64,000 nt of DNA, taken from sequence record PV544171.1; one strand, given 5' to 3'. Origin of the DNA: Enterococcus phage AllMyExes. The translations under genes were made by a program, and so were the position numbers. Below, piece by piece: positions 1-64,000 of the stretch (position 1 is the stretch's first letter; every line of letters starts with the position of its first letter). The notes beneath the pieces were generated by a model that saw only the letters and a program-made list of their open reading frames with translations, made no database searches and was not told the origin of the DNA.

Positions 1-112
1 ACTATTTAATAATAGCACAACCTCTATTATTTTGTCAACTACTTTTTTTAGAGAGGGTGCCCCTAATTTTATATAGGGGCAAGAGATATTAAACATAGCT
101 GAGCTATGTAAA

Positions 113-162
113 AGCTAATGTAGGAATTGAACCTACTTAATGTAAGCAACACCAGTTTAGCT
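113..162 (-). ncRNA. tRNA-like element 1 (T-arm GTAGG-TTCAATT-CCTAC plus 6-7 bp acceptor-like stem); incomplete cloverleaf by hand folding
   Basis: The minus strand reads AGCTAAA...GTAGGTTCAATTCCTAC-ATTAGCT. The TTCAATT loop approximates the TΨC loop consensus. Only ~50 nt lie between the acceptor halves, and no anticodon arm could be placed. Confidence 0.3.
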
Positions 163-192
163 TATAAGCATTGTTTGCAAAGTCCATGCTAT

Positions 193-245
193 GCACTCAG
201 TAGGAATCGAACCTATTGCCGAAGGTACCAAACTACCCTGAGTGC
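193..245 (-). ncRNA. tRNA-like element 2 (acceptor GCACTCA/TGAGTGC, T-arm TAGG-TTCGATT-CCTA, one extra GGTA/TACC hairpin); 53 nt, no anticodon arm
   Basis: A perfect 7-bp terminal pairing encloses a T-arm-like hairpin. It lies 80 nt from element 1, which is typical tandem-tRNA spacing. It is immediately downstream of the minus-strand TGTGGTATAAT promoter. Confidence 0.3.
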
Positions 246-257
246 TCCTATAGATAT

Positions 258-268
258 ATTATACCACA
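258..268 (-). promoter_or_regulatory. extended -10 promoter TGTGGTATAAT (minus strand) driving the tRNA-like elements
   Basis: The reverse complement of 258-268 is TGTGGTATAAT, identical to the motif at 7404, 11247 and 23145. Confidence 0.5.
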
Positions 269-428
269 TAACGAGATATTAATTTTTTTTGGTGATATAG
301 TATATCTATATTTTTTAAAATTTTAGAAATACCTTTGATACATTCCGGTTATCCAACGTATGAATATATAATATCATGTTATTCTGATTGTGTCAATAAC
401 TTTTTTACATTTTTTTTTATAATTGTGT

Positions 429-555
429 AATGTCCTATTTCTTTTTTTCTGATTCCTTATATTTATAATATATACTATATAGTACTATATATATTAATTA
501 CTATTAGATATTATATATAGATAATAAGAATCTAGGAAATTTAAAATAGGACATT
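429..555. repeat. IR-bounded AT-rich element, copy 1 (12-bp perfect inverted repeats AATGTCCTATTT / AAATAGGACATT flanking a ~100-nt AT-rich core with a TCCTTATATT box)
   Basis: Direct reading. Homologous to 606-729 and 50198-50317. Confidence 0.8.
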
Positions 556-605
556 CTAATGCTGACTCAGTTACAATAAACTTATGGTGGCTACCTTTTT
601 ACAAA

Positions 606-729
606 AATGTCCTATTTCATTTTTTCTATCTCCTTATATTATTATTTATAATATATAGTATTAAGTATTATATATTATTATATATATAGTATATAATATA
701 AGAAAGACAAAAATTTAAAATAGGACATT
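606..729. repeat. IR-bounded AT-rich element, copy 2
   Basis: Same 12-bp arms. The internal boxes TCCTTATATT and TTTATAATATATAG are shared with copy 1. Confidence 0.8.
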
Positions 730-740
730 TTACTTAAACA

Positions 741-775
741 AAAAAAAAGAGAGCAGTTAAGCCCTCTTATCTTAA
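741..775 (-). terminator. Rho-independent terminator candidate for the leftward gene 767..1105
   Basis: The minus strand reads AGAGGGCTTAACTGCTCTCT followed by T9. Confidence 0.4.
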
Positions 776-1105
776 TGAGAAATAGTTATTAATTGTTCCC
801 AATCTGACTTCCTCATCTTCTGGTGTTTCATCCTCTGGTTTCGTATACAAGCTAGTGATTCTTTCTGGAACATCTACTACGTTCTCAGTAGCTGTCTGTA
901 TCTGGAATGCATTTACATAAGTTAACTCAGAATCTCTATCAGCTAGTTTATGAACTGGAATCATTGGCAACTCTGCACCTTTCATTGCACCATTTACAAT
1001 TGACATTGCATCATTAGTTGTTACACCGAGTCTTCTAGGGAACACAGAATATGTCCCAGATGTTAATGAAACCTCTACAACTTTCTCTCTTTTAGGGTAA
1101 TTCAT
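767..1105 (-). CDS. hypothetical protein (acidic C-terminus)
   Basis: 112-aa ORF on the minus strand; first of three collinear leftward ORFs. Confidence 0.5.
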   Translation of the reverse strand: MNYPKREKVVEVSLTSGTYSVFPRRLGVTTNDAMSIVNGAMKGAELPMIPVHKLADRDSELTYVNAFQIQTATENVVDVPERITSLYTKPEDETPEDEEVRLGTINNYFSLR

Positions 1106-1168
1106 GATACTTCTCCTTTCAAAATATGTTATAATAATACTATATACTATAATAACACATTTTACAAA

Positions 1169-1513
1169 TTACTTAAACATGCTGAACACGTAAGTGACAA
1201 CTGCTCCTAAGACAATCATAAAAACGTTCTCTACAATATCCCTCTTGTGGTCGAACTCTTTATCGTTTACTCCTTCCAGTGCATCTATAGTTTCTTCCAA
1301 CTTAGTAATCTGGTAGGTTAGGTGTGCATATTTTTCTTCGTGAACAGCAAGTCGCTTATCAAGACTATTGACAATATCTCTCAACTCACTAACCGCACTA
1401 TTCAGTTCTACATTGTCCTGTTTAATGCCCTTCTCGGTTAGCTCTCCATGTTGGAGTTTATCTTCCAGTCGTTGTAGTCTTAAAACAAGGTCATTTACTT
1501 GGTAATCGTTCAT
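1169..1513 (-). CDS. hypothetical coiled-coil protein with C-terminal transmembrane helix
   Basis: 114 aa; heptad-like N-terminus; hydrophobic tail FMIVLGAVVTYVFSMF. Confidence 0.5.
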   Translation of the reverse strand: MNDYQVNDLVLRLQRLEDKLQHGELTEKGIKQDNVELNSAVSELRDIVNSLDKRLAVHEEKYAHLTYQITKLEETIDALEGVNDKEFDHKRDIVENVFMIVLGAVVTYVFSMFK

Positions 1514-1547
1514 ATATGCTCCTCCCTGTAAGTTATGTTGCTCTATA

Positions 1548-1808
1548 TTAGTCAGATGTAAACCACAGACAGACTAATATACCTATAATAGCGCCTACAG
1601 TGTAGACTATAGGTATATAGTACCCATTAAAAAACAAGTATAGACTACCTATACTAATTCCATAGAGCACGAAAGTGAACTTGTATGATGCCAAAGGGCT
1701 CAGTTCTGCTTGTAGTTTCTTATACTGTAGTGCACGAGTGACATAGTAGGACATCAAGTAAACAAACATTTGTAGTAACAGTACACAGACCAGTGCTGTT
1801 TCATACAT
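1548..1808 (-). CDS. small integral membrane protein (3 predicted TM segments)
   Basis: 86 aa and strongly hydrophobic. Confidence 0.5.
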   Translation of the reverse strand: MYETALVCVLLLQMFVYLMSYYVTRALQYKKLQAELSPLASYKFTFVLYGISIGSLYLFFNGYYIPIVYTVGAIIGILVCLWFTSD

Positions 1809-1915
1809 TATGTTGTTCCCTCCTCTCCCTTAGAGCTACTATTAATATAGTACACTGAGCTGTTAGCAAACAGGTGTGCTAAATTAATATAGAGACTAAA
1901 AATGTAGACGGGAGA

Positions 1916-2194
1916 GTGGTAAAAATGGATAATAGCAAACGAATTATTAAAAAAATTATTTTTATTACCATCTCTGCATTAGTCATGGTTACTTTAAGTA
2001 AGCTGTTCTCTAAATATGTTATTGTAGAACAAAATGCCCCATTTCAGGCATTAGTTGGCGGTGCCTCATGTGCACTGTTATCTAGTATTCTGTTTGACTG
2101 GTATACTAATAAAAAGAAAAAAGAGAACGTAGAGAATCAACTTAAAGAAGCAATCAGTGACTTGCAGAAGATTAAAGCTATCATAAAAAGATAG
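1916..2194 (+). CDS. small membrane protein; holin-like topology (2 TM plus charged C-terminus)
   Basis: 92 aa with TM segments IIFITISALVMVTL and GGASCALLSSILF, followed by a charged tail. Confidence 0.4.
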   Translation: MVKMDNSKRIIKKIIFITISALVMVTLSKLFSKYVIVEQNAPFQALVGGASCALLSSILFDWYTNKKKKENVENQLKEAISDLQKIKAIIKR

Positions 2195-2205
2195 CCTATT
2201 AGGAG

Positions 2206-2493
2206 GTGGGATGGGTGTCTATTACCAATAAAGACATTAAGGATAAACGTAGATATATTTTTAGTCAATCTAGTAAAACAACAACTATAAAAAGAGGGGA
2301 CAAACGCATAAGTAGTGCAACAAGAATATGTGCAGTTTGTGGAAGACCGCTATCTAAGCTCGTATTAAGAACAGGCGTACCAACAGTAGTAGTAGACCAT
2401 ATTAGCTGTAAGATTTCAGACATTGTTAGACTAAATGTCTGTGAGGATATAAGGTCTTGTTATGCGTATTCTAGTAAGAAAGGGGAAAGCTAG
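2206..2493 (+). CDS. small zinc-finger protein; possible HNH-type endonuclease associated with the terminase module
   Basis: The CAVCG...VVVDHIS...C arrangement resembles CxxC...DHI(x)P...N...C of HNH nucleases. Its position directly upstream of the terminase genes is common for terminase-associated HNH proteins. Confidence 0.3.
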   Translation: MGWVSITNKDIKDKRRYIFSQSSKTTTIKRGDKRISSATRICAVCGRPLSKLVLRTGVPTVVVDHISCKISDIVRLNVCEDIRSCYAYSSKKGES

Positions 2494-2496
2494 CTA

Positions 2497-2925
2497 ATGG
2501 GTATGGCAGATAGACTTAAAGATAATGCAAAACAAAAAAAGTTAGAAAGAACACCAGAGCAACAACTAAGAGACACATTTAATCAAGCTTCAATAAAGCT
2601 TATCAATCAATTTATGGCTAACGTTACATCAGGTGCTATAGAAGTTGATGATATTGCAGATTTAACAAGGCTATTTCAGATTTATTTACAGGTTAATAAT
2701 ATAAATGATGGAATGCAAGAAGGTACAGGAACTCTACCTGCACTTACATCTGAGCATAAAGACATCATATCTGAAAAGGTTAGCACAGAAAAGATTATTA
2801 AGGACGGTGAAGAAGAGGAGCTAATTTCTCTTGATGAGTTAGCCAGTCTTCCAGATGACCAACTTGAGGAAGTCTTAGTTAACAGAGAGCTACAGATGAA
2901 CAGAGAGAACGAGGTGACCTTCTAA
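2497..2925 (+). CDS. hypothetical acidic protein; terminase small subunit candidate by position only
   Basis: 142 aa. Its stop overlaps the terminase large-subunit start (TAATG). Confidence 0.3.
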   Translation: MGMADRLKDNAKQKKLERTPEQQLRDTFNQASIKLINQFMANVTSGAIEVDDIADLTRLFQIYLQVNNINDGMQEGTGTLPALTSEHKDIISEKVSTEKIIKDGEEEELISLDELASLPDDQLEEVLVNRELQMNRENEVTF

Positions 2926-3275
2926 TGACGACAAAAGCACAACATATAGCTAAAATGGCTAAAGAGATGTATGGTACAGATAAAATTACAACGGAGCAGT
3001 TAGCTTATATAACAGATATGCTGACCCCATCAACGTACCTATTGAGAAATCACTCTGTGCGTAATCACCCAATAACTTTTATTATATCAGGAAGGGATGC
3101 AACAAAAGCACAGGCACATCGACCTTGGCAACCAAAGATAATAAATGACCAACATAGGGATAAAGCAATAATAAAGAGTCGTCAGCTCGGGCTAAGTGAA
3201 ATGGGGGTTGGCTCTATGCTACAATTCGCAGATACACATAGTTATGATGCTGTTAAATGCTTGTATACATTCCCT
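2925..3275 (+). CDS. terL: terminase large subunit, exon 1 (ATPase N-terminal part; Walker-A-like KSRQLGLS)
   Basis: SRQLG matches the T4 gp17-type Walker A context SRQLGKT. The predicted 5' splice site lies after U3275, with P1 formed by CCCU pairing with GGGG at 3285-3288. The in-frame TAG at 3291 lies inside the intron. Confidence 0.6.
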
Positions 3276-4567
3276 AAACTAATTGGGGCTTAGGTCAGTA
3301 ATGACCTTTGAAAAATTCTGTTAAACGGGCAAAGCTGAAAGTACACAAAAATAACCAACCTTACTCATTTGTAAGGAGGAATAAGCTGATAAGAGAGCCT
3401 AAGTCCTTAAAGGATAGAGGTAATCCCGTGCTAAATCAAGCGTAAGCTTGTAAATGCCTAACGACTAAAATTTATAGTTTACTTGACCAAGATAGTAAGC
3501 TATAATAAGAGAACTTGCAATATAAACTCTGATATTAAAAATAAGGAGGTGAGTCATTGACTAAGAGGAAAACTAATGAAGAATACTTAAAAGAAGTAAA
3601 TGAATTAACTAAAGGAGAATACGTACCAATAACACCTTATATAAACTCCGCTACAAAATTGAAAATGGAGCATAAAGCATGTGGTACCATTTGGGAAGTT
3701 AAACCAAATAATTTTAAAACAGGGACACGATGTCCGAAGTGTGCTGAGCTAGCTAAAACAAAGACTACTGAAAAGTTTAGGGAAGAAGTAAAGAAATTAA
3801 CTAAAGGAACCTTAGAACTAAAGGGTGAATATTTTGGCTGTGATACACATACGGAAGTTCTTTGTACGAAGCATAAACTAACAATTTCAGTGAGACCTAC
3901 AAGCATAATTAGAGGTAAAAAAGTATGTCCTAAATGTAATGCAGAGTACCTTAGTACGTGTCAGAGAAAAGACCAAAAGTTATTTGAGAAACAATTAGCA
4001 CACAAACATAATGGTCGAATAATCTCGTTAGAACCATATGTAAATACACATACGAAAATAAAATTTAAATGCACAGCTTGCTGTAGTGAGTTCAAGTCTG
4101 AGCCAAACTCAGTATTGAGAATAAGTGGTTGCCCTTGGTGCAAACAGTCTAAAGGAGAGCTACTTATAGCAGACGTACTAACTAAATTAGGAATTGACTT
4201 TGAAACACAGAAAACTTTCCCAGATTGTACTTTCAAAAGAGAGTTACCATATGACTTTTATATTGAGGAGTATGGAGTGCTGATAGAGTTTGATGGTGAA
4301 CAGCACTACAGACCTATTGAGTTTTTTGGAGGAAAAACCGCATTTGAATACCAAAAAATAAGAGATAACATAAAAAACGATTTTGCTAAGAAAAATGGTT
4401 TTACCTTATTAAGAATACGAGGCAATTTGTCAGAGGATTGCGTTCGTAAAAAGATAGAAAACATATTGCAAGAAGTAAAGCAGAAACCCTATCAGATAGG
4501 GTATGATATAGTCTAGTCCGACTGCTAAGAGCAGTGTTAAAGTATAGTGAAAACTACGGTAGATTCG
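3276..4567 (+). mobile_element. group I intron 1 in terL, carrying a homing endonuclease ORF
   Basis: Conserved elements: P-like AACGGGCAAAG, Q-like AATCCCGTGC, R-like CCTAACGACTAAA, S-like GATATAGTCTAGTCC. P2 is a GNRA hairpin GGTCA-GTAA-TGACC. The terminal G at 4567 precedes exon 2. A 48-nt stretch is identical to intron 2. Confidence 0.65.
3557..4516 (+). CDS. intron-encoded homing endonuclease: N-terminal tandem zinc-ribbon repeats plus C-terminal Vsr-like (EDxHD/DUF559-type) nuclease domain
   Basis: Repeated C-x2-C motifs (GTRCPKCA, CPKCN, CPWC). The C-terminal IEFDGEQHY resembles the Vsr DGCFWHGH catalytic region. It is a paralogue of 5524..6462. Strong RBS AAGGAGGTG. Confidence 0.6.
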   Translation: MTKRKTNEEYLKEVNELTKGEYVPITPYINSATKLKMEHKACGTIWEVKPNNFKTGTRCPKCAELAKTKTTEKFREEVKKLTKGTLELKGEYFGCDTHTEVLCTKHKLTISVRPTSIIRGKKVCPKCNAEYLSTCQRKDQKLFEKQLAHKHNGRIISLEPYVNTHTKIKFKCTACCSEFKSEPNSVLRISGCPWCKQSKGELLIADVLTKLGIDFETQKTFPDCTFKRELPYDFYIEEYGVLIEFDGEQHYRPIEFFGGKTAFEYQKIRDNIKNDFAKKNGFTLLRIRGNLSEDCVRKKIENILQEVKQKPYQIGYDIV

Positions 4568-5272
4568 ACAAATGAGCAAATGACTAAATTTGTACAGACA
4601 AGGTTAGACCCTGTTTTACAGAATGGGTACTACAGCACAATTGTAGACCAAGAAGTTAACTCATTAAAAGCTAAAAAAATAAGAAATAGCTTTTTGTATT
4701 TTCGTTCAAGCTCAAAACCGGGCGCTGTAGAGGGTGTCGATATTGACTATCTATCTATGGACGAGTATGACCGTGTACCTGCATTAGCAGAGGCTTCTGC
4801 GTTGGAGTCCATGTCTTCCTCACCTTATAAGATAGTTAACAGATGGAGCACCCCAAGTGCCCCAGATATGGGGATACATGGGCTCTTTAAAGGGTCAGAC
4901 CAACATTGGTATTTACATAAATGTGAGAAATGTAATTATTATAACGAAATGAGTTATGATGCATATACACCAGAGGCTCCTGTAGAGAGTAGAGGTAACA
5001 TTCTTTGTGTTAACCCAAAAGGGGTCGATGTTGTTGCTAAAACAGTAGTTGACGGCTCATTCCAGTTTGTTTGTCAAAAGTGTGGAGAACCGTTAGACAG
5101 ATGGTACAACGGTGTATGGGTACCTAAATACCCTGATAGAACAAAAAATGGTCTAGGTACTAGAGGATATATGATTTCCCAAATGAACGCAGTATGGGTA
5201 ACTGCCGACCAGTTAAAGACTAAAGAACTTCAATCATTATCTAAACAAGCCTTTTATAACTATACTCTGGGT
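4568..5272 (+). CDS. terL: terminase large subunit, exon 2 (ATPase core; Walker-B-like DIDYLSMDEYD)
   Basis: Aligns by eye with T4 gp17 across IYIDECAF (Walker B) and surroundings. The 5' splice site lies after U5272, with GGGU pairing GCCC at 5281-5284. Confidence 0.6.
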
Positions 5273-6557
5273 GAATAACGCCCCTTCAACTGGAAACAGT
5301 TGTCGAAAACTCTGTTAAACGGGCATAGGAAAATAACCAATATCCTGATAAGAGACCCTGCCTCCTGAAAAGGAAAGAGGGAATCCCGTGCTAAATCAAG
5401 CGTAAGCTTGTAAATGCCTAACGACTAAATTTCTAGGTAGCTAACCAAATGGGGTTAGTGAGAACTAGATAAGAACTACAAAACATTCTAAGTATGCTAT
5501 TATAATTACTGAGAGGTGATTAGATGGCAAAGAAACAAACCACTGAAACATTTACAGCTCGGGTAGCTGAACTTACTAACAATGAATATACAGTTGTTGG
5601 TGAATATGTAAATAACAAAACAAAGATAGCTATAACTCACACAACGTGTAACACCACTTACCTAGTTAAACCAAAAGGTTTTTTGGATGGTAACCGATGC
5701 CCTCATTGTAGAAATAAGCTACGAGGAGCTAAGCAAAAGACACAAGAGCAGTTCGCAGAAGAGGTTACAAACTTAACGGATAATGAATACATCGTTGTAG
5801 GAGAGTATACAGGAGCTACTAACAAAGTAGCAATCCAACATAGAATATGTGGTAACTCATGGAGAGTTTCTCCGAATAGTTTTTTATCCCGAGGAACACG
5901 ATGCCCTACGTGCGTAAGGAATACGACAGCACAGGAGCAGAGGTACTCTACAGAGCAGTTTATCAAAAAATTAGAGGAACGCTTTCCGAAAGAATACACA
6001 TTATTATCTGAGTACATGGGTAGCAAGAAAAAAGTTTTGGTACGTCACAACCGCTGTGGTAATGAGTGGGAAATCAAAGCAAGTCATTTGCTACACCATA
6101 ATATGTGTCCTAGGTGTAAGTCATCGAGAGGTGAAGCATTGATTCGGAAGTATCTAACAAATATAGGTTTGGAATTTACAGAACAGCAAACCTTTCCTAA
6201 TTTAGAACTTAAAAAACCATTATCCTATGACTTTTATATACCTAGTCAGCAGTTGCTGATTGAATATCAAGGTATACAACACTATGAACCAATAGCTCAC
6301 TTCGGTGGAGCTGAACGGTTTAAACTTCAACAGGAAAGCGATAAAAGAAAACGAAAATACGCAAGTGAGCATGGGTTGCTATTAGTGGAAGTACCTTACT
6401 CACTCGATACAATAGAAAAGGTATCGGCATACTTAGAAAAGGAAATCAAATTTGTAGTGTAAAGCAGAGCAACCTAAACCAAAAAGTAGGTTGATGATAT
6501 AGTCTAGTCCGACTGCCAAGAGCAGTAACAAAATACTACGAAAGTAGCGGTAGCTCG
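5273..6557 (+). mobile_element. group I intron 2 in terL, carrying a homing endonuclease ORF
   Basis: Same P, Q, R and S elements as intron 1. P2 hairpin CAACTG-GAAA-CAGTTG. The terminal G at 6557 precedes exon 3 in frame. Confidence 0.65.
5524..6462 (+). CDS. intron-encoded homing endonuclease (paralogue of 3557..4516): zinc-ribbon repeats plus Vsr-like nuclease domain
   Basis: Repeats GNRCPHC, GTRCPTC and CPRCK. C-terminal LSYDFYIPSQQLLIEYQGIQHY parallels LPYDFYIEEYGVLIEFDGEQHY of the first endonuclease. Confidence 0.6.
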   Translation: MAKKQTTETFTARVAELTNNEYTVVGEYVNNKTKIAITHTTCNTTYLVKPKGFLDGNRCPHCRNKLRGAKQKTQEQFAEEVTNLTDNEYIVVGEYTGATNKVAIQHRICGNSWRVSPNSFLSRGTRCPTCVRNTTAQEQRYSTEQFIKKLEERFPKEYTLLSEYMGSKKKVLVRHNRCGNEWEIKASHLLHHNMCPRCKSSRGEALIRKYLTNIGLEFTEQQTFPNLELKKPLSYDFYIPSQQLLIEYQGIQHYEPIAHFGGAERFKLQQESDKRKRKYASEHGLLLVEVPYSLDTIEKVSAYLEKEIKFVV

Positions 6558-7337
6558 TATCCTTACGCAGACTTGAAATTAACTGTTAACGACTCTGACG
6601 TTGATAGCCATAAGAGAAACTATTTAGTAGAACCTGCTAAAGACAGAGGTGACTATAAATTTATATCTGTTGGTATTGACTGGGGTAACAGACATTGGGT
6701 ATCTATACATGGTGTTAAAACAAATGGTACGGTAGATTTGATAAAACTTTTTTCTGTGGGTAAGTCCAACCCGCTAGACCCTAATGCAATAGATGTAGAC
6801 ATACAGTCTATAAAATTACAGCTAGCTCCTTACAATCCAGATATAATCGTAGCTGACGTAGGGGACTCAGGGGATAAAGTTGCTAAACTTATGCAAATTT
6901 ATGGAAAAGAACGAGTTTTTGGGTGTGTCTACCCATCAACCCCTAAATCTACTGGTAACCTAGTACCTACTTGGAGCCCACAAGCAAATAAAGTATCCGC
7001 TGACAAGTTAATGCAGAATAAACGTTACATTAACAAGATGAAAGAAGGAGAAATAGGTTACTACTCAAAACCAGATACAGAGCTTAATTTATATAAAGAG
7101 CACTGGAAGAATGTTGTTATACGTGATATTGAGGACGAAAAGACATCGACAGGTTTTAGACAAATTATCGGCAGAAAAGGTGATGACCACTACTCACAAG
7201 CAAGCGTTTATTCCATGTTAGGGTATGAGTACCTAATGAATGTATTTACAGGAGTAAAAGAGTATGGATTTGACTCTGATTGGGTGTCAACTCAATTAGC
7301 ACCTACGAAACCTGATATATTTACAGAATTTGTATAG
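6558..7337 (+). CDS. terL: terminase large subunit, exon 3 (RNase-H-like nuclease domain; GIDWG catalytic Asp motif)
   Basis: FISVGIDWGNRHW is typical of the first acidic motif of terminase nuclease domains. The frame is continuous from the intron 3' end. Confidence 0.6.
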   Translation, partial: YPYADLKLTVNDSDVDSHKRNYLVEPAKDRGDYKFISVGIDWGNRHWVSIHGVKTNGTVDLIKLFSVGKSNPLDPNAIDVDIQSIKLQLAPYNPDIIVADVGDSGDKVAKLMQIYGKERVFGCVYPSTPKSTGNLVPTWSPQANKVSADKLMQNKRYINKMKEGEIGYYSKPDTELNLYKEHWKNVVIRDIEDEKTSTGFRQIIGRKGDDHYSQASVYSMLGYEYLMNVFTGVKEYGFDSDWVSTQLAPTKPDIFTEFV

Positions 7338-7343
7338 GTAGAT

Positions 7344-7383
7344 TGCCTTATTTAGTTTTAGTCAAGCTGAATAAGGCATTTTG
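7344..7383 (+). terminator. Rho-independent terminator after terL
   Basis: TGCCTTATT...AATAAGGCA, a 9-bp stem followed by TTTTG. Confidence 0.5.
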
Positions 7384-7403
7384 TATTGTTTGATATATAT
7401 TTT

Positions 7404-7414
7404 TGTGGTATAAT
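7404..7414 (+). promoter_or_regulatory. extended -10 promoter TGTGGTATAAT
   Basis: Exact TGnTATAAT; recurrent motif in this window. Confidence 0.5.
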
Positions 7415-7436
7415 AAATATAGTTAGGGGGATAGTT

Positions 7437-8225
7437 ATGGTAGACAACAATGTAAAAATAAGTAAAAGTACAATTGAAGGACTAATAAATAAGTCTTTAA
7501 GTTATGAGTACGTTATAAAAAATAACGAATTGCTGACAAACGAATATCAACATATTGTAAAAGCGTATGGGTTTGATAATTTTTATGACATGTATCTATA
7601 TGCAGATAGCTGTGATTCTAAAGATATGTATTTAGTAAAAGGTGGTCAAAAAGACTTGTCTAAGCTGAAACCCGTTAAAAGAAAAGTTGTTAGAAATGGT
7701 AAAACTATGACTACAACTATTTATGAAGATACAGGCAGTTCAGACAGTAATAACAGTAACCCTTTAGACAAAGAGAGTAAAAAGAAAAAAGAGTTAGAAC
7801 CAGTTAATGCTAAGGAACTACGTAAGGTCAGCTTAGGTAGTGATGAAGAAGAGAAGTTAGACCCTAAAAAGATAGCAAAATTGCTAGCAGACACTAAAAA
7901 ATTTGGAAATAATTTTGATACGCAGTGTACTGATTATCTTATTCTTGAACAAGACTCTGTTACACGAGGAGTGGTAGGGTTTACTAGAGAAGGTTCTTAT
8001 TTAAAAATGTCTTTCTCAATGTCAGATGAGGCTGTTGAAGGTATGAAGATGTTAGCTTTTTCACAGCTCACATTAAAGGCTTGGAAATTGGGTCTAGGGG
8101 CTAAGATAAGCACAGATAATGCACCTGATGTAGAGGAACTAATTAGCTTATATGGATACAAAAGAAATAATACAGAGTATATTGTGTCAATGAGCTCACT
8201 GCGTAGTCTTCTAGGGGAGCCTTAG
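7437..8225 (+). CDS. hypothetical protein (start moved to the ATG preceded by GGGGGA RBS; the track start at 7386 overlaps the promoter)
   Basis: ORF with RBS TTAGGGGGATAGTTATG. Confidence 0.5.
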   Translation: MVDNNVKISKSTIEGLINKSLSYEYVIKNNELLTNEYQHIVKAYGFDNFYDMYLYADSCDSKDMYLVKGGQKDLSKLKPVKRKVVRNGKTMTTTIYEDTGSSDSNNSNPLDKESKKKKELEPVNAKELRKVSLGSDEEEKLDPKKIAKLLADTKKFGNNFDTQCTDYLILEQDSVTRGVVGFTREGSYLKMSFSMSDEAVEGMKMLAFSQLTLKAWKLGLGAKISTDNAPDVEELISLYGYKRNNTEYIVSMSSLRSLLGEP

Positions 8226-8329
8226 TCATAAGTGCTACGTTAGTCATTATACTAGTATTTTCAACTATTATTTTTTTAATTTTTAATTTACTAGTAAGTA
8301 AGGTAGTTAAAGAATTTTATAACTTAAAG

Positions 8330-9046
8330 ATGCTAGCAAAAGAGGGACTAACAGATAAAGTAACAGATATAACAAATGATATAATGCATATATTGAAAGG
8401 AGAAATAAATAATATGGAATTAATTATGAATAATAAGAAACTAGATGAATTAACTAATAAGGTAGCTACTGATGAGGACTACGATATTTTTGTAGAGAAG
8501 ATGGGTAAGCTAGTTAAAGATTTGTATGAGAACTACCAGTTTTTACAACAAAACCCACCAGAAGGAGACTACACATCAGGTTATTTTTTAGGGTTCCAAG
8601 TAATCAGAGCAGAATACCCAGTTGAGTATGAGAATTTATTTAGATTAGCTGTAGATAAAAATTTAAATGAACTAGAGATAAACAAGAGATTTGTCGAAGC
8701 TGTTAAGGATGGTAAAGTTTTACCACTAGGTGAGGCTATCATTGATGAATTACAAACAGGGTGTAGCTCTATACTACAGGCACAAGAAGTACGTGTAAAT
8801 ATTGTATTTGGTACAAAAGAATATATGGCTAAGCAAGAAGAAGAGCGTAAAGAACGTCAAGCTAAGTTAGAAGAAGAACGAGAAAGAGCTATGGAAGTAC
8901 TAAAAACAAAAGATGACGTGCTTAACACATTAAGAGTAACTGAGGCTTTGGCTAATGAATTAACAGATGAAGTCGCAGAAAAATATGATTTAATGGAGCT
9001 AGTTAACAGTATGAGAGAGGGGCTGAAAGCTCATAATGGAAATTAA
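8330..9046 (+). CDS. hypothetical protein (coiled-coil C-terminus)
   Basis: 238-aa ORF. Confidence 0.45.
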   Translation: MLAKEGLTDKVTDITNDIMHILKGEINNMELIMNNKKLDELTNKVATDEDYDIFVEKMGKLVKDLYENYQFLQQNPPEGDYTSGYFLGFQVIRAEYPVEYENLFRLAVDKNLNELEINKRFVEAVKDGKVLPLGEAIIDELQTGCSSILQAQEVRVNIVFGTKEYMAKQEEERKERQAKLEEERERAMEVLKTKDDVLNTLRVTEALANELTDEVAEKYDLMELVNSMREGLKAHNGN

Positions 9047-9380
9047 AAATTCTTTGGGGAAAGCTCTTATAAAAAATTTAAGATTGCTTAAAGAAAAAAG
9101 AGATGCAATGCCCGATAACTTAGAATATACAAGTCAAGTTATGATTCCTGTGCCCTACTATCTAATAAAAAAAGGGGATAATGCAGTAGAATCATTCCTT
9201 ATGTGTGCGGGGATGATAAATAGGGATAAAGATTTAGGTCTGCCTATTTCTTTAGAGAAAGGTAAGCAACAAGTTAAGCTTAACAATGGAGAACTGACAA
9301 CTATTGTAGAATGTGTTGCTACTTACTCAGATAAAACTGATATTGACGGTGTAGAGAGATTCTTAGTTGAACATCTATAA
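9036..9380 (+). CDS. hypothetical protein
   Basis: 114-aa ORF overlapping the upstream stop. Confidence 0.45.
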   Translation: MEIKNSLGKALIKNLRLLKEKRDAMPDNLEYTSQVMIPVPYYLIKKGDNAVESFLMCAGMINRDKDLGLPISLEKGKQQVKLNNGELTTIVECVATYSDKTDIDGVERFLVEHL

Positions 9381-9390
9381 AAATTAAATT

Positions 9391-9448
9391 AACGAGTTCT
9401 ATTTTGTGCTATATTAGATATGCATGAAATAGAACTCGTTTCTTTTTT
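9391..9448 (+). terminator. terminator hairpin (14-bp stem) whose loop carries TGTGCTATATTA
   Basis: AACGAGTTCTATTT...AAATAGAACTCGTT followed by TCTTTTTT. Confidence 0.55.
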
Positions 9449-9473
9449 ATGACTAACTAAGGAGGTTTAATAG

Positions 9474-10343
9474 ATGGCAGGAGAAGTATTTAGTAGCTTG
9501 ATTACAAGTGTAAATCCTAACCCAATGAACGCAGGTAGCCGTAATGGTATCTCTATTGACCGTATTATTCTACATCATAATGCAACAACAAATAAAGATG
9601 TTGCTATGAACACGTGGCTATTAGGTGGTGGTGCAGGTACGTCTGCGCACTATGAAGTCACACCAACAGAAATTATAGGGTGTGTTGGTGAGCAGTATTC
9701 AGCATTCCATGCCGGAGGCACAGGTGGTATAGATGTCCCTAAGATTGCTAACCCTAACCAACGCTCAATCGGTATCGAAAATGTAAACTCGTCAGGAGCA
9801 CCTAACTGGGATGTAGACCCTAGAACAATTACAAATTGTGCCCGTTTAGTGGCAGATATTTGTAAACGTTATGGTATTCCATGTGACCGACAACACGTGT
9901 TAGGACATAACGAAGTAACTGCAACAGCATGTCCCGGAGGTATGGATGTAGACGAAGTTGTACGTCAAGCTCAACAATTTATGGTAGGGGGCTCTAACAA
10001 CGCAGTTAAACCAGAGCCAAGTAAACCTACACCAAGCAAACCAAGTAACAATAAAAATAAAGAAGGAGTGGCAACTATGTATTGTTTATACGAAAGACCT
10101 ATTAACTCAAAAACAGGAGTGTTAGAGTGGAATGGTGATGCATGGACAGTTATGTTTTGTAATGGAGTAAATTGTCGTAGAGTATCCCACCCAGATGAAA
10201 TGAAAGTAATTGAGGATATTTACAGAAAAAACAACGGAAAAGACATCCCGTTCTACAGCCAAAAAGAGTGGAATAAAAATGCACCATGGTATAACAGATT
10301 AGAGACAGTATGTCCAGTAATAGGTATTACTAAAAAATCTTAA
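9474..10343 (+). CDS. endolysin: N-acetylmuramoyl-L-alanine amidase (amidase_2/PGRP-like) with C-terminal cell-wall-binding region
   Basis: IILHHNAT, SAHY and GHNEVTATACPG match the Zn-binding His/His/Cys pattern of T7-lysozyme-type amidases. Confidence 0.7.
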   Translation: MAGEVFSSLITSVNPNPMNAGSRNGISIDRIILHHNATTNKDVAMNTWLLGGGAGTSAHYEVTPTEIIGCVGEQYSAFHAGGTGGIDVPKIANPNQRSIGIENVNSSGAPNWDVDPRTITNCARLVADICKRYGIPCDRQHVLGHNEVTATACPGGMDVDEVVRQAQQFMVGGSNNAVKPEPSKPTPSKPSNNKNKEGVATMYCLYERPINSKTGVLEWNGDAWTVMFCNGVNCRRVSHPDEMKVIEDIYRKNNGKDIPFYSQKEWNKNAPWYNRLETVCPVIGITKKS

Positions 10344-10353
10344 TACTAGATTT

Positions 10354-10380
10354 AAGACCATCTTAGGGTGGTCTTTTTTC
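10354..10380 (+). terminator. Rho-independent terminator after the endolysin gene
   Basis: AAGACCATCTTAGGGTGGTCTT followed by TTTTTC. Confidence 0.6.
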
Positions 10381-10509
10381 TTTCTTTGTAATATTCGTAA
10401 TAATATGTAATGGCTATGTAACCGCTTGTTATTTTGGCTGTAACAATTACATGTTATATTAGTTCTTGTAAGCAACACAAATAAAGAAAACATTGAGGAG
10501 AATTTTATT

Positions 10510-11148
10510 TTGAAGAAAACTAGTATTTTAGGTTTAAGTTTATTAAGTTTAGGTTTAGTAGTAGGTTTAGGAACCGAAGCTAAGGCAGAAGAAGTAACAG
10601 AGAATGGTAAGACATATTGGAAGGTAGAGTCAGGAGACACACTATCAGAAATTGGAGCTAAGTACAACTTAGATTTCACTAATATCCACAAAGTTAATAA
10701 AGGTGTTGTAGCTGACCCTAATGTTATTTTCGTAGGTGACAAATTGTTATTACCTTTAGATGAAAATGGCAAGCTAGTGGAACAAGTGAATACCACTGAA
10801 CCAGATATTGAAGTACAATATAACGAACCAGTAACACCTGAACAACCTGTAGTTGTAGAACAAGAAGTTGTAGAGCAACCTGTAGTTGTAGCAGAAGCCC
10901 CTGCCCCTGTAGTAGAGGTACCTGCTGACAGTAGCTCAGCAAAAGAGTGGATTGCACAACGTGAATCTAGTGGTTCTTATGATGCAACAAATGGTCAGTA
11001 TATTGGTCGTTACCAACTATCTGCCTCTTATTTAAATGGTGACTATTCACCTGCCAACCAAGAACGAGTAGCTGATGAGTATGTAGCAGGTCGCTATGGC
11101 TCATGGGAGAACGCAAAATCTTTCTGGTTAGCAAATGGTTGGTACTAA
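10510..11148 (+). CDS. secreted LysM-domain protein with Apf/SagA-like C-terminal domain (signal peptide present)
   Basis: N-terminus MKKTSILGLSLLSLGLVVGLGTEAKA is a Sec signal. YWKVESGDTLSEIGAKY...GDKLLLP is a LysM domain. A Pro/Val/Glu-rich linker follows. C-terminal WIAQRESSGSYDATNGQYIGRYQLSASYLNGDYSPANQERVADEYVAGRYGSWENAKSFWLANGWY resembles the conserved C-terminal domain of Lactobacillales aggregation-promoting-factor-type proteins. Confidence 0.6.
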   Translation: MKKTSILGLSLLSLGLVVGLGTEAKAEEVTENGKTYWKVESGDTLSEIGAKYNLDFTNIHKVNKGVVADPNVIFVGDKLLLPLDENGKLVEQVNTTEPDIEVQYNEPVTPEQPVVVEQEVVEQPVVVAEAPAPVVEVPADSSSAKEWIAQRESSGSYDATNGQYIGRYQLSASYLNGDYSPANQERVADEYVAGRYGSWENAKSFWLANGWY

Positions 11149-11163
11149 AATTAAATAGCAATA

Positions 11164-11194
11164 AAGACCTCTTTATTAAGGGGTCTTTTTTTTT
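11164..11194 (+). terminator. Rho-independent terminator
   Basis: AAAGACCTCTTTATTAAGGGGTCTTT followed by T9. Confidence 0.6.
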
Positions 11195-11195
11195 A

Positions 11196-11206
11196 TGCTA
11201 TATTAA
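11196..11206 (+). promoter_or_regulatory. TGCTATATTAA motif (candidate late promoter / extended -10 variant), copy 1
   Basis: Exact 11-mer. Five copies occur, all just upstream of structural genes. Confidence 0.45.
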
Positions 11207-11246
11207 TATATAGTAAATAGTAATATAAAATGGTTATGATTAGTTA

Positions 11247-11257
11247 TGTGGTATAAT
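11247..11257 (+). promoter_or_regulatory. extended -10 promoter TGTGGTATAAT
   Basis: Exact motif, 35 nt upstream of the 11292 ORF. Confidence 0.5.
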
Positions 11258-11291
11258 AGACTTATGTTAAAACCATTTAAGGAGGGGAAAC

Positions 11292-11636
11292 ATGGGTTAT
11301 ATTCAAGATGAGACATGGCAGATGGTTAAAAAAGTTGCTAAAAAGAATGGGTTTGTTGGTGACTGGATTTTAATTATCCACTCATACTATGAGTATGGTG
11401 GAAATCACGTCCAGATACATACAACAATAAACGGAGAAAGCTATAGAATTTTAAGATTGTTAGATAGCAGAGAGATACTTTTATTAGATAGAAAAGGTAA
11501 CCCTGTAATTTATGACTATGAAACAGTTAACGATGGTCAAAAAAGCTTCTTTTATAATGATATGGAAGAGAAAGAAATCGAAATACCTAATGGAAGATGC
11601 TTAAACGATAAGACAAGGATAAAAATTTATGTATAA
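11292..11636 (+). CDS. hypothetical protein
   Basis: 114-aa ORF with RBS AAGGAGGGGAAAC. Confidence 0.5.
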   Translation: MGYIQDETWQMVKKVAKKNGFVGDWILIIHSYYEYGGNHVQIHTTINGESYRILRLLDSREILLLDRKGNPVIYDYETVNDGQKSFFYNDMEEKEIEIPNGRCLNDKTRIKIYV

Positions 11637-11650
11637 GGTAGGTGTAACAG

Positions 11651-13372
11651 TTGCCAAAATGGTTAGATAAAGCACTGGGTATAGAAAAATCGTCCATAGA
11701 AGAAACTAGGAATATGGAAAATTATAAGATGCATTTAAGGGAAATAGACACCAATGTGGTCAATAACGAGCCGTACAGTATGGAAAGTATTGAAAAAGGT
11801 ATGAATGGTAAGACCACTGCATATATGCAACCAATTATTGGAGAGATGTCAGTAAACCCCGGGTATAAAACTAAACCGTCTATACGTAACTCTCAGGACT
11901 TACATAAGACACTTAAAAAGTTTGGTAATAACATAATATTAAATGCTATTATTAATACACGGTCAAACCAAGTATCGATGTATTGTAAGCCCGCAAGAAA
12001 TTCTGAGACAGGTGTTGGTTACGAGATACGTTTAAAAGATATTGAAGCAGAACCTACTTCACATGACATTGCTAATATTAAGCGTATTGAAAGTTTTTTA
12101 GAAAACACAGCACAATTTAGAGACCCTAACAGAGATAATTTTACAACTTTTTGTAAAAAACTTGTTCGGGCAACATACATGTATGACCAAGTAAACTTTG
12201 AAAAGGTATTTGATAAAGATGGTAACTTTATCAAATTTGATACTGTAGACCCAACTACAATTTTCTTAGCAACAAATGGTGAAGGGAAACTAATTAAAAA
12301 CGGTGAAAGATTTGTTCAGGTTGTTGATAACAGAATTGTTGCTAAATTTAATGAGAGAGAACTAGCATTCGCAGTACGTAACCCAAGAGCAGACATCGAA
12401 GTAGGTCAGTATGGTTACCCAGAGTTAGAAATTGCGTTGAAGCAGTTTATTGCCCATGAAAATACAGAGGTATTTAACGATAGATTCTTCTCACATGGAG
12501 GAACTACCAGAGGTATCTTACATGTAAAAACAGGGCAACAGCAGTCTCAACAAGCACTAGACATTTTCCGTAGAGAGTGGAGAAGCTCACTAGCAGGGAT
12601 AAATGGCTCATGGCAAATACCTGTAGTTTCAGCAGAAGATGTCAAATTCGTCAATATGACACCCTCTGCCAATGATATGCAATTTGAAAAATGGCTTAAC
12701 TACTTAATTAATGTTATATCTGCTTTATATGGAATTGACCCTGCAGAGATAAACTTCCCTAATAATGGTGGTGCAACAGGTTCTAAAGGAGGCTCCCTAA
12801 ATGAAGGAAACTCAAAAGAGAAAATGCAAGCTTCTCAGAATAAAGGGCTACAACCCCTTTTAAGATTTATAGAGGACACCGTTAACACATATATTGTTGC
12901 GGAATTTGGAGAAAAATACCAATTCCAATTTAGGGGAGGAGACCTAAGTGCTCAACTAGATAAGCTTAAAATAATTGAGCAAGAAGGTAAAGTATTCAGA
13001 ACAGTTAACGAGATAAGACATGATAAAGGTTTAGAACCAATTAAAGGCGGAGACGTTATACTAAATGGTGTTCACATACAAGCTATTGGGCAAGCGTTAC
13101 AAGAAGAACAGCTAGAATACCAAAGAAGCCAAGACCGCTTAAATAGACTATTAGAGCTATCTGGTGGAGATGTAGAACAACCAGAACCAGAAGAACCTAA
13201 AGACAGTCAAAATGATACAGATGTTTCATTTCAGGATGAACAACAAGGTTTAAATGGTAAGTCTAAGAAAGTTAATGGCAAGGTAGATGACAATGTTGGC
13301 AAGGACGGTCAGTTAAAATCGGAAGAAAACACCAACTCAACTAAGCATGGTACTGATGGTATAAAAAAATAA
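11651..13372 (+). CDS. portal protein
   Basis: 573 aa. Position between terminase and prohead protease. Long C-terminal charged tail typical of portals. TTG start. Confidence 0.65.
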   Translation: MPKWLDKALGIEKSSIEETRNMENYKMHLREIDTNVVNNEPYSMESIEKGMNGKTTAYMQPIIGEMSVNPGYKTKPSIRNSQDLHKTLKKFGNNIILNAIINTRSNQVSMYCKPARNSETGVGYEIRLKDIEAEPTSHDIANIKRIESFLENTAQFRDPNRDNFTTFCKKLVRATYMYDQVNFEKVFDKDGNFIKFDTVDPTTIFLATNGEGKLIKNGERFVQVVDNRIVAKFNERELAFAVRNPRADIEVGQYGYPELEIALKQFIAHENTEVFNDRFFSHGGTTRGILHVKTGQQQSQQALDIFRREWRSSLAGINGSWQIPVVSAEDVKFVNMTPSANDMQFEKWLNYLINVISALYGIDPAEINFPNNGGATGSKGGSLNEGNSKEKMQASQNKGLQPLLRFIEDTVNTYIVAEFGEKYQFQFRGGDLSAQLDKLKIIEQEGKVFRTVNEIRHDKGLEPIKGGDVILNGVHIQAIGQALQEEQLEYQRSQDRLNRLLELSGGDVEQPEPEEPKDSQNDTDVSFQDEQQGLNGKSKKVNGKVDDNVGKDGQLKSEENTNSTKHGTDGIKK

Positions 13373-13437
13373 TAAAAGATAATGGAGGGGGTTAGCTCCC
13401 CCTCAACTTTGTTTGTGTTACTAGATAGTACATGTTC

Positions 13438-13448
13438 TGCTATATTAA
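13438..13448 (+). promoter_or_regulatory. TGCTATATTAA motif, copy 2 (29 nt upstream of the prohead protease start)
   Basis: Exact 11-mer. Confidence 0.45.
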
Positions 13449-13466
13449 ATACAGTAAAACGTTTAG

Positions 13467-14273
13467 GTGGTGAAAAGCAAATTGTCAGAAGTTAGAGAAA
13501 AATATAGTATTTTCGTACCACTGGATATTGAAAATTCTATACAGAAGTCTGAATCTGTGAATGATGGTGAATGGTATGTGCAAGGATATGCAACTACCCC
13601 AGATTTAGATTTACAAGGAGATATTATTTTACCACAGGGCATTGATATTTCTTATTTTATTGAAAATGGTTGGATAAACTATGAGCATAAAAATGATGCT
13701 GAGTTTATTATAGGTGCCCCAACTAGCAATTGTTATGTTGATGTGGACAAAGGGTTATTCGTAGAGGCTAAGCTATTAAAGGATAACAAGTACGCACAGT
13801 CTATGTGGAAGCTAGCTAATACAATCCAGAAATCAGGAATATCTCGTCAGTTAGGTTTTTCTATTGAGGGTGCAGTAGTTAGTAGAAATGCACAAGATAA
13901 CAGAATCATAGAAGGTGTTAAAATACATAATGTTGCATTAACGACACATCCGGCTAACCCAAGAGCTACATGGGAGACACTAGTTAAATCTTGGACTACA
14001 GGATATGGTACAGCACCAGATGCACAAGTAGATGCAGGCGCACTTAGAAGAGAGATGTTTAAAGAGGACATTTCTAATTTGACGTATGCAGTAAGAACTA
14101 TTGCAGGGCTATATAGTAAAAAACCTGCAGAGAAAGAATTTATTTTACGTGAAGTAGCTAAGGATATAGAAGTAGACACTTCCGAAAATGAATTATCTAA
14201 ATTTATGTTACAATTAAGTAGAGGGATTTCCTTGAAAGAAGCAACAAACTTTATTGAAAGAAGAAAGGGGTAA
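13467..14273 (+). CDS. prohead maturation protease
   Basis: 268 aa. Position between portal and scaffold/capsid. C-terminal region shares a 21-aa motif with the capsid N-terminus. Confidence 0.6.
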   Translation: MVKSKLSEVREKYSIFVPLDIENSIQKSESVNDGEWYVQGYATTPDLDLQGDIILPQGIDISYFIENGWINYEHKNDAEFIIGAPTSNCYVDVDKGLFVEAKLLKDNKYAQSMWKLANTIQKSGISRQLGFSIEGAVVSRNAQDNRIIEGVKIHNVALTTHPANPRATWETLVKSWTTGYGTAPDAQVDAGALRREMFKEDISNLTYAVRTIAGLYSKKPAEKEFILREVAKDIEVDTSENELSKFMLQLSRGISLKEATNFIERRKG

Positions 14274-14279
14274 GAAATA

Positions 14280-15236
14280 GTGGCTAAAACATTGAACGAT
14301 ATTATAGAAGATTTTGATGCACAGTTAAATGAAAAAGTAAAACCTACTACAGATGAGGAAATTACAAAGTCTGTAGAAGAACCTACTGAACCAGAAAAAG
14401 TTGAAGAAGGTGCTGAGGTTGAGCCGGAAGAAAAGCCTAATGAATCTGAGGAAACTGCAGGCAATGACGGAGAAGAATCCGGAGTTACTGAAACAGTTGA
14501 AGCAGAACAGGAAGAGCCAGAAACTGTTGAAGAAGTAGCGGTTGAAGAGCCTGTCGAAGAATCAGCAGAAACTGTTGAAAAATCTGATAAAACTAAAGAA
14601 AATAAAGATGAAGAAGAAGAGGAGGAAGACGAAGAAGACGAAGACAAAAAGAAAGAAAAAGACAAGAAAGACAAAGATAAAAAAGACAAAGAAGATAAAG
14701 AAGACATCGAGAAGTCTACCGAAGTCGAACAAGTTATTAAATCTTCTGAAATCTTAGGGGCTATGGAAGCTATCTTTAAAAATATGTTAGGTCTAAGTGA
14801 AAAGTTAGACGAAATTCATAGAGAGTTTAAAGAAGCTAAAGAAGCTAAAGAAGCTAAAGAAAAAGACGAAGCTGAATCTGTTGAGAAATCTCTACTTGAC
14901 AACCCTGAAATTAAAACAGGAAAAGAGGACTCAGAAGGCAAGGCTGTTGGATTTGTTAATAAGTCTGTAGCAGTTGAGGAAGAGGTAGCTACCGAAGAAC
15001 CAACTGTAGATGTAGTTGTTGATGGTGAACAAGACACAGCAGAACCTGAAAAAGAAGTACCGTTCCGTGATAGAGTACAGGCTATTAGACCAGACTTTAT
15101 GGAAACATATAAACGTGTGTCTGTTAGCGGAGTAGCTCAACGTGGTGAATTAGAATCAGTTAGACACACTTGGGGAACTGCTAGAACAAATGAAGACCTA
15201 GCTAAAATTGAAGGGTTTATCAATAAATATAAATAA
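14280..15236 (+). CDS. scaffolding protein candidate (highly acidic; poly-E/D/K; KEAKEAKEAKE repeats)
   Basis: 318 aa, extremely acidic with low-complexity coiled coil. Sits between protease and major capsid gene. Confidence 0.5.
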   Translation: MAKTLNDIIEDFDAQLNEKVKPTTDEEITKSVEEPTEPEKVEEGAEVEPEEKPNESEETAGNDGEESGVTETVEAEQEEPETVEEVAVEEPVEESAETVEKSDKTKENKDEEEEEEDEEDEDKKKEKDKKDKDKKDKEDKEDIEKSTEVEQVIKSSEILGAMEAIFKNMLGLSEKLDEIHREFKEAKEAKEAKEKDEAESVEKSLLDNPEIKTGKEDSEGKAVGFVNKSVAVEEEVATEEPTVDVVVDGEQDTAEPEKEVPFRDRVQAIRPDFMETYKRVSVSGVAQRGELESVRHTWGTARTNEDLAKIEGFINKYK

Positions 15237-15269
15237 TTTTACTATATAGTGAACGATTTTTAATTGTAC

Positions 15270-15280
15270 TGCTATATTAA
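15270..15280 (+). promoter_or_regulatory. TGCTATATTAA motif, copy 3 (upstream of the major capsid gene)
   Basis: Exact 11-mer, followed by a 5'-UTR stem-loop at 15296-15340. Confidence 0.45.
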
Positions 15281-15376
15281 TAGCAGAAACAATAAAAGAC
15301 CTGACATTCCCTCCTGAACCTCCACAGGGTCAGGTCTTATATTGAGAGGAATATAAAGAAAGGTGATTTATACATA

Positions 15377-16777
15377 ATGACAGAGAAAAAGAATACAGAA
15401 CGACAATTAACTTCCGTACAGGAAGAAGTAATTAAAGGCTTCACTACAGGATATGGTATTACACCAGAATCTCAAACTGATGCCGCCGCTTTAAGACGAG
15501 AGTTCTTAGACGACCAAATCACAATGCTAACTTGGGCAGACGGAGACTTATCATTTTATCGTGACATCACTAAACGTCCGGCAACTTCAACTGTAGCTAA
15601 ATATGACGTATATCTAGCGCATGGACGTGTAGGTCATACTCGTTTTACTCGTGAAATCGGTGTAGCACCAATTTCAGACCCTAACTTACGTCAAAAAACA
15701 GTTAACATGAAATATGTTTCTGATACTAAAAATATGAGTATCGCAACAGGTTTAGTTAACAACATTGAAGACCCAATGCGTATCTTGACAGACGATGCTA
15801 TCTCAGTTGTTGCTAAAACAATTGAATGGGCTTCTTTCTACGGTGACTCTGACTTATCAGAAAACCCAGATGCAGGTTCAGGTTTAGAGTTCGATGGTTT
15901 AGCTAAACTAATTGACAAACATAATGTACTAGATGCTAAAGGTGCTAGCTTAACAGAAGCTTTACTTAACCAAGCATCGGTATTAGTTGGTAAAGGTTAT
16001 GGTACACCAACAGATGCTTATATGCCTATCGGTGTTCAAGCAGACTTCGTTAACCAACAATTAGACCGCCAAGTTCAAGTAATTAGCGACAACGGTCAAA
16101 ACGCTACAATGGGATTCAACGTTAAAGGTTTTAACTCTGCACGTGGTTTCATTCGTTTACATGGTTCAACTGTAATGGAATTAGAACAAATTTTAGATGA
16201 AAATAGTATGCAACTACCTAATGCTCCTCAAAAAGCAACTGTTAAAGCTACTTTAGAAGCAGGAACAAAAGGTAAATTCCGTGATGAAGATTTAACAATC
16301 GACACAGAATACAAAGTTGTAGTAGTATCTGACGATGCAGAATCTGCACCATCTGATGTTGCATCTGTAGTAATTGACGACAAGAAAAAACAAGTTAAAT
16401 TAGAAATCACTATTAATAACATGTATCAAGCTCGTCCACAATATGTTGCAATTTACCGTAAAGGTTTGGAAACAGGATTGTTCTACCAAATCGCTAGAGT
16501 ACCTGCAAGTAAAGCAGTTGACGGAGTTATCACATTTATCGATGTGAACGATGAAATTCCTGAAACAGCGGACGTATTCGTTGGGGAATTAACTCCATCA
16601 GTAGTTCACTTGTTCGAGTTACTACCAATGATGCGCTTACCATTAGCACAAGTTAATGCTTCTGTAACATTCGCAGTATTATGGTATGGAGCTTTAGCAT
16701 TACGTGCACCTAAGAAATGGGCTCGCATTAAGAACGTTAAATATATTGCAACAGGTAACGTATTTAACGAACGCTAA
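15377..16777 (+). CDS. major capsid protein (HK97-fold, SPO1/Twort-like type)
   Basis: 466 aa. Strong RBS AAAGGTG. Codon usage of a highly expressed gene. Position after protease and scaffold. Confidence 0.7.
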   Translation: MTEKKNTERQLTSVQEEVIKGFTTGYGITPESQTDAAALRREFLDDQITMLTWADGDLSFYRDITKRPATSTVAKYDVYLAHGRVGHTRFTREIGVAPISDPNLRQKTVNMKYVSDTKNMSIATGLVNNIEDPMRILTDDAISVVAKTIEWASFYGDSDLSENPDAGSGLEFDGLAKLIDKHNVLDAKGASLTEALLNQASVLVGKGYGTPTDAYMPIGVQADFVNQQLDRQVQVISDNGQNATMGFNVKGFNSARGFIRLHGSTVMELEQILDENSMQLPNAPQKATVKATLEAGTKGKFRDEDLTIDTEYKVVVVSDDAESAPSDVASVVIDDKKKQVKLEITINNMYQARPQYVAIYRKGLETGLFYQIARVPASKAVDGVITFIDVNDEIPETADVFVGELTPSVVHLFELLPMMRLPLAQVNASVTFAVLWYGALALRAPKKWARIKNVKYIATGNVFNER

Positions 16778-16811
16778 TCTTTAGAAGACTAAGCAAAATT
16801 GAATAAAAATG

Positions 16812-16847
16812 GAATAGGGGACGGTTAATACTGTTCCCTATTTTTAT
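16812..16847 (+). terminator. Rho-independent terminator after the major capsid gene
   Basis: AATAGGGGA...TTCCCTATT followed by TTTT. Confidence 0.6.
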
Positions 16848-16875
16848 TATAAAATACATGTATGGAGGAAATAAT

Positions 16876-17139
16876 ATGTTAAAATCAGAAATCTTAATAA
16901 ATAAAACAGTAACAACAGCTTTTGGTGAGGTAACATTTGACCATAATGGGGAAACCACAGACCTAACAGTAGAACAGCAAGAACATTTAGGGACTAAAGT
17001 TCCATATATACAATATATACCAGATGCACCTAAAGCTAAAGAAAAAGAAGCTACTGCAGAAAAAGCAGACGAGGCACCTAAAAAGGCTAAGAAAGCGCCT
17101 GCTAAGAAAACTACAAAATCTAAAAAAGAGGAAGACTAA
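16876..17139 (+). CDS. small protein with Lys/Ala-rich (AKKA-type) C-terminal tail; possible head decoration or DNA-condensing protein
   Basis: Start moved to the ATG with RBS GGAGGAAATAAT. C-terminus is KAKEKEATAEKADEAPKKAKKAPAKKTTKSKKEED. Confidence 0.45.
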   Translation: MLKSEILINKTVTTAFGEVTFDHNGETTDLTVEQQEHLGTKVPYIQYIPDAPKAKEKEATAEKADEAPKKAKKAPAKKTTKSKKEED

Positions 17140-17151
17140 GGAGGTATTTAT

Positions 17152-18051
17152 ATGTACCCAGACTACGGATACGAGGAACAAGGGGACAATACATACCAAT
17201 ACCAACCATATGCACATGGGAACCCTAAGCATATAGATTTAGACAAAATTGATGATATACAGCCTGCTGATTATGGTTGGACACCTGCTACGCTGAAACA
17301 ATACATGTTTGGTGTAGAAGTTGTTAACCCTGAAACAGGGGAGCCTTTAGGAGATACTTTCTATGAACATATCATAGATTCAGCAATAGCTAAAGCAGAG
17401 AAACGACTAGATATTGCTATTATGCCTAGACTTATAAGAGGAGAACACCATGATTACCACCAATCAGATTTCAACTCTTACATGTATACTCATGTGTTTA
17501 AAAGACCTATTATTCAAGCAGAAAAGCTTCAATTAGAAGTTAATGGTAGAGGGTTATACAGATACCCGTCTAATTGGTGGAAAGTGTATGCACTAGCAGG
17601 TCATATACAAATGTACCCAACATCCCTCATGCAGACTGGAACACAGTTTGGTTATGAAATGACGTTCTCAGGGTACCCACAATTAGCAGGAATGCCTCCA
17701 TCAGGAGGACAAGTTGATGCTCCTCAAATGATTCATATTGACTATGTGGCAGGAATGCTACCTAGGAAAAATAGAGGATACAATGAAGACTGGGAGTGCC
17801 CTGCGGACTTAGAACAGCTTGTAATAAAATATGCGTTAAAAGAGATATTCCAACAATGGGGTAGACTTATAATTGGTGCAGGTATTGCTAGTAAGTCACT
17901 AACAGTAGATGGTATTAGTGAAAGTATACAAACAACACAGTCTGCTATGTATGGTGGAGCTTCTGCAGATATTCGACAAATTGACGAAGACATACAAGAA
18001 TTAGAAAAATCATTGGTATCTTACTTTGGAATGAACTTAGGTATTATTTAA
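17152..18051 (+). CDS. virion structural protein (head completion/connector candidate)
   Basis: 299-aa ORF in the head-tail joining block. Confidence 0.45.
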   Translation: MYPDYGYEEQGDNTYQYQPYAHGNPKHIDLDKIDDIQPADYGWTPATLKQYMFGVEVVNPETGEPLGDTFYEHIIDSAIAKAEKRLDIAIMPRLIRGEHHDYHQSDFNSYMYTHVFKRPIIQAEKLQLEVNGRGLYRYPSNWWKVYALAGHIQMYPTSLMQTGTQFGYEMTFSGYPQLAGMPPSGGQVDAPQMIHIDYVAGMLPRKNRGYNEDWECPADLEQLVIKYALKEIFQQWGRLIIGAGIASKSLTVDGISESIQTTQSAMYGGASADIRQIDEDIQELEKSLVSYFGMNLGII

Positions 18052-18067
18052 AAAAGGGGGTTAACAA

Positions 18068-18937
18068 ATGGGTGAAAAACCAATTAGATTTGGTGGAGCA
18101 GGTGAAACAGGTAACCCTAACAAGCAATTAAATACTAGTAGGGTTGAATTTGAAACAAAAGGTATGGCTAGCTTCATTGAAAATAGAGGTATTGACGTTT
18201 TGTGGGAAAGAGCATGGCTATGTACATGCCGTAACCCAATGACCCTCTCACCTAAGTCGGATTGCCCCATCTGTAGGGGAAGAGGGATTGCTTACCAACC
18301 TGCAGTAAAATTAAGAATGGCTATACAGAGTCAAGAGAAAGGTATCTCTAATCAAGATTTAGGACTACTAGACACAGGAACCGCTATTGGAACGACTGAG
18401 CTAGATTCTAAGATAACCTTTAGGGACAGAATAACAGTCCCCGAAGTTAAAATATATCAAAGCTTTATTTTTAATGTAAATAAAAGAAGAGTAGCTAATG
18501 GACTATTTTTAAGCTATGATGTGAACAGTATAGAAGATATTTATGGTAAAGACGGACGTATCTTAGTTGATGGAGTCGATTTTAGAATGGACTATGACAC
18601 AAATACTATTTACCCAAATGAATCTTTGATAGATACTAATATATCCATAAATATGTCTGTTACACTTAGATATATTGTTATAGACCTGTTAAAAGAAAGC
18701 AGATACCAGTATACCACATTCGGTGTTAAACAAACACAATTTGAGTCACTACCTAAAAAGCTCTTATTGAAGCGTGAGGACGTGTTTATTGATAGTGAAC
18801 CATTTTCATTAGACATAGATACAGCAAGCCGTATGGAAGAGCTAGAGGGCAAAAAAGATACAAGTGAAGCTATGGTAGACCCTAAGCGTAAAGCTACAAA
18901 ATCAGGAGGCTTCTTTGGAGGTAAATTAAATGGCTAG
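18068..18937 (+). CDS. virion structural protein with zinc-ribbon motif (CTC...CPIC)
   Basis: 289-aa ORF. Confidence 0.45.
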   Translation: MGEKPIRFGGAGETGNPNKQLNTSRVEFETKGMASFIENRGIDVLWERAWLCTCRNPMTLSPKSDCPICRGRGIAYQPAVKLRMAIQSQEKGISNQDLGLLDTGTAIGTTELDSKITFRDRITVPEVKIYQSFIFNVNKRRVANGLFLSYDVNSIEDIYGKDGRILVDGVDFRMDYDTNTIYPNESLIDTNISINMSVTLRYIVIDLLKESRYQYTTFGVKQTQFESLPKKLLLKREDVFIDSEPFSLDIDTASRMEELEGKKDTSEAMVDPKRKATKSGGFFGGKLNG

Positions 18938-19553
18938 AAAAGGACAGAGACCCGTATTGTTTACTGATTCAAAAGCAATACTTGGCAATCTAACTCGTGC
19001 AGTGGTTGACGAAGTACTAAGTGATGCGCAAGATGTTGCTCTACGTAATGGGTCTTCTGTACAGAGAATGCCTAGCTATTTGATAGTAACAGAGTCTAGG
19101 ATGGCAAAAAATGGGGTTATAGATTTGAAACCTTTCTTTGCACGTTCTAATAAAAAGAAATATAATAAAAAAGGGGAATGGTACCTATACATCCCTATTA
19201 GTATGAAAACACGAAACATGTCAAGACGATTATACGATGAGTTGAGAGCAGTTCCAGTAGGCACAAAACCTGTAACTGTTAAAATGGACTATCTGTATGA
19301 TAGACGAAAGCAGAGCCCATCAGTGTCTAGTATTAACTACAAACCTAAATCTACTAATGTAACTGTTATACCACAGAGTTGGGGTAAAGGTACACGTAAC
19401 ACCTATGTAGCTTTCCGTACAGTTAACGCTAATTCTCCTGCGAATAGTTGGATAATAAATCGTAGAAACGTTAATGATGATGATATGAGTAAGACAATGC
19501 TAAGAAACATAGACAGGCTCATGAAATGGAAACTAAAGAATTTAGGAGGATAG
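18930..19553 (+). CDS. virion structural protein (head-tail joining candidate)
   Basis: 207-aa ORF overlapping neighbouring starts and stops. Confidence 0.45.
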   Translation: MARKGQRPVLFTDSKAILGNLTRAVVDEVLSDAQDVALRNGSSVQRMPSYLIVTESRMAKNGVIDLKPFFARSNKKKYNKKGEWYLYIPISMKTRNMSRRLYDELRAVPVGTKPVTVKMDYLYDRRKQSPSVSSINYKPKSTNVTVIPQSWGKGTRNTYVAFRTVNANSPANSWIINRRNVNDDDMSKTMLRNIDRLMKWKLKNLGG

Positions 19554-19556
19554 TGT

Positions 19557-20402
19557 ATGATACCAAGTTTAGACACTTACTTGTATAAAGAATTTGAAGA
19601 AAGGCTAAGGATAATTCTATCAGAGTGCTATATTATAGACGAAGCTTTAAAGGGGATGGACAAAGAAGCTTTAGAATCTTTTAAAAACACTTATTGCTCT
19701 ATAGATGGTAAGCCACCTAAGAGAGAAGTAGAGATGTCCTATTCATTCCCACAAGAACATCTGGATTCATTTGCTCGATTTGTAGTAACTCTCGGTAGTA
19801 GCGAAGAAGATAGCAAGTCTATTGGAGGAATCCAAGGAGGCTACGAGTATCGAGAAGGTAATGTAATTAGTGAGGAAGCCACTATTATTAGAGAAGGTGA
19901 CAAGCTAATTATAAATACATCAAAACCAGTAGCGGACTATCTAAACAGCTCAGATATAAGTTTTGCAGAAAGCGACCATTTTAGGATTGAAGATAACAAA
20001 CCTGTATTTGATTTTTCATATAATGAGGAGTTAGAAGGTATATCCATTAATGTGTCGTATATAAGCAAAGTATCAGATGATGATGTTGCAGGTGTATACA
20101 AAGGATACCAATCTAACGATAATGTTAGTATAATTGGAATAAGTTCTAATATAGATACTGCTAGGTGTTTAGATGCAATTGCTAGAATTATACTAATCAC
20201 CATGAGAGACAGTTTAGATGAAAAAACAGGGTATATGTTGCAAACACTACATTTTGGTGATATGCAAGTTGTCATAGAATCAGGTGAAACACTTGTGTTT
20301 GGTAGACCTTGTACTGTAAACTACAGAGTTACTAATTCTATTGGATTTGATTTACAACAAAGAATCACAGAGATTATTACAAAAAGGAGGATGAAATCCT
20401 AG
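19557..20402 (+). CDS. virion structural protein (tail completion candidate)
   Basis: 281-aa ORF. Confidence 0.45.
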   Translation: MIPSLDTYLYKEFEERLRIILSECYIIDEALKGMDKEALESFKNTYCSIDGKPPKREVEMSYSFPQEHLDSFARFVVTLGSSEEDSKSIGGIQGGYEYREGNVISEEATIIREGDKLIINTSKPVADYLNSSDISFAESDHFRIEDNKPVFDFSYNEELEGISINVSYISKVSDDDVAGVYKGYQSNDNVSIIGISSNIDTARCLDAIARIILITMRDSLDEKTGYMLQTLHFGDMQVVIESGETLVFGRPCTVNYRVTNSIGFDLQQRITEIITKRRMKS

Positions 20403-20635
20403 TGGCTAAAGAAACAGAGAAAGTAGTAAAAAAAGAAGTTAAAAAGGAGCAACCTAAAAAACCTAAAGGTTATGTCCATGTCGATACATTTTTAGATTAT
20501 GCAAAAGTATTATATGGACTAAATAAATATCAGGTAGCGGGTTTCAGAGCACTAATGGCAGGTAGAGAATACCAACACGAGGATGCTGATTTTGTTCCAT
20601 TTTTAGAAAAGTATATAGGAAAGGAAGTTAAATAA
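20402..20635 (+). CDS. small Lys-rich protein
   Basis: 77 aa, translationally coupled (TAGTGG). Confidence 0.4.
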   Translation: MAKETEKVVKKEVKKEQPKKPKGYVHVDTFLDYAKVLYGLNKYQVAGFRALMAGREYQHEDADFVPFLEKYIGKEVK

Positions 20636-20638
20636 TAA

Positions 20639-22348
20639 ATGGCTGTAGAACAATTCCCAAGAAAAAAAGTATCACGTCCACATACTGAGATTACCGTAGA
20701 CACAAGCGGTATTGGTGGGGCATCAAGTAGCTCTGACAAAACATTAATGTTAGTCGGCTCTGCTAAAGGCGGTAAACCAGATACTGTTTATCGTTTCCGT
20801 AATTATCAACAAGCTAAACAAGTACTACGTAGTGGAGATTTGCTAGATGCTATTGAGTTAGCATGGAATGCATCTGACGTTAATACCGCATCAGCAGGAG
20901 ACATTTTAGCAGTTCGTGTTGAAGATGCTAAAAACGCAACTCTTACAAAAGGTGGTTTAACATTTGCTTCAACAATTTATGGGGTAGATGCAAATGAAAT
21001 TCAAGTAGCATTAGAAGACAACAATTTAACACACACAAAAAGATTGACTGTTGCATTTTCTAAAGATGGTTATAAGAAAGTTTTCGATAACTTAGGTAAA
21101 ATTTTCTCTATCCAATATAAAGGTAGTGAAGCTCAAGCCAACTTTACAATTGCACAAGATAAAATCAGTAAGAAAGCAACAACATTAACTTTAAATGTAG
21201 GTGCTGAACCAGAAAGTACAACAGAAGTAATGAAGTATGAGTTAGGTCAAGGTGTTTACTCTGAGACAAATGTCTTAGTTAGTGCAATCAATAGTTTACC
21301 AGATTGGGAGGCTAAATTCTTCCCTATAGGTGACAAAAACTTACCTACTGATGCTTTAGAGGCAGTAGACAAAGTAGATGTTAAGACAGAGGCTGTATTC
21401 GTAGGAGCTTTAGCAGGAGACATTGCTAAACAGCTAGAATACAATGACTATGTAACTGTAGCTGTAGATGCTACAAAACCTGTAGAAGACTTTGAATTAA
21501 CAAACTTAACAGGTGGTTCTGACGGAACTGCTCCTGAGTCTTGGGCTAATAAATTCCCATTACTAGCTAATGAAGGTGGTTACTACTTAGTGCCATTAAC
21601 AGATAAACAGGCAGTTCATTCTGAGGCTTTAGCTTTTGTTAAAGACCGTACAGACAATGGTGACCCAATGCGTATTATCGTTGGTGGAGGCACTAATGAA
21701 ACAGTAGAGGAAAGCATTACTCGTGCAACAAACCTACGTGACCCTAGAGCTTCTTTAGTAGGCTTCTCTGGAACTCGTAAAATGGATGACGGACGGTTGC
21801 TTAAATTACCGGGTTACATGATGGCTTCACAAATTGCAGGTATTGCAAGTGGTTTAGAAGTTGGTGAAGCAATCACTTTCAAACACTTCAACGTAACATC
21901 TGTAGACCGTGTATTTGAAAGTAGCCAGTTAGACATGTTAAACGAAAGTGGAGTAATCTCTATCGAGTTTGTACGTAACCGTACTTTAACTGCATTCCGT
22001 GTAGTGCAAGACGTAACTACCTACAATGACAAATCTGACCCAGTTAAAAATGAAATGTCTGTTGGTGAAGCAAACGACTTCTTAGTTTCAGAATTGAAAA
22101 TTGAACTAGATAACAACTTCATCGGAACTAAAGTGATTGACACAAGCGCAAGCTTAATCAAAAACTTTATCCAATCATTCTTAGATAACAAAAAACGTGC
22201 TCGTGAAATCCAAGATTACACACCGGAAGAAGTACAAGTTGTCTTAGAAGGTGACGTGGCATCAATCAGTATGACCGTAATGCCTATCCGTAGCTTGAAT
22301 AAGATTACTGTTCAGTTAGTATACAAACAACAAATCTTAACAGCATAG
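20639..22348 (+). CDS. tail sheath protein
   Basis: 569 aa. Directly precedes the ~140-aa tube gene. Highly expressed codon bias. Confidence 0.7.
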   Translation: MAVEQFPRKKVSRPHTEITVDTSGIGGASSSSDKTLMLVGSAKGGKPDTVYRFRNYQQAKQVLRSGDLLDAIELAWNASDVNTASAGDILAVRVEDAKNATLTKGGLTFASTIYGVDANEIQVALEDNNLTHTKRLTVAFSKDGYKKVFDNLGKIFSIQYKGSEAQANFTIAQDKISKKATTLTLNVGAEPESTTEVMKYELGQGVYSETNVLVSAINSLPDWEAKFFPIGDKNLPTDALEAVDKVDVKTEAVFVGALAGDIAKQLEYNDYVTVAVDATKPVEDFELTNLTGGSDGTAPESWANKFPLLANEGGYYLVPLTDKQAVHSEALAFVKDRTDNGDPMRIIVGGGTNETVEESITRATNLRDPRASLVGFSGTRKMDDGRLLKLPGYMMASQIAGIASGLEVGEAITFKHFNVTSVDRVFESSQLDMLNESGVISIEFVRNRTLTAFRVVQDVTTYNDKSDPVKNEMSVGEANDFLVSELKIELDNNFIGTKVIDTSASLIKNFIQSFLDNKKRAREIQDYTPEEVQVVLEGDVASISMTVMPIRSLNKITVQLVYKQQILTA

Positions 22349-22408
22349 AGTGTAGGGGCAGTTGCCCCTCCTCTTACATAATGAATAAAATATAGGAGTG
22401 ATATATAC

Positions 22409-22831
22409 ATGGCTAGTGTTGGAAATCAAACAGTCCACACAGGTAACACAGTTTACCTAATGATTGGTAATAAAATTATCGGTCGTGCGCAATCTGCATC
22501 AGGTGAGCGCCAATATGGTACACAAGGTATCTATGAAATCGGTAGTATTATGCCACAAGAACACGTATACTTGAAATATGAAGGTACAATTACTTTAGAA
22601 CGTATGCGTATGAAAAAAGAAGACTTAGCAAGTTTAGGAATTACAGCGTTAGGTGAAGACATCTTGCAACGTGATATTATTGACATCGTAATGATGGACA
22701 ATTTAACTAAAGAAATCGTAGTAGCTTATCGTGGTTGCTCTGCAATTTCTTACTCAGAGTCATTCACAGCTAACGAAGTTACATCAGAATCAACCCAATT
22801 CACATACCTAACCTCAGCTAAAGTAAAATAA
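22409..22831 (+). CDS. tail tube protein
   Basis: 140 aa immediately after the sheath gene. Confidence 0.65.
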   Translation: MASVGNQTVHTGNTVYLMIGNKIIGRAQSASGERQYGTQGIYEIGSIMPQEHVYLKYEGTITLERMRMKKEDLASLGITALGEDILQRDIIDIVMMDNLTKEIVVAYRGCSAISYSESFTANEVTSESTQFTYLTSAKVK

Positions 22832-22841
22832 CAATAATGTT

Positions 22842-22871
22842 AACCACCCACATTGTATGGGTGGTTATTTT
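22842..22871 (+). terminator. Rho-independent terminator after the tail tube gene
   Basis: AACCACCCA...TGGGTGGTT followed by ATTTT. Confidence 0.6.
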
Positions 22872-22920
22872 ATGTTATAATATATTCATTGAATAAAAAA
22901 GCTTAAGGAGGACGTTATTA

Positions 22921-23067
22921 GTGAAATATCCATATTTAGTAGAATTGTATGCAAAACATGTAATTAGAGATGCAGGGTACATAGAAAATGTACCACCAGT
23001 TATTTATGAAGATGTTGTGAAACGTGTTGAAGAAATAAAAAGAGAAGAAAACTTAACAATAGATTAA
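22921..23067 (+). CDS. small ORF A (48 aa; MKYPYLVELYAKHVIRD...), paralogue of 40068..40214; not in the ORF track
   Basis: GTG start, 9 nt after the strong RBS TTAAGGAGG. Followed by a terminator at 23084-23118. Clear amino-acid similarity to small ORF B. Confidence 0.5.
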   Translation: MKYPYLVELYAKHVIRDAGYIENVPPVIYEDVVKRVEEIKREENLTID

Positions 23068-23083
23068 TTAGTATAAGTTTAAA

Positions 23084-23118
23084 TAGACCTAATTCAGATA
23101 TGGGTCTATTTTTTTTGC
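23084..23118 (+). terminator. Rho-independent terminator
   Basis: ATAGACC...GGGTCTAT followed by T8. Confidence 0.6.
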
Positions 23119-23144
23119 CACTATAAATACAAATAACTAGATAG

Positions 23145-23155
23145 TGTGGTATAAT
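23145..23155 (+). promoter_or_regulatory. extended -10 promoter TGTGGTATAAT
   Basis: Exact motif, followed 9 nt later by a TGCTATATTAA copy. Confidence 0.5.
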
Positions 23156-23163
23156 AAAGATAG

Positions 23164-23174
23164 TGCTATATTAA
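23164..23174 (+). promoter_or_regulatory. TGCTATATTAA motif, copy 4
   Basis: Exact 11-mer, 39 nt upstream of 23203. Confidence 0.45.
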
Positions 23175-23202
23175 TTTATGAGTAAACTAGGAGGAAATAA
23201 TA

Positions 23203-23676
23203 ATGACAGAAAATAATGAAAAGGTATTTACACCTACCCCAAATTTATCACGTGAGCAATTAATAGAAAAGTTGCAACGTGGAGAAAACTTGACGGATGA
23301 AGAAGTAAATATTTTGAAATATTACAATGATGCAGAAGAACGTAAACAGTTAGATAGAATTATCCCGGGTGTTAATGATGTATTTTCTAAGCATTACAAC
23401 TTAAAAGAATATGGTTTAGAATTTGATATTAAAATAAAAGCACCTAATATTATCGAAAACGGTAAAATTCAGGCAAGAAGAGAAGCCTATTTAGAAGGCA
23501 TGGGAATGGCAGTTAGCAACTTTATTTTCCAAAGTTACCAAATGTTAGCAACTATTCGAGTATGTGGGGTAGAGGTACCAGAAGTATTAGCTGATGATGA
23601 AAAAATTTATAATTTATATGTATTAGGAGTAATCGCAAAGGACTATGGTGAATGGCTAAACTCCTTTCGATACTAG
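23203..23676 (+). CDS. tail assembly chaperone candidate
   Basis: 157 aa and acidic. Position between tube and tape measure genes. Confidence 0.4.
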   Translation: MTENNEKVFTPTPNLSREQLIEKLQRGENLTDEEVNILKYYNDAEERKQLDRIIPGVNDVFSKHYNLKEYGLEFDIKIKAPNIIENGKIQARREAYLEGMGMAVSNFIFQSYQMLATIRVCGVEVPEVLADDEKIYNLYVLGVIAKDYGEWLNSFRY

Positions 23677-23743
23677 AGTTAAAGAACTAGGTGGAATAAA
23701 AGCCCTCGTTAGAAATAACTATAGTAGAAATCTATGGGCAATA

Positions 23744-24319
23744 ATGAAAAAATTCAAGGTACTACCGAGTGACCCTGCGTGGCAAAATCTCACAAGTGAC
23801 CAAGTAGAGTGGATTTTATATAACATGGAAAGAGACATAGAAGAGCAAGAACGACTAGCTAAAGGAATGCAGTTAGAAAGTGAGTTCCAAGACTATGACG
23901 ATTCATGGTATGATAAACCACATGATGAGTTCTCTCCAATTCGTGAAGGTGACGATGAGGAAGAAATTGCTCGTAAACTTAGTGAAATCACAAGTGAGGA
24001 AGACATGGCTAAACTTAAAGCTCGTTGGGAGGCAAGCCAAGAAGTTGATGCTATCCGTGCAGAAGGTGGAACAACAATTGAAGAAGATACGATTAACGAA
24101 CTTATTGCTAACAATGTTAAAAAAGCAATGGAAGAGGCTAGACGTATTGAGAAACATGGTGGAAACAAATGGCAAGAGAAATCATCAATTGAGTTAGAAG
24201 AGGAACGTAAGAACCTAGAGTTTAACTCACAGTTGAAACAAGGAGATATTCAGGAGGCTATCGATTTGTTTAACAAAGATGTCGAGCCAACATCATTAGA
24301 TGACGAATTTCAAATTTAA
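23744..24319 (+). CDS. tail assembly chaperone candidate (very acidic)
   Basis: 191 aa, immediately upstream of the tape measure gene. Confidence 0.4.
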   Translation: MKKFKVLPSDPAWQNLTSDQVEWILYNMERDIEEQERLAKGMQLESEFQDYDDSWYDKPHDEFSPIREGDDEEEIARKLSEITSEEDMAKLKARWEASQEVDAIRAEGGTTIEEDTINELIANNVKKAMEEARRIEKHGGNKWQEKSSIELEEERKNLEFNSQLKQGDIQEAIDLFNKDVEPTSLDDEFQI

Positions 24320-24357
24320 GGGTAGGGTATTCCCTGCCCTTTACTTGTAAAGGAAGT

Positions 24358-27300
24358 GTGGAAATGAGCAACAATTATCGTTTTTATGTTGAGGCAATGA
24401 CTGGGGATGCTGTTGCAAAACTTAATGAAATAGACAAGTTAATGGATAAAATTGATTCAAAGAGTGCAAAGGGCACCCAGAATTTTTTCCATACAAGTCA
24501 GAAAGACATTGATAAAGCTGTTGAGGAAATGCAAAAGCTTATCAAGGCAAAAAAAGAACTAGATAGAGCTTTTGACAATCAGAAGATAAATGCAGAAAGC
24601 ATGGGAGATATGACAGCATATAAACGTGCTGTATCGGATGCAGAAGAACTAACTAGAAGATTTAACAAGACACAAAAAGAATTTCAAAATCATGCTAGAA
24701 TGCAAGCTAACCCTAACTACATAAATGCTAGTACATTAAGGCAACAAAAAGCATTTCGTGATGAACTAACAGAGCAAGAGAGAGCAATAAGAAATATCTC
24801 TAGGGCACAACAGGAGCTAAACAGGGTGAACTCTAGGGTTAACCACCGTGCAAACCAAGCAAGTGCAACAGGAAGAATGACTTACAATCAGTCAGAGAGT
24901 ATGAAGCGTGACCTTAGACGTACTGGTGTATTTGAAAGCCTAGGCGCAGAAAATAAAAGCAGACAGCAAGAGCTACGAGAACGATATAAACAGAGACAAG
25001 AAGAACTAGCAGAGACTAGAAGTAATACAAATTTAGATAGACAAGTTCGTAAGAATAGGGAAACTAGTATTCAGGCTGAGATAAAAGAAATTGAGAAAGA
25101 AATTGAAGCTAGAAAACGCCTAGCAGACTCTATTAAAGAGACTGTAGAGAACTTAAAATCTAAGGAAGCTTCACTAAATGCATCTGATATAAAAGTAGAT
25201 GCTGATAGAAAGAGTATTCGTGGTGTTCTAGCTGAGCGTGCGCCTTCTATATCAATGGCTATGCTAGGAGGTACCGCCGCCGCCATAGGTGGTTTATACG
25301 CAAAAGGAGCAACTGCTAACGCAGGTATGCGTGATGCATCTATTTCTTTAGGACAACGTACAGGTACTAGTGATTTCCGTGCACTAAGAAAAAGTATGCA
25401 AGAGATGGGTATTGAGAAACAGTTAGGCTATAAAGGCGCTGACATGTTACAATTCCAAGAAGATGCATTAAGTAATATTGGGTTTACAAGTAAAGAGGAC
25501 TTAGCAGGAAGTACAAGAGCCTTAGCAGAGGGTTCAAGAGCAGTTCCAGTAGATAATGAGACTTTAAGTGACTTTATGAATAGTCAAATGAAGAGTGGAG
25601 CTATTAGTGGTAGAGACCAAATTAAGAATATTCAAGAAGGTTTCTTGGGTGCTATTCAGCGCTCAGGGATGGCAGGTCGTGAGAAAGAACAACTAGAAGC
25701 TCTTAAAACATTAAGTGAGCAAAGCTTTACTGGTCGTAACGGAAGTAATCAAGAGCTTAAAGAACAAATGGCAATGTTAACAATGCTAAACCAAACAGGT
25801 AAGCGTGCTGTCCAAGGTGAACAAGGAGCACAACTAATGTCAAGTTTATCTGCAGGTATTCAAGGTAGCGTATGGAATAATAAGGCATCTTTACTTTTAG
25901 GTAAAGGGACACAATTCCAAGGACTAGCAGGAATGTACGACTTAAAAGCTATGCAAGAACAAGGAGCAACGCCAGAGAACTTACAGAAAATTATTGGCAG
26001 TGTCCAACAATCAGTTCCCGGTGACGAAAAGTCTCAGAAGTATGCTTTCGGTAGTGCTTTACACGAACTATTCGGTACAGATGCTAAGAATGACCAAATA
26101 GATGCAATTTGGGAGGCTTATGCCAACGGTGGTTTAAGTCAGGATAACGTAGACAGAATAATGAATGAAAGCCAATCTACAGGAAAAGGCAAATACGACA
26201 AGAACATAGAAGACTATGCAAACTCTAAAGAAGGAACCGCTAACCGTTCAGAAGCTGTTACAGAGAAACAAGCTTCACAGATTAACGATATGGGGGACAT
26301 CTTAAGAGAAACTAACTCTAAATTAGGAGCACTTCCTCCTGCGTTATATGCGTTAGGAGCAGGCTTAGGAGCTATGGCTGTTTCACTAGCCACATCAGGC
26401 TCTATTGGTGGTTTATCTAGTTTAATCAAAAAAGGAACTCGTTCTACTTTTAGTACAGGTGGAGGAGTAACTGCAGGGGGCGGATTTTTAAAATCAGCTA
26501 AAGAAGCATTCTCTGCAGGTAAAGGCTCTGGCGGATGGTTCCAAGGTATTAAAAATGTAGGTAGTGTAGCTAAGGACTCCGCAATGGGTGTCGGAGCTAA
26601 GGCTGTTGAAGGAGCAAAAGGACTAAAAGGTGCCGGAATGGGCAGTAAGGTTCTTGGTGGCTTAGGAAAAGCAGGTAAATTCCTAGGCAAAGTTGCAACC
26701 CCTCTAGCGATAGGTTCCTCTCTACTAGATATTGCAACCGCAGATGATAAAACAAAGGCGGTAGGGGAGAGTGTTGGAGCTATTGGTGGAGGTATCGGAG
26801 GAGCTAAGTTAGGGGCAATGATTGGTACATTTATTGCACCCGGTCTTGGTACAGGTATCGGAGGAGCTATTGGTGGAGGTATCGGCGCCATAGGAGGTAC
26901 TCTAGCAGGTTCTAAACTAGGCGGTAAATTTGTTGATGGTGTTCGTAAATTCTTCGGAGGAGAAGAAGCTTATGCGGAAGAAGCAGACTTAACTGCAGGG
27001 CAAGATGTTGCTTCTGGTCAAGAGAGTAAATCAGGAGTACAAGAAGCCAGAGACACGGCTAACAAACGAGTCCTATCTGAGAAAACACGTGCAGAGAATA
27101 ACGCAGAAGAGTCCGCCAATCTCTCTATCTATTCTAAGTTATTAGATAGAGCCCAACGTATACTAAACCAAGCAAAAAATCAAAACGGTATATTCGGTAA
27201 CTCAGGGAGCTCTAAAGATTCTTCTGATGGAATGGGTTCAGATGCTTCTAGTAAAGACTTTGGAGGAGACTGGGAGAAAGCCATTAGGCAAGCATCTAAG

Positions 27301-28020
27301 AAAATGGGAGTAGATGTTTCTGACGATGAAATAGATACAATACTTAGATTGATTCAGGCGGAGTCTAGTGGTGACGAGAGTGCTGTTCAACAGATAATTG
27401 ATGAGAACAACTTCAATGGCAATGGCGGAGCTAAAGGTTTGTTACAGTATGTCCAAAGTACTTTTGATGCATACAAAGTAGACGGTCATGACAACATAAT
27501 GAGCGGGTATGACCAATTGCTAGCTTTCTTTAATAATAGTAATTGGAAAAATGACCTAAATTCTTGGGATAGCCGTTATCAAAACGGTGGTACAGGATGG
27601 GGTCCTACTGGTAATAAAACTAGAGCGATGGGCGGACACATAACTAGCCCAGAGTATGCGCTACTGGGAGAGGTAGCAGGTCAAGATGAGTATGTTATAA
27701 ATCCTAGTCAGCCAACAGCTCCACGTTTATTAGCAGAAGCTACTAGAAAAACAGCTCAAAACTTCCGATTAACAGGTAACGGTTCTGGTCATGATTGGGG
27801 AGCTTCAATTTCTAAAATAAATGCAACAGGAGGAGCTCAATCAGGTTCAGCTCCTACGATGACAAATACAAATGAGGTATCAGTTAATGTCACCATACAA
27901 GGTGGGGGAACAAGTGATAGTATAGCTAGAGAAATTGGTGATAAGTCAGCAGGAATTATCAGCAAAACACTCGATGCCACCTTCACAGATTTCTTCGCAA
28001 AAGAATACAGGAGAGTGTAG
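24358..28020 (+). CDS. tail tape measure protein with C-terminal SLT-like lytic transglycosylase domain
   Basis: 1220 aa: N-terminal coiled coil, central Gly-rich hydrophobic segment, C-terminal LIQAESSGDESAVQ...GAKGLLQYVQSTFDAY (SLT catalytic-Glu context). Confidence 0.7.
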   Translation: MEMSNNYRFYVEAMTGDAVAKLNEIDKLMDKIDSKSAKGTQNFFHTSQKDIDKAVEEMQKLIKAKKELDRAFDNQKINAESMGDMTAYKRAVSDAEELTRRFNKTQKEFQNHARMQANPNYINASTLRQQKAFRDELTEQERAIRNISRAQQELNRVNSRVNHRANQASATGRMTYNQSESMKRDLRRTGVFESLGAENKSRQQELRERYKQRQEELAETRSNTNLDRQVRKNRETSIQAEIKEIEKEIEARKRLADSIKETVENLKSKEASLNASDIKVDADRKSIRGVLAERAPSISMAMLGGTAAAIGGLYAKGATANAGMRDASISLGQRTGTSDFRALRKSMQEMGIEKQLGYKGADMLQFQEDALSNIGFTSKEDLAGSTRALAEGSRAVPVDNETLSDFMNSQMKSGAISGRDQIKNIQEGFLGAIQRSGMAGREKEQLEALKTLSEQSFTGRNGSNQELKEQMAMLTMLNQTGKRAVQGEQGAQLMSSLSAGIQGSVWNNKASLLLGKGTQFQGLAGMYDLKAMQEQGATPENLQKIIGSVQQSVPGDEKSQKYAFGSALHELFGTDAKNDQIDAIWEAYANGGLSQDNVDRIMNESQSTGKGKYDKNIEDYANSKEGTANRSEAVTEKQASQINDMGDILRETNSKLGALPPALYALGAGLGAMAVSLATSGSIGGLSSLIKKGTRSTFSTGGGVTAGGGFLKSAKEAFSAGKGSGGWFQGIKNVGSVAKDSAMGVGAKAVEGAKGLKGAGMGSKVLGGLGKAGKFLGKVATPLAIGSSLLDIATADDKTKAVGESVGAIGGGIGGAKLGAMIGTFIAPGLGTGIGGAIGGGIGAIGGTLAGSKLGGKFVDGVRKFFGGEEAYAEEADLTAGQDVASGQESKSGVQEARDTANKRVLSEKTRAENNAEESANLSIYSKLLDRAQRILNQAKNQNGIFGNSGSSKDSSDGMGSDASSKDFGGDWEKAIRQASKKMGVDVSDDEIDTILRLIQAESSGDESAVQQIIDENNFNGNGGAKGLLQYVQSTFDAYKVDGHDNIMSGYDQLLAFFNNSNWKNDLNSWDSRYQNGGTGWGPTGNKTRAMGGHITSPEYALLGEVAGQDEYVINPSQPTAPRLLAEATRKTAQNFRLTGNGSGHDWGASISKINATGGAQSGSAPTMTNTNEVSVNVTIQGGGTSDSIAREIGDKSAGIISKTLDATFTDFFAKEYRRV

Positions 28021-28058
28021 GGGCTTAATGTCTCTACTTTTCTCTAAGGAGGTTTATA

Positions 28059-31000
28059 ATGTCAGTAGAGTTAAGATACCCGAGATTTGATTTAACTTTT
28101 TTTACAGAGACAGACAACTACCATATAGTTTATGATGCAAAAGATGGGCTTACTGGACGTAATAACAATAACGGTGAAACAGAGAAGGTAAGCAATAATT
28201 TTATGGCAGAGTCTGTAATTAGTTTAACTACAAAAAATGCTTTAGAAGATGATAGTGCAGTCTTCTCCTTCGTATTAGCAGGGGATGTGTATTGGGATAG
28301 AGTGCTAAATGCTAATGATGCAGTTATTCTTAAAATAGACCCAGATACTTCCTCCACTAAAAAATCAGATAACCCTGTACTACTAGTTGGCTTAATATCT
28401 GAGGTCAGACTAGAGGGTGACTATGGAGAGAACTCTAAGATGTACAGGATAACAGGACAGTCTTTTGCAAAGGCATTAATGCAGTTCGACTTAGGTGTTA
28501 TTCAGGAAGTAAGTGTAGTTTTGACAGACTTAGGTTGGTTACCTGACGATGCACAAGAAGGTATAAAAATGTCTGGTAGTAGTGCAAGTCAAATAGCAGA
28601 AAGCCTAATGAAAAGATTTTTACAATATATGAAATTTAATTTTAATGGTCAAGGTATAGATAAGTTCTTAGAATGGGAACTAGATAGTTGGACAGAGGCG
28701 GAGAGACTAATAGATAGTACCCCTTACATAAACTATGAAGGTTCTTTAAAACAACTTATAGACGATGTAACCGCTAAACCGTTTAATGAATTGTATTTCG
28801 ATGCAACACCAGAGGGGAAATGCAGAATGATTATGCGTAGAACCCCATTTGATAAATCTGATTGGGAAAAATTACAAACCTACACAGTAACATCTGCAGA
28901 AGTAATATCCGAATCTGTAGCAGTTAACGATACAGAAGCTTACTCTATATTTAACATATCTATTAACAATTTGTATGGGACTGACTCTATGATGTTAGGT
29001 TCTAAACCACAAGTATTCCCTGATTTAGTTTCTAAATATGGTTATAAGAAACTAGAAGTACCTAATAGGTATTTAGAAGGGGCAATTATCGATAAGAGTA
29101 ACAGTGGAGATAAAGCTAACACAAAACCCGAAAGTGATAATGATAGTAAAGAGAGCGATGGCTCAACAGCTAAACAGATGTTTGACAGAGAGTACGCTCT
29201 TGTCTTAAACTATCTAAAAGGGTATCCTGTTGATGTGCTAAGAGTTAAAAAAAGTAATGTAAGAACATCAATAACACAAGTAGATAGACGTATAACAGAT
29301 AACGAAGCAGATAAAATTATAGACCACTATATTACAAATCAAGCATTAAGTAAGGAAGATTTTTCTAAATTTACAGGAATAACTGAGGAGAATATAGAAG
29401 AGGGTAACGGTAAGGTAGAGCCTACATATACCGCAGTTAGGGATTTCCTTAATGGGTTAGATAAAAACCTAGGAGTATCTAGCATAAAAGAGAAATTAAT
29501 GAACTACTTCAATTTGATACCTAACCAAGCCACGTCTATTGCTAGTGAATACAAAGCGCAAGGTAACTTAGGTAAACTAAAATATGAAGAAATAATGGAG
29601 AATAACCCAAGTGATAGCTCAACCGTCACTGGTTCAGACAAACGATTTGTTTCTGAGTTTACTAAAAGACTAGCAAATTGGTACTGTGAAAACGCTAATT
29701 TCTACAGTGGAGACATTGTAGTTAAAGGTGACCCTAAATATAGATTAGGTAACCGTTTGTTTGTTCAAGATGAGCAAAATGGTGAGTTGTGGGAATACTA
29801 CATAGAATCAGTAGAACACTCGTTTTCCTATACACAAGGGTATATCACTACTCTTGGGGTCACTAGAGGTTTACAAAATGGAGGAAACGATAGATTCACT
29901 CATTTATGGGGTAAATCTGAGGACTTCTCCGGAGGTATGCTAGGTGAGAAAACCTTACAAGCACTACTAGATGAACAAGCAGAGGCAAACAGCAAAAATG
30001 ATGGGGGCTCTGATAGTGGAGGTAGCTCAGGTAAAGAGTACACAGCAGGTGCAGGAACTCAGCTAGCGGTATTCCCATTAGACGTAATTAATGTAACTCA
30101 GGGAGAAAATGGCGGATACAGCCACATGGGAGCACTTGCAATAGACTTTTCAGATGGTACTCCTCATAAACCTTACTATGCACCATTTGACTGTGAATGT
30201 GTGTACACTGACTCTTACTCAGGGGTTGCATGGCAATCTCAAAAGCCTGTTAAATGTGTAGATGGTAGCGTTACTTACGTAACACTATTATGCGTACACG
30301 ACAACAACTGGGCAAGCAACAAAGTAGGGGATAAGAAAGCTAAAGGGGAAGTAATAGGGCACTCAGGGACTGCAGGACAAGCATCAGGAGACCATGCCCA
30401 CTTCGAGGTGTCTAAAGGTAAATGGCAAGGTTGGAGCACAAGCAGTGCGGGAGTTTACTTTATAAAAAATCCTTCTCATTTATACGATGTATTTTCTATA
30501 AAAAATAATGTAACTGGAAAAACAACTAAAATTATGAATGGTGGAGGGTACAATTGGCGTAGTATAGACTGGGACGATAAATCTGGTTCAGGTTCTGGAA
30601 AGAAAAAGACAGTTGGTGCTAGAGCCATGGCTACTCCATTCGGATTCCGTATGATGCGTAGCGCTCCGGTAGAACCAGAAGAGCCGAAAGTTGTTAAACA
30701 AGTAGAAACTAAAACAGTTGTTGAAAAGAAACCAAAAGTAGAAGTTAAAAAGCTCCCAATACTTTATGGGAATAACATTGCCACAGAAGCAACTAAATGG
30801 GGAAGAGCTCACTCGAAAACAGAGTCCACATTCCAATCTGCATTCAATTTTGGAGCTAATACAGATAAAGACCCATTTGAGGAAGACATTATAGCAACAG
30901 ACAGTGCAGGATTTGTTTGGTGGTGTTTCTACCATGCGGGCATATCACTATCTGGTGGAGCTAGAATGGTCACCACTCGTTCACTACTTTATGATAACCA

Positions 31001-31244
31001 ATTACAAACTATCTCTACTAGAGGTCAGAAGTCTTTAGAGTTATTTGATAAGATGAAGGTAGGAGATTTAGTTTGGTTTAACAGAGCTAGTCATGTAGGG
31101 ATATATTGTGGTGAGGGCAAGATGGTCTCTTGTAATGGAAAAGGTAACATGGATGAGTCCCCAAAAACAGGTATTGTTATTGTCGACATGTCTAAAGGTT
31201 ATTGGTGGAACGCTTTTGACGGAAATGTACGTAGATATAAATAA
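28059..31244 (+). CDS. tail-associated peptidoglycan hydrolase: M23 peptidase domain plus C-terminal NlpC/P60 (CHAP-like) domain
   Basis: M23 motifs HMGALAIDF...HDNNWAS...GHSGTAGQASGDHAHFEV lie at ~nt 30130-30430. NlpC/P60 Cys/His in GFVWWCFYHAG...SHVGIYCG lie at ~nt 30880-31210. Confidence 0.7.
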   Translation: MSVELRYPRFDLTFFTETDNYHIVYDAKDGLTGRNNNNGETEKVSNNFMAESVISLTTKNALEDDSAVFSFVLAGDVYWDRVLNANDAVILKIDPDTSSTKKSDNPVLLVGLISEVRLEGDYGENSKMYRITGQSFAKALMQFDLGVIQEVSVVLTDLGWLPDDAQEGIKMSGSSASQIAESLMKRFLQYMKFNFNGQGIDKFLEWELDSWTEAERLIDSTPYINYEGSLKQLIDDVTAKPFNELYFDATPEGKCRMIMRRTPFDKSDWEKLQTYTVTSAEVISESVAVNDTEAYSIFNISINNLYGTDSMMLGSKPQVFPDLVSKYGYKKLEVPNRYLEGAIIDKSNSGDKANTKPESDNDSKESDGSTAKQMFDREYALVLNYLKGYPVDVLRVKKSNVRTSITQVDRRITDNEADKIIDHYITNQALSKEDFSKFTGITEENIEEGNGKVEPTYTAVRDFLNGLDKNLGVSSIKEKLMNYFNLIPNQATSIASEYKAQGNLGKLKYEEIMENNPSDSSTVTGSDKRFVSEFTKRLANWYCENANFYSGDIVVKGDPKYRLGNRLFVQDEQNGELWEYYIESVEHSFSYTQGYITTLGVTRGLQNGGNDRFTHLWGKSEDFSGGMLGEKTLQALLDEQAEANSKNDGGSDSGGSSGKEYTAGAGTQLAVFPLDVINVTQGENGGYSHMGALAIDFSDGTPHKPYYAPFDCECVYTDSYSGVAWQSQKPVKCVDGSVTYVTLLCVHDNNWASNKVGDKKAKGEVIGHSGTAGQASGDHAHFEVSKGKWQGWSTSSAGVYFIKNPSHLYDVFSIKNNVTGKTTKIMNGGGYNWRSIDWDDKSGSGSGKKKTVGARAMATPFGFRMMRSAPVEPEEPKVVKQVETKTVVEKKPKVEVKKLPILYGNNIATEATKWGRAHSKTESTFQSAFNFGANTDKDPFEEDIIATDSAGFVWWCFYHAGISLSGGARMVTTRSLLYDNQLQTISTRGQKSLELFDKMKVGDLVWFNRASHVGIYCGEGKMVSCNGKGNMDESPKTGIVIVDMSKGYWWNAFDGNVRRYK

Positions 31245-31270
31245 CCCTATTTTTTAGGGTTATTTTTTTT
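31243..31270 (+). terminator. Rho-independent terminator
   Basis: AACCCTATTTTTTAGGGTT followed by T8. Confidence 0.6.
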
Positions 31271-31307
31271 GTATAGGTAGTTTTTAGTTATTGTGCTATA
31301 ATAGATA

Positions 31308-34300
31308 ATGAGGACACATGATGAGAGGATGAATAAATTGGTAAAACGTAGATTTCAAGCAGGTCTAGGCTCAGAAATTAAAAGAGTATATAAAGAAGGA
31401 CAACAAATTAACACGCTACTATTAGCACAAGTAATTCAAGTAAACTATAAATATAATACAGTAGACCTACTAGCTTTACAGCATAAAGAAGTATTTCAAA
31501 ATTCCTATGCAAATGAGGGACGTTTTTCTGCAAGACTTCCTATGGAATTTGGCGGTAGAAACATCGTTGGACAGCCTTATGGACAGGTTAACCCGATAGC
31601 AGTAGGAACAGTAGTACTAGTTGGTTTTATTAATTCCGATAAAGACATGCCTATTGTAATTAGTGTTTATAATAATAACGATGTAAGCAAGCAACTTTCA
31701 AGAACACAATTTTCAAATTCAGACCCTAAAGATTTAGAGTTAATTGGGGATATGCACCAAAAATTTAGTTTATACCCTTCATTGACATATGATAGCGTTG
31801 ATGGAGAAGGAGGACGTGTCGTTACTTTTTCTGGTAAATCATTTATTGCTTTTGATACAAAAGAAGTAGCTAACTCCTCTACAACTGATGCAGGTTATGG
31901 TACTAAGTATGAGGACTTAGAGACATCATACTATAATAATGGTGACCTAATAGAGCCTATGAAAGGTAGAGCACCAAATGTACTGTTTAAGCATCAAGGG
32001 GTACTTGATGATGATGGCAAACCAGATTTGCACGATTTGCTAATTCATATTAACCCAGATGGTACTTATAGAACTTCTATGATGAACAAAGAAGAGGATT
32101 GGCGTACACTATTTGAAATGACACCAGATGGCAGAGTTAAATTAAGAAAACAAGACTCTATTAATATTGATGGTGGCATAGAAATAAGTGAGCTAGGAAT
32201 CAACAATGAGGGGTTCGTTTATTTACGTAATGGGGATATGGATTTAGAAGTACGAAAAGATGGTATCTATTCACAAGGGAAACTGTTTACAGCCGATGTA
32301 GACCTATCCGATGTATATGACAAACTAAATGGGTTGTCTATACAGATTAAGGAAACAAATGGTCAATTAGAGATTATAGCTAATGGTGTAGAAGAACAAA
32401 ATGGAAAAATATCAGAACTTTCTACAGAAATAACAATTGTAGCAGGTAAAGTTGAATCAAAAGTAACAAAGACAGAAGTTCAGGATATGATTGACAGTTC
32501 TTTTGTAGATATGTCTGATGCGATTAAAAAAGCACAAGAAGATGCTGACAAAGCAAATAAAGTGATTGCAGATATGTCTAGTGATAACAGGTTGACTCCA
32601 AGTGAAAAAATAGATTTATTAAAAGAATGGGATATTATAAAAAATGAATATCCAAGCTATCTTGAACAAGCAGAGACCTACGAGGTTGACAGTAAAGACT
32701 ACACTGCTAAGTACAATTCATTAGAGCTATTTGTTACCCCTATATTGGCTGACATGGAATCAACTAGCTCAGTAGACGGAGCAACACTTCGCAAAACGTT
32801 TAATTCTTACTATACAGCAAGAATAGCTTTACTAAATTCTATTAGTAAAAAACTAAAAGACGGTATCACAGAGGCTATGAAAAAAGCATCCCAAGCATCA
32901 CTAGATGCAACACAAGCAATGGCAGATGCCTCACAAGCTAAGATTGATGCAGATAATGCTAACAAACTTATATCTGATATAGCAAGTGATAATAAGCTGA
33001 CACCTTCTGAAAAATACCAACTTAAAAAGGAATGGGATGTAATTGTTAAGGAATACCCTACAACAATTGCACAAGCAGAGAAGTACGCAGTAGACACAGC
33101 AGAGTATACAGCTAAATATAAAGCCCTAGAGCTGTTTGTAGAGCCTTTGTTTAAAGACATGGATGAAACTAGTATAGTAGATGGAGAACGCCTTAGAGCG
33201 ACATTCTCGGACTATTACGCAAGTAAGATTGCGTTACTAAAAGAAGTAACGGATTCAGCTAAAACAGAGCTAGATGCCTATGGTAATAAAATATCTGTAA
33301 TGGAAACAAACATTACTCAAACGTCAGAAGCTATTACTTTACTAGCTACTAGAGTACAAACTGTAGAAGACGGTGTACAATCAAATAAGGCACAAATCGA
33401 AATACAAGCTGAACAAATTAGTCAAAAAGTAACTGCTAGTGAGGTTAAAGGAATTGTAGACGATTCTATTAACAATCTAACATTAGGTGGAACTAACTTA
33501 TTTGTTATAAAGACACAGACAGCAGGTTTACTAAACGAGAATGATGGAACTGTAGGTACTGCAGTAGACAACTCAGTAGTGTCAGACTACATTAAAGTTA
33601 ATCAAAAAACACCATATATTGCTACACTTTATGGTAACACTGGCACAAACATGATTATAACAGACTGGTACGATAAAAATAGAACATTTATTTCTGGGGA
33701 AGCTGTGGCAGACTCTGGGGATTTTAGTAAAAAGTATGTATCACCCGAGAACGCAGTTTATGCTAGAGTAAGTTATAAGAAAGCAAACTCTGTGAATATC
33801 AAATTCGAGGCAGGTACAAAGGCTACTGATTACAGCCCTTCATGGGAAGACATAAAAGGTGACCAAACTGCTTTAGAGGAATACATTAAAAAAGTAGAAG
33901 AACAAGCCAAGAAAGCTCAACAAGATGCTGAAAATGCTAAAAATGATGCTGAAAATGCAAATAACGCAATAGCTGATATGTCGAATGACAATATGTTAGC
34001 ACCGAATGAGAAAAAACAAATACTCTTACAATGGGAACAGATTAAAACAGAGTATCCAATAAACTTAGACCAAGCAACTAAATTTGGAGTGTCTTCTCAA
34101 CAGTATACAACAGCATATAACGCACTAGACGAGTACTTAAAACCGATACTAGCTGATATGACAACAACTTCTGTAGTAGTTGGTTCTACTTTAAGAAATA
34201 CGTTTAACAATTACTATGACAAAAGAACTACTTTGCTAAACAGAATATCTGACGTAGCAAAAAATGTAGCAGATAAGGCGCAAGAAACTGCAGATACTAT

Positions 34301-36806
34301 CAATGATAATTTACAAAATATTGGTGGGTACAACTATGTAGGGTTCTCTTCCGGAGACAATATGTTGCCTAGACTAATGATTAAAAACGTTGGTTACTAC
34401 ACATTAGGTTCGTCAACCACAGAGTTCATTGACAGCATGGTAGCTGTAAAAGGTGATGCAACGACCCAACCTTTCGATTATACTGTAGGTACTTCTGATA
34501 AAGAAATTGCTGGTGGCGGTTTAGCTGATTACCGTATGAAAGAAGTAAAAGAAGGTCAGTGGCTAACAGCTTCTGCAAATGTGCAGGTAATAGGTGGTGG
34601 CTCCGCTAGATTAGCTATCTACACTTTAGAAGGGGATAACTGGGTAGGCTCTAATAGTACACCTATACAAGTAAGTGATGGTTTGAAACGTGTTGTGGCT
34701 CAAAGAAAAGTAACAGGCTTAACAAAAGGTGTGCTAATACGTATTGAGTCAGCAGACACTAATGTTAAAGAGTTTCGATTTGGTAATGTTCAACTAGAAG
34801 TTGGTATTATCCCAACTCCTTGGAAAAAGTCTGATATAGATATTCAAGAGGACATAAACAATGTTGTTCAGAATATAAAAACATACACTGCTTGGGCTAA
34901 CGATTTACAGGGTCTTGATTTTACAAGAGAAAAGGTTGAAGGAAAAACTTACATGTATGTAGGTACCTCTATGAAAGATAGTGATAACTATTCAGATTAT
35001 ACATGGAGGCTAACTGATGAACATATAGAAGGTCAGATTAATGGTAAGGAAGGCGCATGGATTTATTCTCCAACAGCCCCTACTAATCCATCGCAAGGGC
35101 TTATATGGGTAGACTTGTCAAAAGTACCTAACCAACCTAAGCGTTGGGTAGATTCAGAAACTGGGTGGGTTGCATTAACACCAGAAGAGGTTAAAGATTT
35201 ACCTTGGGGTGAAGATGGCACAAACTTAGCTGACTGGGTAGCACAGGCAGAGCAGAGAATATCTTCCGATAGCATTATAAATACTGTACTAGGTTCTGAG
35301 GATTTTACTAGTGTGTTTGATACAAAGGCTAACACTACTGACCTAGATAACTTAGCTACCTATGAAGATTTAGACTCAATAAAAGAGGACTATAACCGAC
35401 TAATCAAAGAAGGCATAAACGGTATTGATTTTACCCCTTATGTAACTAACTCCGAACTACAACAGCTTAAAGACAGCTTTAACTTCTCTGTTCAACAAGC
35501 CGGAGGAGTTAACATGCTTAAAAACTCTTTAGGATTCTCTGGGTTAGACTTCTGGGATGGTACAGTAGGGAAGAACTTATTACCTAACTCTACTTGGAAT
35601 TTAGGTTTCGGTAGATGGGGTGGCGCTTCAATCGCTAGTTTTGAAATATTACCACCAGAAGACGACAAGCCTACAAGTCATATACTGGGTTCAATAGGTT
35701 CTCGTTCTTCTACTAAAGAAATAGGTAATAGACCCCACCCATTAAAAGTTAACTCTGGTGAAACGTATACAATAAGCTTTGATTATAAAGAAGAGGCATT
35801 GGCTTATGATAAGGACAGACCTATCCTTGTTGTTAGAAACTACCCTGATAAGGACACAGACCAATGGATGGAGTACTCAATAGAAGGTTGGGCAGTAATG
35901 GCTAACGGAAGCACTACTGACTTAACTGTTTGGAGACGTTTTACAAAAACATTTACAATAGGTACTAGTGGCTACTTAGATATTTTACCTAAAACTATAG
36001 TAGAGTCATGGACACACAGGTCTTTTTGGAGAGAGCTAAAAATAGAGGAAGGGTCACAAGCTACTACTTGGGTACCTAACAAGGAAGACGGGGCGTTTAC
36101 CGGTGGTATTGTTGAAACTACCCAAACAGAAGAACTAGCTAACCTCGGGTTCGGTTCGGGATTTGTTAGTTCTAAAAGACCTAGCTCTTCATTAACACAG
36201 TCTGTAGAACTACCTGAAATAGGTGCTAACCTTGAGTATTCACTATCTTTTTATATGAAGGTAACTACAGACAATCCTGTAGCCGACTTTAAATGTGGTA
36301 TTCGGGTTTATGAGGGGGATACTCTAACTTATACATTAGGCATAGAAGATGCAACACAGCCAATACCACTAGGGTTCCAACAATACAAGCTTGTGTTCAC
36401 TCCCACAAGTACCTCTACTAAAATAGAAATGTTTGTAGAGAATGGACAAGAGGCATCTGTTATTATATCAGGTATTATGTATAATATCGGGAATATACCT
36501 CTTAAATGGCAACCATATCCAAGTGAGATATACAATACGAATGTTAAGATTGATATTAATGGGGTAACTGTTAAAAACAATCAAACAGATGGGTACACAA
36601 TGATTACCCCCCAAGAGTTCTCAGGGTATTCTCGTATTGATGGTAACATAGAACGTATTTTCACTTTAAATGGGCAGGTAACAGAAGTTAAAATGCTAAA
36701 GGCTGAAAAACGTATAACTATGGAACCAGTATCTGTGTTTGCTATGAATACAGTAACAGATACAAAAAGAATTAGAGGTTGGGCATTTGTACCATCATTT
36801 GAATAA
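31308..36806 (+). CDS. very large baseplate/fibre structural protein with three ~100-aa tandem repeats and several carbohydrate-binding-like modules
   Basis: 1832 aa. Repeats DA(D/E)(K/N)AN..IADMSSDN.LTPSEK...EYP...YTAKY..LE..V.P lie at ~nt 32530-32830, 32930-33240 and 33925-34250. Modules end in LEVGIIPTPW, IEEGSQATTW and NIPLKWQPYP. Confidence 0.55.
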   Translation: MRTHDERMNKLVKRRFQAGLGSEIKRVYKEGQQINTLLLAQVIQVNYKYNTVDLLALQHKEVFQNSYANEGRFSARLPMEFGGRNIVGQPYGQVNPIAVGTVVLVGFINSDKDMPIVISVYNNNDVSKQLSRTQFSNSDPKDLELIGDMHQKFSLYPSLTYDSVDGEGGRVVTFSGKSFIAFDTKEVANSSTTDAGYGTKYEDLETSYYNNGDLIEPMKGRAPNVLFKHQGVLDDDGKPDLHDLLIHINPDGTYRTSMMNKEEDWRTLFEMTPDGRVKLRKQDSINIDGGIEISELGINNEGFVYLRNGDMDLEVRKDGIYSQGKLFTADVDLSDVYDKLNGLSIQIKETNGQLEIIANGVEEQNGKISELSTEITIVAGKVESKVTKTEVQDMIDSSFVDMSDAIKKAQEDADKANKVIADMSSDNRLTPSEKIDLLKEWDIIKNEYPSYLEQAETYEVDSKDYTAKYNSLELFVTPILADMESTSSVDGATLRKTFNSYYTARIALLNSISKKLKDGITEAMKKASQASLDATQAMADASQAKIDADNANKLISDIASDNKLTPSEKYQLKKEWDVIVKEYPTTIAQAEKYAVDTAEYTAKYKALELFVEPLFKDMDETSIVDGERLRATFSDYYASKIALLKEVTDSAKTELDAYGNKISVMETNITQTSEAITLLATRVQTVEDGVQSNKAQIEIQAEQISQKVTASEVKGIVDDSINNLTLGGTNLFVIKTQTAGLLNENDGTVGTAVDNSVVSDYIKVNQKTPYIATLYGNTGTNMIITDWYDKNRTFISGEAVADSGDFSKKYVSPENAVYARVSYKKANSVNIKFEAGTKATDYSPSWEDIKGDQTALEEYIKKVEEQAKKAQQDAENAKNDAENANNAIADMSNDNMLAPNEKKQILLQWEQIKTEYPINLDQATKFGVSSQQYTTAYNALDEYLKPILADMTTTSVVVGSTLRNTFNNYYDKRTTLLNRISDVAKNVADKAQETADTINDNLQNIGGYNYVGFSSGDNMLPRLMIKNVGYYTLGSSTTEFIDSMVAVKGDATTQPFDYTVGTSDKEIAGGGLADYRMKEVKEGQWLTASANVQVIGGGSARLAIYTLEGDNWVGSNSTPIQVSDGLKRVVAQRKVTGLTKGVLIRIESADTNVKEFRFGNVQLEVGIIPTPWKKSDIDIQEDINNVVQNIKTYTAWANDLQGLDFTREKVEGKTYMYVGTSMKDSDNYSDYTWRLTDEHIEGQINGKEGAWIYSPTAPTNPSQGLIWVDLSKVPNQPKRWVDSETGWVALTPEEVKDLPWGEDGTNLADWVAQAEQRISSDSIINTVLGSEDFTSVFDTKANTTDLDNLATYEDLDSIKEDYNRLIKEGINGIDFTPYVTNSELQQLKDSFNFSVQQAGGVNMLKNSLGFSGLDFWDGTVGKNLLPNSTWNLGFGRWGGASIASFEILPPEDDKPTSHILGSIGSRSSTKEIGNRPHPLKVNSGETYTISFDYKEEALAYDKDRPILVVRNYPDKDTDQWMEYSIEGWAVMANGSTTDLTVWRRFTKTFTIGTSGYLDILPKTIVESWTHRSFWRELKIEEGSQATTWVPNKEDGAFTGGIVETTQTEELANLGFGSGFVSSKRPSSSLTQSVELPEIGANLEYSLSFYMKVTTDNPVADFKCGIRVYEGDTLTYTLGIEDATQPIPLGFQQYKLVFTPTSTSTKIEMFVENGQEASVIISGIMYNIGNIPLKWQPYPSEIYNTNVKIDINGVTVKNNQTDGYTMITPQEFSGYSRIDGNIERIFTLNGQVTEVKMLKAEKRITMEPVSVFAMNTVTDTKRIRGWAFVPSFE

Positions 36807-36821
36807 ATAATTCAACTTTTT

Positions 36822-36860
36822 AACCGAAAACTTCACTTACAAGTCGTTTTCGGTTAATTT
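36822..36860 (+). terminator. Rho-independent terminator
   Basis: AACCGAAAAC...GTTTTCGGTT (10-bp stem) followed by AATTTGTGTT. Confidence 0.55.
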
Positions 36861-36905
36861 GTGTTATACTATATAGAGAAGGACACGAAAGGACGATGAG
36901 ACTAT

Positions 36906-39317
36906 ATGGCTTTAAACGGAACAAAGTATACAGCCTTTGCCCGACATAGATTAGTTTTAGAGTGGCGCGCAAATCAAAACATTGCAGGGAACTACTCAAC
37001 AATCAGCGTATGGCTATACCTACAATCTATGGATAAATGGGGTAGACTTGATGCTCCCGCTATCGGTGATGCCAAAGTTACCGTAGAAGGAACTACACAG
37101 ACAGAAAAAGCTTCCTCTATGTTAAATGCTTTCCAAAAGAAACTATTACTAGCTAAAGAGTGGAGAGTTAACCATAATAATGACGGTTCTAAAAGAATAA
37201 CTATTGGAGGTAGCTACTTTGTAAACGTTACTTTTACTGATAACGGTGTACCAACATATTATGGTACGATAACTATACCTAATTTTTCAGTAGACCTAAA
37301 TAGAATACCTAGAAGAAGTTCATTAAACCCTGTCCCTACATTAAATTTACCGGGGAACTTACCAATAACAATAAATAGGCAGAGCTCCACATTCAAACAT
37401 AATCTAACTGCTTGGGTGGCTAACAGAGATAACCCCACATTAAACAATGATGACCATTGGACGTACTTGACAAACCTTAATGATGTAGGCACTAGTGGAG
37501 CGTTTAGTTTTACAGTAGCAAATAACAAAACTATTTTTACTGCATTAAACAAAAGAACTAGTTGGCAAGGCAAGGTTAAACTCTGGACTATAGGGTTAGA
37601 TGATGTAGTTAGTCAGGAAAGAACATACAAGATTGTCCCCCCAATGAATGCACAAGCATCGGGAGGTAAGATAACCTTAAATGTGGGAGAGAAAATCAAT
37701 GTATCACTAAGTAACTATCGGTCTGATGCAAACTTTACTTATGATGGGGTATTTAACATTAGTGGGCTCAACATACCTATTGCTACAAATTCAGCAGGGA
37801 ACACAATGTCGTATACACTAACTCAAACAGATGTAGACAATATATTGAAGAAAATACCAAATGCGGATTCCTCGTGGGGTCAAGTAACTGTAACAAGTAA
37901 GTATAGTGGAGTACAATACAGGACTCCATGGACAGGACAGAGAATAGATATAACTATACCTAAAAACAAGTATGTACCAAGCATTAATGGTACCCCTACT
38001 TATGAAGATACAAGTAATGTCTCTGTCGGGCTTACAGGTAACAATCAGGTAGCCCTTCAAGGTAAGTCTAATATCAAAGTGATTATCCCTGCTAACTTTG
38101 CAACGGCTAATGGTTACTCTACTTTGAAAACAATTGATGTGTCTTTAGGTGGTACATCAAAAACAATCAACTATTCAAATGCAGAAACAGTTGTAGAACT
38201 AGGAGCACCTGCTAACCATACATCAGATACATTAATAGTCACAGTAACTGACAGTCGTGGGTTTAAGTCTAACTGGACAAAACATGTAGACATTTATCCC
38301 TATGAAAATCCAAATATGGACTTTACAGTCGCACGTAGAAATAACTTTGAGACAACGACAGATATTAATGTTAATAGTACATGGTCTCCTATCACTATAG
38401 GTGGTGTAAACAAAAATGCTATCCAATCAGTAACCTACGCAACAAAAGTAGCAGGTGTTGGTACTTATGGAGCAGAAACTGCTTTAAATTTTACAGCTAA
38501 TGGTAGTATGGTAACAGTAAAAAATACACCAATAGAATTAGATAATACCAATACATACGAAGTTAGGTTGAGTGTAACTGATAAGTTTAGTACGTTTACT
38601 AGAACAGCTACTGTTAAACCGGGTAACCCTATCATGTTTATTGATGCCGATAATCGAAGTCTGTTTTTAGGTAATGCCTTTGTTGACAATAACAATAATG
38701 AGCTAAGAGGCTTATTAGAGATAGAAAGAGATAAGTGGCAGGAGAATGGTTTAGTAGGAATATCCTTAAACAACAGTGATATATCAGCAGTCAATGGCAT
38801 ATGGTTCTCGACAGATACATCAAATAACGGAGGTGAAGGAGTTCACTTTATTAAATCAGGTAAACCAAGAAACTCCTTAAAGTGGGAGGACTATGACTAC
38901 GTTTATATGAGGGACAATGGATTCTATGTTAACAATGACTCTAATCCTATATTTGAAGTTTCTGACACTGGTACGATGACGTTTCCTACTAAACAGCTTT
39001 GGAAAGGGGCTGCCTATTTAAATGAGAAACAAGAAGTTTTACCTAGCAAAAAATTAACAGAGTGCCGAAACGGATGGGTTTTGACCTTCTCCGCATATGA
39101 GTCAGGTGCAGGGCAACCTTGGGATATAACTCAGGTATTTATTCACAAGTCTGTACTAGACCAGTTTAACACAAGAGGGTTTAGGGCTATAATAGGTCAT
39201 GGAACTACGATAACATTTAAATATATGTATATAACTGACGGTCGTATTGGTGGTAATGTTAATAATGGGACAGGAGTTAACAATGGCATTGTTATAAGGG
39301 AGGTATCAGAATGGTAG
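36906..39317 (+). CDS. tail fibre / receptor-binding protein candidate
   Basis: 803 aa, rich in Thr/Asn/Gly (beta-rich). Position in the fibre block. Confidence 0.5.
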   Translation: MALNGTKYTAFARHRLVLEWRANQNIAGNYSTISVWLYLQSMDKWGRLDAPAIGDAKVTVEGTTQTEKASSMLNAFQKKLLLAKEWRVNHNNDGSKRITIGGSYFVNVTFTDNGVPTYYGTITIPNFSVDLNRIPRRSSLNPVPTLNLPGNLPITINRQSSTFKHNLTAWVANRDNPTLNNDDHWTYLTNLNDVGTSGAFSFTVANNKTIFTALNKRTSWQGKVKLWTIGLDDVVSQERTYKIVPPMNAQASGGKITLNVGEKINVSLSNYRSDANFTYDGVFNISGLNIPIATNSAGNTMSYTLTQTDVDNILKKIPNADSSWGQVTVTSKYSGVQYRTPWTGQRIDITIPKNKYVPSINGTPTYEDTSNVSVGLTGNNQVALQGKSNIKVIIPANFATANGYSTLKTIDVSLGGTSKTINYSNAETVVELGAPANHTSDTLIVTVTDSRGFKSNWTKHVDIYPYENPNMDFTVARRNNFETTTDINVNSTWSPITIGGVNKNAIQSVTYATKVAGVGTYGAETALNFTANGSMVTVKNTPIELDNTNTYEVRLSVTDKFSTFTRTATVKPGNPIMFIDADNRSLFLGNAFVDNNNNELRGLLEIERDKWQENGLVGISLNNSDISAVNGIWFSTDTSNNGGEGVHFIKSGKPRNSLKWEDYDYVYMRDNGFYVNNDSNPIFEVSDTGTMTFPTKQLWKGAAYLNEKQEVLPSKKLTECRNGWVLTFSAYESGAGQPWDITQVFIHKSVLDQFNTRGFRAIIGHGTTITFKYMYITDGRIGGNVNNGTGVNNGIVIREVSEW

Positions 39318-40036
39318 AAGAAACTCAAAAAATATTTGTAACACTAGATGATAAAGATTTTGTTAGTAACTGGGGAACGTCACTCAATAGTGATGAACCT
39401 GTCTATGAAGTAGATTTGCCAATGGATTCTCCATTCTTTTCACATTACTATTCAAATTGTTTTCAGTATGTAGATGGAGAGCTAGTCTTAAGTGAAGAAA
39501 AGTTATTAAAAGTAGAGCTACTAGCAGTAGCCAGTAAGTTTAAAAGGGACTGTGAAGAGACCTACATATTGCAAAAAGTTCCTTATACAATATCAGGCAC
39601 TACCTACTTATTTGATGTTATTAGCGATGATGAGTTTATTAATAAAATAACTCTACTAGACAATAAAATTCAAGATTATGTTGGGATAACTGCTTATGCT
39701 ACATCAGATGGTTCTCAATCGATACTTAAATTTGATAAGTCCCAATATACTACTATGACTAGATATATTAAAAAAGTAGTTGAGTCTAGGGAAAATAAAT
39801 TAAATAATAAGTTGCTTCCTATGATTGAAAATGCTAAGTCTGTAGAAGAAGCCAAAGAAATTTCTTGGAGTTCTGTGCCCGATGAGTTGCTACCGGAGCA
39901 AGAGAACAATGAACCTCAAGACGAGCAAAGTATAGATAGTTTAATTAAAGAAAATAAAGAATTAAGACAAAAAGTAGAATTTAATGAGCTAGCCTTAATG
40001 GATGCAATAAACATGTTCTCGGAAATGAACAAGTAA
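39311..40036 (+). CDS. fibre-associated protein (assembly chaperone candidate)
   Basis: 241 aa, overlapping the stop of the fibre gene. Confidence 0.4.
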   Translation: MVEETQKIFVTLDDKDFVSNWGTSLNSDEPVYEVDLPMDSPFFSHYYSNCFQYVDGELVLSEEKLLKVELLAVASKFKRDCEETYILQKVPYTISGTTYLFDVISDDEFINKITLLDNKIQDYVGITAYATSDGSQSILKFDKSQYTTMTRYIKKVVESRENKLNNKLLPMIENAKSVEEAKEISWSSVPDELLPEQENNEPQDEQSIDSLIKENKELRQKVEFNELALMDAINMFSEMNK

Positions 40037-40067
40037 GCTACTATTAATTAAAGGAGGTGATATTTCT

Positions 40068-40214
40068 ATGTACCCATACTTATCAATGTTATATGCATCT
40101 TATGTAATCAAAGACCCTGAGAACTATCCTTTAGAGAAGGTTCCGGCACTAATTAGAGAAGATGTGGAGAAAATCGTGGAAGAGATGGCAAAAAAGAACG
40201 AAAAACAAGGATAG
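40068..40214 (+). CDS. small ORF B (48 aa; MYPYLSMLYASYVIKD...), paralogue of 22921..23067; not in the ORF track
   Basis: ATG start with strong RBS AAAGGAGGTG. Followed by a terminator at 40279-40306. Confidence 0.5.
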   Translation: MYPYLSMLYASYVIKDPENYPLEKVPALIREDVEKIVEEMAKKNEKQG

Positions 40215-40278
40215 TTAATTTAGTAATTGGAGTAACAATAGGTTTAATCATAGGGCTACTAATTTAAACTAATATAAA

Positions 40279-40306
40279 TGAGGGTAGTTTGTGCTACCCT
40301 CTTTTT
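40279..40306 (+). terminator. Rho-independent terminator
   Basis: GAGGGTAG-TTTGTG-CTACCCTC followed by T6. Confidence 0.65.
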
Positions 40307-40350
40307 TATACTATATTGTACTATATTAAGGAACGAAAGGAGCGGTTACT

Positions 40351-41040
40351 ATGGGACAATCAGATGGTATGGGCGGTACATTAAAACGTATTGCGATTCA
40401 AGTAGGTAACGACCCGAATAAAGGTTGGTATCGATTTCAAGTAAACCCAACTCAATATAAATATAATAAGCCACATCGTGTTACTATATTTAAAACTAAA
40501 TCAAACATTATAACAGAAGACTTTGGTAAAGACATAGAAACTATCCAATTTTCTGGTACAACAGGATTCAGGGTAGACAGCAGAGGTAAAAATGGGGCGG
40601 ACAGACTAAAAGAATTAGAAGAAATAATAGATAATTACGCAAAACAGGGCGGTAATGGTAATAGGTCTAGTGTAGAGATGAAATTTTATAATTTCACAGA
40701 CGATAAATATTTTGTTGTTCATTTAGCACCAGAAGGGCTATCCATTGAACGTTCTGCAGAACAGCCATTATTATTTAATTACACCTTAAGTTTAGTCGTG
40801 TTAAGAGAGGCAGGACAGCCCTCTGAGAGAGCTCAAGTAAGCCCTCAAATAGGTAATGTAAGTCCTAGCATTGGACGGATATACAATGCACAACAGGACA
40901 CTAGAACACCTGCTCAAATACTTCATGATGAATATAGGAGAAGTGTTATGCCAAATACAGCAGTAAATCCTGCAGTAACATCAGGAGCCTATAACTATGG
41001 TGTAAATGAGTTAAAAAAAATAATCGGATATGGAGGGTAG
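40351..41040 (+). CDS. baseplate protein
   Basis: 229-aa ORF that begins the baseplate block. Confidence 0.45.
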   Translation: MGQSDGMGGTLKRIAIQVGNDPNKGWYRFQVNPTQYKYNKPHRVTIFKTKSNIITEDFGKDIETIQFSGTTGFRVDSRGKNGADRLKELEEIIDNYAKQGGNGNRSSVEMKFYNFTDDKYFVVHLAPEGLSIERSAEQPLLFNYTLSLVVLREAGQPSERAQVSPQIGNVSPSIGRIYNAQQDTRTPAQILHDEYRRSVMPNTAVNPAVTSGAYNYGVNELKKIIGYGG

Positions 41041-41043
41041 CTC

Positions 41044-41580
41044 ATGGAAAAAGTAGAACAATCCGCAGATTTGCTAAGATTTTTTAGATATTTAAATGTC
41101 GATATTAGCGGTGAAGTTGTAGCTAATGTTATTGACGACCAACCAAACTTTATATCAAGGTTCTACACCCCTCATACACGAGTTAATAAAATATCTAGTA
41201 CACTATTAGATATTGTTCGAGATAACGATATAGGGGAAACAAATAAGGCTTTGTCTAAAGACTCCTTAACCTACAAATTTTTAAAAAGTGGGCTTAAGCT
41301 TTCATCTCCACGTATTTACGAACTAGCACAAATTGTAGTATTAGAATCCTTTGCTCTTATATATGCTATCGAAGAAGAACCAGAGATGTTTAAAATGATT
41401 AACGAATCAGATGTAAAGCAGACTAGAGAAAATGTTAAATACTTAATTGACTGTTTAGGGGGAGCAAAAGACTATACAGACATAGTGATGGACTTACAAT
41501 CTATGGATGTCGCTCTAGGGTATATTCAGGAGCAAGTTCCTTTAATACAAGGAGGTTTACCAGTAAATGGCACGATATAA
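41044..41580 (+). CDS. baseplate protein
   Basis: 178-aa ORF. Confidence 0.4.
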   Translation: MEKVEQSADLLRFFRYLNVDISGEVVANVIDDQPNFISRFYTPHTRVNKISSTLLDIVRDNDIGETNKALSKDSLTYKFLKSGLKLSSPRIYELAQIVVLESFALIYAIEEEPEMFKMINESDVKQTRENVKYLIDCLGGAKDYTDIVMDLQSMDVALGYIQEQVPLIQGGLPVNGTI

Positions 41581-42271
41581 AAAGCATTTAATTGTATATG
41601 GGGATACAATGCAATCCATAGCACAAAAAGAAACAGGCTCTGTAGATAATTGGGTAAAAATTGCGGAGTACAACGACTTAGTTTACCCTTACATAGTAGA
41701 TACTATGCAAGAAAAAATGAGCAACTTAGAACATCTAGCTACACTTGGAGACACCCTTTTTATACCTGATGAAGGTAACTTATTGGACATTAACACAAGC
41801 TCGTTAAACCAAAGAGATATGGATTTCTTGTTAGGCTTAGCTTTAGGTAAAGACTTGGATATGACAAGTGACACAGACTATTATGAGAATCATGGAACAA
41901 GTGATGAAGTGTTTGCAATAACACATAATGGGCATGGGGACTTGAAGATAGCTAGTGGGGCGGACAATATTAAGCAAGCCACTATATCAAGATTGATGAC
42001 AGCTAAGGGGTCTCTTATGTTGCATCCAGAGTATGGTAGTGACTTGCACTTAATGTTCGGTAAAACAACAATTGAACAAATGAAAATAATTAGTATAGAA
42101 GTATGTGATACAGTACTTAAAGATACACGAGTAGCAGAATGCGTTCTAGTAAACCACTATATTGAAGAAGACCGATATGTTGGTAACTATAGAGCAACCT
42201 TACAGTCTACTAGAGAGCAATTTGAGTTTGTTGTTCAAAACGATAACTCGGGGGCTCTAATTATTGTATAG
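41567..42271 (+). CDS. baseplate wedge protein (gp25/W-like) with N-terminal LysM-like domain
   Basis: N-terminus YKKHLIVYGDTMQSIAQKETGSVDNWVKIAEYN is LysM-like. C-terminal LHPEYGSDLHLMFGK resembles the gp25/GPW signature. Confidence 0.55.
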   Translation: MARYKKHLIVYGDTMQSIAQKETGSVDNWVKIAEYNDLVYPYIVDTMQEKMSNLEHLATLGDTLFIPDEGNLLDINTSSLNQRDMDFLLGLALGKDLDMTSDTDYYENHGTSDEVFAITHNGHGDLKIASGADNIKQATISRLMTAKGSLMLHPEYGSDLHLMFGKTTIEQMKIISIEVCDTVLKDTRVAECVLVNHYIEEDRYVGNYRATLQSTREQFEFVVQNDNSGALIIV

Positions 42272-42286
42272 AAAGGATAAGGTTTA

Positions 42287-43339
42287 ATGAGACTAAAGAA
42301 AATTTCAGAGATACTAGGTAGACTAATTGATGTAACTATGATAAACACACACGAGATAAACGATTTTTCAGTTGGTTCTACTATTCGTTCTATTTATGAA
42401 GCTGTTTCTATGGAGTTAGAGCAGTACTATATTTTAGGTAGAGAGAATATTTTATGGGGAATTGAACAAGGAGTCCTAAATGCTTTTGACTTTAGGAAAA
42501 GAGAAGCAAAAAGAGCGTATGGTATGGTAACACTAGAGTTCCATACGGTTACTCAGACCCCTGTGTATGTACCAACAGGAACAACATTCGACTCTAGCTT
42601 GTCTGGTGCCCCTAGCACGTTAACATTCCAAACGATGCAAGACTACATAATTCCAGAAGGTGTTATAACAGCAAAGGTAGAAGTTTATTGTACAACTGTA
42701 GGTACAAAAGGGAACATACCTAAAGGAAGAATCAATCGGGTAATTAACAATATATCAAACTTAAAAACCGTGTATAATGAGTTTGATTTTTTAACAGGTA
42801 CTGATGAGGAAAGTATAGAGTCCGTTAAAAAAAGATTTCATGCATTTGTGGAATCACGTGGTAGAGCAACGATAAAAGCCTTAGATTACGGTACACGTCA
42901 AGTAGAGGAAGTTGCAGGAGTTTACATCAAAGAAGAAGTAGGTTACGTTAGAATATACGCACATGATTTAAACGGTGATTTAAAACAAGAAACACTAGAT
43001 AAAATAAAAGTAGCTATTGAGGACTACAGACCTGCAGGCATTAAACTGGATGTATTCCCTGTAATAAAATCCAATGTACAAGTGAGTGCAACTGTTACTA
43101 TAAGTGACAAATCGAGAATAAATAGTAAATTAGAAGAAAGAGTGGAGCTTACAATAAGAAACTACTTAAATAGTCAAGTTGTTTCACAACCATTAATTTT
43201 AGCTGACCTAATTCAGGTTATAATGAATATTGACGATGTTTTAATCTATGACTGTAAAATTAACAACATGGAAGGGAACATGGCTGTTAGGGACGAAGAG
43301 ATAATTCGTGCAGGAGAGGTTATTGTAGAACTGATATAA
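42287..43339 (+). CDS. baseplate J-like protein
   Basis: 350 aa, directly after the gp25-like gene, which is the conserved W-J order. Confidence 0.55.
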   Translation: MRLKKISEILGRLIDVTMINTHEINDFSVGSTIRSIYEAVSMELEQYYILGRENILWGIEQGVLNAFDFRKREAKRAYGMVTLEFHTVTQTPVYVPTGTTFDSSLSGAPSTLTFQTMQDYIIPEGVITAKVEVYCTTVGTKGNIPKGRINRVINNISNLKTVYNEFDFLTGTDEESIESVKKRFHAFVESRGRATIKALDYGTRQVEEVAGVYIKEEVGYVRIYAHDLNGDLKQETLDKIKVAIEDYRPAGIKLDVFPVIKSNVQVSATVTISDKSRINSKLEERVELTIRNYLNSQVVSQPLILADLIQVIMNIDDVLIYDCKINNMEGNMAVRDEEIIRAGEVIVELI

Positions 43340-43356
43340 ATTAGGAGGAATATAAT

Positions 43357-45774
43357 GTGAGTAACTTTTATAAAAATATCCACCCTCTGTTGAGACGTGG
43401 TAAGAAACCTAACAAGTATGATGATACTAACTTTGCAGTGCTTAATGCGTTGAACTATGAATTAACTCAGGCAGAGCAGGAGACCATTGCTAGTAAGATT
43501 CATTCTTCATTAGAAACAGCTACAGGTGAGTACCTAGATACTTGGGGGGACTGGTTTGGTGTATATCGTAAAGATGATTGGAATGACGAATATTATAGAA
43601 AAAGAATTATAAGAGAACTTTTACTAAAAAGAGCCACAATTCCTGCTATCATTGATGCGTTATTGGATTTCCTTAACGACAATGATGCAGTCATCCAAAT
43701 ATATGAACCTTGGAGAAACATTTTCTATACAAATAAGTCAAAATTAAACGGTGACGACCATTTAATGGGTTACTACTACCGTTTTGCAATTATCGATATT
43801 TCAATTGATAGACCGTTTCCTCCTGAAATTGTAGAGATTATTAAGGCTTTCAAACCTGCGGGAGTTCTATTCTATCTAAGGCTAGACACAAGCTTAAGTA
43901 AGAATAAAACAACTGTAGAAAGTCCATATGTATACCTAGACGTTACGAATAAGACAGAATTAGAGTTCCTTAACGGTTTATACTATGACCTACGAGGTAG
44001 CATTAACCTGTCTGACCAACGTACACAAGTAGTAGAGAGTAATATCTTCCATACGAATAACTCTATGCTAAACGGGGAAGATGTGCTTGCAGGGGCATTT
44101 GACCACGGAAGAGGTTACATCCACTTAGCAAGTACGACATTGCTTGAGTACACACCAAAACCTACTGACTCTATGAGTGACTTAAAAACAGCTCTAGGAG
44201 AGTCAGGTGCTGACATGTATAATCAAACAAAAGAAAAGGACGGAAGAACAGCTTCTATTCAAGTACCTGCAACAAAGAATATCCACACTTTATACTCAAA
44301 CAGTACAGACTTTAGTGATTACGATTACTCGGGAAACCCTAACGTAATTGTAACAAATGCTAATACATTCAAATCAGGAACTGGCGGAACTCTTACCTAT
44401 AGCAGTGGGGAGTACACTGTTTTGATGGATGGGTCAGATAGATTAAATAAATTTAATACCGATGGGGGAAATAGTGTATACCTAGAAGATAAAGCGACCT
44501 ATACAATTTCTTGTGAAATGTATATCGGTTCTGACTATACTGGGAATGCCGACCAAGTATTTGTTAACTATGCATATCTTGATGGAGGTTACACTTTACT
44601 GCAAACAACAAGACTTCCTGCGGATGCTCCTAGGGATACTTGGATAACAGTAAAAGGAACGTCTACCATGAATTACCAAGGGAGGGTACCTAAAGTATTA
44701 TACTTGAGTTGGCAAACAGTTGCAAGTGATACTAACCCAACCGGTACGCTTAAGATGAGAAATATAAAAATTGAACGTGGGGAAATTAATACTCCGTATC
44801 AACCTAATTTATTAGGGGCACCTTGGTATTTAGGTAAATTTCCATTAGGAAAAAACCTTGCAGACCCTACAGTTAAGTTCCCAATAAACACGAGTGAATA
44901 TAAGTTATATCAAGGTGATATGTCGGAGCCGTTTAGAGTTGGGGAAACGTATACAGTTACTATTGAAGGTATAAAACCTACTAAAAATAAATTTGGTGTG
45001 TATAATGCGGGCACAGTTTTATTAGGATTTTTACATCCTGTAGAGGGTTTACCTAATACATGGACTGGGACATTTAAAGTACCTGCAATAAATGCAGAAT
45101 ACCCTAATAGACTGCAACTATACCAATTATCGAACGATAGTGACTATGGTACTGTTCAAATTGACTGGCTTAAGATTGAAAAAGGAGGTACTAGAACTCC
45201 TAACATTGACTCCTACAACTATGTGGGCACTCTAGTAGAAGATACAGAAAACCCTACAGTAGACCCAACTAAGTACACATGGACAGTATATGGAAGTATA
45301 ACAAATAAAAAAGCATATATAGTATTCGATGTTAAAACTTTTATCGAAGAAAATTATGCTATGGAATTTGAAAAACTTATTGCTGACCTAGGAGAAGACC
45401 AAGCATTAAATACTGTGTTTGAAAACTTTAATATCTCTACAGCACTTAAGGCTCTAGTAAGTCCAAGTTCACCAATTAGTTTCTCGGTTGAACTATACGA
45501 TTTTTCTACGAGTGCATGGCACAAGTTAAACACGGATAGTTTAGACTTACGTATGCGTACATTCAACTTAGTAGCAAACCGTATCACAGACTATCTAAAT
45601 GATTACAAGCTATTATTTGTTCGTTACGTGTTCGATAACGAAACAGATAAAGATGCAACGGTTGAACTAGACATGTTAAATGTACTGTTCAAATACCGTT
45701 TAGGTGAAGGGTACAGTATAGGACTACAATCATCTGTGGAATCACTAACGGAACTCGTTCCTATAGAAGGGTAA
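43357..45774 (+). CDS. baseplate/tail fibre protein with two carbohydrate-binding-like modules
   Basis: 805 aa. Duplicated module ...TYTISCEMYIG...KIERGEINTPYQP and ...TYTVTIEGIKP...KIEKGGTRTPN. Confidence 0.5.
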   Translation: MSNFYKNIHPLLRRGKKPNKYDDTNFAVLNALNYELTQAEQETIASKIHSSLETATGEYLDTWGDWFGVYRKDDWNDEYYRKRIIRELLLKRATIPAIIDALLDFLNDNDAVIQIYEPWRNIFYTNKSKLNGDDHLMGYYYRFAIIDISIDRPFPPEIVEIIKAFKPAGVLFYLRLDTSLSKNKTTVESPYVYLDVTNKTELEFLNGLYYDLRGSINLSDQRTQVVESNIFHTNNSMLNGEDVLAGAFDHGRGYIHLASTTLLEYTPKPTDSMSDLKTALGESGADMYNQTKEKDGRTASIQVPATKNIHTLYSNSTDFSDYDYSGNPNVIVTNANTFKSGTGGTLTYSSGEYTVLMDGSDRLNKFNTDGGNSVYLEDKATYTISCEMYIGSDYTGNADQVFVNYAYLDGGYTLLQTTRLPADAPRDTWITVKGTSTMNYQGRVPKVLYLSWQTVASDTNPTGTLKMRNIKIERGEINTPYQPNLLGAPWYLGKFPLGKNLADPTVKFPINTSEYKLYQGDMSEPFRVGETYTVTIEGIKPTKNKFGVYNAGTVLLGFLHPVEGLPNTWTGTFKVPAINAEYPNRLQLYQLSNDSDYGTVQIDWLKIEKGGTRTPNIDSYNYVGTLVEDTENPTVDPTKYTWTVYGSITNKKAYIVFDVKTFIEENYAMEFEKLIADLGEDQALNTVFENFNISTALKALVSPSSPISFSVELYDFSTSAWHKLNTDSLDLRMRTFNLVANRITDYLNDYKLLFVRYVFDNETDKDATVELDMLNVLFKYRLGEGYSIGLQSSVESLTELVPIEG

Positions 45775-45797
45775 TAGCAAATAATATGTTATAATAT

Positions 45798-45828
45798 AAA
45801 TAGGGCACCTAGTTGTGTCCTATTTTTT
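45798..45828 (+). terminator. Rho-independent terminator; its stem arms (AAATAGGGCAC / GTGTCCTATTT) match the arms of the IR elements
   Basis: 11-bp stem with one G.T pair, 6-nt loop, followed by TTTTAA. Confidence 0.6.
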
Positions 45829-45837
45829 AATAAACAT

Positions 45838-45848
45838 GCTATATTAAC
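45838..45848 (+). promoter_or_regulatory. TGCTATATTAA motif, copy 5
   Basis: Exact 11-mer, 42 nt upstream of 45880. Confidence 0.45.
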
Positions 45849-45879
45849 AATTGAATGATAAAGAAAAGAGGTAAATAAT

Positions 45880-46425
45880 GTGGCTATTGCAACTAACAAT
45901 TCACGAGTGTATGCCTCACTCCAATTAAAAAATAAACAAGACAGTATGTACCTAGCAATTGGTAAAACCACTCCTTGGACTAATGAAGATGCCCCTCCTG
46001 CACCAGACCCTACTACGACTACTCTAACAGAGGTTATCGGTTATAAAAAGGTAGCAAGAGTATCTTTATGTAGAGAATATCTACCAAGTGACGATTCTAA
46101 ATACCCTGTGGTATCCTATGGTTCAAGAAAATTTACGCTAATTCCAGATGAGGACGGCTATAAAGAGCAAGCGTGGATGGTATATGTAGAAGCAGAAATT
46201 ACAGGAGATGAACTACCAACAGGAACATTTAGGCAAGTAGGTATTCATACTGACTTAGTGTCTAAGGCAAGTTCAGAAAAGAAAGCTTTGTTACCTACAG
46301 ATGTAACAGATGCAGGTATTTTGCAATTTTTTGAAAATAGACAGCAACAAAATAGAACAAGTGATGTAATTTTAAAAGAGAAATTTATTATTACAATGGA
46401 AAATAAGAAGTCAGTTAAACAATAG
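45880..46425 (+). CDS. virion structural protein
   Basis: 181-aa ORF. Confidence 0.45.
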   Translation: MAIATNNSRVYASLQLKNKQDSMYLAIGKTTPWTNEDAPPAPDPTTTTLTEVIGYKKVARVSLCREYLPSDDSKYPVVSYGSRKFTLIPDEDGYKEQAWMVYVEAEITGDELPTGTFRQVGIHTDLVSKASSEKKALLPTDVTDAGILQFFENRQQQNRTSDVILKEKFIITMENKKSVKQ

Positions 46426-46439
46426 GAAGGGTGACATAG

Positions 46440-49400
46440 ATGGCTAAAAATATTACAAATGATGATTTAGGTAAAGAGCCTTATAACAATAGATATTACC
46501 AAGGCAAACGATTTTCAGGTTTACTATTTAAACCAGATAAGCCGTTACAACAAGCCGAGTTAAACGAGTTACAGTCAATTATTCAAGGAGATTTAGGCAA
46601 TGTGGCTGAATCCATATTTAGTGACGGTGATATTCAGACCGGTATGGAATACGTACTACAAGATAAGAAGCTTACTATTAAAAAAGGTAAAGTATTCTTA
46701 GGCGGTAAAATGCGTAACTTTGACGAACAGAGTATCGATATTACCGGAGAGGGTACAGAGTATGTAGGTGTTAAACTTGTACAAAAAGTTATTACAGCAG
46801 AAGACGACCCATCACTGTTAGACCAAACAAGTGGTGTTCCTAGCCATTTCTCAGAAGGGGCTGACCGATTGGACGAAGATGTAGTACTAGCAGTTAACGA
46901 TGATTCTGCATCAAACATTTACCACTTTGTTAACGGTGAGTTATACATTAACCCAGATACTCCTGAGATGGACAAGATTAATAAAATACTAGCAGAAAGA
47001 ACTTATGATGAGTCTGGTTCATATCGTGTTCGTGGTTTTGATATGTACACAGAAGTTCATCCAACAGACCCTAACAATAAAATTCAGTTAGTTGTCGATT
47101 CAGGTCGAGCATATGTTTTAGGTTTTAAAGTAGATAAACCTACAACTACTCGTATTGATATTGAGAAGTCAAGAGAGTTAGAAACAATCAATAACGAAGG
47201 TTTCTACTATAGCAATGCAACTCGTAAAAATAAATTAGGTAATTCCCCAGTATCTTCTGTAGACCGTGTAACCGCACAAGTTGAAGTTGCTAAAGAACAG
47301 GTTTCTCGTGGGGTCGTAGGTGGAGGCACCGATTACCTTAAAAACACCTCTGTAACAAAAGTTATCCGTGTATGGACTGAGGGTTCAGGAGCACAGGAGT
47401 ACAAACAAGGTGAAGACTTCCAATTAGTAAATGGTCAAGCAATATCTTGGGCACCTACAGGGCAAGAACCTCCTGCAGGGGGAACCTACTTCGTTCAATA
47501 TGTTTATAATAAAACAATGATTGAAAATACAGATTACAAAGTTGTAATTACTGGTGAAGGCGATGCTAGGGAATGGTATATTGACTTTAACGAGATGACA
47601 GGTTCTAAACCAGTCGATGAATCACTTGTTAACGTAGACTATAAATACTTCTTAGCTCGTAAAGACCTAATTGTATTAGACCATAACGGGAATTTCACTG
47701 TCCATAAAGGACAACCTAATGCTCTAAGACTAGTAGAGGCACCTAACCATGTAGACCCATTAGTTTTAGCTATTGGTACAGTAGTAGTTTACCCAGACTC
47801 AAATACTGCTGATGCTAAACAATGGACAATCACACGTCTAACAATGGAAGAACTACAGAAGTTATCTGTTCGTGTGGAAAACATGGAGTATAACCAAGCA
47901 GTGTTCTACTTAGACCAACCGGCAATGGCAGGAGAAAACCCTATCTATCTACGTGGAGTATTCTCGGATGCGTTTATCTCACTAGATAAATATGACGTTA
48001 GTCACCCAGATGCCACAATTGCTTTTGACTTTGACACAGCAGAAATAACATTGCCTTATGCAGAAATTAATAAAACAGTTCCAACAATTATCGAAGGTTC
48101 TAGTGAAGCACATGTGTGGGGTAGACTAGTAACAGCACCGTTTACCGAAGAAGTGGGTATTAGACAGCCATTTGCTACGGAAGCAATGAACGTTAACCCA
48201 TACAACACCTTTAACAAACAGGGTGCCTTAAAGCTAAACCCTTCTGCAGATAACTGGATTGAAGATGAGCGTATCACAGTTACCAAAGAAGAAACATCTA
48301 CTATGACTGTTCGTCAATGGTGGAGACATGGTGGAGCATCTTGGACAAACGATGAGATGAACATGGTATCTAACATCACGCTCGACCCCGGACAATCTTG
48401 GGGAGGTGCCTCTGGTACAGAAGACCAACGTAAACAAGGGTTATCCGGTTCTACTTTAACCAGTGGCGGTCAGCAAACCAAAGAATCAATGATTGAGTTT
48501 ATGAGACAAATTGATGTTGAGGTTTACGCAGAGAACTTGCAACCTAATGCTAACAACTTATACGTAACATTCGATGGCTTGAGAGTACCTGTTACCCCAT
48601 CTTCTGGTTACCGTAAAGGTGCCACAGAAGGTACTGGTATGGCAAATGCAGACGGAACATTTAAAGGGGTATTTAAAATACCTGCAGGAGTTCGTTGTGG
48701 TACTCGTGAAGTATCTGTTAGAAACGATACAAACTTAGCAAGTACTACGTTCACTGCGCAAGGTACGTTAAAAACAACTGAGGATATTATCATAAAAACC
48801 CATGTTACTATTAACTTGGTTGACCCTTTGGCACAATCATTCAGTTTTAACACTAACAGAGTTGCAACAAGCTTTGATGTATTCTTTGCATCTAAGGATA
48901 ACAGTACAAATATTATTTGTCAAGTACGTGGAATATCAGAAGGTGGGCAACCTAATAAAACTGTGTATGCTGAAAGAGTGTTAAAACCTTCCGAAATCAA
49001 AGTATCAGATGATGCAAGTGTTCCTACGAAAATCAGTTTTGATGACCCACTAATGTGTAAAGCAGGTCAAGAATACTGTTTGGTATTCATTACTGACTCT
49101 GATAAATACACAATGTGGATTGCAACTATGGGTCAAAATAGAGTAGACGAACCAACACAAACAGTAACATCAAACCCTTACTTGGAAGGTGTCCTATACA
49201 GTTCATCTAACGCAAGTGCATGGTCTATTCACCAACTGTCTGATTTGAAGTTCACTGTATACACGGCTAAATTTAACGAAGAAGCTGTACTTGAGTTCGA
49301 TGTTATGAAGAACGTTAATGTAGACCGTATAGTGTTAATGTCTACCTACCTAACACCTGCAAACACTGGTTGTAGATGGGATATGAAACTAGTCCTTGAT

Positions 49401-49904
49401 AATGAGCCTGCAGGTACAACAGTAGATGATAAACCTTGGTTACCTATTGCTAACTACGTAGACTTAGATGTTAACCAGTTAGCTCGTGAGGCTAAGCTTA
49501 GAGCAACATTTAAAGCTAACCAATACATCTCACCAATGCTATCCTTGGACGACATTATGTTCGCAGGATTTTTAACAGCATTGAAAGGTAGCTATGTATC
49601 TCGTACAATAGATTTAACAGAGGCTCCATACAACACGGTTAAAATGTCATATGAACAATTTACACCTGCCGGAACTGTTGTGACTGCTAAATATAGTACA
49701 GATGAAGGTAAAACATGGAAGACATTTACAGTACAGCCTACAACAACACAACGTACACAAGACTTTGTTCGTGTAGACTATGTTGAAAAGATTAATACGG
49801 GTGGGACATTTAAGTCCATTAAATTCCGTCTTGATATGACGACCCAAAACTCCTTCCTCCGTCCAAGAGTAAGAAGACTTATGACTAACATGACAGATAA
49901 ATAG
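46440..49904 (+). CDS. large adsorption-associated tail protein
   Basis: 1154 aa. Size and position (last structural gene before the helicase) match the adsorption-associated tail protein of Twort-like phages, as far as I recall. Confidence 0.5.
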   Translation: MAKNITNDDLGKEPYNNRYYQGKRFSGLLFKPDKPLQQAELNELQSIIQGDLGNVAESIFSDGDIQTGMEYVLQDKKLTIKKGKVFLGGKMRNFDEQSIDITGEGTEYVGVKLVQKVITAEDDPSLLDQTSGVPSHFSEGADRLDEDVVLAVNDDSASNIYHFVNGELYINPDTPEMDKINKILAERTYDESGSYRVRGFDMYTEVHPTDPNNKIQLVVDSGRAYVLGFKVDKPTTTRIDIEKSRELETINNEGFYYSNATRKNKLGNSPVSSVDRVTAQVEVAKEQVSRGVVGGGTDYLKNTSVTKVIRVWTEGSGAQEYKQGEDFQLVNGQAISWAPTGQEPPAGGTYFVQYVYNKTMIENTDYKVVITGEGDAREWYIDFNEMTGSKPVDESLVNVDYKYFLARKDLIVLDHNGNFTVHKGQPNALRLVEAPNHVDPLVLAIGTVVVYPDSNTADAKQWTITRLTMEELQKLSVRVENMEYNQAVFYLDQPAMAGENPIYLRGVFSDAFISLDKYDVSHPDATIAFDFDTAEITLPYAEINKTVPTIIEGSSEAHVWGRLVTAPFTEEVGIRQPFATEAMNVNPYNTFNKQGALKLNPSADNWIEDERITVTKEETSTMTVRQWWRHGGASWTNDEMNMVSNITLDPGQSWGGASGTEDQRKQGLSGSTLTSGGQQTKESMIEFMRQIDVEVYAENLQPNANNLYVTFDGLRVPVTPSSGYRKGATEGTGMANADGTFKGVFKIPAGVRCGTREVSVRNDTNLASTTFTAQGTLKTTEDIIIKTHVTINLVDPLAQSFSFNTNRVATSFDVFFASKDNSTNIICQVRGISEGGQPNKTVYAERVLKPSEIKVSDDASVPTKISFDDPLMCKAGQEYCLVFITDSDKYTMWIATMGQNRVDEPTQTVTSNPYLEGVLYSSSNASAWSIHQLSDLKFTVYTAKFNEEAVLEFDVMKNVNVDRIVLMSTYLTPANTGCRWDMKLVLDNEPAGTTVDDKPWLPIANYVDLDVNQLAREAKLRATFKANQYISPMLSLDDIMFAGFLTALKGSYVSRTIDLTEAPYNTVKMSYEQFTPAGTVVTAKYSTDEGKTWKTFTVQPTTTQRTQDFVRVDYVEKINTGGTFKSIKFRLDMTTQNSFLRPRVRRLMTNMTDK

Positions 49905-49920
49905 CAACAGAATAAGTATA

Positions 49921-49966
49921 ATAGACTCTATATGTTATAATAGACATATAGAGTCTATTTTTTTTG
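49921..49966 (+). terminator. strong terminator hairpin (14-bp stem) with TGTTATAAT in its loop/stem junction
   Basis: ATAGACTCTATATG...CATATAGAGTCTAT followed by T9. Confidence 0.7.
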
Positions 49967-49981
49967 TTAGGAGGAATAAAA

Positions 49982-50188
49982 TTGCCAGAAACACATAGAC
50001 AAACAAGCTCAGGTGCACTTATATTTAAACCAACTATAGCTGAACAAGAGCATAAAAATGCTATGGAATCTATAAAACAAGAGAGAACAGAGCTAGAGAA
50101 AGAACTAGCTAATGTTAAAGCTATCAAAGATGAGTTGTCAAAAGAGCTAGCAGATATTAAACAACTGAAAGACGAATTATCAAAATAG
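49982..50188 (+). CDS. small coiled-coil protein with KELA.IK.LKDELSK repeats
   Basis: TTG start after RBS TAGGAGGAATAAAA. Heptad repeats. Confidence 0.4.
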   Translation: MPETHRQTSSGALIFKPTIAEQEHKNAMESIKQERTELEKELANVKAIKDELSKELADIKQLKDELSK

Positions 50189-50197
50189 TTTCTAAAT

Positions 50198-50317
50198 TGT
50201 CCTATTTAGGATTTCTGGTTCCCTTATATTATTAACTAATATATTTAAATAACTATATATAAAATATATAATATATAAATAATATATAATAAGACTACGA
50301 AAAACATAAAATAGGAC
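50198..50317. repeat. IR-bounded AT-rich element, copy 3 (arms TTGTCCTATTT / AAATAGGACAA; CCCTTATATTATTA box)
   Basis: Homologous to copies 1 and 2. Lies between the structural and replication modules. Confidence 0.75.
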
Positions 50318-50337
50318 AAATCAACTCTGTATACACC

Positions 50338-50365
50338 TTGACAATTACCTGCTATGTGATATAAT
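50338..50365 (+). promoter_or_regulatory. consensus sigma-A-type promoter TTGACA-16-TGaTATAAT for the replication module
   Basis: TTGACA at 50338-50343 and TATAAT at 50360-50365 with an upstream TG. Confidence 0.65.
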
Positions 50366-50442
50366 GAATATATTGATTATACTAAGGTGGGTATGTCAAG
50401 GAGCATGTATACTAATCTAACTTAAAGGAGATTTATTAATAA

Positions 50443-52215
50443 ATGAGACTAGTAGTAGATATTATGCATACTCAGATAAGGTATGAAGATTCGGAAAATT
50501 ATCTTAGACCAGAAATCCATAAGGTAATGCATTCAGAATTAGGTGTTAAAGCAGATGGATACCAATTCAGCCCTGCGTATAAAGCGGGTTACTGGGATGG
50601 TATTATTGATTTTTTTGATAAAGAAAATGATACGTTCCCCACAGGGTTACTACCCCATGTAGAGACAATATTAGGGAATCTCCAATCAACTTTATCAAAG
50701 TCAGGTTATATTTTTCAGTTTGAAATAATTGATGATAGACCTGATGAGTTCATGTCAGTAGAGGACATGGATAAGGAGATAGTACTTAATGGAGATAACA
50801 ATGACAAGATAACATTAAGAGACTATCAATATGAATCTGTGGAGCAAGTTATTAAGAACAGAATAGGTATTGTAAACGTTAGTACTGGTGGAGGTAAAAC
50901 AGAAATAGCATCAGGGCTTATACAACAAATAACCCCTTACTTAGAGTCAGGAGAGCGTATTGCATTTTTTACGAATAGTTCTTCTATTTTTTCACAGTCA
51001 ATTGACCGTATTGAGAAAAGACTTGGAATAAAAGTAGGTGCTTTTGGTGCAGGTAAGAAGGACATTCAGCAAGTTACTTTTGTAATGATACCTACGATTG
51101 TATCTGCAATATCTGCAGACCCAGAGGCTAAGCTTAAGCTGACTGCTAAAGAAAGAATGTACAAGAAAATTGCTAAGGATATAGCTCCAAAATTTGAAAG
51201 AGGGTTTAACCAAAGGAGTTTGCTTGAAGGATACCTAAATAACTTTCAAGTTAAGACAAAAGCAGACTTGCAGTTGAAACATGAACTAGAAGAAATTTTT
51301 TATTCATGTGGTACGAATAAGCAGGTTATTATGAAAATGAAAGGGTATCAAGCAGAATACCAAAAGATTGTTGAAAAGAAAAATGGTAAAGTTCTTAAGA
51401 AGTACAATGAGGCTATGGAGTTTTTAGATTCCATATCTGTAATGATTGTGGATGAGGCTCACCATACGAGTTCAGATACTTGGTATAAAGTGTTAACATC
51501 TTGTAATAACGCTCAGTATAGAATGGCACTTACTGGTTCGATTGACCGTACAAATCATGTGCTTTGGCAAAGACTTCAAGCTATATTCGGGGAGATTACG
51601 ACCAAGGTGTCTAACAACACACTCATTGAATTAGGTCACTCAGCTAAACCTAAAATAACAATATTTCCTATTATAGCCCCTGTAGATATTCAAACCACTA
51701 CGTATATGGATGCCTATCAAAAAGGTATAGTAGACAACGAATATAGAAATTCTCTTATTGCAAAGTTGACTAAGAAGATGTATGATAAAGGTAATGGGAT
51801 TTTAATTATAATTAATCGTATAGAGCACGGAGAGGCTATTAGTAACTTGCTAAAAGAAGAGGGAGTAGCTCACTACTTTATCAATGGACAACTTGAAAAT
51901 GATTTAAGGGATGAAAAAATTCAGGACATGCGTGATGGGGCACTTAAAGTAATGATTTCTTCTACGATTATAGATGAAGGTGTTGACATTTCAGGGATTG
52001 ACACATTAATTCTTGGTGCAGGAGGTAAGTCCTTAAGGCAGACACTACAACGTGTTGGTCGGGGCTTACGTAAGAAAAAAACAGGAGAAAACAAAGTAGA
52101 AGTATTCGATTTTTATGATTTAACAAACAAACATTTGAAAAAACATTCAGAGCAGAGAAGAAAAATATATGAAGATGAGCAATTTGAAATTGTTGATATT
52201 CCTATTCCTAAATAA
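50443..52215 (+). CDS. SF2 DNA helicase (DEAH box; ResIII/UvrB-like)
   Basis: Walker A VSTGGGKTE, DEAH motif MIVDEAHH, C-terminal helicase motifs. Confidence 0.65.
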   Translation: MRLVVDIMHTQIRYEDSENYLRPEIHKVMHSELGVKADGYQFSPAYKAGYWDGIIDFFDKENDTFPTGLLPHVETILGNLQSTLSKSGYIFQFEIIDDRPDEFMSVEDMDKEIVLNGDNNDKITLRDYQYESVEQVIKNRIGIVNVSTGGGKTEIASGLIQQITPYLESGERIAFFTNSSSIFSQSIDRIEKRLGIKVGAFGAGKKDIQQVTFVMIPTIVSAISADPEAKLKLTAKERMYKKIAKDIAPKFERGFNQRSLLEGYLNNFQVKTKADLQLKHELEEIFYSCGTNKQVIMKMKGYQAEYQKIVEKKNGKVLKKYNEAMEFLDSISVMIVDEAHHTSSDTWYKVLTSCNNAQYRMALTGSIDRTNHVLWQRLQAIFGEITTKVSNNTLIELGHSAKPKITIFPIIAPVDIQTTTYMDAYQKGIVDNEYRNSLIAKLTKKMYDKGNGILIIINRIEHGEAISNLLKEEGVAHYFINGQLENDLRDEKIQDMRDGALKVMISSTIIDEGVDISGIDTLILGAGGKSLRQTLQRVGRGLRKKKTGENKVEVFDFYDLTNKHLKKHSEQRRKIYEDEQFEIVDIPIPK

Positions 52216-52242
52216 CTATAATAAAGAAAGGGTGGCATACAA

Positions 52243-53871
52243 TTGCAAAGTCCATGCCTAAATATTGAATTAAAAGAAAAATTTAAATTAAACAAAGGTA
52301 TAACAGACTTTTTAGAGAGAGTTGCAGATAAATCTCAGAGATGGGGTGAAACAGTAGCCTCCCCTATCCGTAAAACGGATATGGCAAAAGAGACTGGAAA
52401 AAACCCTAGAACAATTACAAGATATATTAATCAATTAGAGGAACTAGGTTTAATAAAAACCGAAACAAAAAGAGGAATGAATGGAGGGACTTTAGTCGTG
52501 TTTAACACAGATATGCTTAATTTTGAGCCAAAGGAAAATCCTATCACGTCTGATACTAAACAAGCAAAGGAGATTAGAGAACAAGTCTTCCCTAAAGCCC
52601 CAACTAAAGTACCAAAACGCAGATATAGAACAAAAGCGGAGATAGCTGAGGCACGTATACTTAGTGAAAAACTTAAAAAACGTGAAGACATTTTAAATGA
52701 TAAAATTGAGTTTAACGTTGTTACTAGAAGTTTTTTCGACAGTTTTGACGAACCAGAAGCGTACTTTAAAGGCTATTTAATTTCAAGAATGTATAATGCT
52801 TATGTGACAATCATTCCTTATGAAAAATATAATAGACTGAAAAATTTAGATGAGAAAAAGGCTAAGCAACAACTACGAGCATACGAAAGCTCTTACAATT
52901 ACGATGTGTTGCCTAGAAGATTTGTTGGGACACCTCAGTACAAAAAATTTGTAGAGCTAGCTAAATATTGTGAAGAGAATAATATCAATCCTTTAGTTTA
53001 TTTAACAGTTCAATTTGATAGAACAGAGTTTTTGATTTCTGTAGGTAAAGCACGGGTAGGGGCTACACCCTATGTAAATACTTTGTTATGTGCAGAGGCT
53101 AAAGAGGCTTACACAAATAGAAAACTGTTCTACAGAATGTTACAGAACCAATATGGATTGTATACGTCTATCAATTCAGAAGCTACTTATTATGGTGCAA
53201 CTTATCCAATTATTTCAGGACTATTGAATGCTTACAATATGCCACAGAAGGACTTGTCACAGTTAGACACTGCTATTTGTGACTTAGAATATAAAAAAGA
53301 TATTGACAAAAAAGCAGGTACGTTGTACTCTTATTATACAGCAACACTTAAATCGTTAGATGAATCTGACGTATCTAGTGAAGCTAAAGAAAGTATTGCT
53401 AACTTCTTGAAAGAACAAGTTGCAAACTTTTCTAGTAAACGTGGACTAACTTCAACACAGTATGCCTTAGCATTCCCTATTCAGATAAACTCTGCACGCA
53501 GTTTATTAATGAATGAGGAAGACGAAGAACTACTTTATTTATTGTTAGGTAACCAGTCACGATTATCTAATGTAACAAATGATGAAGCTGAAATGTTTAT
53601 TAAACAAGGTAGAAAATTAAGTATGTCTTGGTGGGGCTCACAGAACTTCTCAAGAACAATGTTCATGTTAGCGGACTACTATGGGTTTAAAACAAATATA
53701 TCTAAGTTAGGTATGTACATTAAAGAATTTGGTGAGGAGAAAATTCCTTTAGATTCTGTAGGTATGTTAGATGTAAATAGAATCTATGATGTCTTAATGA
53801 CTGAACAAGAGATTTTAGAGATTGACAAAAGTAACTGGGAGAACCAAAAAGATATGCGTGACGACAAATAA
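52243..53871 (+). CDS. replication-associated protein with N-terminal HTH (Rep-like)
   Basis: 542 aa. HTH in KTDMAKETGKNPRTITRYINQLEELGLIK. TTG start. Position between the two helicases. Confidence 0.45.
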   Translation: MQSPCLNIELKEKFKLNKGITDFLERVADKSQRWGETVASPIRKTDMAKETGKNPRTITRYINQLEELGLIKTETKRGMNGGTLVVFNTDMLNFEPKENPITSDTKQAKEIREQVFPKAPTKVPKRRYRTKAEIAEARILSEKLKKREDILNDKIEFNVVTRSFFDSFDEPEAYFKGYLISRMYNAYVTIIPYEKYNRLKNLDEKKAKQQLRAYESSYNYDVLPRRFVGTPQYKKFVELAKYCEENNINPLVYLTVQFDRTEFLISVGKARVGATPYVNTLLCAEAKEAYTNRKLFYRMLQNQYGLYTSINSEATYYGATYPIISGLLNAYNMPQKDLSQLDTAICDLEYKKDIDKKAGTLYSYYTATLKSLDESDVSSEAKESIANFLKEQVANFSSKRGLTSTQYALAFPIQINSARSLLMNEEDEELLYLLLGNQSRLSNVTNDEAEMFIKQGRKLSMSWWGSQNFSRTMFMLADYYGFKTNISKLGMYIKEFGEEKIPLDSVGMLDVNRIYDVLMTEQEILEIDKSNWENQKDMRDDK

Positions 53872-53903
53872 GAAATATAAATGGGAGAGGGACGGATAGT
53901 AAG

Positions 53904-55376
53904 ATGAGTCAAATTCAAAAACAAGTTATTTATAGAGCATTAAGTGAGCCATTCTTTGCAAAGGAAATTCTAAGTAAAATTCCAATGGATGAGTTTAAAG
54001 ATTCTGGATATGAGATGATTGTTTCTACAATCAACTTATATTACAGAACACATGATGAGAGCTTAGAGGAACAGAGTTTATTAACACTAGTAGAAGATAA
54101 GATGTTAAAACAAAACAAAAGTTTGGAAGCTCAAAACAAAGTCTTTGAGGTAGTTAGCGACTTATACGAACTAGAGAACGAAGATGTAGACTCAGAAGTT
54201 ATCAGTGAGAACATTCAGAACTACGTTCGTAAGGTACTAACACGAGAAGCAATCATGAAATCTGTAACAAATGAAGGCACACTAGGCTCTGATAGTAATA
54301 TTCAACAGCTAATGGATGACTTGAGAGACATTCTTACTATCGAGACAGCAGGCAATAATTCAGAATTGCTAGACTTCTTCGATGACGTAGATAAAAAGAT
54401 GGAGTTACTTGCAAACTTGCAACAAAACAAATACCCAACTGGCTTCACAGCCATTGATGCTATTTCCGATGGTGGGCTAGCTCGTGGAGAAGTCGGGATG
54501 GTTGTTGCGCCTACTGGTGGTGGTAAAACTACTTGGGCAGTTAACCAAGCTAGAAACTATGTTGTACGTGGTTTAAATGTTCTTTATGTTCCTTTAGAGG
54601 AAAAAGTAGACCGTATGATTGTTCGTTTTGAACAATTATTATCACAACAAAGTAAGAAGAACATCTTAGTTGATGGTGAATTGAATAAAGACTTGTATAC
54701 CCAAATCCAACAGGCGTATGGAGCAGGTAAAGAACAGATGAATTGGGGTAACCTTTGGATTCGTAAATATAAACCACAAGAGCTAACACCTAGCGGTTTA
54801 TCTCAGTTAATCTCCGATGTAATGATTCGTAAAGGACAGCAAATTGATGTTGTCATTATTGACTACCCAGATTTAATGAAAAACCCTCATGCAAGCGGAA
54901 GCAATGGTGAATCAGATGCAGGAGGTAAACTGTATGAAGATATTCGTGCGATTGCACAAGAATATGATTTTGTTTGTTGGACGTTATCCCAGTTGAACCG
55001 AGCAAGCTATGGTCAAGATATTAAAAATGCAGGAGCTATCGAAGGTTCTAAACGTAAAATGAACGCAGTAGAACTTATTTTTACATTAAACCAAACATCA
55101 GAGGAGTTTAGTAACGGATATTTGAGAGCTTATGTAGATAAGTTACGTAATAATAGTGGGATTGCCTATGATAAAATGTTGTATTTTAAAGTACTCCCAG
55201 AAACTATGACTATTAGAGATGAAACACCAGAAGAACGAGCAGAACATGAAGCACTGTTAGCAGATAATGCGATGAATAGAGCAAGTAGCCATTCTGATGA
55301 GAATAACTACACAGCAAACGATGTTAATAAAAAGATAAGTAATTTGAATAATACCCTTTCAGGAGGTTGGAATTAA
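53904..55376 (+). CDS. DnaB-like replicative helicase
   Basis: Walker A VVAPTGGGKTTWAV, Walker B VVIIDYPD, RecA-like C-terminal fold, N-terminal helical domain. Confidence 0.6.
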   Translation: MSQIQKQVIYRALSEPFFAKEILSKIPMDEFKDSGYEMIVSTINLYYRTHDESLEEQSLLTLVEDKMLKQNKSLEAQNKVFEVVSDLYELENEDVDSEVISENIQNYVRKVLTREAIMKSVTNEGTLGSDSNIQQLMDDLRDILTIETAGNNSELLDFFDDVDKKMELLANLQQNKYPTGFTAIDAISDGGLARGEVGMVVAPTGGGKTTWAVNQARNYVVRGLNVLYVPLEEKVDRMIVRFEQLLSQQSKKNILVDGELNKDLYTQIQQAYGAGKEQMNWGNLWIRKYKPQELTPSGLSQLISDVMIRKGQQIDVVIIDYPDLMKNPHASGSNGESDAGGKLYEDIRAIAQEYDFVCWTLSQLNRASYGQDIKNAGAIEGSKRKMNAVELIFTLNQTSEEFSNGYLRAYVDKLRNNSGIAYDKMLYFKVLPETMTIRDETPEERAEHEALLADNAMNRASSHSDENNYTANDVNKKISNLNNTLSGGWN

Positions 55377-56431
55377 TGAAACATATTATTAATTTTTCAG
55401 ATTTTCATATGCACTTTTTTAAAGATTTTTCAAAACCAGACCCAGAGTATGGAACTGATAGGGCAAAAGAGCAAATTACTATATTAGACAACTTGATGAA
55501 CTATGCACGAAACAAAAATGGGGATGTTTTATTTAATGGGGACATGTTCCATAAACGAGTATCTATTGATGTTAGAATATTTAATATGTTATTTCAAGTA
55601 ATTAGTAGTTACCCCGATGTCGATGTTATCATGGTCAGTGGTAATCATGATAAGGTAACTAACTCTCTATATTCAGATAGTGCTTTAGCACCATTTAGTG
55701 CTTTACCAAATGTTACAGTTTGTTCTACGTTAAACAAGATTGTGAAAGATGATTATACGTTGTATGCTGTTAGCTATGGGGAAGAGGTCGAAGAGATGAA
55801 AGCTTGGATAAAAGAACAAGCTGACAATTTAGACCATGAAACAGTTAATATTCTAAGTGCACACATTGGTGTAGATGGTTCATCTACTGGGAAGTACTCC
55901 CATACACTTGGTGGTGCTTTTAAAGTAGCTGATTTATACCCTGACAAGTTTGACATAGTTACATTGGGTCACTATCATAAACGACAATTTTTGGGAAACC
56001 TATCTAATGTGTTTTATGTGGGCAATACCTTACAGACTTCTTTTGCGGATGAAGGTCAAGAAAAAGGTTTTTATGATATTACTATAGAGGGTAAGAAGTG
56101 GGAACAAAAATTTATTAAAACTGACTATACTCCGTTTGAAACAGTAACAGCTGATAGTCCATCAACAACAGGTTCTATGGAGAAATCTTATATCCAGTTT
56201 ATCGGTAATGTGGACGAGGTTGAGGCTGTGAAGAGAATAAAAGAAGAGAACAACTTAAGTAATATTAGAATAAAAGTTCAGAAGGACTATCATGTTGAGC
56301 CACGTATAAACATAACAGCAGGTTCGACACCTAGTGAAGTTGTCAATGCATTTATTAGTAAAAAGTACCCTAACGCAAAAATAATTAAAGAAAAAGCTCT
56401 CGACTGTTTGAGAGAAGCAATGGAAGTGTAA
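55367..56431 (+). CDS. Mre11/SbcD-like recombination nuclease (calcineurin-like phosphoesterase)
   Basis: Motifs FSDFH, GDMFH, VSGNHD and GHYH. Confidence 0.65.
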   Translation: MELMKHIINFSDFHMHFFKDFSKPDPEYGTDRAKEQITILDNLMNYARNKNGDVLFNGDMFHKRVSIDVRIFNMLFQVISSYPDVDVIMVSGNHDKVTNSLYSDSALAPFSALPNVTVCSTLNKIVKDDYTLYAVSYGEEVEEMKAWIKEQADNLDHETVNILSAHIGVDGSSTGKYSHTLGGAFKVADLYPDKFDIVTLGHYHKRQFLGNLSNVFYVGNTLQTSFADEGQEKGFYDITIEGKKWEQKFIKTDYTPFETVTADSPSTTGSMEKSYIQFIGNVDEVEAVKRIKEENNLSNIRIKVQKDYHVEPRINITAGSTPSEVVNAFISKKYPNAKIIKEKALDCLREAMEV

Positions 56432-56440
56432 TAATTGTTC

Positions 56441-56465
56441 AGCCTAGATATATCTAGGCTTTTTT
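56441..56465 (+). terminator. Rho-independent terminator
   Basis: AGCCTAGATATATCTAGGCT followed by T5. Confidence 0.6.
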
Positions 56466-56476
56466 GCGTTGTACTA

Positions 56477-56505
56477 TTGACTTTATTAGTATTTTGAAGT
56501 ATAAT
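56477..56505 (+). promoter_or_regulatory. sigma-A-type promoter TTGACT-17-TATAAT
   Basis: Exact hexamers with a 17-nt spacer, upstream of the Rad50-like gene. Confidence 0.6.
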
Positions 56506-56546
56506 ATGTTTATTGAAATAATTAATTAATATTTTGGGAGGAAAAG

Positions 56547-58439
56547 ATGTTAAAGTTTAAACGAGTTAGCGCAGAGAACTATATGTCCATTGGCTCTGTA
56601 TCTATTGATTTAGACAACCAAGGACTCGTACTTATCGAAGGTATAAATGATACAAACGAAACATTTCAGAGTAATGGCTCAGGTAAAAGTACTTTACTGT
56701 CTACCGTTACTTATGCATTGTATGGAGCTACCCCTAGTGGTTTGAAAGCTGATGCTGTAATTAATAAACAAGCAAAGAAAAATATGTCAGTGATTTTAGA
56801 ATTTGAAAAAGATGGGGTACCATATCGTATCGAACGTTATCGTAAACACTCTAAACATAAAAATACTACTAGATTTTTCCAAGGAACAAATGATATAACT
56901 CAGAAATCTGTAGCAGACACCGACAAAAAGATTCAAGATGTGTTCGGTATTGACTACCTGACTTATGCTAATAGTATCATGTATGGTCAGGGTAACGTAG
57001 AAATATTTGCTACAGCGACTGATAAGGGTAAAAAACAAATCTTAGAGAATTTAGCTGATATTGGTGTTTACCGATATGCACAGGATGTTGCTAAAGAAAG
57101 AGCACAAAAAGCACTAGCTCTTGCAGAAGAGCTGAACAGACAGTACATTGCTAAGACATATGAAAAAGATGGGTTAACTCAATCTTATAATAGTGCTTTA
57201 CAACAATACGAGAATACAGAAAAGCTGATTCAACAAAAAGAGAGTGAGTTAGCTAATGCAGAATTAGCTATTAAACAAAGTGAGAAGAATTTATCAGAGG
57301 GAAGAGCACTACGTGAACCCGAATTAGAAAAGCTAAGAGAGCAGATGGCACAACTAACTTCCCCTGCAGACGTTCGTGAAATTGATGTAGAAGTTGAAAC
57401 ACAGTATTCTAACGTTAGTAGATTGTCTAGTGCAAAAACACAGAATGATACTGCTATTGAGAAATTAAAAAAAGAACTAGAAGATGTTAAAACAAATACA
57501 AATTGCTACCTATGTGGTGCTTTATTGAGTCCACAGCATAGAGAACAAGAAATTCAACGCATTCAAAGAGAAATAGCGGATAAAGAAGTGTTTATCGAAA
57601 AGCTTAATAGTGCATTAGCAGTGTATTCCCCTCTGTTAGAGCAAGCAAGAGCTAAACAAGAGGAAGCAAGAAAAGCTATTCAAGAACATACTAATATTTA
57701 TCATAAACTTAATGGTGAAATGAATGCGTTGTATCATGAGATAGATACATTAGAGAACACATTGAACACCTCTATTAATAATAGGGACAGCATTAAGGAT
57801 ATGTTAGCAAGACTACAAGAAATACCTAAACCTCAGTATGACTATGACAAAGACCGAGAAATAGAAGATGAACTAAATAACATTAATCAATTAAAGTTAG
57901 ATGCCGAAGAAGAAGCTAGTCAATATAAAACTATTGCACAAGAAATTTTCTCCAATAAAGGCATACGCTCTGAGGTACTTGACCTAGTTACACCTTTCTT
58001 AAATGAAAGAGCAAACCATTACTTATCTACCCTTTCAGGTTCAGATATTGAAATAAACTTTAGTACCCAAACAGAGAAAGCAGATGGTAGTTTAGCTGAT
58101 AAGTTTGACTTAGAGGTAGTGAATGGCTCTGGTGGAAACACATATCAAGCAAACTCCGAGGGAGAGAAGAAGAGAATTGATTTAGCAATATCTTTTGCTA
58201 TTCAAGATTTAGTTCAGTCAAAAGCAAACATTGCTGTTAATTTAGGTTTGTACGATGAGTGTTTTGATGGTTTAGATGCAATTGGTTGTGAGAACGTTAT
58301 TAAAATATTGAAAGAACGCCAAAAGAACATTAGTAGTATTTTCGTAATAACTCACTCGGAGAACTTGAAGCCATTGTTTGAGAACGTAATCACTATGAAA
58401 AAAGTTCAAGGTCGTTCTTACCTTGAAGAAAGTAAATAG
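56547..58439 (+). CDS. Rad50/SbcC-like recombination ATPase
   Basis: Walker A NGSGKSTLL, long coiled coil with CxxC zinc hook (CYLCGALL), C-terminal Walker B/D-loop LGLYDECFDGLD. Confidence 0.65.
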   Translation: MLKFKRVSAENYMSIGSVSIDLDNQGLVLIEGINDTNETFQSNGSGKSTLLSTVTYALYGATPSGLKADAVINKQAKKNMSVILEFEKDGVPYRIERYRKHSKHKNTTRFFQGTNDITQKSVADTDKKIQDVFGIDYLTYANSIMYGQGNVEIFATATDKGKKQILENLADIGVYRYAQDVAKERAQKALALAEELNRQYIAKTYEKDGLTQSYNSALQQYENTEKLIQQKESELANAELAIKQSEKNLSEGRALREPELEKLREQMAQLTSPADVREIDVEVETQYSNVSRLSSAKTQNDTAIEKLKKELEDVKTNTNCYLCGALLSPQHREQEIQRIQREIADKEVFIEKLNSALAVYSPLLEQARAKQEEARKAIQEHTNIYHKLNGEMNALYHEIDTLENTLNTSINNRDSIKDMLARLQEIPKPQYDYDKDREIEDELNNINQLKLDAEEEASQYKTIAQEIFSNKGIRSEVLDLVTPFLNERANHYLSTLSGSDIEINFSTQTEKADGSLADKFDLEVVNGSGGNTYQANSEGEKKRIDLAISFAIQDLVQSKANIAVNLGLYDECFDGLDAIGCENVIKILKERQKNISSIFVITHSENLKPLFENVITMKKVQGRSYLEESK

Positions 58440-58447
58440 GTGATTAC

Positions 58448-59113
58448 ATGAAGATTTATACATTAAGTAGAGAGTTAAACGAAGGTACTATATTTGTACC
58501 TACAAGTAGTAGTAATGAAGGGAAACTATTTAGCTTCCCGTTAGAGACACTGTTCGATTGGTACCCTTGTTGCCCAAGATATGAGTATCAGTATAGTACT
58601 TCTCGAAAAAAACTATATTTGAGATTGTTAGACTCAGACAAAACATTAGTAGCTAGATACGGTGTTGTGGATAATAAAAAGAGAGTTATTTCAAAAATAG
58701 CTTGCTTTAATGAGAATGAATGGTATAATGAAGAAGTGGCAAATGAGAATGCAGAGTTGTTTAACTTTGCTGAACAATATGACATTGTTACACCTTTAAA
58801 AGACGATTATACATTAAAAGAAGTAGATGATAGCATTTCTAAAGTACTGGATATTCTTGATTTACTTTATACAAACCAAAAAGTTAAAGTAGAGGAAGAG
58901 CTCATAAATAAAGTGGATACTCTACAATTGAGCAAGCCAGACTCAGATGAACTTAAACAAGCGTATAAGGACATATCTGAGTATATGCGATTAGACAGAG
59001 AGGAAAAGGCTACTTATGTGTTAAGCAGGTCACTAGACTCTTTAAATAGTGTTTATGAAAAATTTGGTAATGTGTATACAATGTTAAATATTATGAGGAA
59101 AGTAGTGGCTTAA
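58448..59113 (+). CDS. hypothetical protein
   Basis: 221-aa ORF. Confidence 0.45.
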   Translation: MKIYTLSRELNEGTIFVPTSSSNEGKLFSFPLETLFDWYPCCPRYEYQYSTSRKKLYLRLLDSDKTLVARYGVVDNKKRVISKIACFNENEWYNEEVANENAELFNFAEQYDIVTPLKDDYTLKEVDDSISKVLDILDLLYTNQKVKVEEELINKVDTLQLSKPDSDELKQAYKDISEYMRLDREEKATYVLSRSLDSLNSVYEKFGNVYTMLNIMRKVVA

Positions 59114-60172
59114 ATGTTTACAGACTTGTTATCTAACGAATTAGGTTCACCTAAATATGCAGTAAGGGACTACAGGTACAATTGCCCTTTTTGCGACTAC
59201 GATACTAAGTATAAGTTTTATGTTAGGGTAGAAGAAGGACACCCAAAGAATAACTTATGGCATTGTTTTAAGTGTGGTAGTTCAGGTAACCCAGTATCTT
59301 TTGTAATGAAGTATTACAACGTGTCTTTTAAAGAAGCGCTAGAGATATTAGAAGAATATGGCTATAGGTTTAATAATAAAAATTATGTGCCTAAATCAGA
59401 TAAGTTAACTGATGAGGAATACTTATTACTTCTTCTAGGTTCGTTAGGTAAGCCAAAAGAAGAAACTAAACAAGCTAAAAAAGAGTTAGTAGCACCCCCA
59501 CTGCCAGATGGTTTTAAACTACTAAGCCAGAACCTGAGAGAGCCAGAAGCGTACCCTTTCTTATTATACTGTAATAAGAGGGGGTTTACATTGAATGATA
59601 TTTATATGCACAATATTGGATATGTAAAAGATTCTTGGGTACCCTTAGAAAATGGTAAGTCAGTCAGACTCAAAGACCACTTAGTTTTTTTAACTCATGG
59701 AAAAGATGGTAAGTATCAATATTGGAATACTAGAGCTATTGGGGAAAGCTTTATTAAGTCTTTGAACGCTCCAAGTAAAGAGGGTGAGCATTCAAAAAAG
59801 GATACTATATTTAATATTAATAGAGCTAGTCAAACCCCTCAGATAGTTATAACAGAAGGTGTTCCAGATGCATTAACAATTGGTGAGTCTGGTGTAGGTA
59901 CTTTTGGTAAACAAGTGACTGACGAGCAAGTTGAACTTATTTTAGATAGTGTGAATGAAGAGCAAAAAATATTTATCTATTTAGATAAAGATGCTAAAAA
60001 AGAAATTAAGAAGTTAGCAGAGAAACTATATAAGAGACATAACGAGACTTATGTAGTTATAAGCCCAACAACTCAAGATGCAAATAGTCTAGGGAGAGAA
60101 GAAGCTTGGAATATTATAAATAACTACTCTGTAAAAGCAGATGGAGTAGGGTTAATAAAATTAATGTTATAG
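59114..60172 (+). CDS. DNA primase (zinc-finger plus Toprim)
   Basis: CPFCDYD...CFKCGSSG zinc-binding motif. Toprim ITEGVPDALT and DxD in YLDKDAKKE. Confidence 0.6.
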   Translation: MFTDLLSNELGSPKYAVRDYRYNCPFCDYDTKYKFYVRVEEGHPKNNLWHCFKCGSSGNPVSFVMKYYNVSFKEALEILEEYGYRFNNKNYVPKSDKLTDEEYLLLLLGSLGKPKEETKQAKKELVAPPLPDGFKLLSQNLREPEAYPFLLYCNKRGFTLNDIYMHNIGYVKDSWVPLENGKSVRLKDHLVFLTHGKDGKYQYWNTRAIGESFIKSLNAPSKEGEHSKKDTIFNINRASQTPQIVITEGVPDALTIGESGVGTFGKQVTDEQVELILDSVNEEQKIFIYLDKDAKKEIKKLAEKLYKRHNETYVVISPTTQDANSLGREEAWNIINNYSVKADGVGLIKLML

Positions 60173-60188
60173 ATAGGAGAGGGAAAAA

Positions 60189-60821
60189 ATGAGGTATACA
60201 CTAGAAGATTTACATGCAGGTATGAAACTACGCTGTACAGATGATAAAGAGTTTAGCCATTGGACTACTGGTAAAATCTATGAGCTAAAGGAAGACCCTG
60301 CAGGTCGCATGTATATTAGGGACGACAACGGAGGGAAAGTCTGTGATACAAGCATCTTATCACGTTTAAATGGCAACACAGGGAACGCAGAATTTGAGGT
60401 TGTTGCTAAGGTGATAAAGGATACAGGTTACACAGAAGAAGACCTTGAAGAAGGGATGTTACTTCACTGTAAAGATGATATGAACCTCCCATGGTGGGCT
60501 ACAGGGCAAACCTATGAAATCTATAAGGGTGAAAAAGGAATTTTATTTACTAAGTCAGGAGACGGTAACCAATACTGTGCTAAAGAAATAGTAGCTCGAT
60601 TAAATGGTGGTGCAAGCGGGTCTTTTGAATTACTAGAAAGACCACATAAAGCAGAGTTGGAAAAGAAAGTAGAAGCAAGAATTAAGGAACTAGAAAAAGA
60701 GAAACGGCGTTTATTCGACAAGCAACAGCAACTTAAGGTGGAAGAAAGTGAAGTAGCTGTAGAAATCAGTAAACTACGTGAAGCATTAAAAGCAATTGAC
60801 ATACTAAGAGAATTTGAATAA
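60189..60821 (+). CDS. hypothetical protein with internal tandem duplication (~65 aa x2) and coiled-coil C-terminus
   Basis: DLHAGMKLRCTDDKEFSHWTTGKIYEL...CDTSILSRLNG aligns with DLEEGMLLHCKDDMNLPWWATGQTYEI...CAKEIVARLNG. Confidence 0.45.
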   Translation: MRYTLEDLHAGMKLRCTDDKEFSHWTTGKIYELKEDPAGRMYIRDDNGGKVCDTSILSRLNGNTGNAEFEVVAKVIKDTGYTEEDLEEGMLLHCKDDMNLPWWATGQTYEIYKGEKGILFTKSGDGNQYCAKEIVARLNGGASGSFELLERPHKAELEKKVEARIKELEKEKRRLFDKQQQLKVEESEVAVEISKLREALKAIDILREFE

Positions 60822-60846
60822 GAATCACTATAGGAGGCTAACAAGG

Positions 60847-61731
60847 ATGGGAAGAGTATCAGTATATTTTCTAAATAGCAGAAATATTATGGATGAGGAT
60901 GAGACAAAGCGTACTTATCATGGAACATTTAACTCGATGAAAGAAGCAGAGCAGTCAGTTCGTGACTGGTGGAAAGCAAATGACTTTAAGTGTAGTACCC
61001 TTAGAATTATTGAAGGTACTGAGGATGGGATTGTTCGTTGGGACTACGGAAACCATACTGGGTTCTATCTATTTGTACCAGAAGGTGCTGTAGTAAAATA
61101 CACAATCCGTGAAGGCGCTAAGAAACCAAAACGAGGAAGAGAAAATGATGTAGCACATGACTTATTTACAGCAGACGATGGGGTGGTTATTCCCGGGAGA
61201 TTAGGTTCAAATGTTATTTCTACTGGAATAAAAACATCGTTTGACCCCAAACAATATGGTTTATTCATTAACCCTCGAGGTGGTATGATGAAATACCCAA
61301 TCACTTTAGGAAACACACAAGGTGTAGTGGAAGGGGAATATCGTGGAGAGGTTGGTTTGCCACTTAAAAATACGTTCTCTTTACAATTAGATGCAAGAGC
61401 TGTTTCTAAGAACGTTTTAACAATCAATGAAGAAGGTAAACTTATTAACATCCCAGTAACAGTAGCTCGGTCAATGTATCCAAGCTTCAATACTCTTTAT
61501 GAAAAACAGCTAGAGAAGCTAAGTGAGGAACTACAGCTAGTCTATGGAGGAGAAGTTAGAATATCTAATGCTGATGAGTATGTGGTTGCGGGAACACTAT
61601 TTATCCCAAAAGGCACTCGTTTATGCCAAGCTTTCTTACTACCACGATACGACACACAGTTTGTTGAAGTATCAGCGTTAGGCACAACTGAACGAGGAGA
61701 AGGCGCATATGGTTCATCTGGGGTGGTATAG
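60847..61731 (+). CDS. dut: dUTPase (trimeric type, all five motifs) with N-terminal extension and an insertion between motifs III and IV
   Basis: Motif I AHDLFT, II PRGG, III GVVEGEYRGE, IV RLCQAF, V RGEGAYGSSG. Start moved to the ATG 8 nt after AGGAGG (the track start at 60814 has no RBS). Confidence 0.6.
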   Translation: MGRVSVYFLNSRNIMDEDETKRTYHGTFNSMKEAEQSVRDWWKANDFKCSTLRIIEGTEDGIVRWDYGNHTGFYLFVPEGAVVKYTIREGAKKPKRGRENDVAHDLFTADDGVVIPGRLGSNVISTGIKTSFDPKQYGLFINPRGGMMKYPITLGNTQGVVEGEYRGEVGLPLKNTFSLQLDARAVSKNVLTINEEGKLINIPVTVARSMYPSFNTLYEKQLEKLSEELQLVYGGEVRISNADEYVVAGTLFIPKGTRLCQAFLLPRYDTQFVEVSALGTTERGEGAYGSSGVV

Positions 61732-61733
61732 CC

Positions 61734-61964
61734 ATGCTCATCCCAGAATTTAAACCACCATTATTGTACGTTATGGGTAGCTTTTCTGTTATGTTAGAAA
61801 AACACCAGTGCAGTGTAACTTTTGATTTAAGAGAGCCTTATTTAGGTACCTCTTACGATAAAATAGTGAAGCTTATTAAAATGACTTACCCAAACTACAG
61901 CTTAACTTATGTAGGGATGACAGATAATAAATATAAGTTCACATTAAAGAATAAGGAGGACTAG
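61734..61964 (+). CDS. hypothetical protein
   Basis: 76 aa, translationally coupled. Confidence 0.4.
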   Translation: MLIPEFKPPLLYVMGSFSVMLEKHQCSVTFDLREPYLGTSYDKIVKLIKMTYPNYSLTYVGMTDNKYKFTLKNKED

Positions 61965-61965
61965 C

Positions 61966-62274
61966 ATGTACACCAAGAAAGAAGAAGTAGTAACAGTTAA
62001 ACACCTAGTTGATAAAGAGCAAATTAGAGTAGGGGACATAGTAGGTTACAAAAAGATTATTAGAGGGTTCGATGCAAAAAGAGTAAAAGACACACTCTCA
62101 GTAACAAATCAAATAGGTGTAGTTTCTCGTGTATGTGACGAGTATATTACTGTTCATGACTTTTTTGATAAATGCTCACGAGAAATATGGGCAAAGACAT
62201 TTGAAAATTTAGAAGTTCGCAAAATAGAGGACGGCAACAGCCTACTACGGAGGTACGAAAATGAATTTCGTTGA
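61966..62274 (+). CDS. hypothetical protein
   Basis: 102 aa. Confidence 0.4.
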   Translation: MYTKKEEVVTVKHLVDKEQIRVGDIVGYKKIIRGFDAKRVKDTLSVTNQIGVVSRVCDEYITVHDFFDKCSREIWAKTFENLEVRKIEDGNSLLRRYENEFR

Positions 62275-62572
62275 TTATTTTAATCAGATGCAGAATTTAG
62301 TGATTGAAGAAAAAACAGATGAGTATGTTTTACTAGAGAAAGAACATGGTCAAAAGTATGTGACATATCAAGAGCTAGAAGGAGCGTTAAGCACAGTAGC
62401 ACGCAACACTGCATTTATGGTAGAGAATTATAACCTTATGCAAGATATTAATTTAAAAATTGTATTGAAAAAATTAAAAGACAGTGGTACAATTACAGAA
62501 GAGCTTGAAAAAGAGATTCTTAAAGAGTTCAAAAATATTGAAAGTTTAATGGAGGACGAAACATATGAGTAA
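62261..62572 (+). CDS. hypothetical protein
   Basis: 103 aa, overlapping the upstream gene by 14 nt. Confidence 0.4.
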   Translation: MNFVDYFNQMQNLVIEEKTDEYVLLEKEHGQKYVTYQELEGALSTVARNTAFMVENYNLMQDINLKIVLKKLKDSGTITEELEKEILKEFKNIESLMEDETYE

Positions 62573-62936
62573 AGAGAGTAAACGCAACAAACGTATCGGG
62601 GAGTTATCGGAAGCAGACATGAGAGTGTGGGCTGAGTGGTTAGCCACAGGGCAGGTTCATGATAAAAACCACCAAAAACAGTTAGAACGCTTAAGTAAAC
62701 GTTCAGTATCATTATCTGATGTAACTACTATTGTCGAATTTATGGGCAAACGGAATGATGGTTATATTTCTTCTTTAATTGAACAGCAGGCTGTATTTGA
62801 CAATTTATTAACAAAACTAGGTGTAACGGAAGAAAACCGCTTAGAGGCTAAGGCAGAGTATGAAAAAGAGTTGAATGCTATTCAAGAAAAAATCCAAAAA
62901 GAGTTAGAGTCTATTAAAGAAAATAAAGAAAAATAA
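62565..62936 (+). CDS. hypothetical protein (coiled-coil C-terminus)
   Basis: 123 aa. Confidence 0.4.
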   Translation: MSKESKRNKRIGELSEADMRVWAEWLATGQVHDKNHQKQLERLSKRSVSLSDVTTIVEFMGKRNDGYISSLIEQQAVFDNLLTKLGVTEENRLEAKAEYEKELNAIQEKIQKELESIKENKEK

Positions 62937-62955
62937 TATGAAAGAGGTTAGCTGA

Positions 62956-63624
62956 ATGACAGACTACAGCGCAGTAGGCAAGAAAAGTCGTAACAAAGGC
63001 GGACGTTTTGAACGTCAAATGGCTAAAGAACTCACAGAGTGGTGGGGATATGAGTTTAACCGAGTACCTGCTTCTGGGGGGCTTCACTGGGCTTCTAGTA
63101 ATAACGTTGCCGGGGACATTGTAGTCCCTAGCGATGCTAACTTCCCATTTGTTATAGAATGTAAAAATCGTGAAGACTGGACGATTGAAAACTTGTTCTT
63201 AAATAACAAAGAAATTAAGAACTGGTGGGCGCAAGTTGTGGGGGATGCAAAAGAAACGAAAAATATCCCACTACTTATATTTACTAGAAACAGAGCAAAG
63301 AATTTTGTTACTATGGCATATAATGAAAAACTTGTTAATGAGATTGAAAAAAGAGGTTACCCTTTGATGGTCTCTAACATAACATATGTAGACGACTACA
63401 AGGATACTCATTGTTACAAGACATTTACTACAGTTTTAGATGCAATAACTAGCTTTAAGCCTTATGGTAGCAAAGACAAAGACTACTTTTTATTTTATTT
63501 TCCTAGTGACTATAACTGGGAAGATAGTCTAGTTTATGAAACAACCATAATGGATGATGCTAAACAAATGGATGCAGAGGATTCACTAGATGCACTAGTT
63601 AATTCTTATTTAGGAGGAGAATAG
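62956..63624 (+). CDS. PD-(D/E)xK nuclease; putative Holliday junction resolvase (Hjc/RecU-like core) with C-terminal extension
   Basis: N-terminal KGGRFERQMAKEL (Gly...FER signature of Hjc/RecU-type resolvases), then GDIVV...FVIECK (D...ExK). Confidence 0.45.
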   Translation: MTDYSAVGKKSRNKGGRFERQMAKELTEWWGYEFNRVPASGGLHWASSNNVAGDIVVPSDANFPFVIECKNREDWTIENLFLNNKEIKNWWAQVVGDAKETKNIPLLIFTRNRAKNFVTMAYNEKLVNEIEKRGYPLMVSNITYVDDYKDTHCYKTFTTVLDAITSFKPYGSKDKDYFLFYFPSDYNWEDSLVYETTIMDDAKQMDAEDSLDALVNSYLGGE

Positions 63625-63625
63625 T

Positions 63626-63925
63626 ATGGCTAAAACATATCAGGAAGCTCTAGCAACAGTACAGTCGTATCTCGAATCAGATAGTGTAATGAAAGAAACC
63701 TCAAGTATATCTGTTAGTTTCTCAGCTAACTGGACAGGTGAGCGGGAAGACTACGTTATTGATACATTGACATACGACATTGATTTACGAGTATTCAGCT
63801 TAGAAACTGCACATGTTGTAGCTATAGGGAAGAAACTACCTCAAGATAGCAATGAGCATGCTGAACTCCTTAAAAGACTTAAAAAAGAATTTAAACAAGC
63901 TTCTAAAAAACTACGGGAGGACTAG
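63626..63925 (+). CDS. hypothetical protein
   Basis: 99 aa. Confidence 0.4.
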   Translation: MAKTYQEALATVQSYLESDSVMKETSSISVSFSANWTGEREDYVIDTLTYDIDLRVFSLETAHVVAIGKKLPQDSNEHAELLKRLKKEFKQASKKLRED

Positions 63926-63930
63926 AGTAG

Positions 63931-64000
63931 ATGATAGACAACGTTAATAGCCCTAGTCATTATACGCAAGGAGAAATAGAGGTAATAGAGGTTATAGAAT
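63931..64000 (+). CDS. partial ORF at window edge (MIDNVNSPSHYTQGEIEVIEVIE...)
   Basis: ATG after RBS GGAGGACTAGAGTAG. Runs off the window. Confidence 0.3.
   Translation, partial: MIDNVNSPSHYTQGEIEVIEVIE

What the first reader, a model, noticed from the sequence alone, without database searches (positions are those of the whole stretch)
22921..40214. Two paralogous 48-aa ORFs missing from the ORF track, each with a strong RBS and its own terminator
22921..23067 (MKYPYLVELYAKHVIRDAGYIENVPPVIYEDVVKRVEEIKREENLTID) and 40068..40214 (MYPYLSMLYASYVIKDPENYPLEKVPALIREDVEKIVEEMAKKNEKQG) share YPYL..LYA..VI.D...Y......P..I.EDV...VEE. Both follow a major structural gene (tube; fibre) and precede a clean terminator. 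Duplicated small proteins embedded in the tail module may be assembly factors or small regulatory or host-interacting proteins.
Basis: seen in the sequence. Interest (0 to 1): 0.55.

Follow-up and report, generated by a model that had tools for sequence, protein, structure and literature searches.

The report
Paired small phage genes, one frameshifted
Two tiny related genes in the tail region of an Enterococcus phage are real and already annotated, and the one after the fibre gene appears to use a conserved ribosomal slip to make both a soluble 48-residue protein and a 66-residue membrane-anchored version.

Summary
The window is an EF24C-like Enterococcus myophage (Kochikohdavirus). Both 48-codon ORFs exist as described and are paralogues (50% identity, E 5e-10). 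They are already annotated as hypothetical proteins (EF24C ORF026 and ORF034). Both fall in PHROG 1382 and are remote relatives of the CD1375-like small phage proteins.

The main new result concerns copy B (40068-40214). It carries an in-phase slippery heptamer, A_AAA_AAG (40190-40196). From there the -1 frame stays open for 23 codons and encodes ERKTR plus a glycine-zipper transmembrane helix, with a stop at 40265-40267.

I retrieved relatives using only the N-terminal domain. Of 68 distinct loci, 58 have the same arrangement: an in-phase A_AAA_AAN, then a basic linker and TM helix in the -1 frame. This holds despite heavy nucleotide divergence and across myophages and siphoviral prophages.

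Copy A (22921-23067) is a Brockvirinae-specific duplicate. It has lost both the slip site and the helix. It sits between two terminators and has its own sigma-A-like promoter.

Recoding is inferred from comparison only, and no stimulatory RNA element was found. Function is unknown. The leading guess is a tail-fibre-associated chaperone with a membrane-tethered isoform; a lysis-accessory role is nearly as likely.

The parts
39311..40036 (+). Upstream partner gene (241 aa, 'tail fiber protein' family). Its C-terminal helix motif LIKENKELRQKVEFNELALMDAINMF recurs in the gene preceding every family member examined.
   Evidence: phrog_1348 E 1e-41. C-terminal motif compared across 13 loci.
40052..40060 (+). 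Shine-Dalgarno of copy B (AGGAGGTGA), 7 nt before the ATG
   Evidence: Read from the sequence.
40068..40214 (+). Copy B, zero-frame product of 48 aa (soluble form); equals EF24C ORF034
   Evidence: phrog_1382 E 1e-15. 100% identical protein in 35 phage records.
40190..40196 (+). In-phase slippery heptamer A_AAA_AAG (codons GCA AAA AAG) at the conserved C-terminal Lys-Lys
   Evidence: An in-phase A_AAA_AAN sits at the homologous place in 58 of 68 distinct loci.
40196..40267 (+). -1-frame continuation ERKTRIVNLVIGVTIGLIIGLLI plus TAA. It is a basic linker followed by a GxxxGxxxG transmembrane helix. The predicted frameshift product is 66 aa.
   Evidence: KD15 is 2.95. There is no in-frame ATG, GTG or TTG. 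AF2 models it as one continuous helix, residues 27-65. A different allele with the same properties occurs in vB_EfaH_149.
40280..40307 (+). Intrinsic terminator closing the fibre transcription unit, after both the zero-frame and -1-frame stops
40318..40329 (+). Recurrent late-promoter-like motif GTACTATATTAA ahead of the tube-initiator/baseplate operon
   Evidence: 11 matches against 2.2 expected. PF23980 hit on 40351-41040.
22841..22867 (+). Terminator of the tail-tube gene, upstream of copy A
22873..22881 (+). Extended -10 promoter-like box TGTTATAAT, 40 nt before copy A. EF24C-type genomes have a nuclease-ORF insertion that destroys it.
   Evidence: Consensus match only, not shown to be functional.
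22905..22911 (+). Shine-Dalgarno of copy A (AAGGAGG)
   Evidence: Read from the sequence.
22921..23067 (+). Copy A, 48 aa, GTG start; equals EF24C ORF026. Soluble-only paralogue with no slip site and no open hydrophobic frame downstream.
   Evidence: phrog_1382 E 1e-13. DNA homology to B runs just past the stop codon and then decays.
23081..23116 (+). Hairpin plus U-run terminator of copy A
   Evidence: -11.2 kcal/mol, z -3.06.

Best explanation
**What the two ORFs are.** Both are real genes of one small-protein family: phrog_1382, a distant branch of the CD1375-like proteins. Members lie next to tail-fibre or receptor-binding genes in phages of Firmicutes. The domain is a ~45-residue helical hairpin.

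**Copy B is the ancestral gene.** It is transcribed at the end of the late fibre operon. Most ribosomes stop at 40212-14 and make the soluble 48-aa protein. A minority slip -1 on A_AAA_AAG (40190-96). They then read ERKTR plus a glycine-zipper transmembrane helix up to 40265-67. The result is a 66-aa tail-anchored protein, with the N-domain in the cytoplasm by the positive-inside rule.

**Copy A is a Brockvirinae-specific duplicate.** It kept only the soluble domain. It became a stand-alone mini-gene with its own sigma-A-type promoter and terminator, between the tube and tail-chaperone genes.

**What is shown.**
- Homology and paralogy of the two copies.
- The in-phase heptamer.
- An open, hydrophobic -1 frame that is conserved across the family.
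- Loss of the heptamer and the helix in copy A.
- The promoter-like and terminator sequences.

**What is inferred.**
- That slippage actually occurs.
- That it is ribosomal rather than transcriptional.
- That its efficiency is low.
- The membrane topology.
- The function. My working guess is a chaperone or assembly factor for the adjacent fibre-associated protein, with one isoform tethered to the membrane.
For: **Sequence and family placement.** establish the ORFs and their similarity. hhalign against the CD1375 type gives 95% probability, E 3e-8.

**Frame analysis of individual loci.** The same arrangement appears in every one of these:
- Schiekvirus EFDG1: A_AAA_AAA, then RTSTRVVFLTLGVSIGLVAGLAIGFFL*.
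- EF5: RRASRVILFGLGMLVGFLLALLIF*.
- A siphoviral prophage (L009).
- L012.
- L011, which has the -1-frame TM helix but only an A_AAG tetramer rather than a full heptamer.

**Blind survey.** Relatives were retrieved with N-domain patterns only.
- 58 of 68 distinct loci have an in-phase A_AAA_AAN followed by a 21-44-codon -1 ORF with KD15 of 1.7-3.0.
- The other two frames score at most about 1.5.
- The codon before the run always ends in A (GCA, ACA, GTA, TCA, GAA).

**The -1 peptides are homologous.** They align as a basic linker plus G..(I/V)G...G. Codon position 3 varies most and position 2 least (0.49 against 0.33).

**Null expectation.** Only 0.13% of codon positions in this window's genes are followed by a -1 run of at least 20 codons that is this hydrophobic. 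The median -1 run after the 25 other in-phase heptamers is 5 codons.

**Allele replacement.** vB_EfaH_149 has an identical N-domain, but 23 of 65 downstream nucleotides differ. The -1 frame still reads KKERKVKLTNLGIGLILGVILGFIF*.

**Internal control.** Copy A lacks the heptamer, and its downstream region has decayed.

**No conserved independent start codon** lies in the -1 frame of the extension; the one in-frame ATG seen (EF5) sits mid-helix.

**Recurrent pairing.** A soluble-only member alongside a frameshifted member recurs in Lactobacillus phage LBR48 as gp03 and gp04.

**Structure.** The AF2 model has pLDDT 85: helix 3-15, a loop, then helix 27-65.
Against: - There is no direct evidence of translation or of the 66-aa product.
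- No conserved downstream RNA structure or upstream SD-like stimulator was found. Efficiency may therefore be only the basal level of the heptamer.
- In-phase A_AAA_AAN heptamers are common in this AT-rich genome, 25 in 18,181 codons, so the heptamer alone proves nothing.
- Many surveyed loci are related Enterococcus prophages. The count of 58 overstates the number of independent lineages, which is roughly 8-10.
- L008 has the helix in the zero frame beyond a stop codon.
- L011 has only an A_AAG tetramer.
- The only in-frame fused versions (P0003, P0009) come from contigs with about 1x coverage and are probably homopolymer errors.
- vB_EfeBG-143 carries an amber codon at position 24 of copy B, so the gene may be dispensable in the laboratory.
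- The chaperone function rests on position and on an analogy from the literature, not on any test.
Confidence: 0.7

Rival explanations
1. Same two products, but made by transcriptional slippage. RNA polymerase adds one A in the A6-A9 run, and the edited mRNA encodes the 66-aa form directly.
For: - Every heptamer is a homopolymeric A run of 6-9.
- L012 has A9, a length known to slip.
- A one-A insertion gives exactly the fused frame seen in P0003: A7 against A6.
- No ribosomal stimulator was found.
- Ebola GP shows that this route can switch between soluble and transmembrane forms (PMC5009743).
Against: - Most runs are only A6. From general knowledge, that is short for efficient bacterial RNAP slippage.
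- The run is always in the X_XXY_YYZ phase that ribosomal slippage needs.
- L011 keeps an intact -1 helix with only A_AAG, which cannot support polymerase slippage.
Confidence: 0.18
2. No recoding. The -1 hydrophobic ORF is the fossil of an ancestral in-frame C-terminal helix cut off by an old frameshift mutation. Only the 48-aa protein is made.
For: - There is no expression evidence.
- No stimulator was found.
- L008 shows that further frame disruption can occur.
- Copy A shows that a soluble-only form is viable.
Against: - A fossil should decay as it did in copy A.
- Instead the -1 ORF stays open, basic and then hydrophobic, and alignable across genera and virus morphotypes.
- It survives wholesale allele replacement.
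- The A at the synonymous third position before the run is invariant.
Confidence: 0.1
3. The family, and especially its membrane isoform, belongs to the lysis apparatus rather than to fibre assembly. It would be a holin accessory or regulator, similar in architecture to tail-anchored XhlA.
For: - In siphoviral prophages and EF5/VRE9-like myophages the gene lies directly before membrane proteins or a holin and the endolysin.
- In L025 the -1 frame runs without a stop into the holin ORF.
- A glycine-zipper helix suits oligomerisation within the membrane.
Against: - In Kochikohdavirus and Schiekvirus the gene is followed by a terminator and the baseplate operon, not by lysis genes.
- The invariant neighbour is the upstream fibre-associated gene.
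- There are no holin or XhlA profile hits.
Confidence: 0.3
4. The ORFs are chance open frames in AT-rich intergenic DNA and are not genes.
For: They are very short, and copy A starts with GTG.
Against: - Strong SD sequences precede both.
- The family is significant by HMM.
- Copy B's protein is conserved at 100% in 35 genomes.
- Copy A is retained, with diverged sequence but the same pattern, in phage Revolver.
Confidence: 0.02

Closest known systems
CD1375 family / CD1375-like small phage proteins (NCBIfam NF040910, Pfam PF23792; within phrog_1382)
   Same: - Same PHROG.
- Profile-profile match of 95%, E 3e-8, over the Y..LI....T.E.VP..IR..V core.
- Same position after tail-fibre or RBP genes.
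- Often present as two copies per genome (L007; FP01 table).
   Different: - The window proteins are longer: 48 aa against 30-38.
- They do not reach the NF040910 or PF23792 thresholds.
- The short CD1375-type members surveyed have no slip site and no -1 helix.
Short presumed chaperone genes downstream of the RBP in C. difficile diffocin and phi027 prophage (rtbN/rtbO, ptsN/ptsO)
   Same: - Two short genes directly after the receptor-binding gene.
- Including ptsN and ptsO raised Avidocin activity (PMC4453579).
- They are called 'tail fiber chaperones' in the diffocin cryoEM paper (PMC10996793).
   Different: - That CD1375 equals rtbN is my inference from gene numbering (rtbM = CD1374). It was not checked by sequence.
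- No frameshift or membrane form is reported there.
- Chaperone activity was presumed rather than dissected.
-1 programmed ribosomal frameshifting on A_AAA_AAG (E. coli dnaX, IS elements; phage tail assembly chaperone G/GT)
   Same: - Identical slippery heptamer, in phase.
- Two products share an N-terminus and differ at the C-terminus.
- The gene lies in a phage tail module.
   Different: - No stimulatory hairpin or internal SD was detected.
- The transframe part is a 23-residue membrane anchor, not a domain that binds the tape-measure protein.
- This case is not listed in the 2016 recoding review.
Ebola virus GP and arterivirus nsp2TF: recoding that switches between soluble and transmembrane forms
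   Same: An A-run or slip site decides whether the product is soluble or carries a transmembrane segment (PMC5009743).
   Different: - Those are eukaryotic RNA viruses and unrelated proteins.
- Ebola uses polymerase stuttering.
- The resemblance is an analogy only.
XkdX / XhlA of the PBSX-type fibre-to-lysis junction
   Same: - Small genes lying between the fibre genes and the holin.
- XhlA-like neighbours are also tail-anchored.
   Different: - No sequence match to the XkdX or XhlA profiles.
- An XkdX-like ORF occurs separately in L076.

Membership tests
phrog_1382 (PHROGs, unknown function) | Significant match to the family HMM over most of its length | tested here: met
   Copy A scores E 1.2e-13 (residues 1-45 of 48). 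Copy B scores E 1.1e-15 (residues 1-48).
CD1375 family (NCBIfam NF040910) | Score at or above the curated cut-off of 22.5 bits | tested here: not met
   No hit even at E <= 10 for either window protein. The L007 relatives score 47 and 57 bits.
CD1375-like (Pfam PF23792) | Score at or above the gathering threshold of 27 bits | tested here: not met
   No hit for the window proteins. Prophage relatives reach only 13-15 bits.
CD1375-like superfamily (homology) | Profile-profile similarity across the conserved core | tested here: met
   hhalign of A2 against A8: probability 95.1%, E 3.1e-8, 32 columns.
CD1375-like superfamily (context) | Gene lies immediately downstream of tail-fibre or RBP-associated genes | tested here: met
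   Met for copy B, which follows the phrog_1348 gene. Not met for copy A, which lies between the tube and chaperone genes.
-1 programmed ribosomal frameshift | X_XXY_YYZ heptamer in phase with the zero frame | tested here: met
   GCA_AAA_AAG at 40188-96.
-1 programmed ribosomal frameshift | -1 ORF open and under selection across relatives | tested here: met
   Found in 58 of 68 distinct loci, with alignable peptides. Preserved through allele replacement.
-1 programmed ribosomal frameshift | Stimulatory element: a downstream hairpin or pseudoknot, or an upstream SD-like sequence | tested here: not met
   Single-sequence fold gives z 0.09. RNAalifold on 8 lineages predicts no pairs. This feature is usual but not obligatory.
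-1 programmed ribosomal frameshift | Both protein products detected, and slippage shown to be ribosomal | not testable with these tools
   Needs a western blot or mass spectrometry, a reporter assay and cDNA sequencing.
Tail-anchored membrane protein | Single C-terminal hydrophobic helix preceded by basic residues, with no signal peptide | tested here: met
   KD15 is 2.95, and the linker is ERKTR. AF2 predicts a helix over residues 27-65. Membrane insertion was not tested.
Holin | Match to a holin family, and adjacency to the endolysin | tested here: not met
   No holin hits in Pfam or PHROGs. In the window the next genes are the tube initiator and baseplate.
XkdX family (PF09693) | Match to the Pfam model | tested here: not met
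   No hit at E <= 10.

The most novel reading that the evidence does not exclude
A family-wide programmed -1 frameshift sets a fixed, low ratio of membrane-tethered to soluble forms of a tiny fibre-associated protein. The tethered form would recruit the adjacent fibre-module protein, or the fibre itself, to the inner face of the membrane. That could serve as an assembly platform, or it could couple completion of fibre assembly to the neighbouring holin system. It would also explain why in-frame fusions are essentially never seen, and why genomes so often carry one soluble-only copy together with one frameshifting copy.
Probability: 0.15. Interest if true: 0.75.

Novelty: new variant of a known kind. 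Interest (0 to 1): 0.58.

Why it matters
The ORFs themselves are ordinary. They are annotated hypothetical proteins of a catalogued family.

What matters is the conserved recoding signal. If it is confirmed, it would do three things:
- It would add a new, widespread case of -1 frameshifting in phages of Gram-positive bacteria, beyond the tail-chaperone G/GT paradigm.
- It would show that a common 'hypothetical' gene at the junction of the fibre and lysis modules makes two products with different cellular locations.
- It would correct the annotation of this gene in many Enterococcus and Lactobacillus phages and prophages, including EF24C-like and EFDG1-like phages of the kind used therapeutically.

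It also gives a concrete experimental handle on the unknown function of CD1375-like proteins: slip-dead mutants, in-frame fusions and helix-less mutants.

Tried and rejected
- **Pfam and NCBIfam on the window proteins:** nothing meaningful. PCP_red and LacI hits fall below threshold and were rejected.
- **PDB sequence search and Foldseek against the PDB:** only chance-level hits.
- **BFVD fold search:** only other small uncharacterised phage proteins.
- **Word-indexed protein search:** found near-identical sequences only.
- **First IMG/VR scan with the Brockvirinae profile:** one locus.
- **Family-wide alignment A3:** too divergent for locus searching. The narrower alignment A4 worked.
- **In-frame fused proteins P0003 and P0009:** first taken as natural fusions. 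I downgraded them after seeing contig coverage of 1.6x and 1.1x.
- **Search for a frameshift stimulator:** negative.
- **Independent initiation of the helix peptide:** rejected, because no conserved start codon lies in the -1 frame.
- **Phage-encoded tRNA-Lys:** there are no tRNA genes in the window.
- **Literature searches for a prior description of this frameshift:** nothing relevant found. A search for virion proteomics was unproductive.
- **The long -1 run after the heptamer at 24119:** an artefact of an overlapping spurious ORF in my own script.


Full report
**Identity of the window.** Megablast places the region in Enterococcus phages of Herelleviridae, Brockvirinae, Kochikohdavirus (EF24C-like). 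The best match is phage 53 at 99.6%. The local gene order is:
- sheath (20639-22348)
- tube (22409-22831)
- copy A
- two tail-chaperone-region genes
- tape-measure/lysin and other large tail proteins
- an 803-aa tail protein
- a 241-aa 'tail fiber protein' (39311-40036; phrog_1348)
- copy B
- tube initiator (PF23980) and the baseplate genes

**Checking the observation.** Copy A starts with GTG. BLASTP between them gives 50% identity, E 5e-10. Both match phrog_1382. A six-frame HMM scan finds only these two copies in the window.
- Both have strong Shine-Dalgarno sequences.
- Copy B is followed by a clear terminator at 40280-40301.
- Copy A is followed by an 11-bp hairpin plus a U-run.
- Neither gene is unannotated. 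In RefSeq EF24C they are ORF026 and ORF034, both 'hypothetical protein'.

**The two copies are not equivalent.**
- tblastn with copy B finds two places in every Kochikohdavirus genome. It finds one place in Schiekvirus (EFDG1-like) and in EF5/VRE9-like myophages, always after the fibre-module gene.
- tblastn with copy A finds only Kochikohdavirus and the divergent phage Revolver. Copy A is therefore the derived duplicate.
- Copy A sits between the tube gene's own terminator (22841-67) and its own terminator.
- It is preceded by an extended -10 box, TGTTATAAT. In Revolver the equivalent is TTGACT-17-TAAAAT.
- Copy B has no promoter of its own and ends the fibre transcription unit. The recurrent late-promoter-like motif GTRCTATATTAA follows at 40318.
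- Copy B's protein is identical in 35 records. Copy A varies, with roughly 13 synonymous to 12 non-synonymous differences among six genomes, but keeps its pattern in Revolver.

**The main new result: a -1 extension on copy B.** Five codons before its stop, copy B contains GCA AAA AAG. This is the classical slippery heptamer A_AAA_AAG, in phase (40190-96). From there the -1 frame reads ERKTRIVNLVIGVTIGLIIGLLI and stops at 40265-67, ahead of the terminator. That sequence is a basic linker followed by a GxxxGxxxG transmembrane helix. The -1 frame contains no ATG, GTG or TTG.

**The same arrangement in other lineages.** It appears in EFDG1, EF5, a siphoviral prophage (L009), L012 and L011. To test it without bias, I retrieved relatives from IMG/VR and GTDB using patterns from the N-terminal domain only. 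I then analysed all frames.
- Of 68 distinct loci, 58 have an in-phase A_AAA_AAN followed by a -1 ORF of 21-44 codons that is basic and then strongly hydrophobic (KD15 1.7-3.0).
- The ten others are seven short CD1375-type members (30-40 aa) and the 44-aa L074, none with an extension, plus L011 and L008.
- L011 has the helix in the -1 frame but only an A_AAG slip site.
- L008 has the helix displaced into the zero frame beyond the stop codon, presumably by a second indel.

**Evidence that the -1 frame is under selection.**
- The -1 peptides align with one another. Their codon-position variation (0.41, 0.33, 0.49) fits coding in that frame.
- In this window only 0.13% of codon positions are followed by a comparable -1 run.
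- The median -1 run after the 25 other in-phase A_AAA_AAN heptamers is 5 codons.
- Phage vB_EfaH_149 has an N-domain identical to the window's but a different downstream allele, with 23 of 65 nucleotides changed. Its -1 frame still encodes KKERKVKLTNLGIGLILGVILGFIF*.
- Copy A is a built-in control. DNA homology to copy B extends just past the stop codon, but the heptamer is gone and no frame is open or hydrophobic.

**Caveats on the recoding claim.**
- There is no expression evidence of any kind.
- No conserved stimulatory RNA structure or SD-like element was found. Efficiency may be low, or the event may be transcriptional slippage on the A-run.
- A6 is short for polymerase slippage, and L011 argues for a ribosomal event. 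L012 has A9, so I cannot exclude the alternative.
- The two in-frame 'fused' database proteins (P0003, P0009) come from contigs with about 1x coverage. They are most likely homopolymer errors.
- The absence of in-frame fusions among well-covered genomes suggests that the out-of-frame arrangement, and hence a set ratio of the two forms, is what is maintained.
- Many surveyed loci are related Enterococcus prophages. Roughly 8-10 lineages are independent. These include Kochikohdavirus (two alleles), Schiekvirus, EF5-like phages, L011, several prophage groups, L009, L012 and the Lactobacillus LBR48/L063-L076 group.
- One viable phage, vB_EfeBG-143, has an amber codon in copy B.

**What the protein is.**
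- An exhaustive profile search found only 16 representative relatives, of 41-68 aa.
- High-GC relatives (L007) reach the NCBIfam 'CD1375 family' threshold and also match phrog_1382.
- hhalign links the window's subgroup to that type at 95% probability. The window proteins themselves fail the NF040910 and PF23792 thresholds.
- AF2 predicts a helical hairpin continuing into the transmembrane helix, at pLDDT 85.
- Fold searches return only other small uncharacterised phage proteins.

**Genomic context.**
- The upstream gene varies in its N-terminal part. It always ends in a related helix, L..EN.EL....E.ALL.L.DM.L.
- The downstream genes are often XhlA-like proteins, a holin and the lysin in siphophages and EF5-like phages. 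In the window they are baseplate genes.
- The constant partner is therefore the fibre-module gene.
- A soluble-only copy alongside a frameshifting copy recurs as a tandem pair in Lactobacillus phage LBR48 (gp03 and gp04) and at L075.

**Relation to the literature.**
- Short genes downstream of receptor-binding genes in C. difficile diffocin and phi027 were presumed to be chaperones, and including them improved activity (PMC4453579; PMC10996793).
- That CD1375 is one of them (rtbN) is my inference from gene numbering.
- The 2016 review of recoding lists no such phage case. It does describe switching between soluble and transmembrane forms in Ebola GP and arterivirus nsp2TF.
- I found no paper describing this frameshift.

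**Verdict.** As stated, though, it describes known, annotated members of a catalogued family. The added value is the conserved -1 recoding signal and membrane-anchor extension of copy B, and their loss in copy A. On comparative evidence I rate this about 70-75% likely to be real. Function remains inferred. A fibre-associated chaperone with a membrane-tethered isoform is the leading idea, and a lysis-accessory role is nearly as plausible.

Noticed in passing
window 22868-22905; L001 2775-3692 (EF24C ORF025): The tube-to-copy-A spacer carries an insertion polymorphism. EF24C, EFLK1, ECP3, MDA2 and others have an 837-1100-bp free-standing nuclease ORF there, annotated as HNH or 'intron encoded nuclease'. 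It has its own promoter and is inserted at TTATGTTA|, which destroys the TGTTATAAT box. The window lacks it. The ORF has no Pfam hit.
   Followed up: partly
window 1842, 9406, 11195, 13437, 15269, 19625, 23163, 40318, 45836 (+ others): The motif GTRCTATATTAA recurs 11 times against 2.2 expected, mostly just upstream of structural operons. It is conserved after the copy-B terminator in EFDG1 and L011. It is probably the phage's late-promoter element.
   Followed up: partly
L092 201-272 (phage vB_EfeBG-143): Copy B carries an amber codon at position 24 (GAG TAG in place of GAG AAG) and is not annotated there. Either the gene is dispensable for growth in the laboratory or this is a sequencing error.
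   Followed up: no
L025 2501-3160: In one Enterococcus prophage the -1 extension has no stop codon. It continues for 178 codons, in frame, into the downstream holin-like ORF. A frameshifted ribosome would therefore make a fusion with the holin.
   Followed up: no
L008 2551-2760: This is the one exception among loci that carry the heptamer. The -1 frame reads ARRNSEI.. with no helix, and the helix (LIIGAIGFAVGCFFF) lies in the zero frame beyond the TAA stop. That implies a second indel, decay or an assembly error.
   Followed up: partly
L096 1501-2048 (Lactococcus phage LW81): A family member with no slip site overlaps (TAATGA) the start of a separate 135-aa gene that begins with a transmembrane helix. 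This is a different way of pairing the soluble domain with a membrane segment.
   Followed up: no
window 39311-40036 and the upstream genes in L004, L008, L009, L013-L026, L061, L063, L073, L085: The gene preceding every family member ends in a related C-terminal helix (…EN.EL….E.ALL.L.DM.L…), even though the N-terminal parts and PHROG assignments are unrelated. It is a candidate binding partner.
   Followed up: partly
window 23744-24319: This acidic 191-aa protein is annotated 'RNA polymerase (beta subunit)' in many related GenBank and RefSeq records. It has no Pfam hit and sits in the tail-chaperone position, so the name looks like a propagated misannotation.
   Followed up: no
L006 (Logan SRR13235910 contig): This is a mosaic copy B. 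The N-terminal two-thirds are identical to Kochikohdavirus. The 3' end, the -1 helix and the downstream region are of the Schiekvirus type. The recombination junction lies inside this tiny gene.
   Followed up: no
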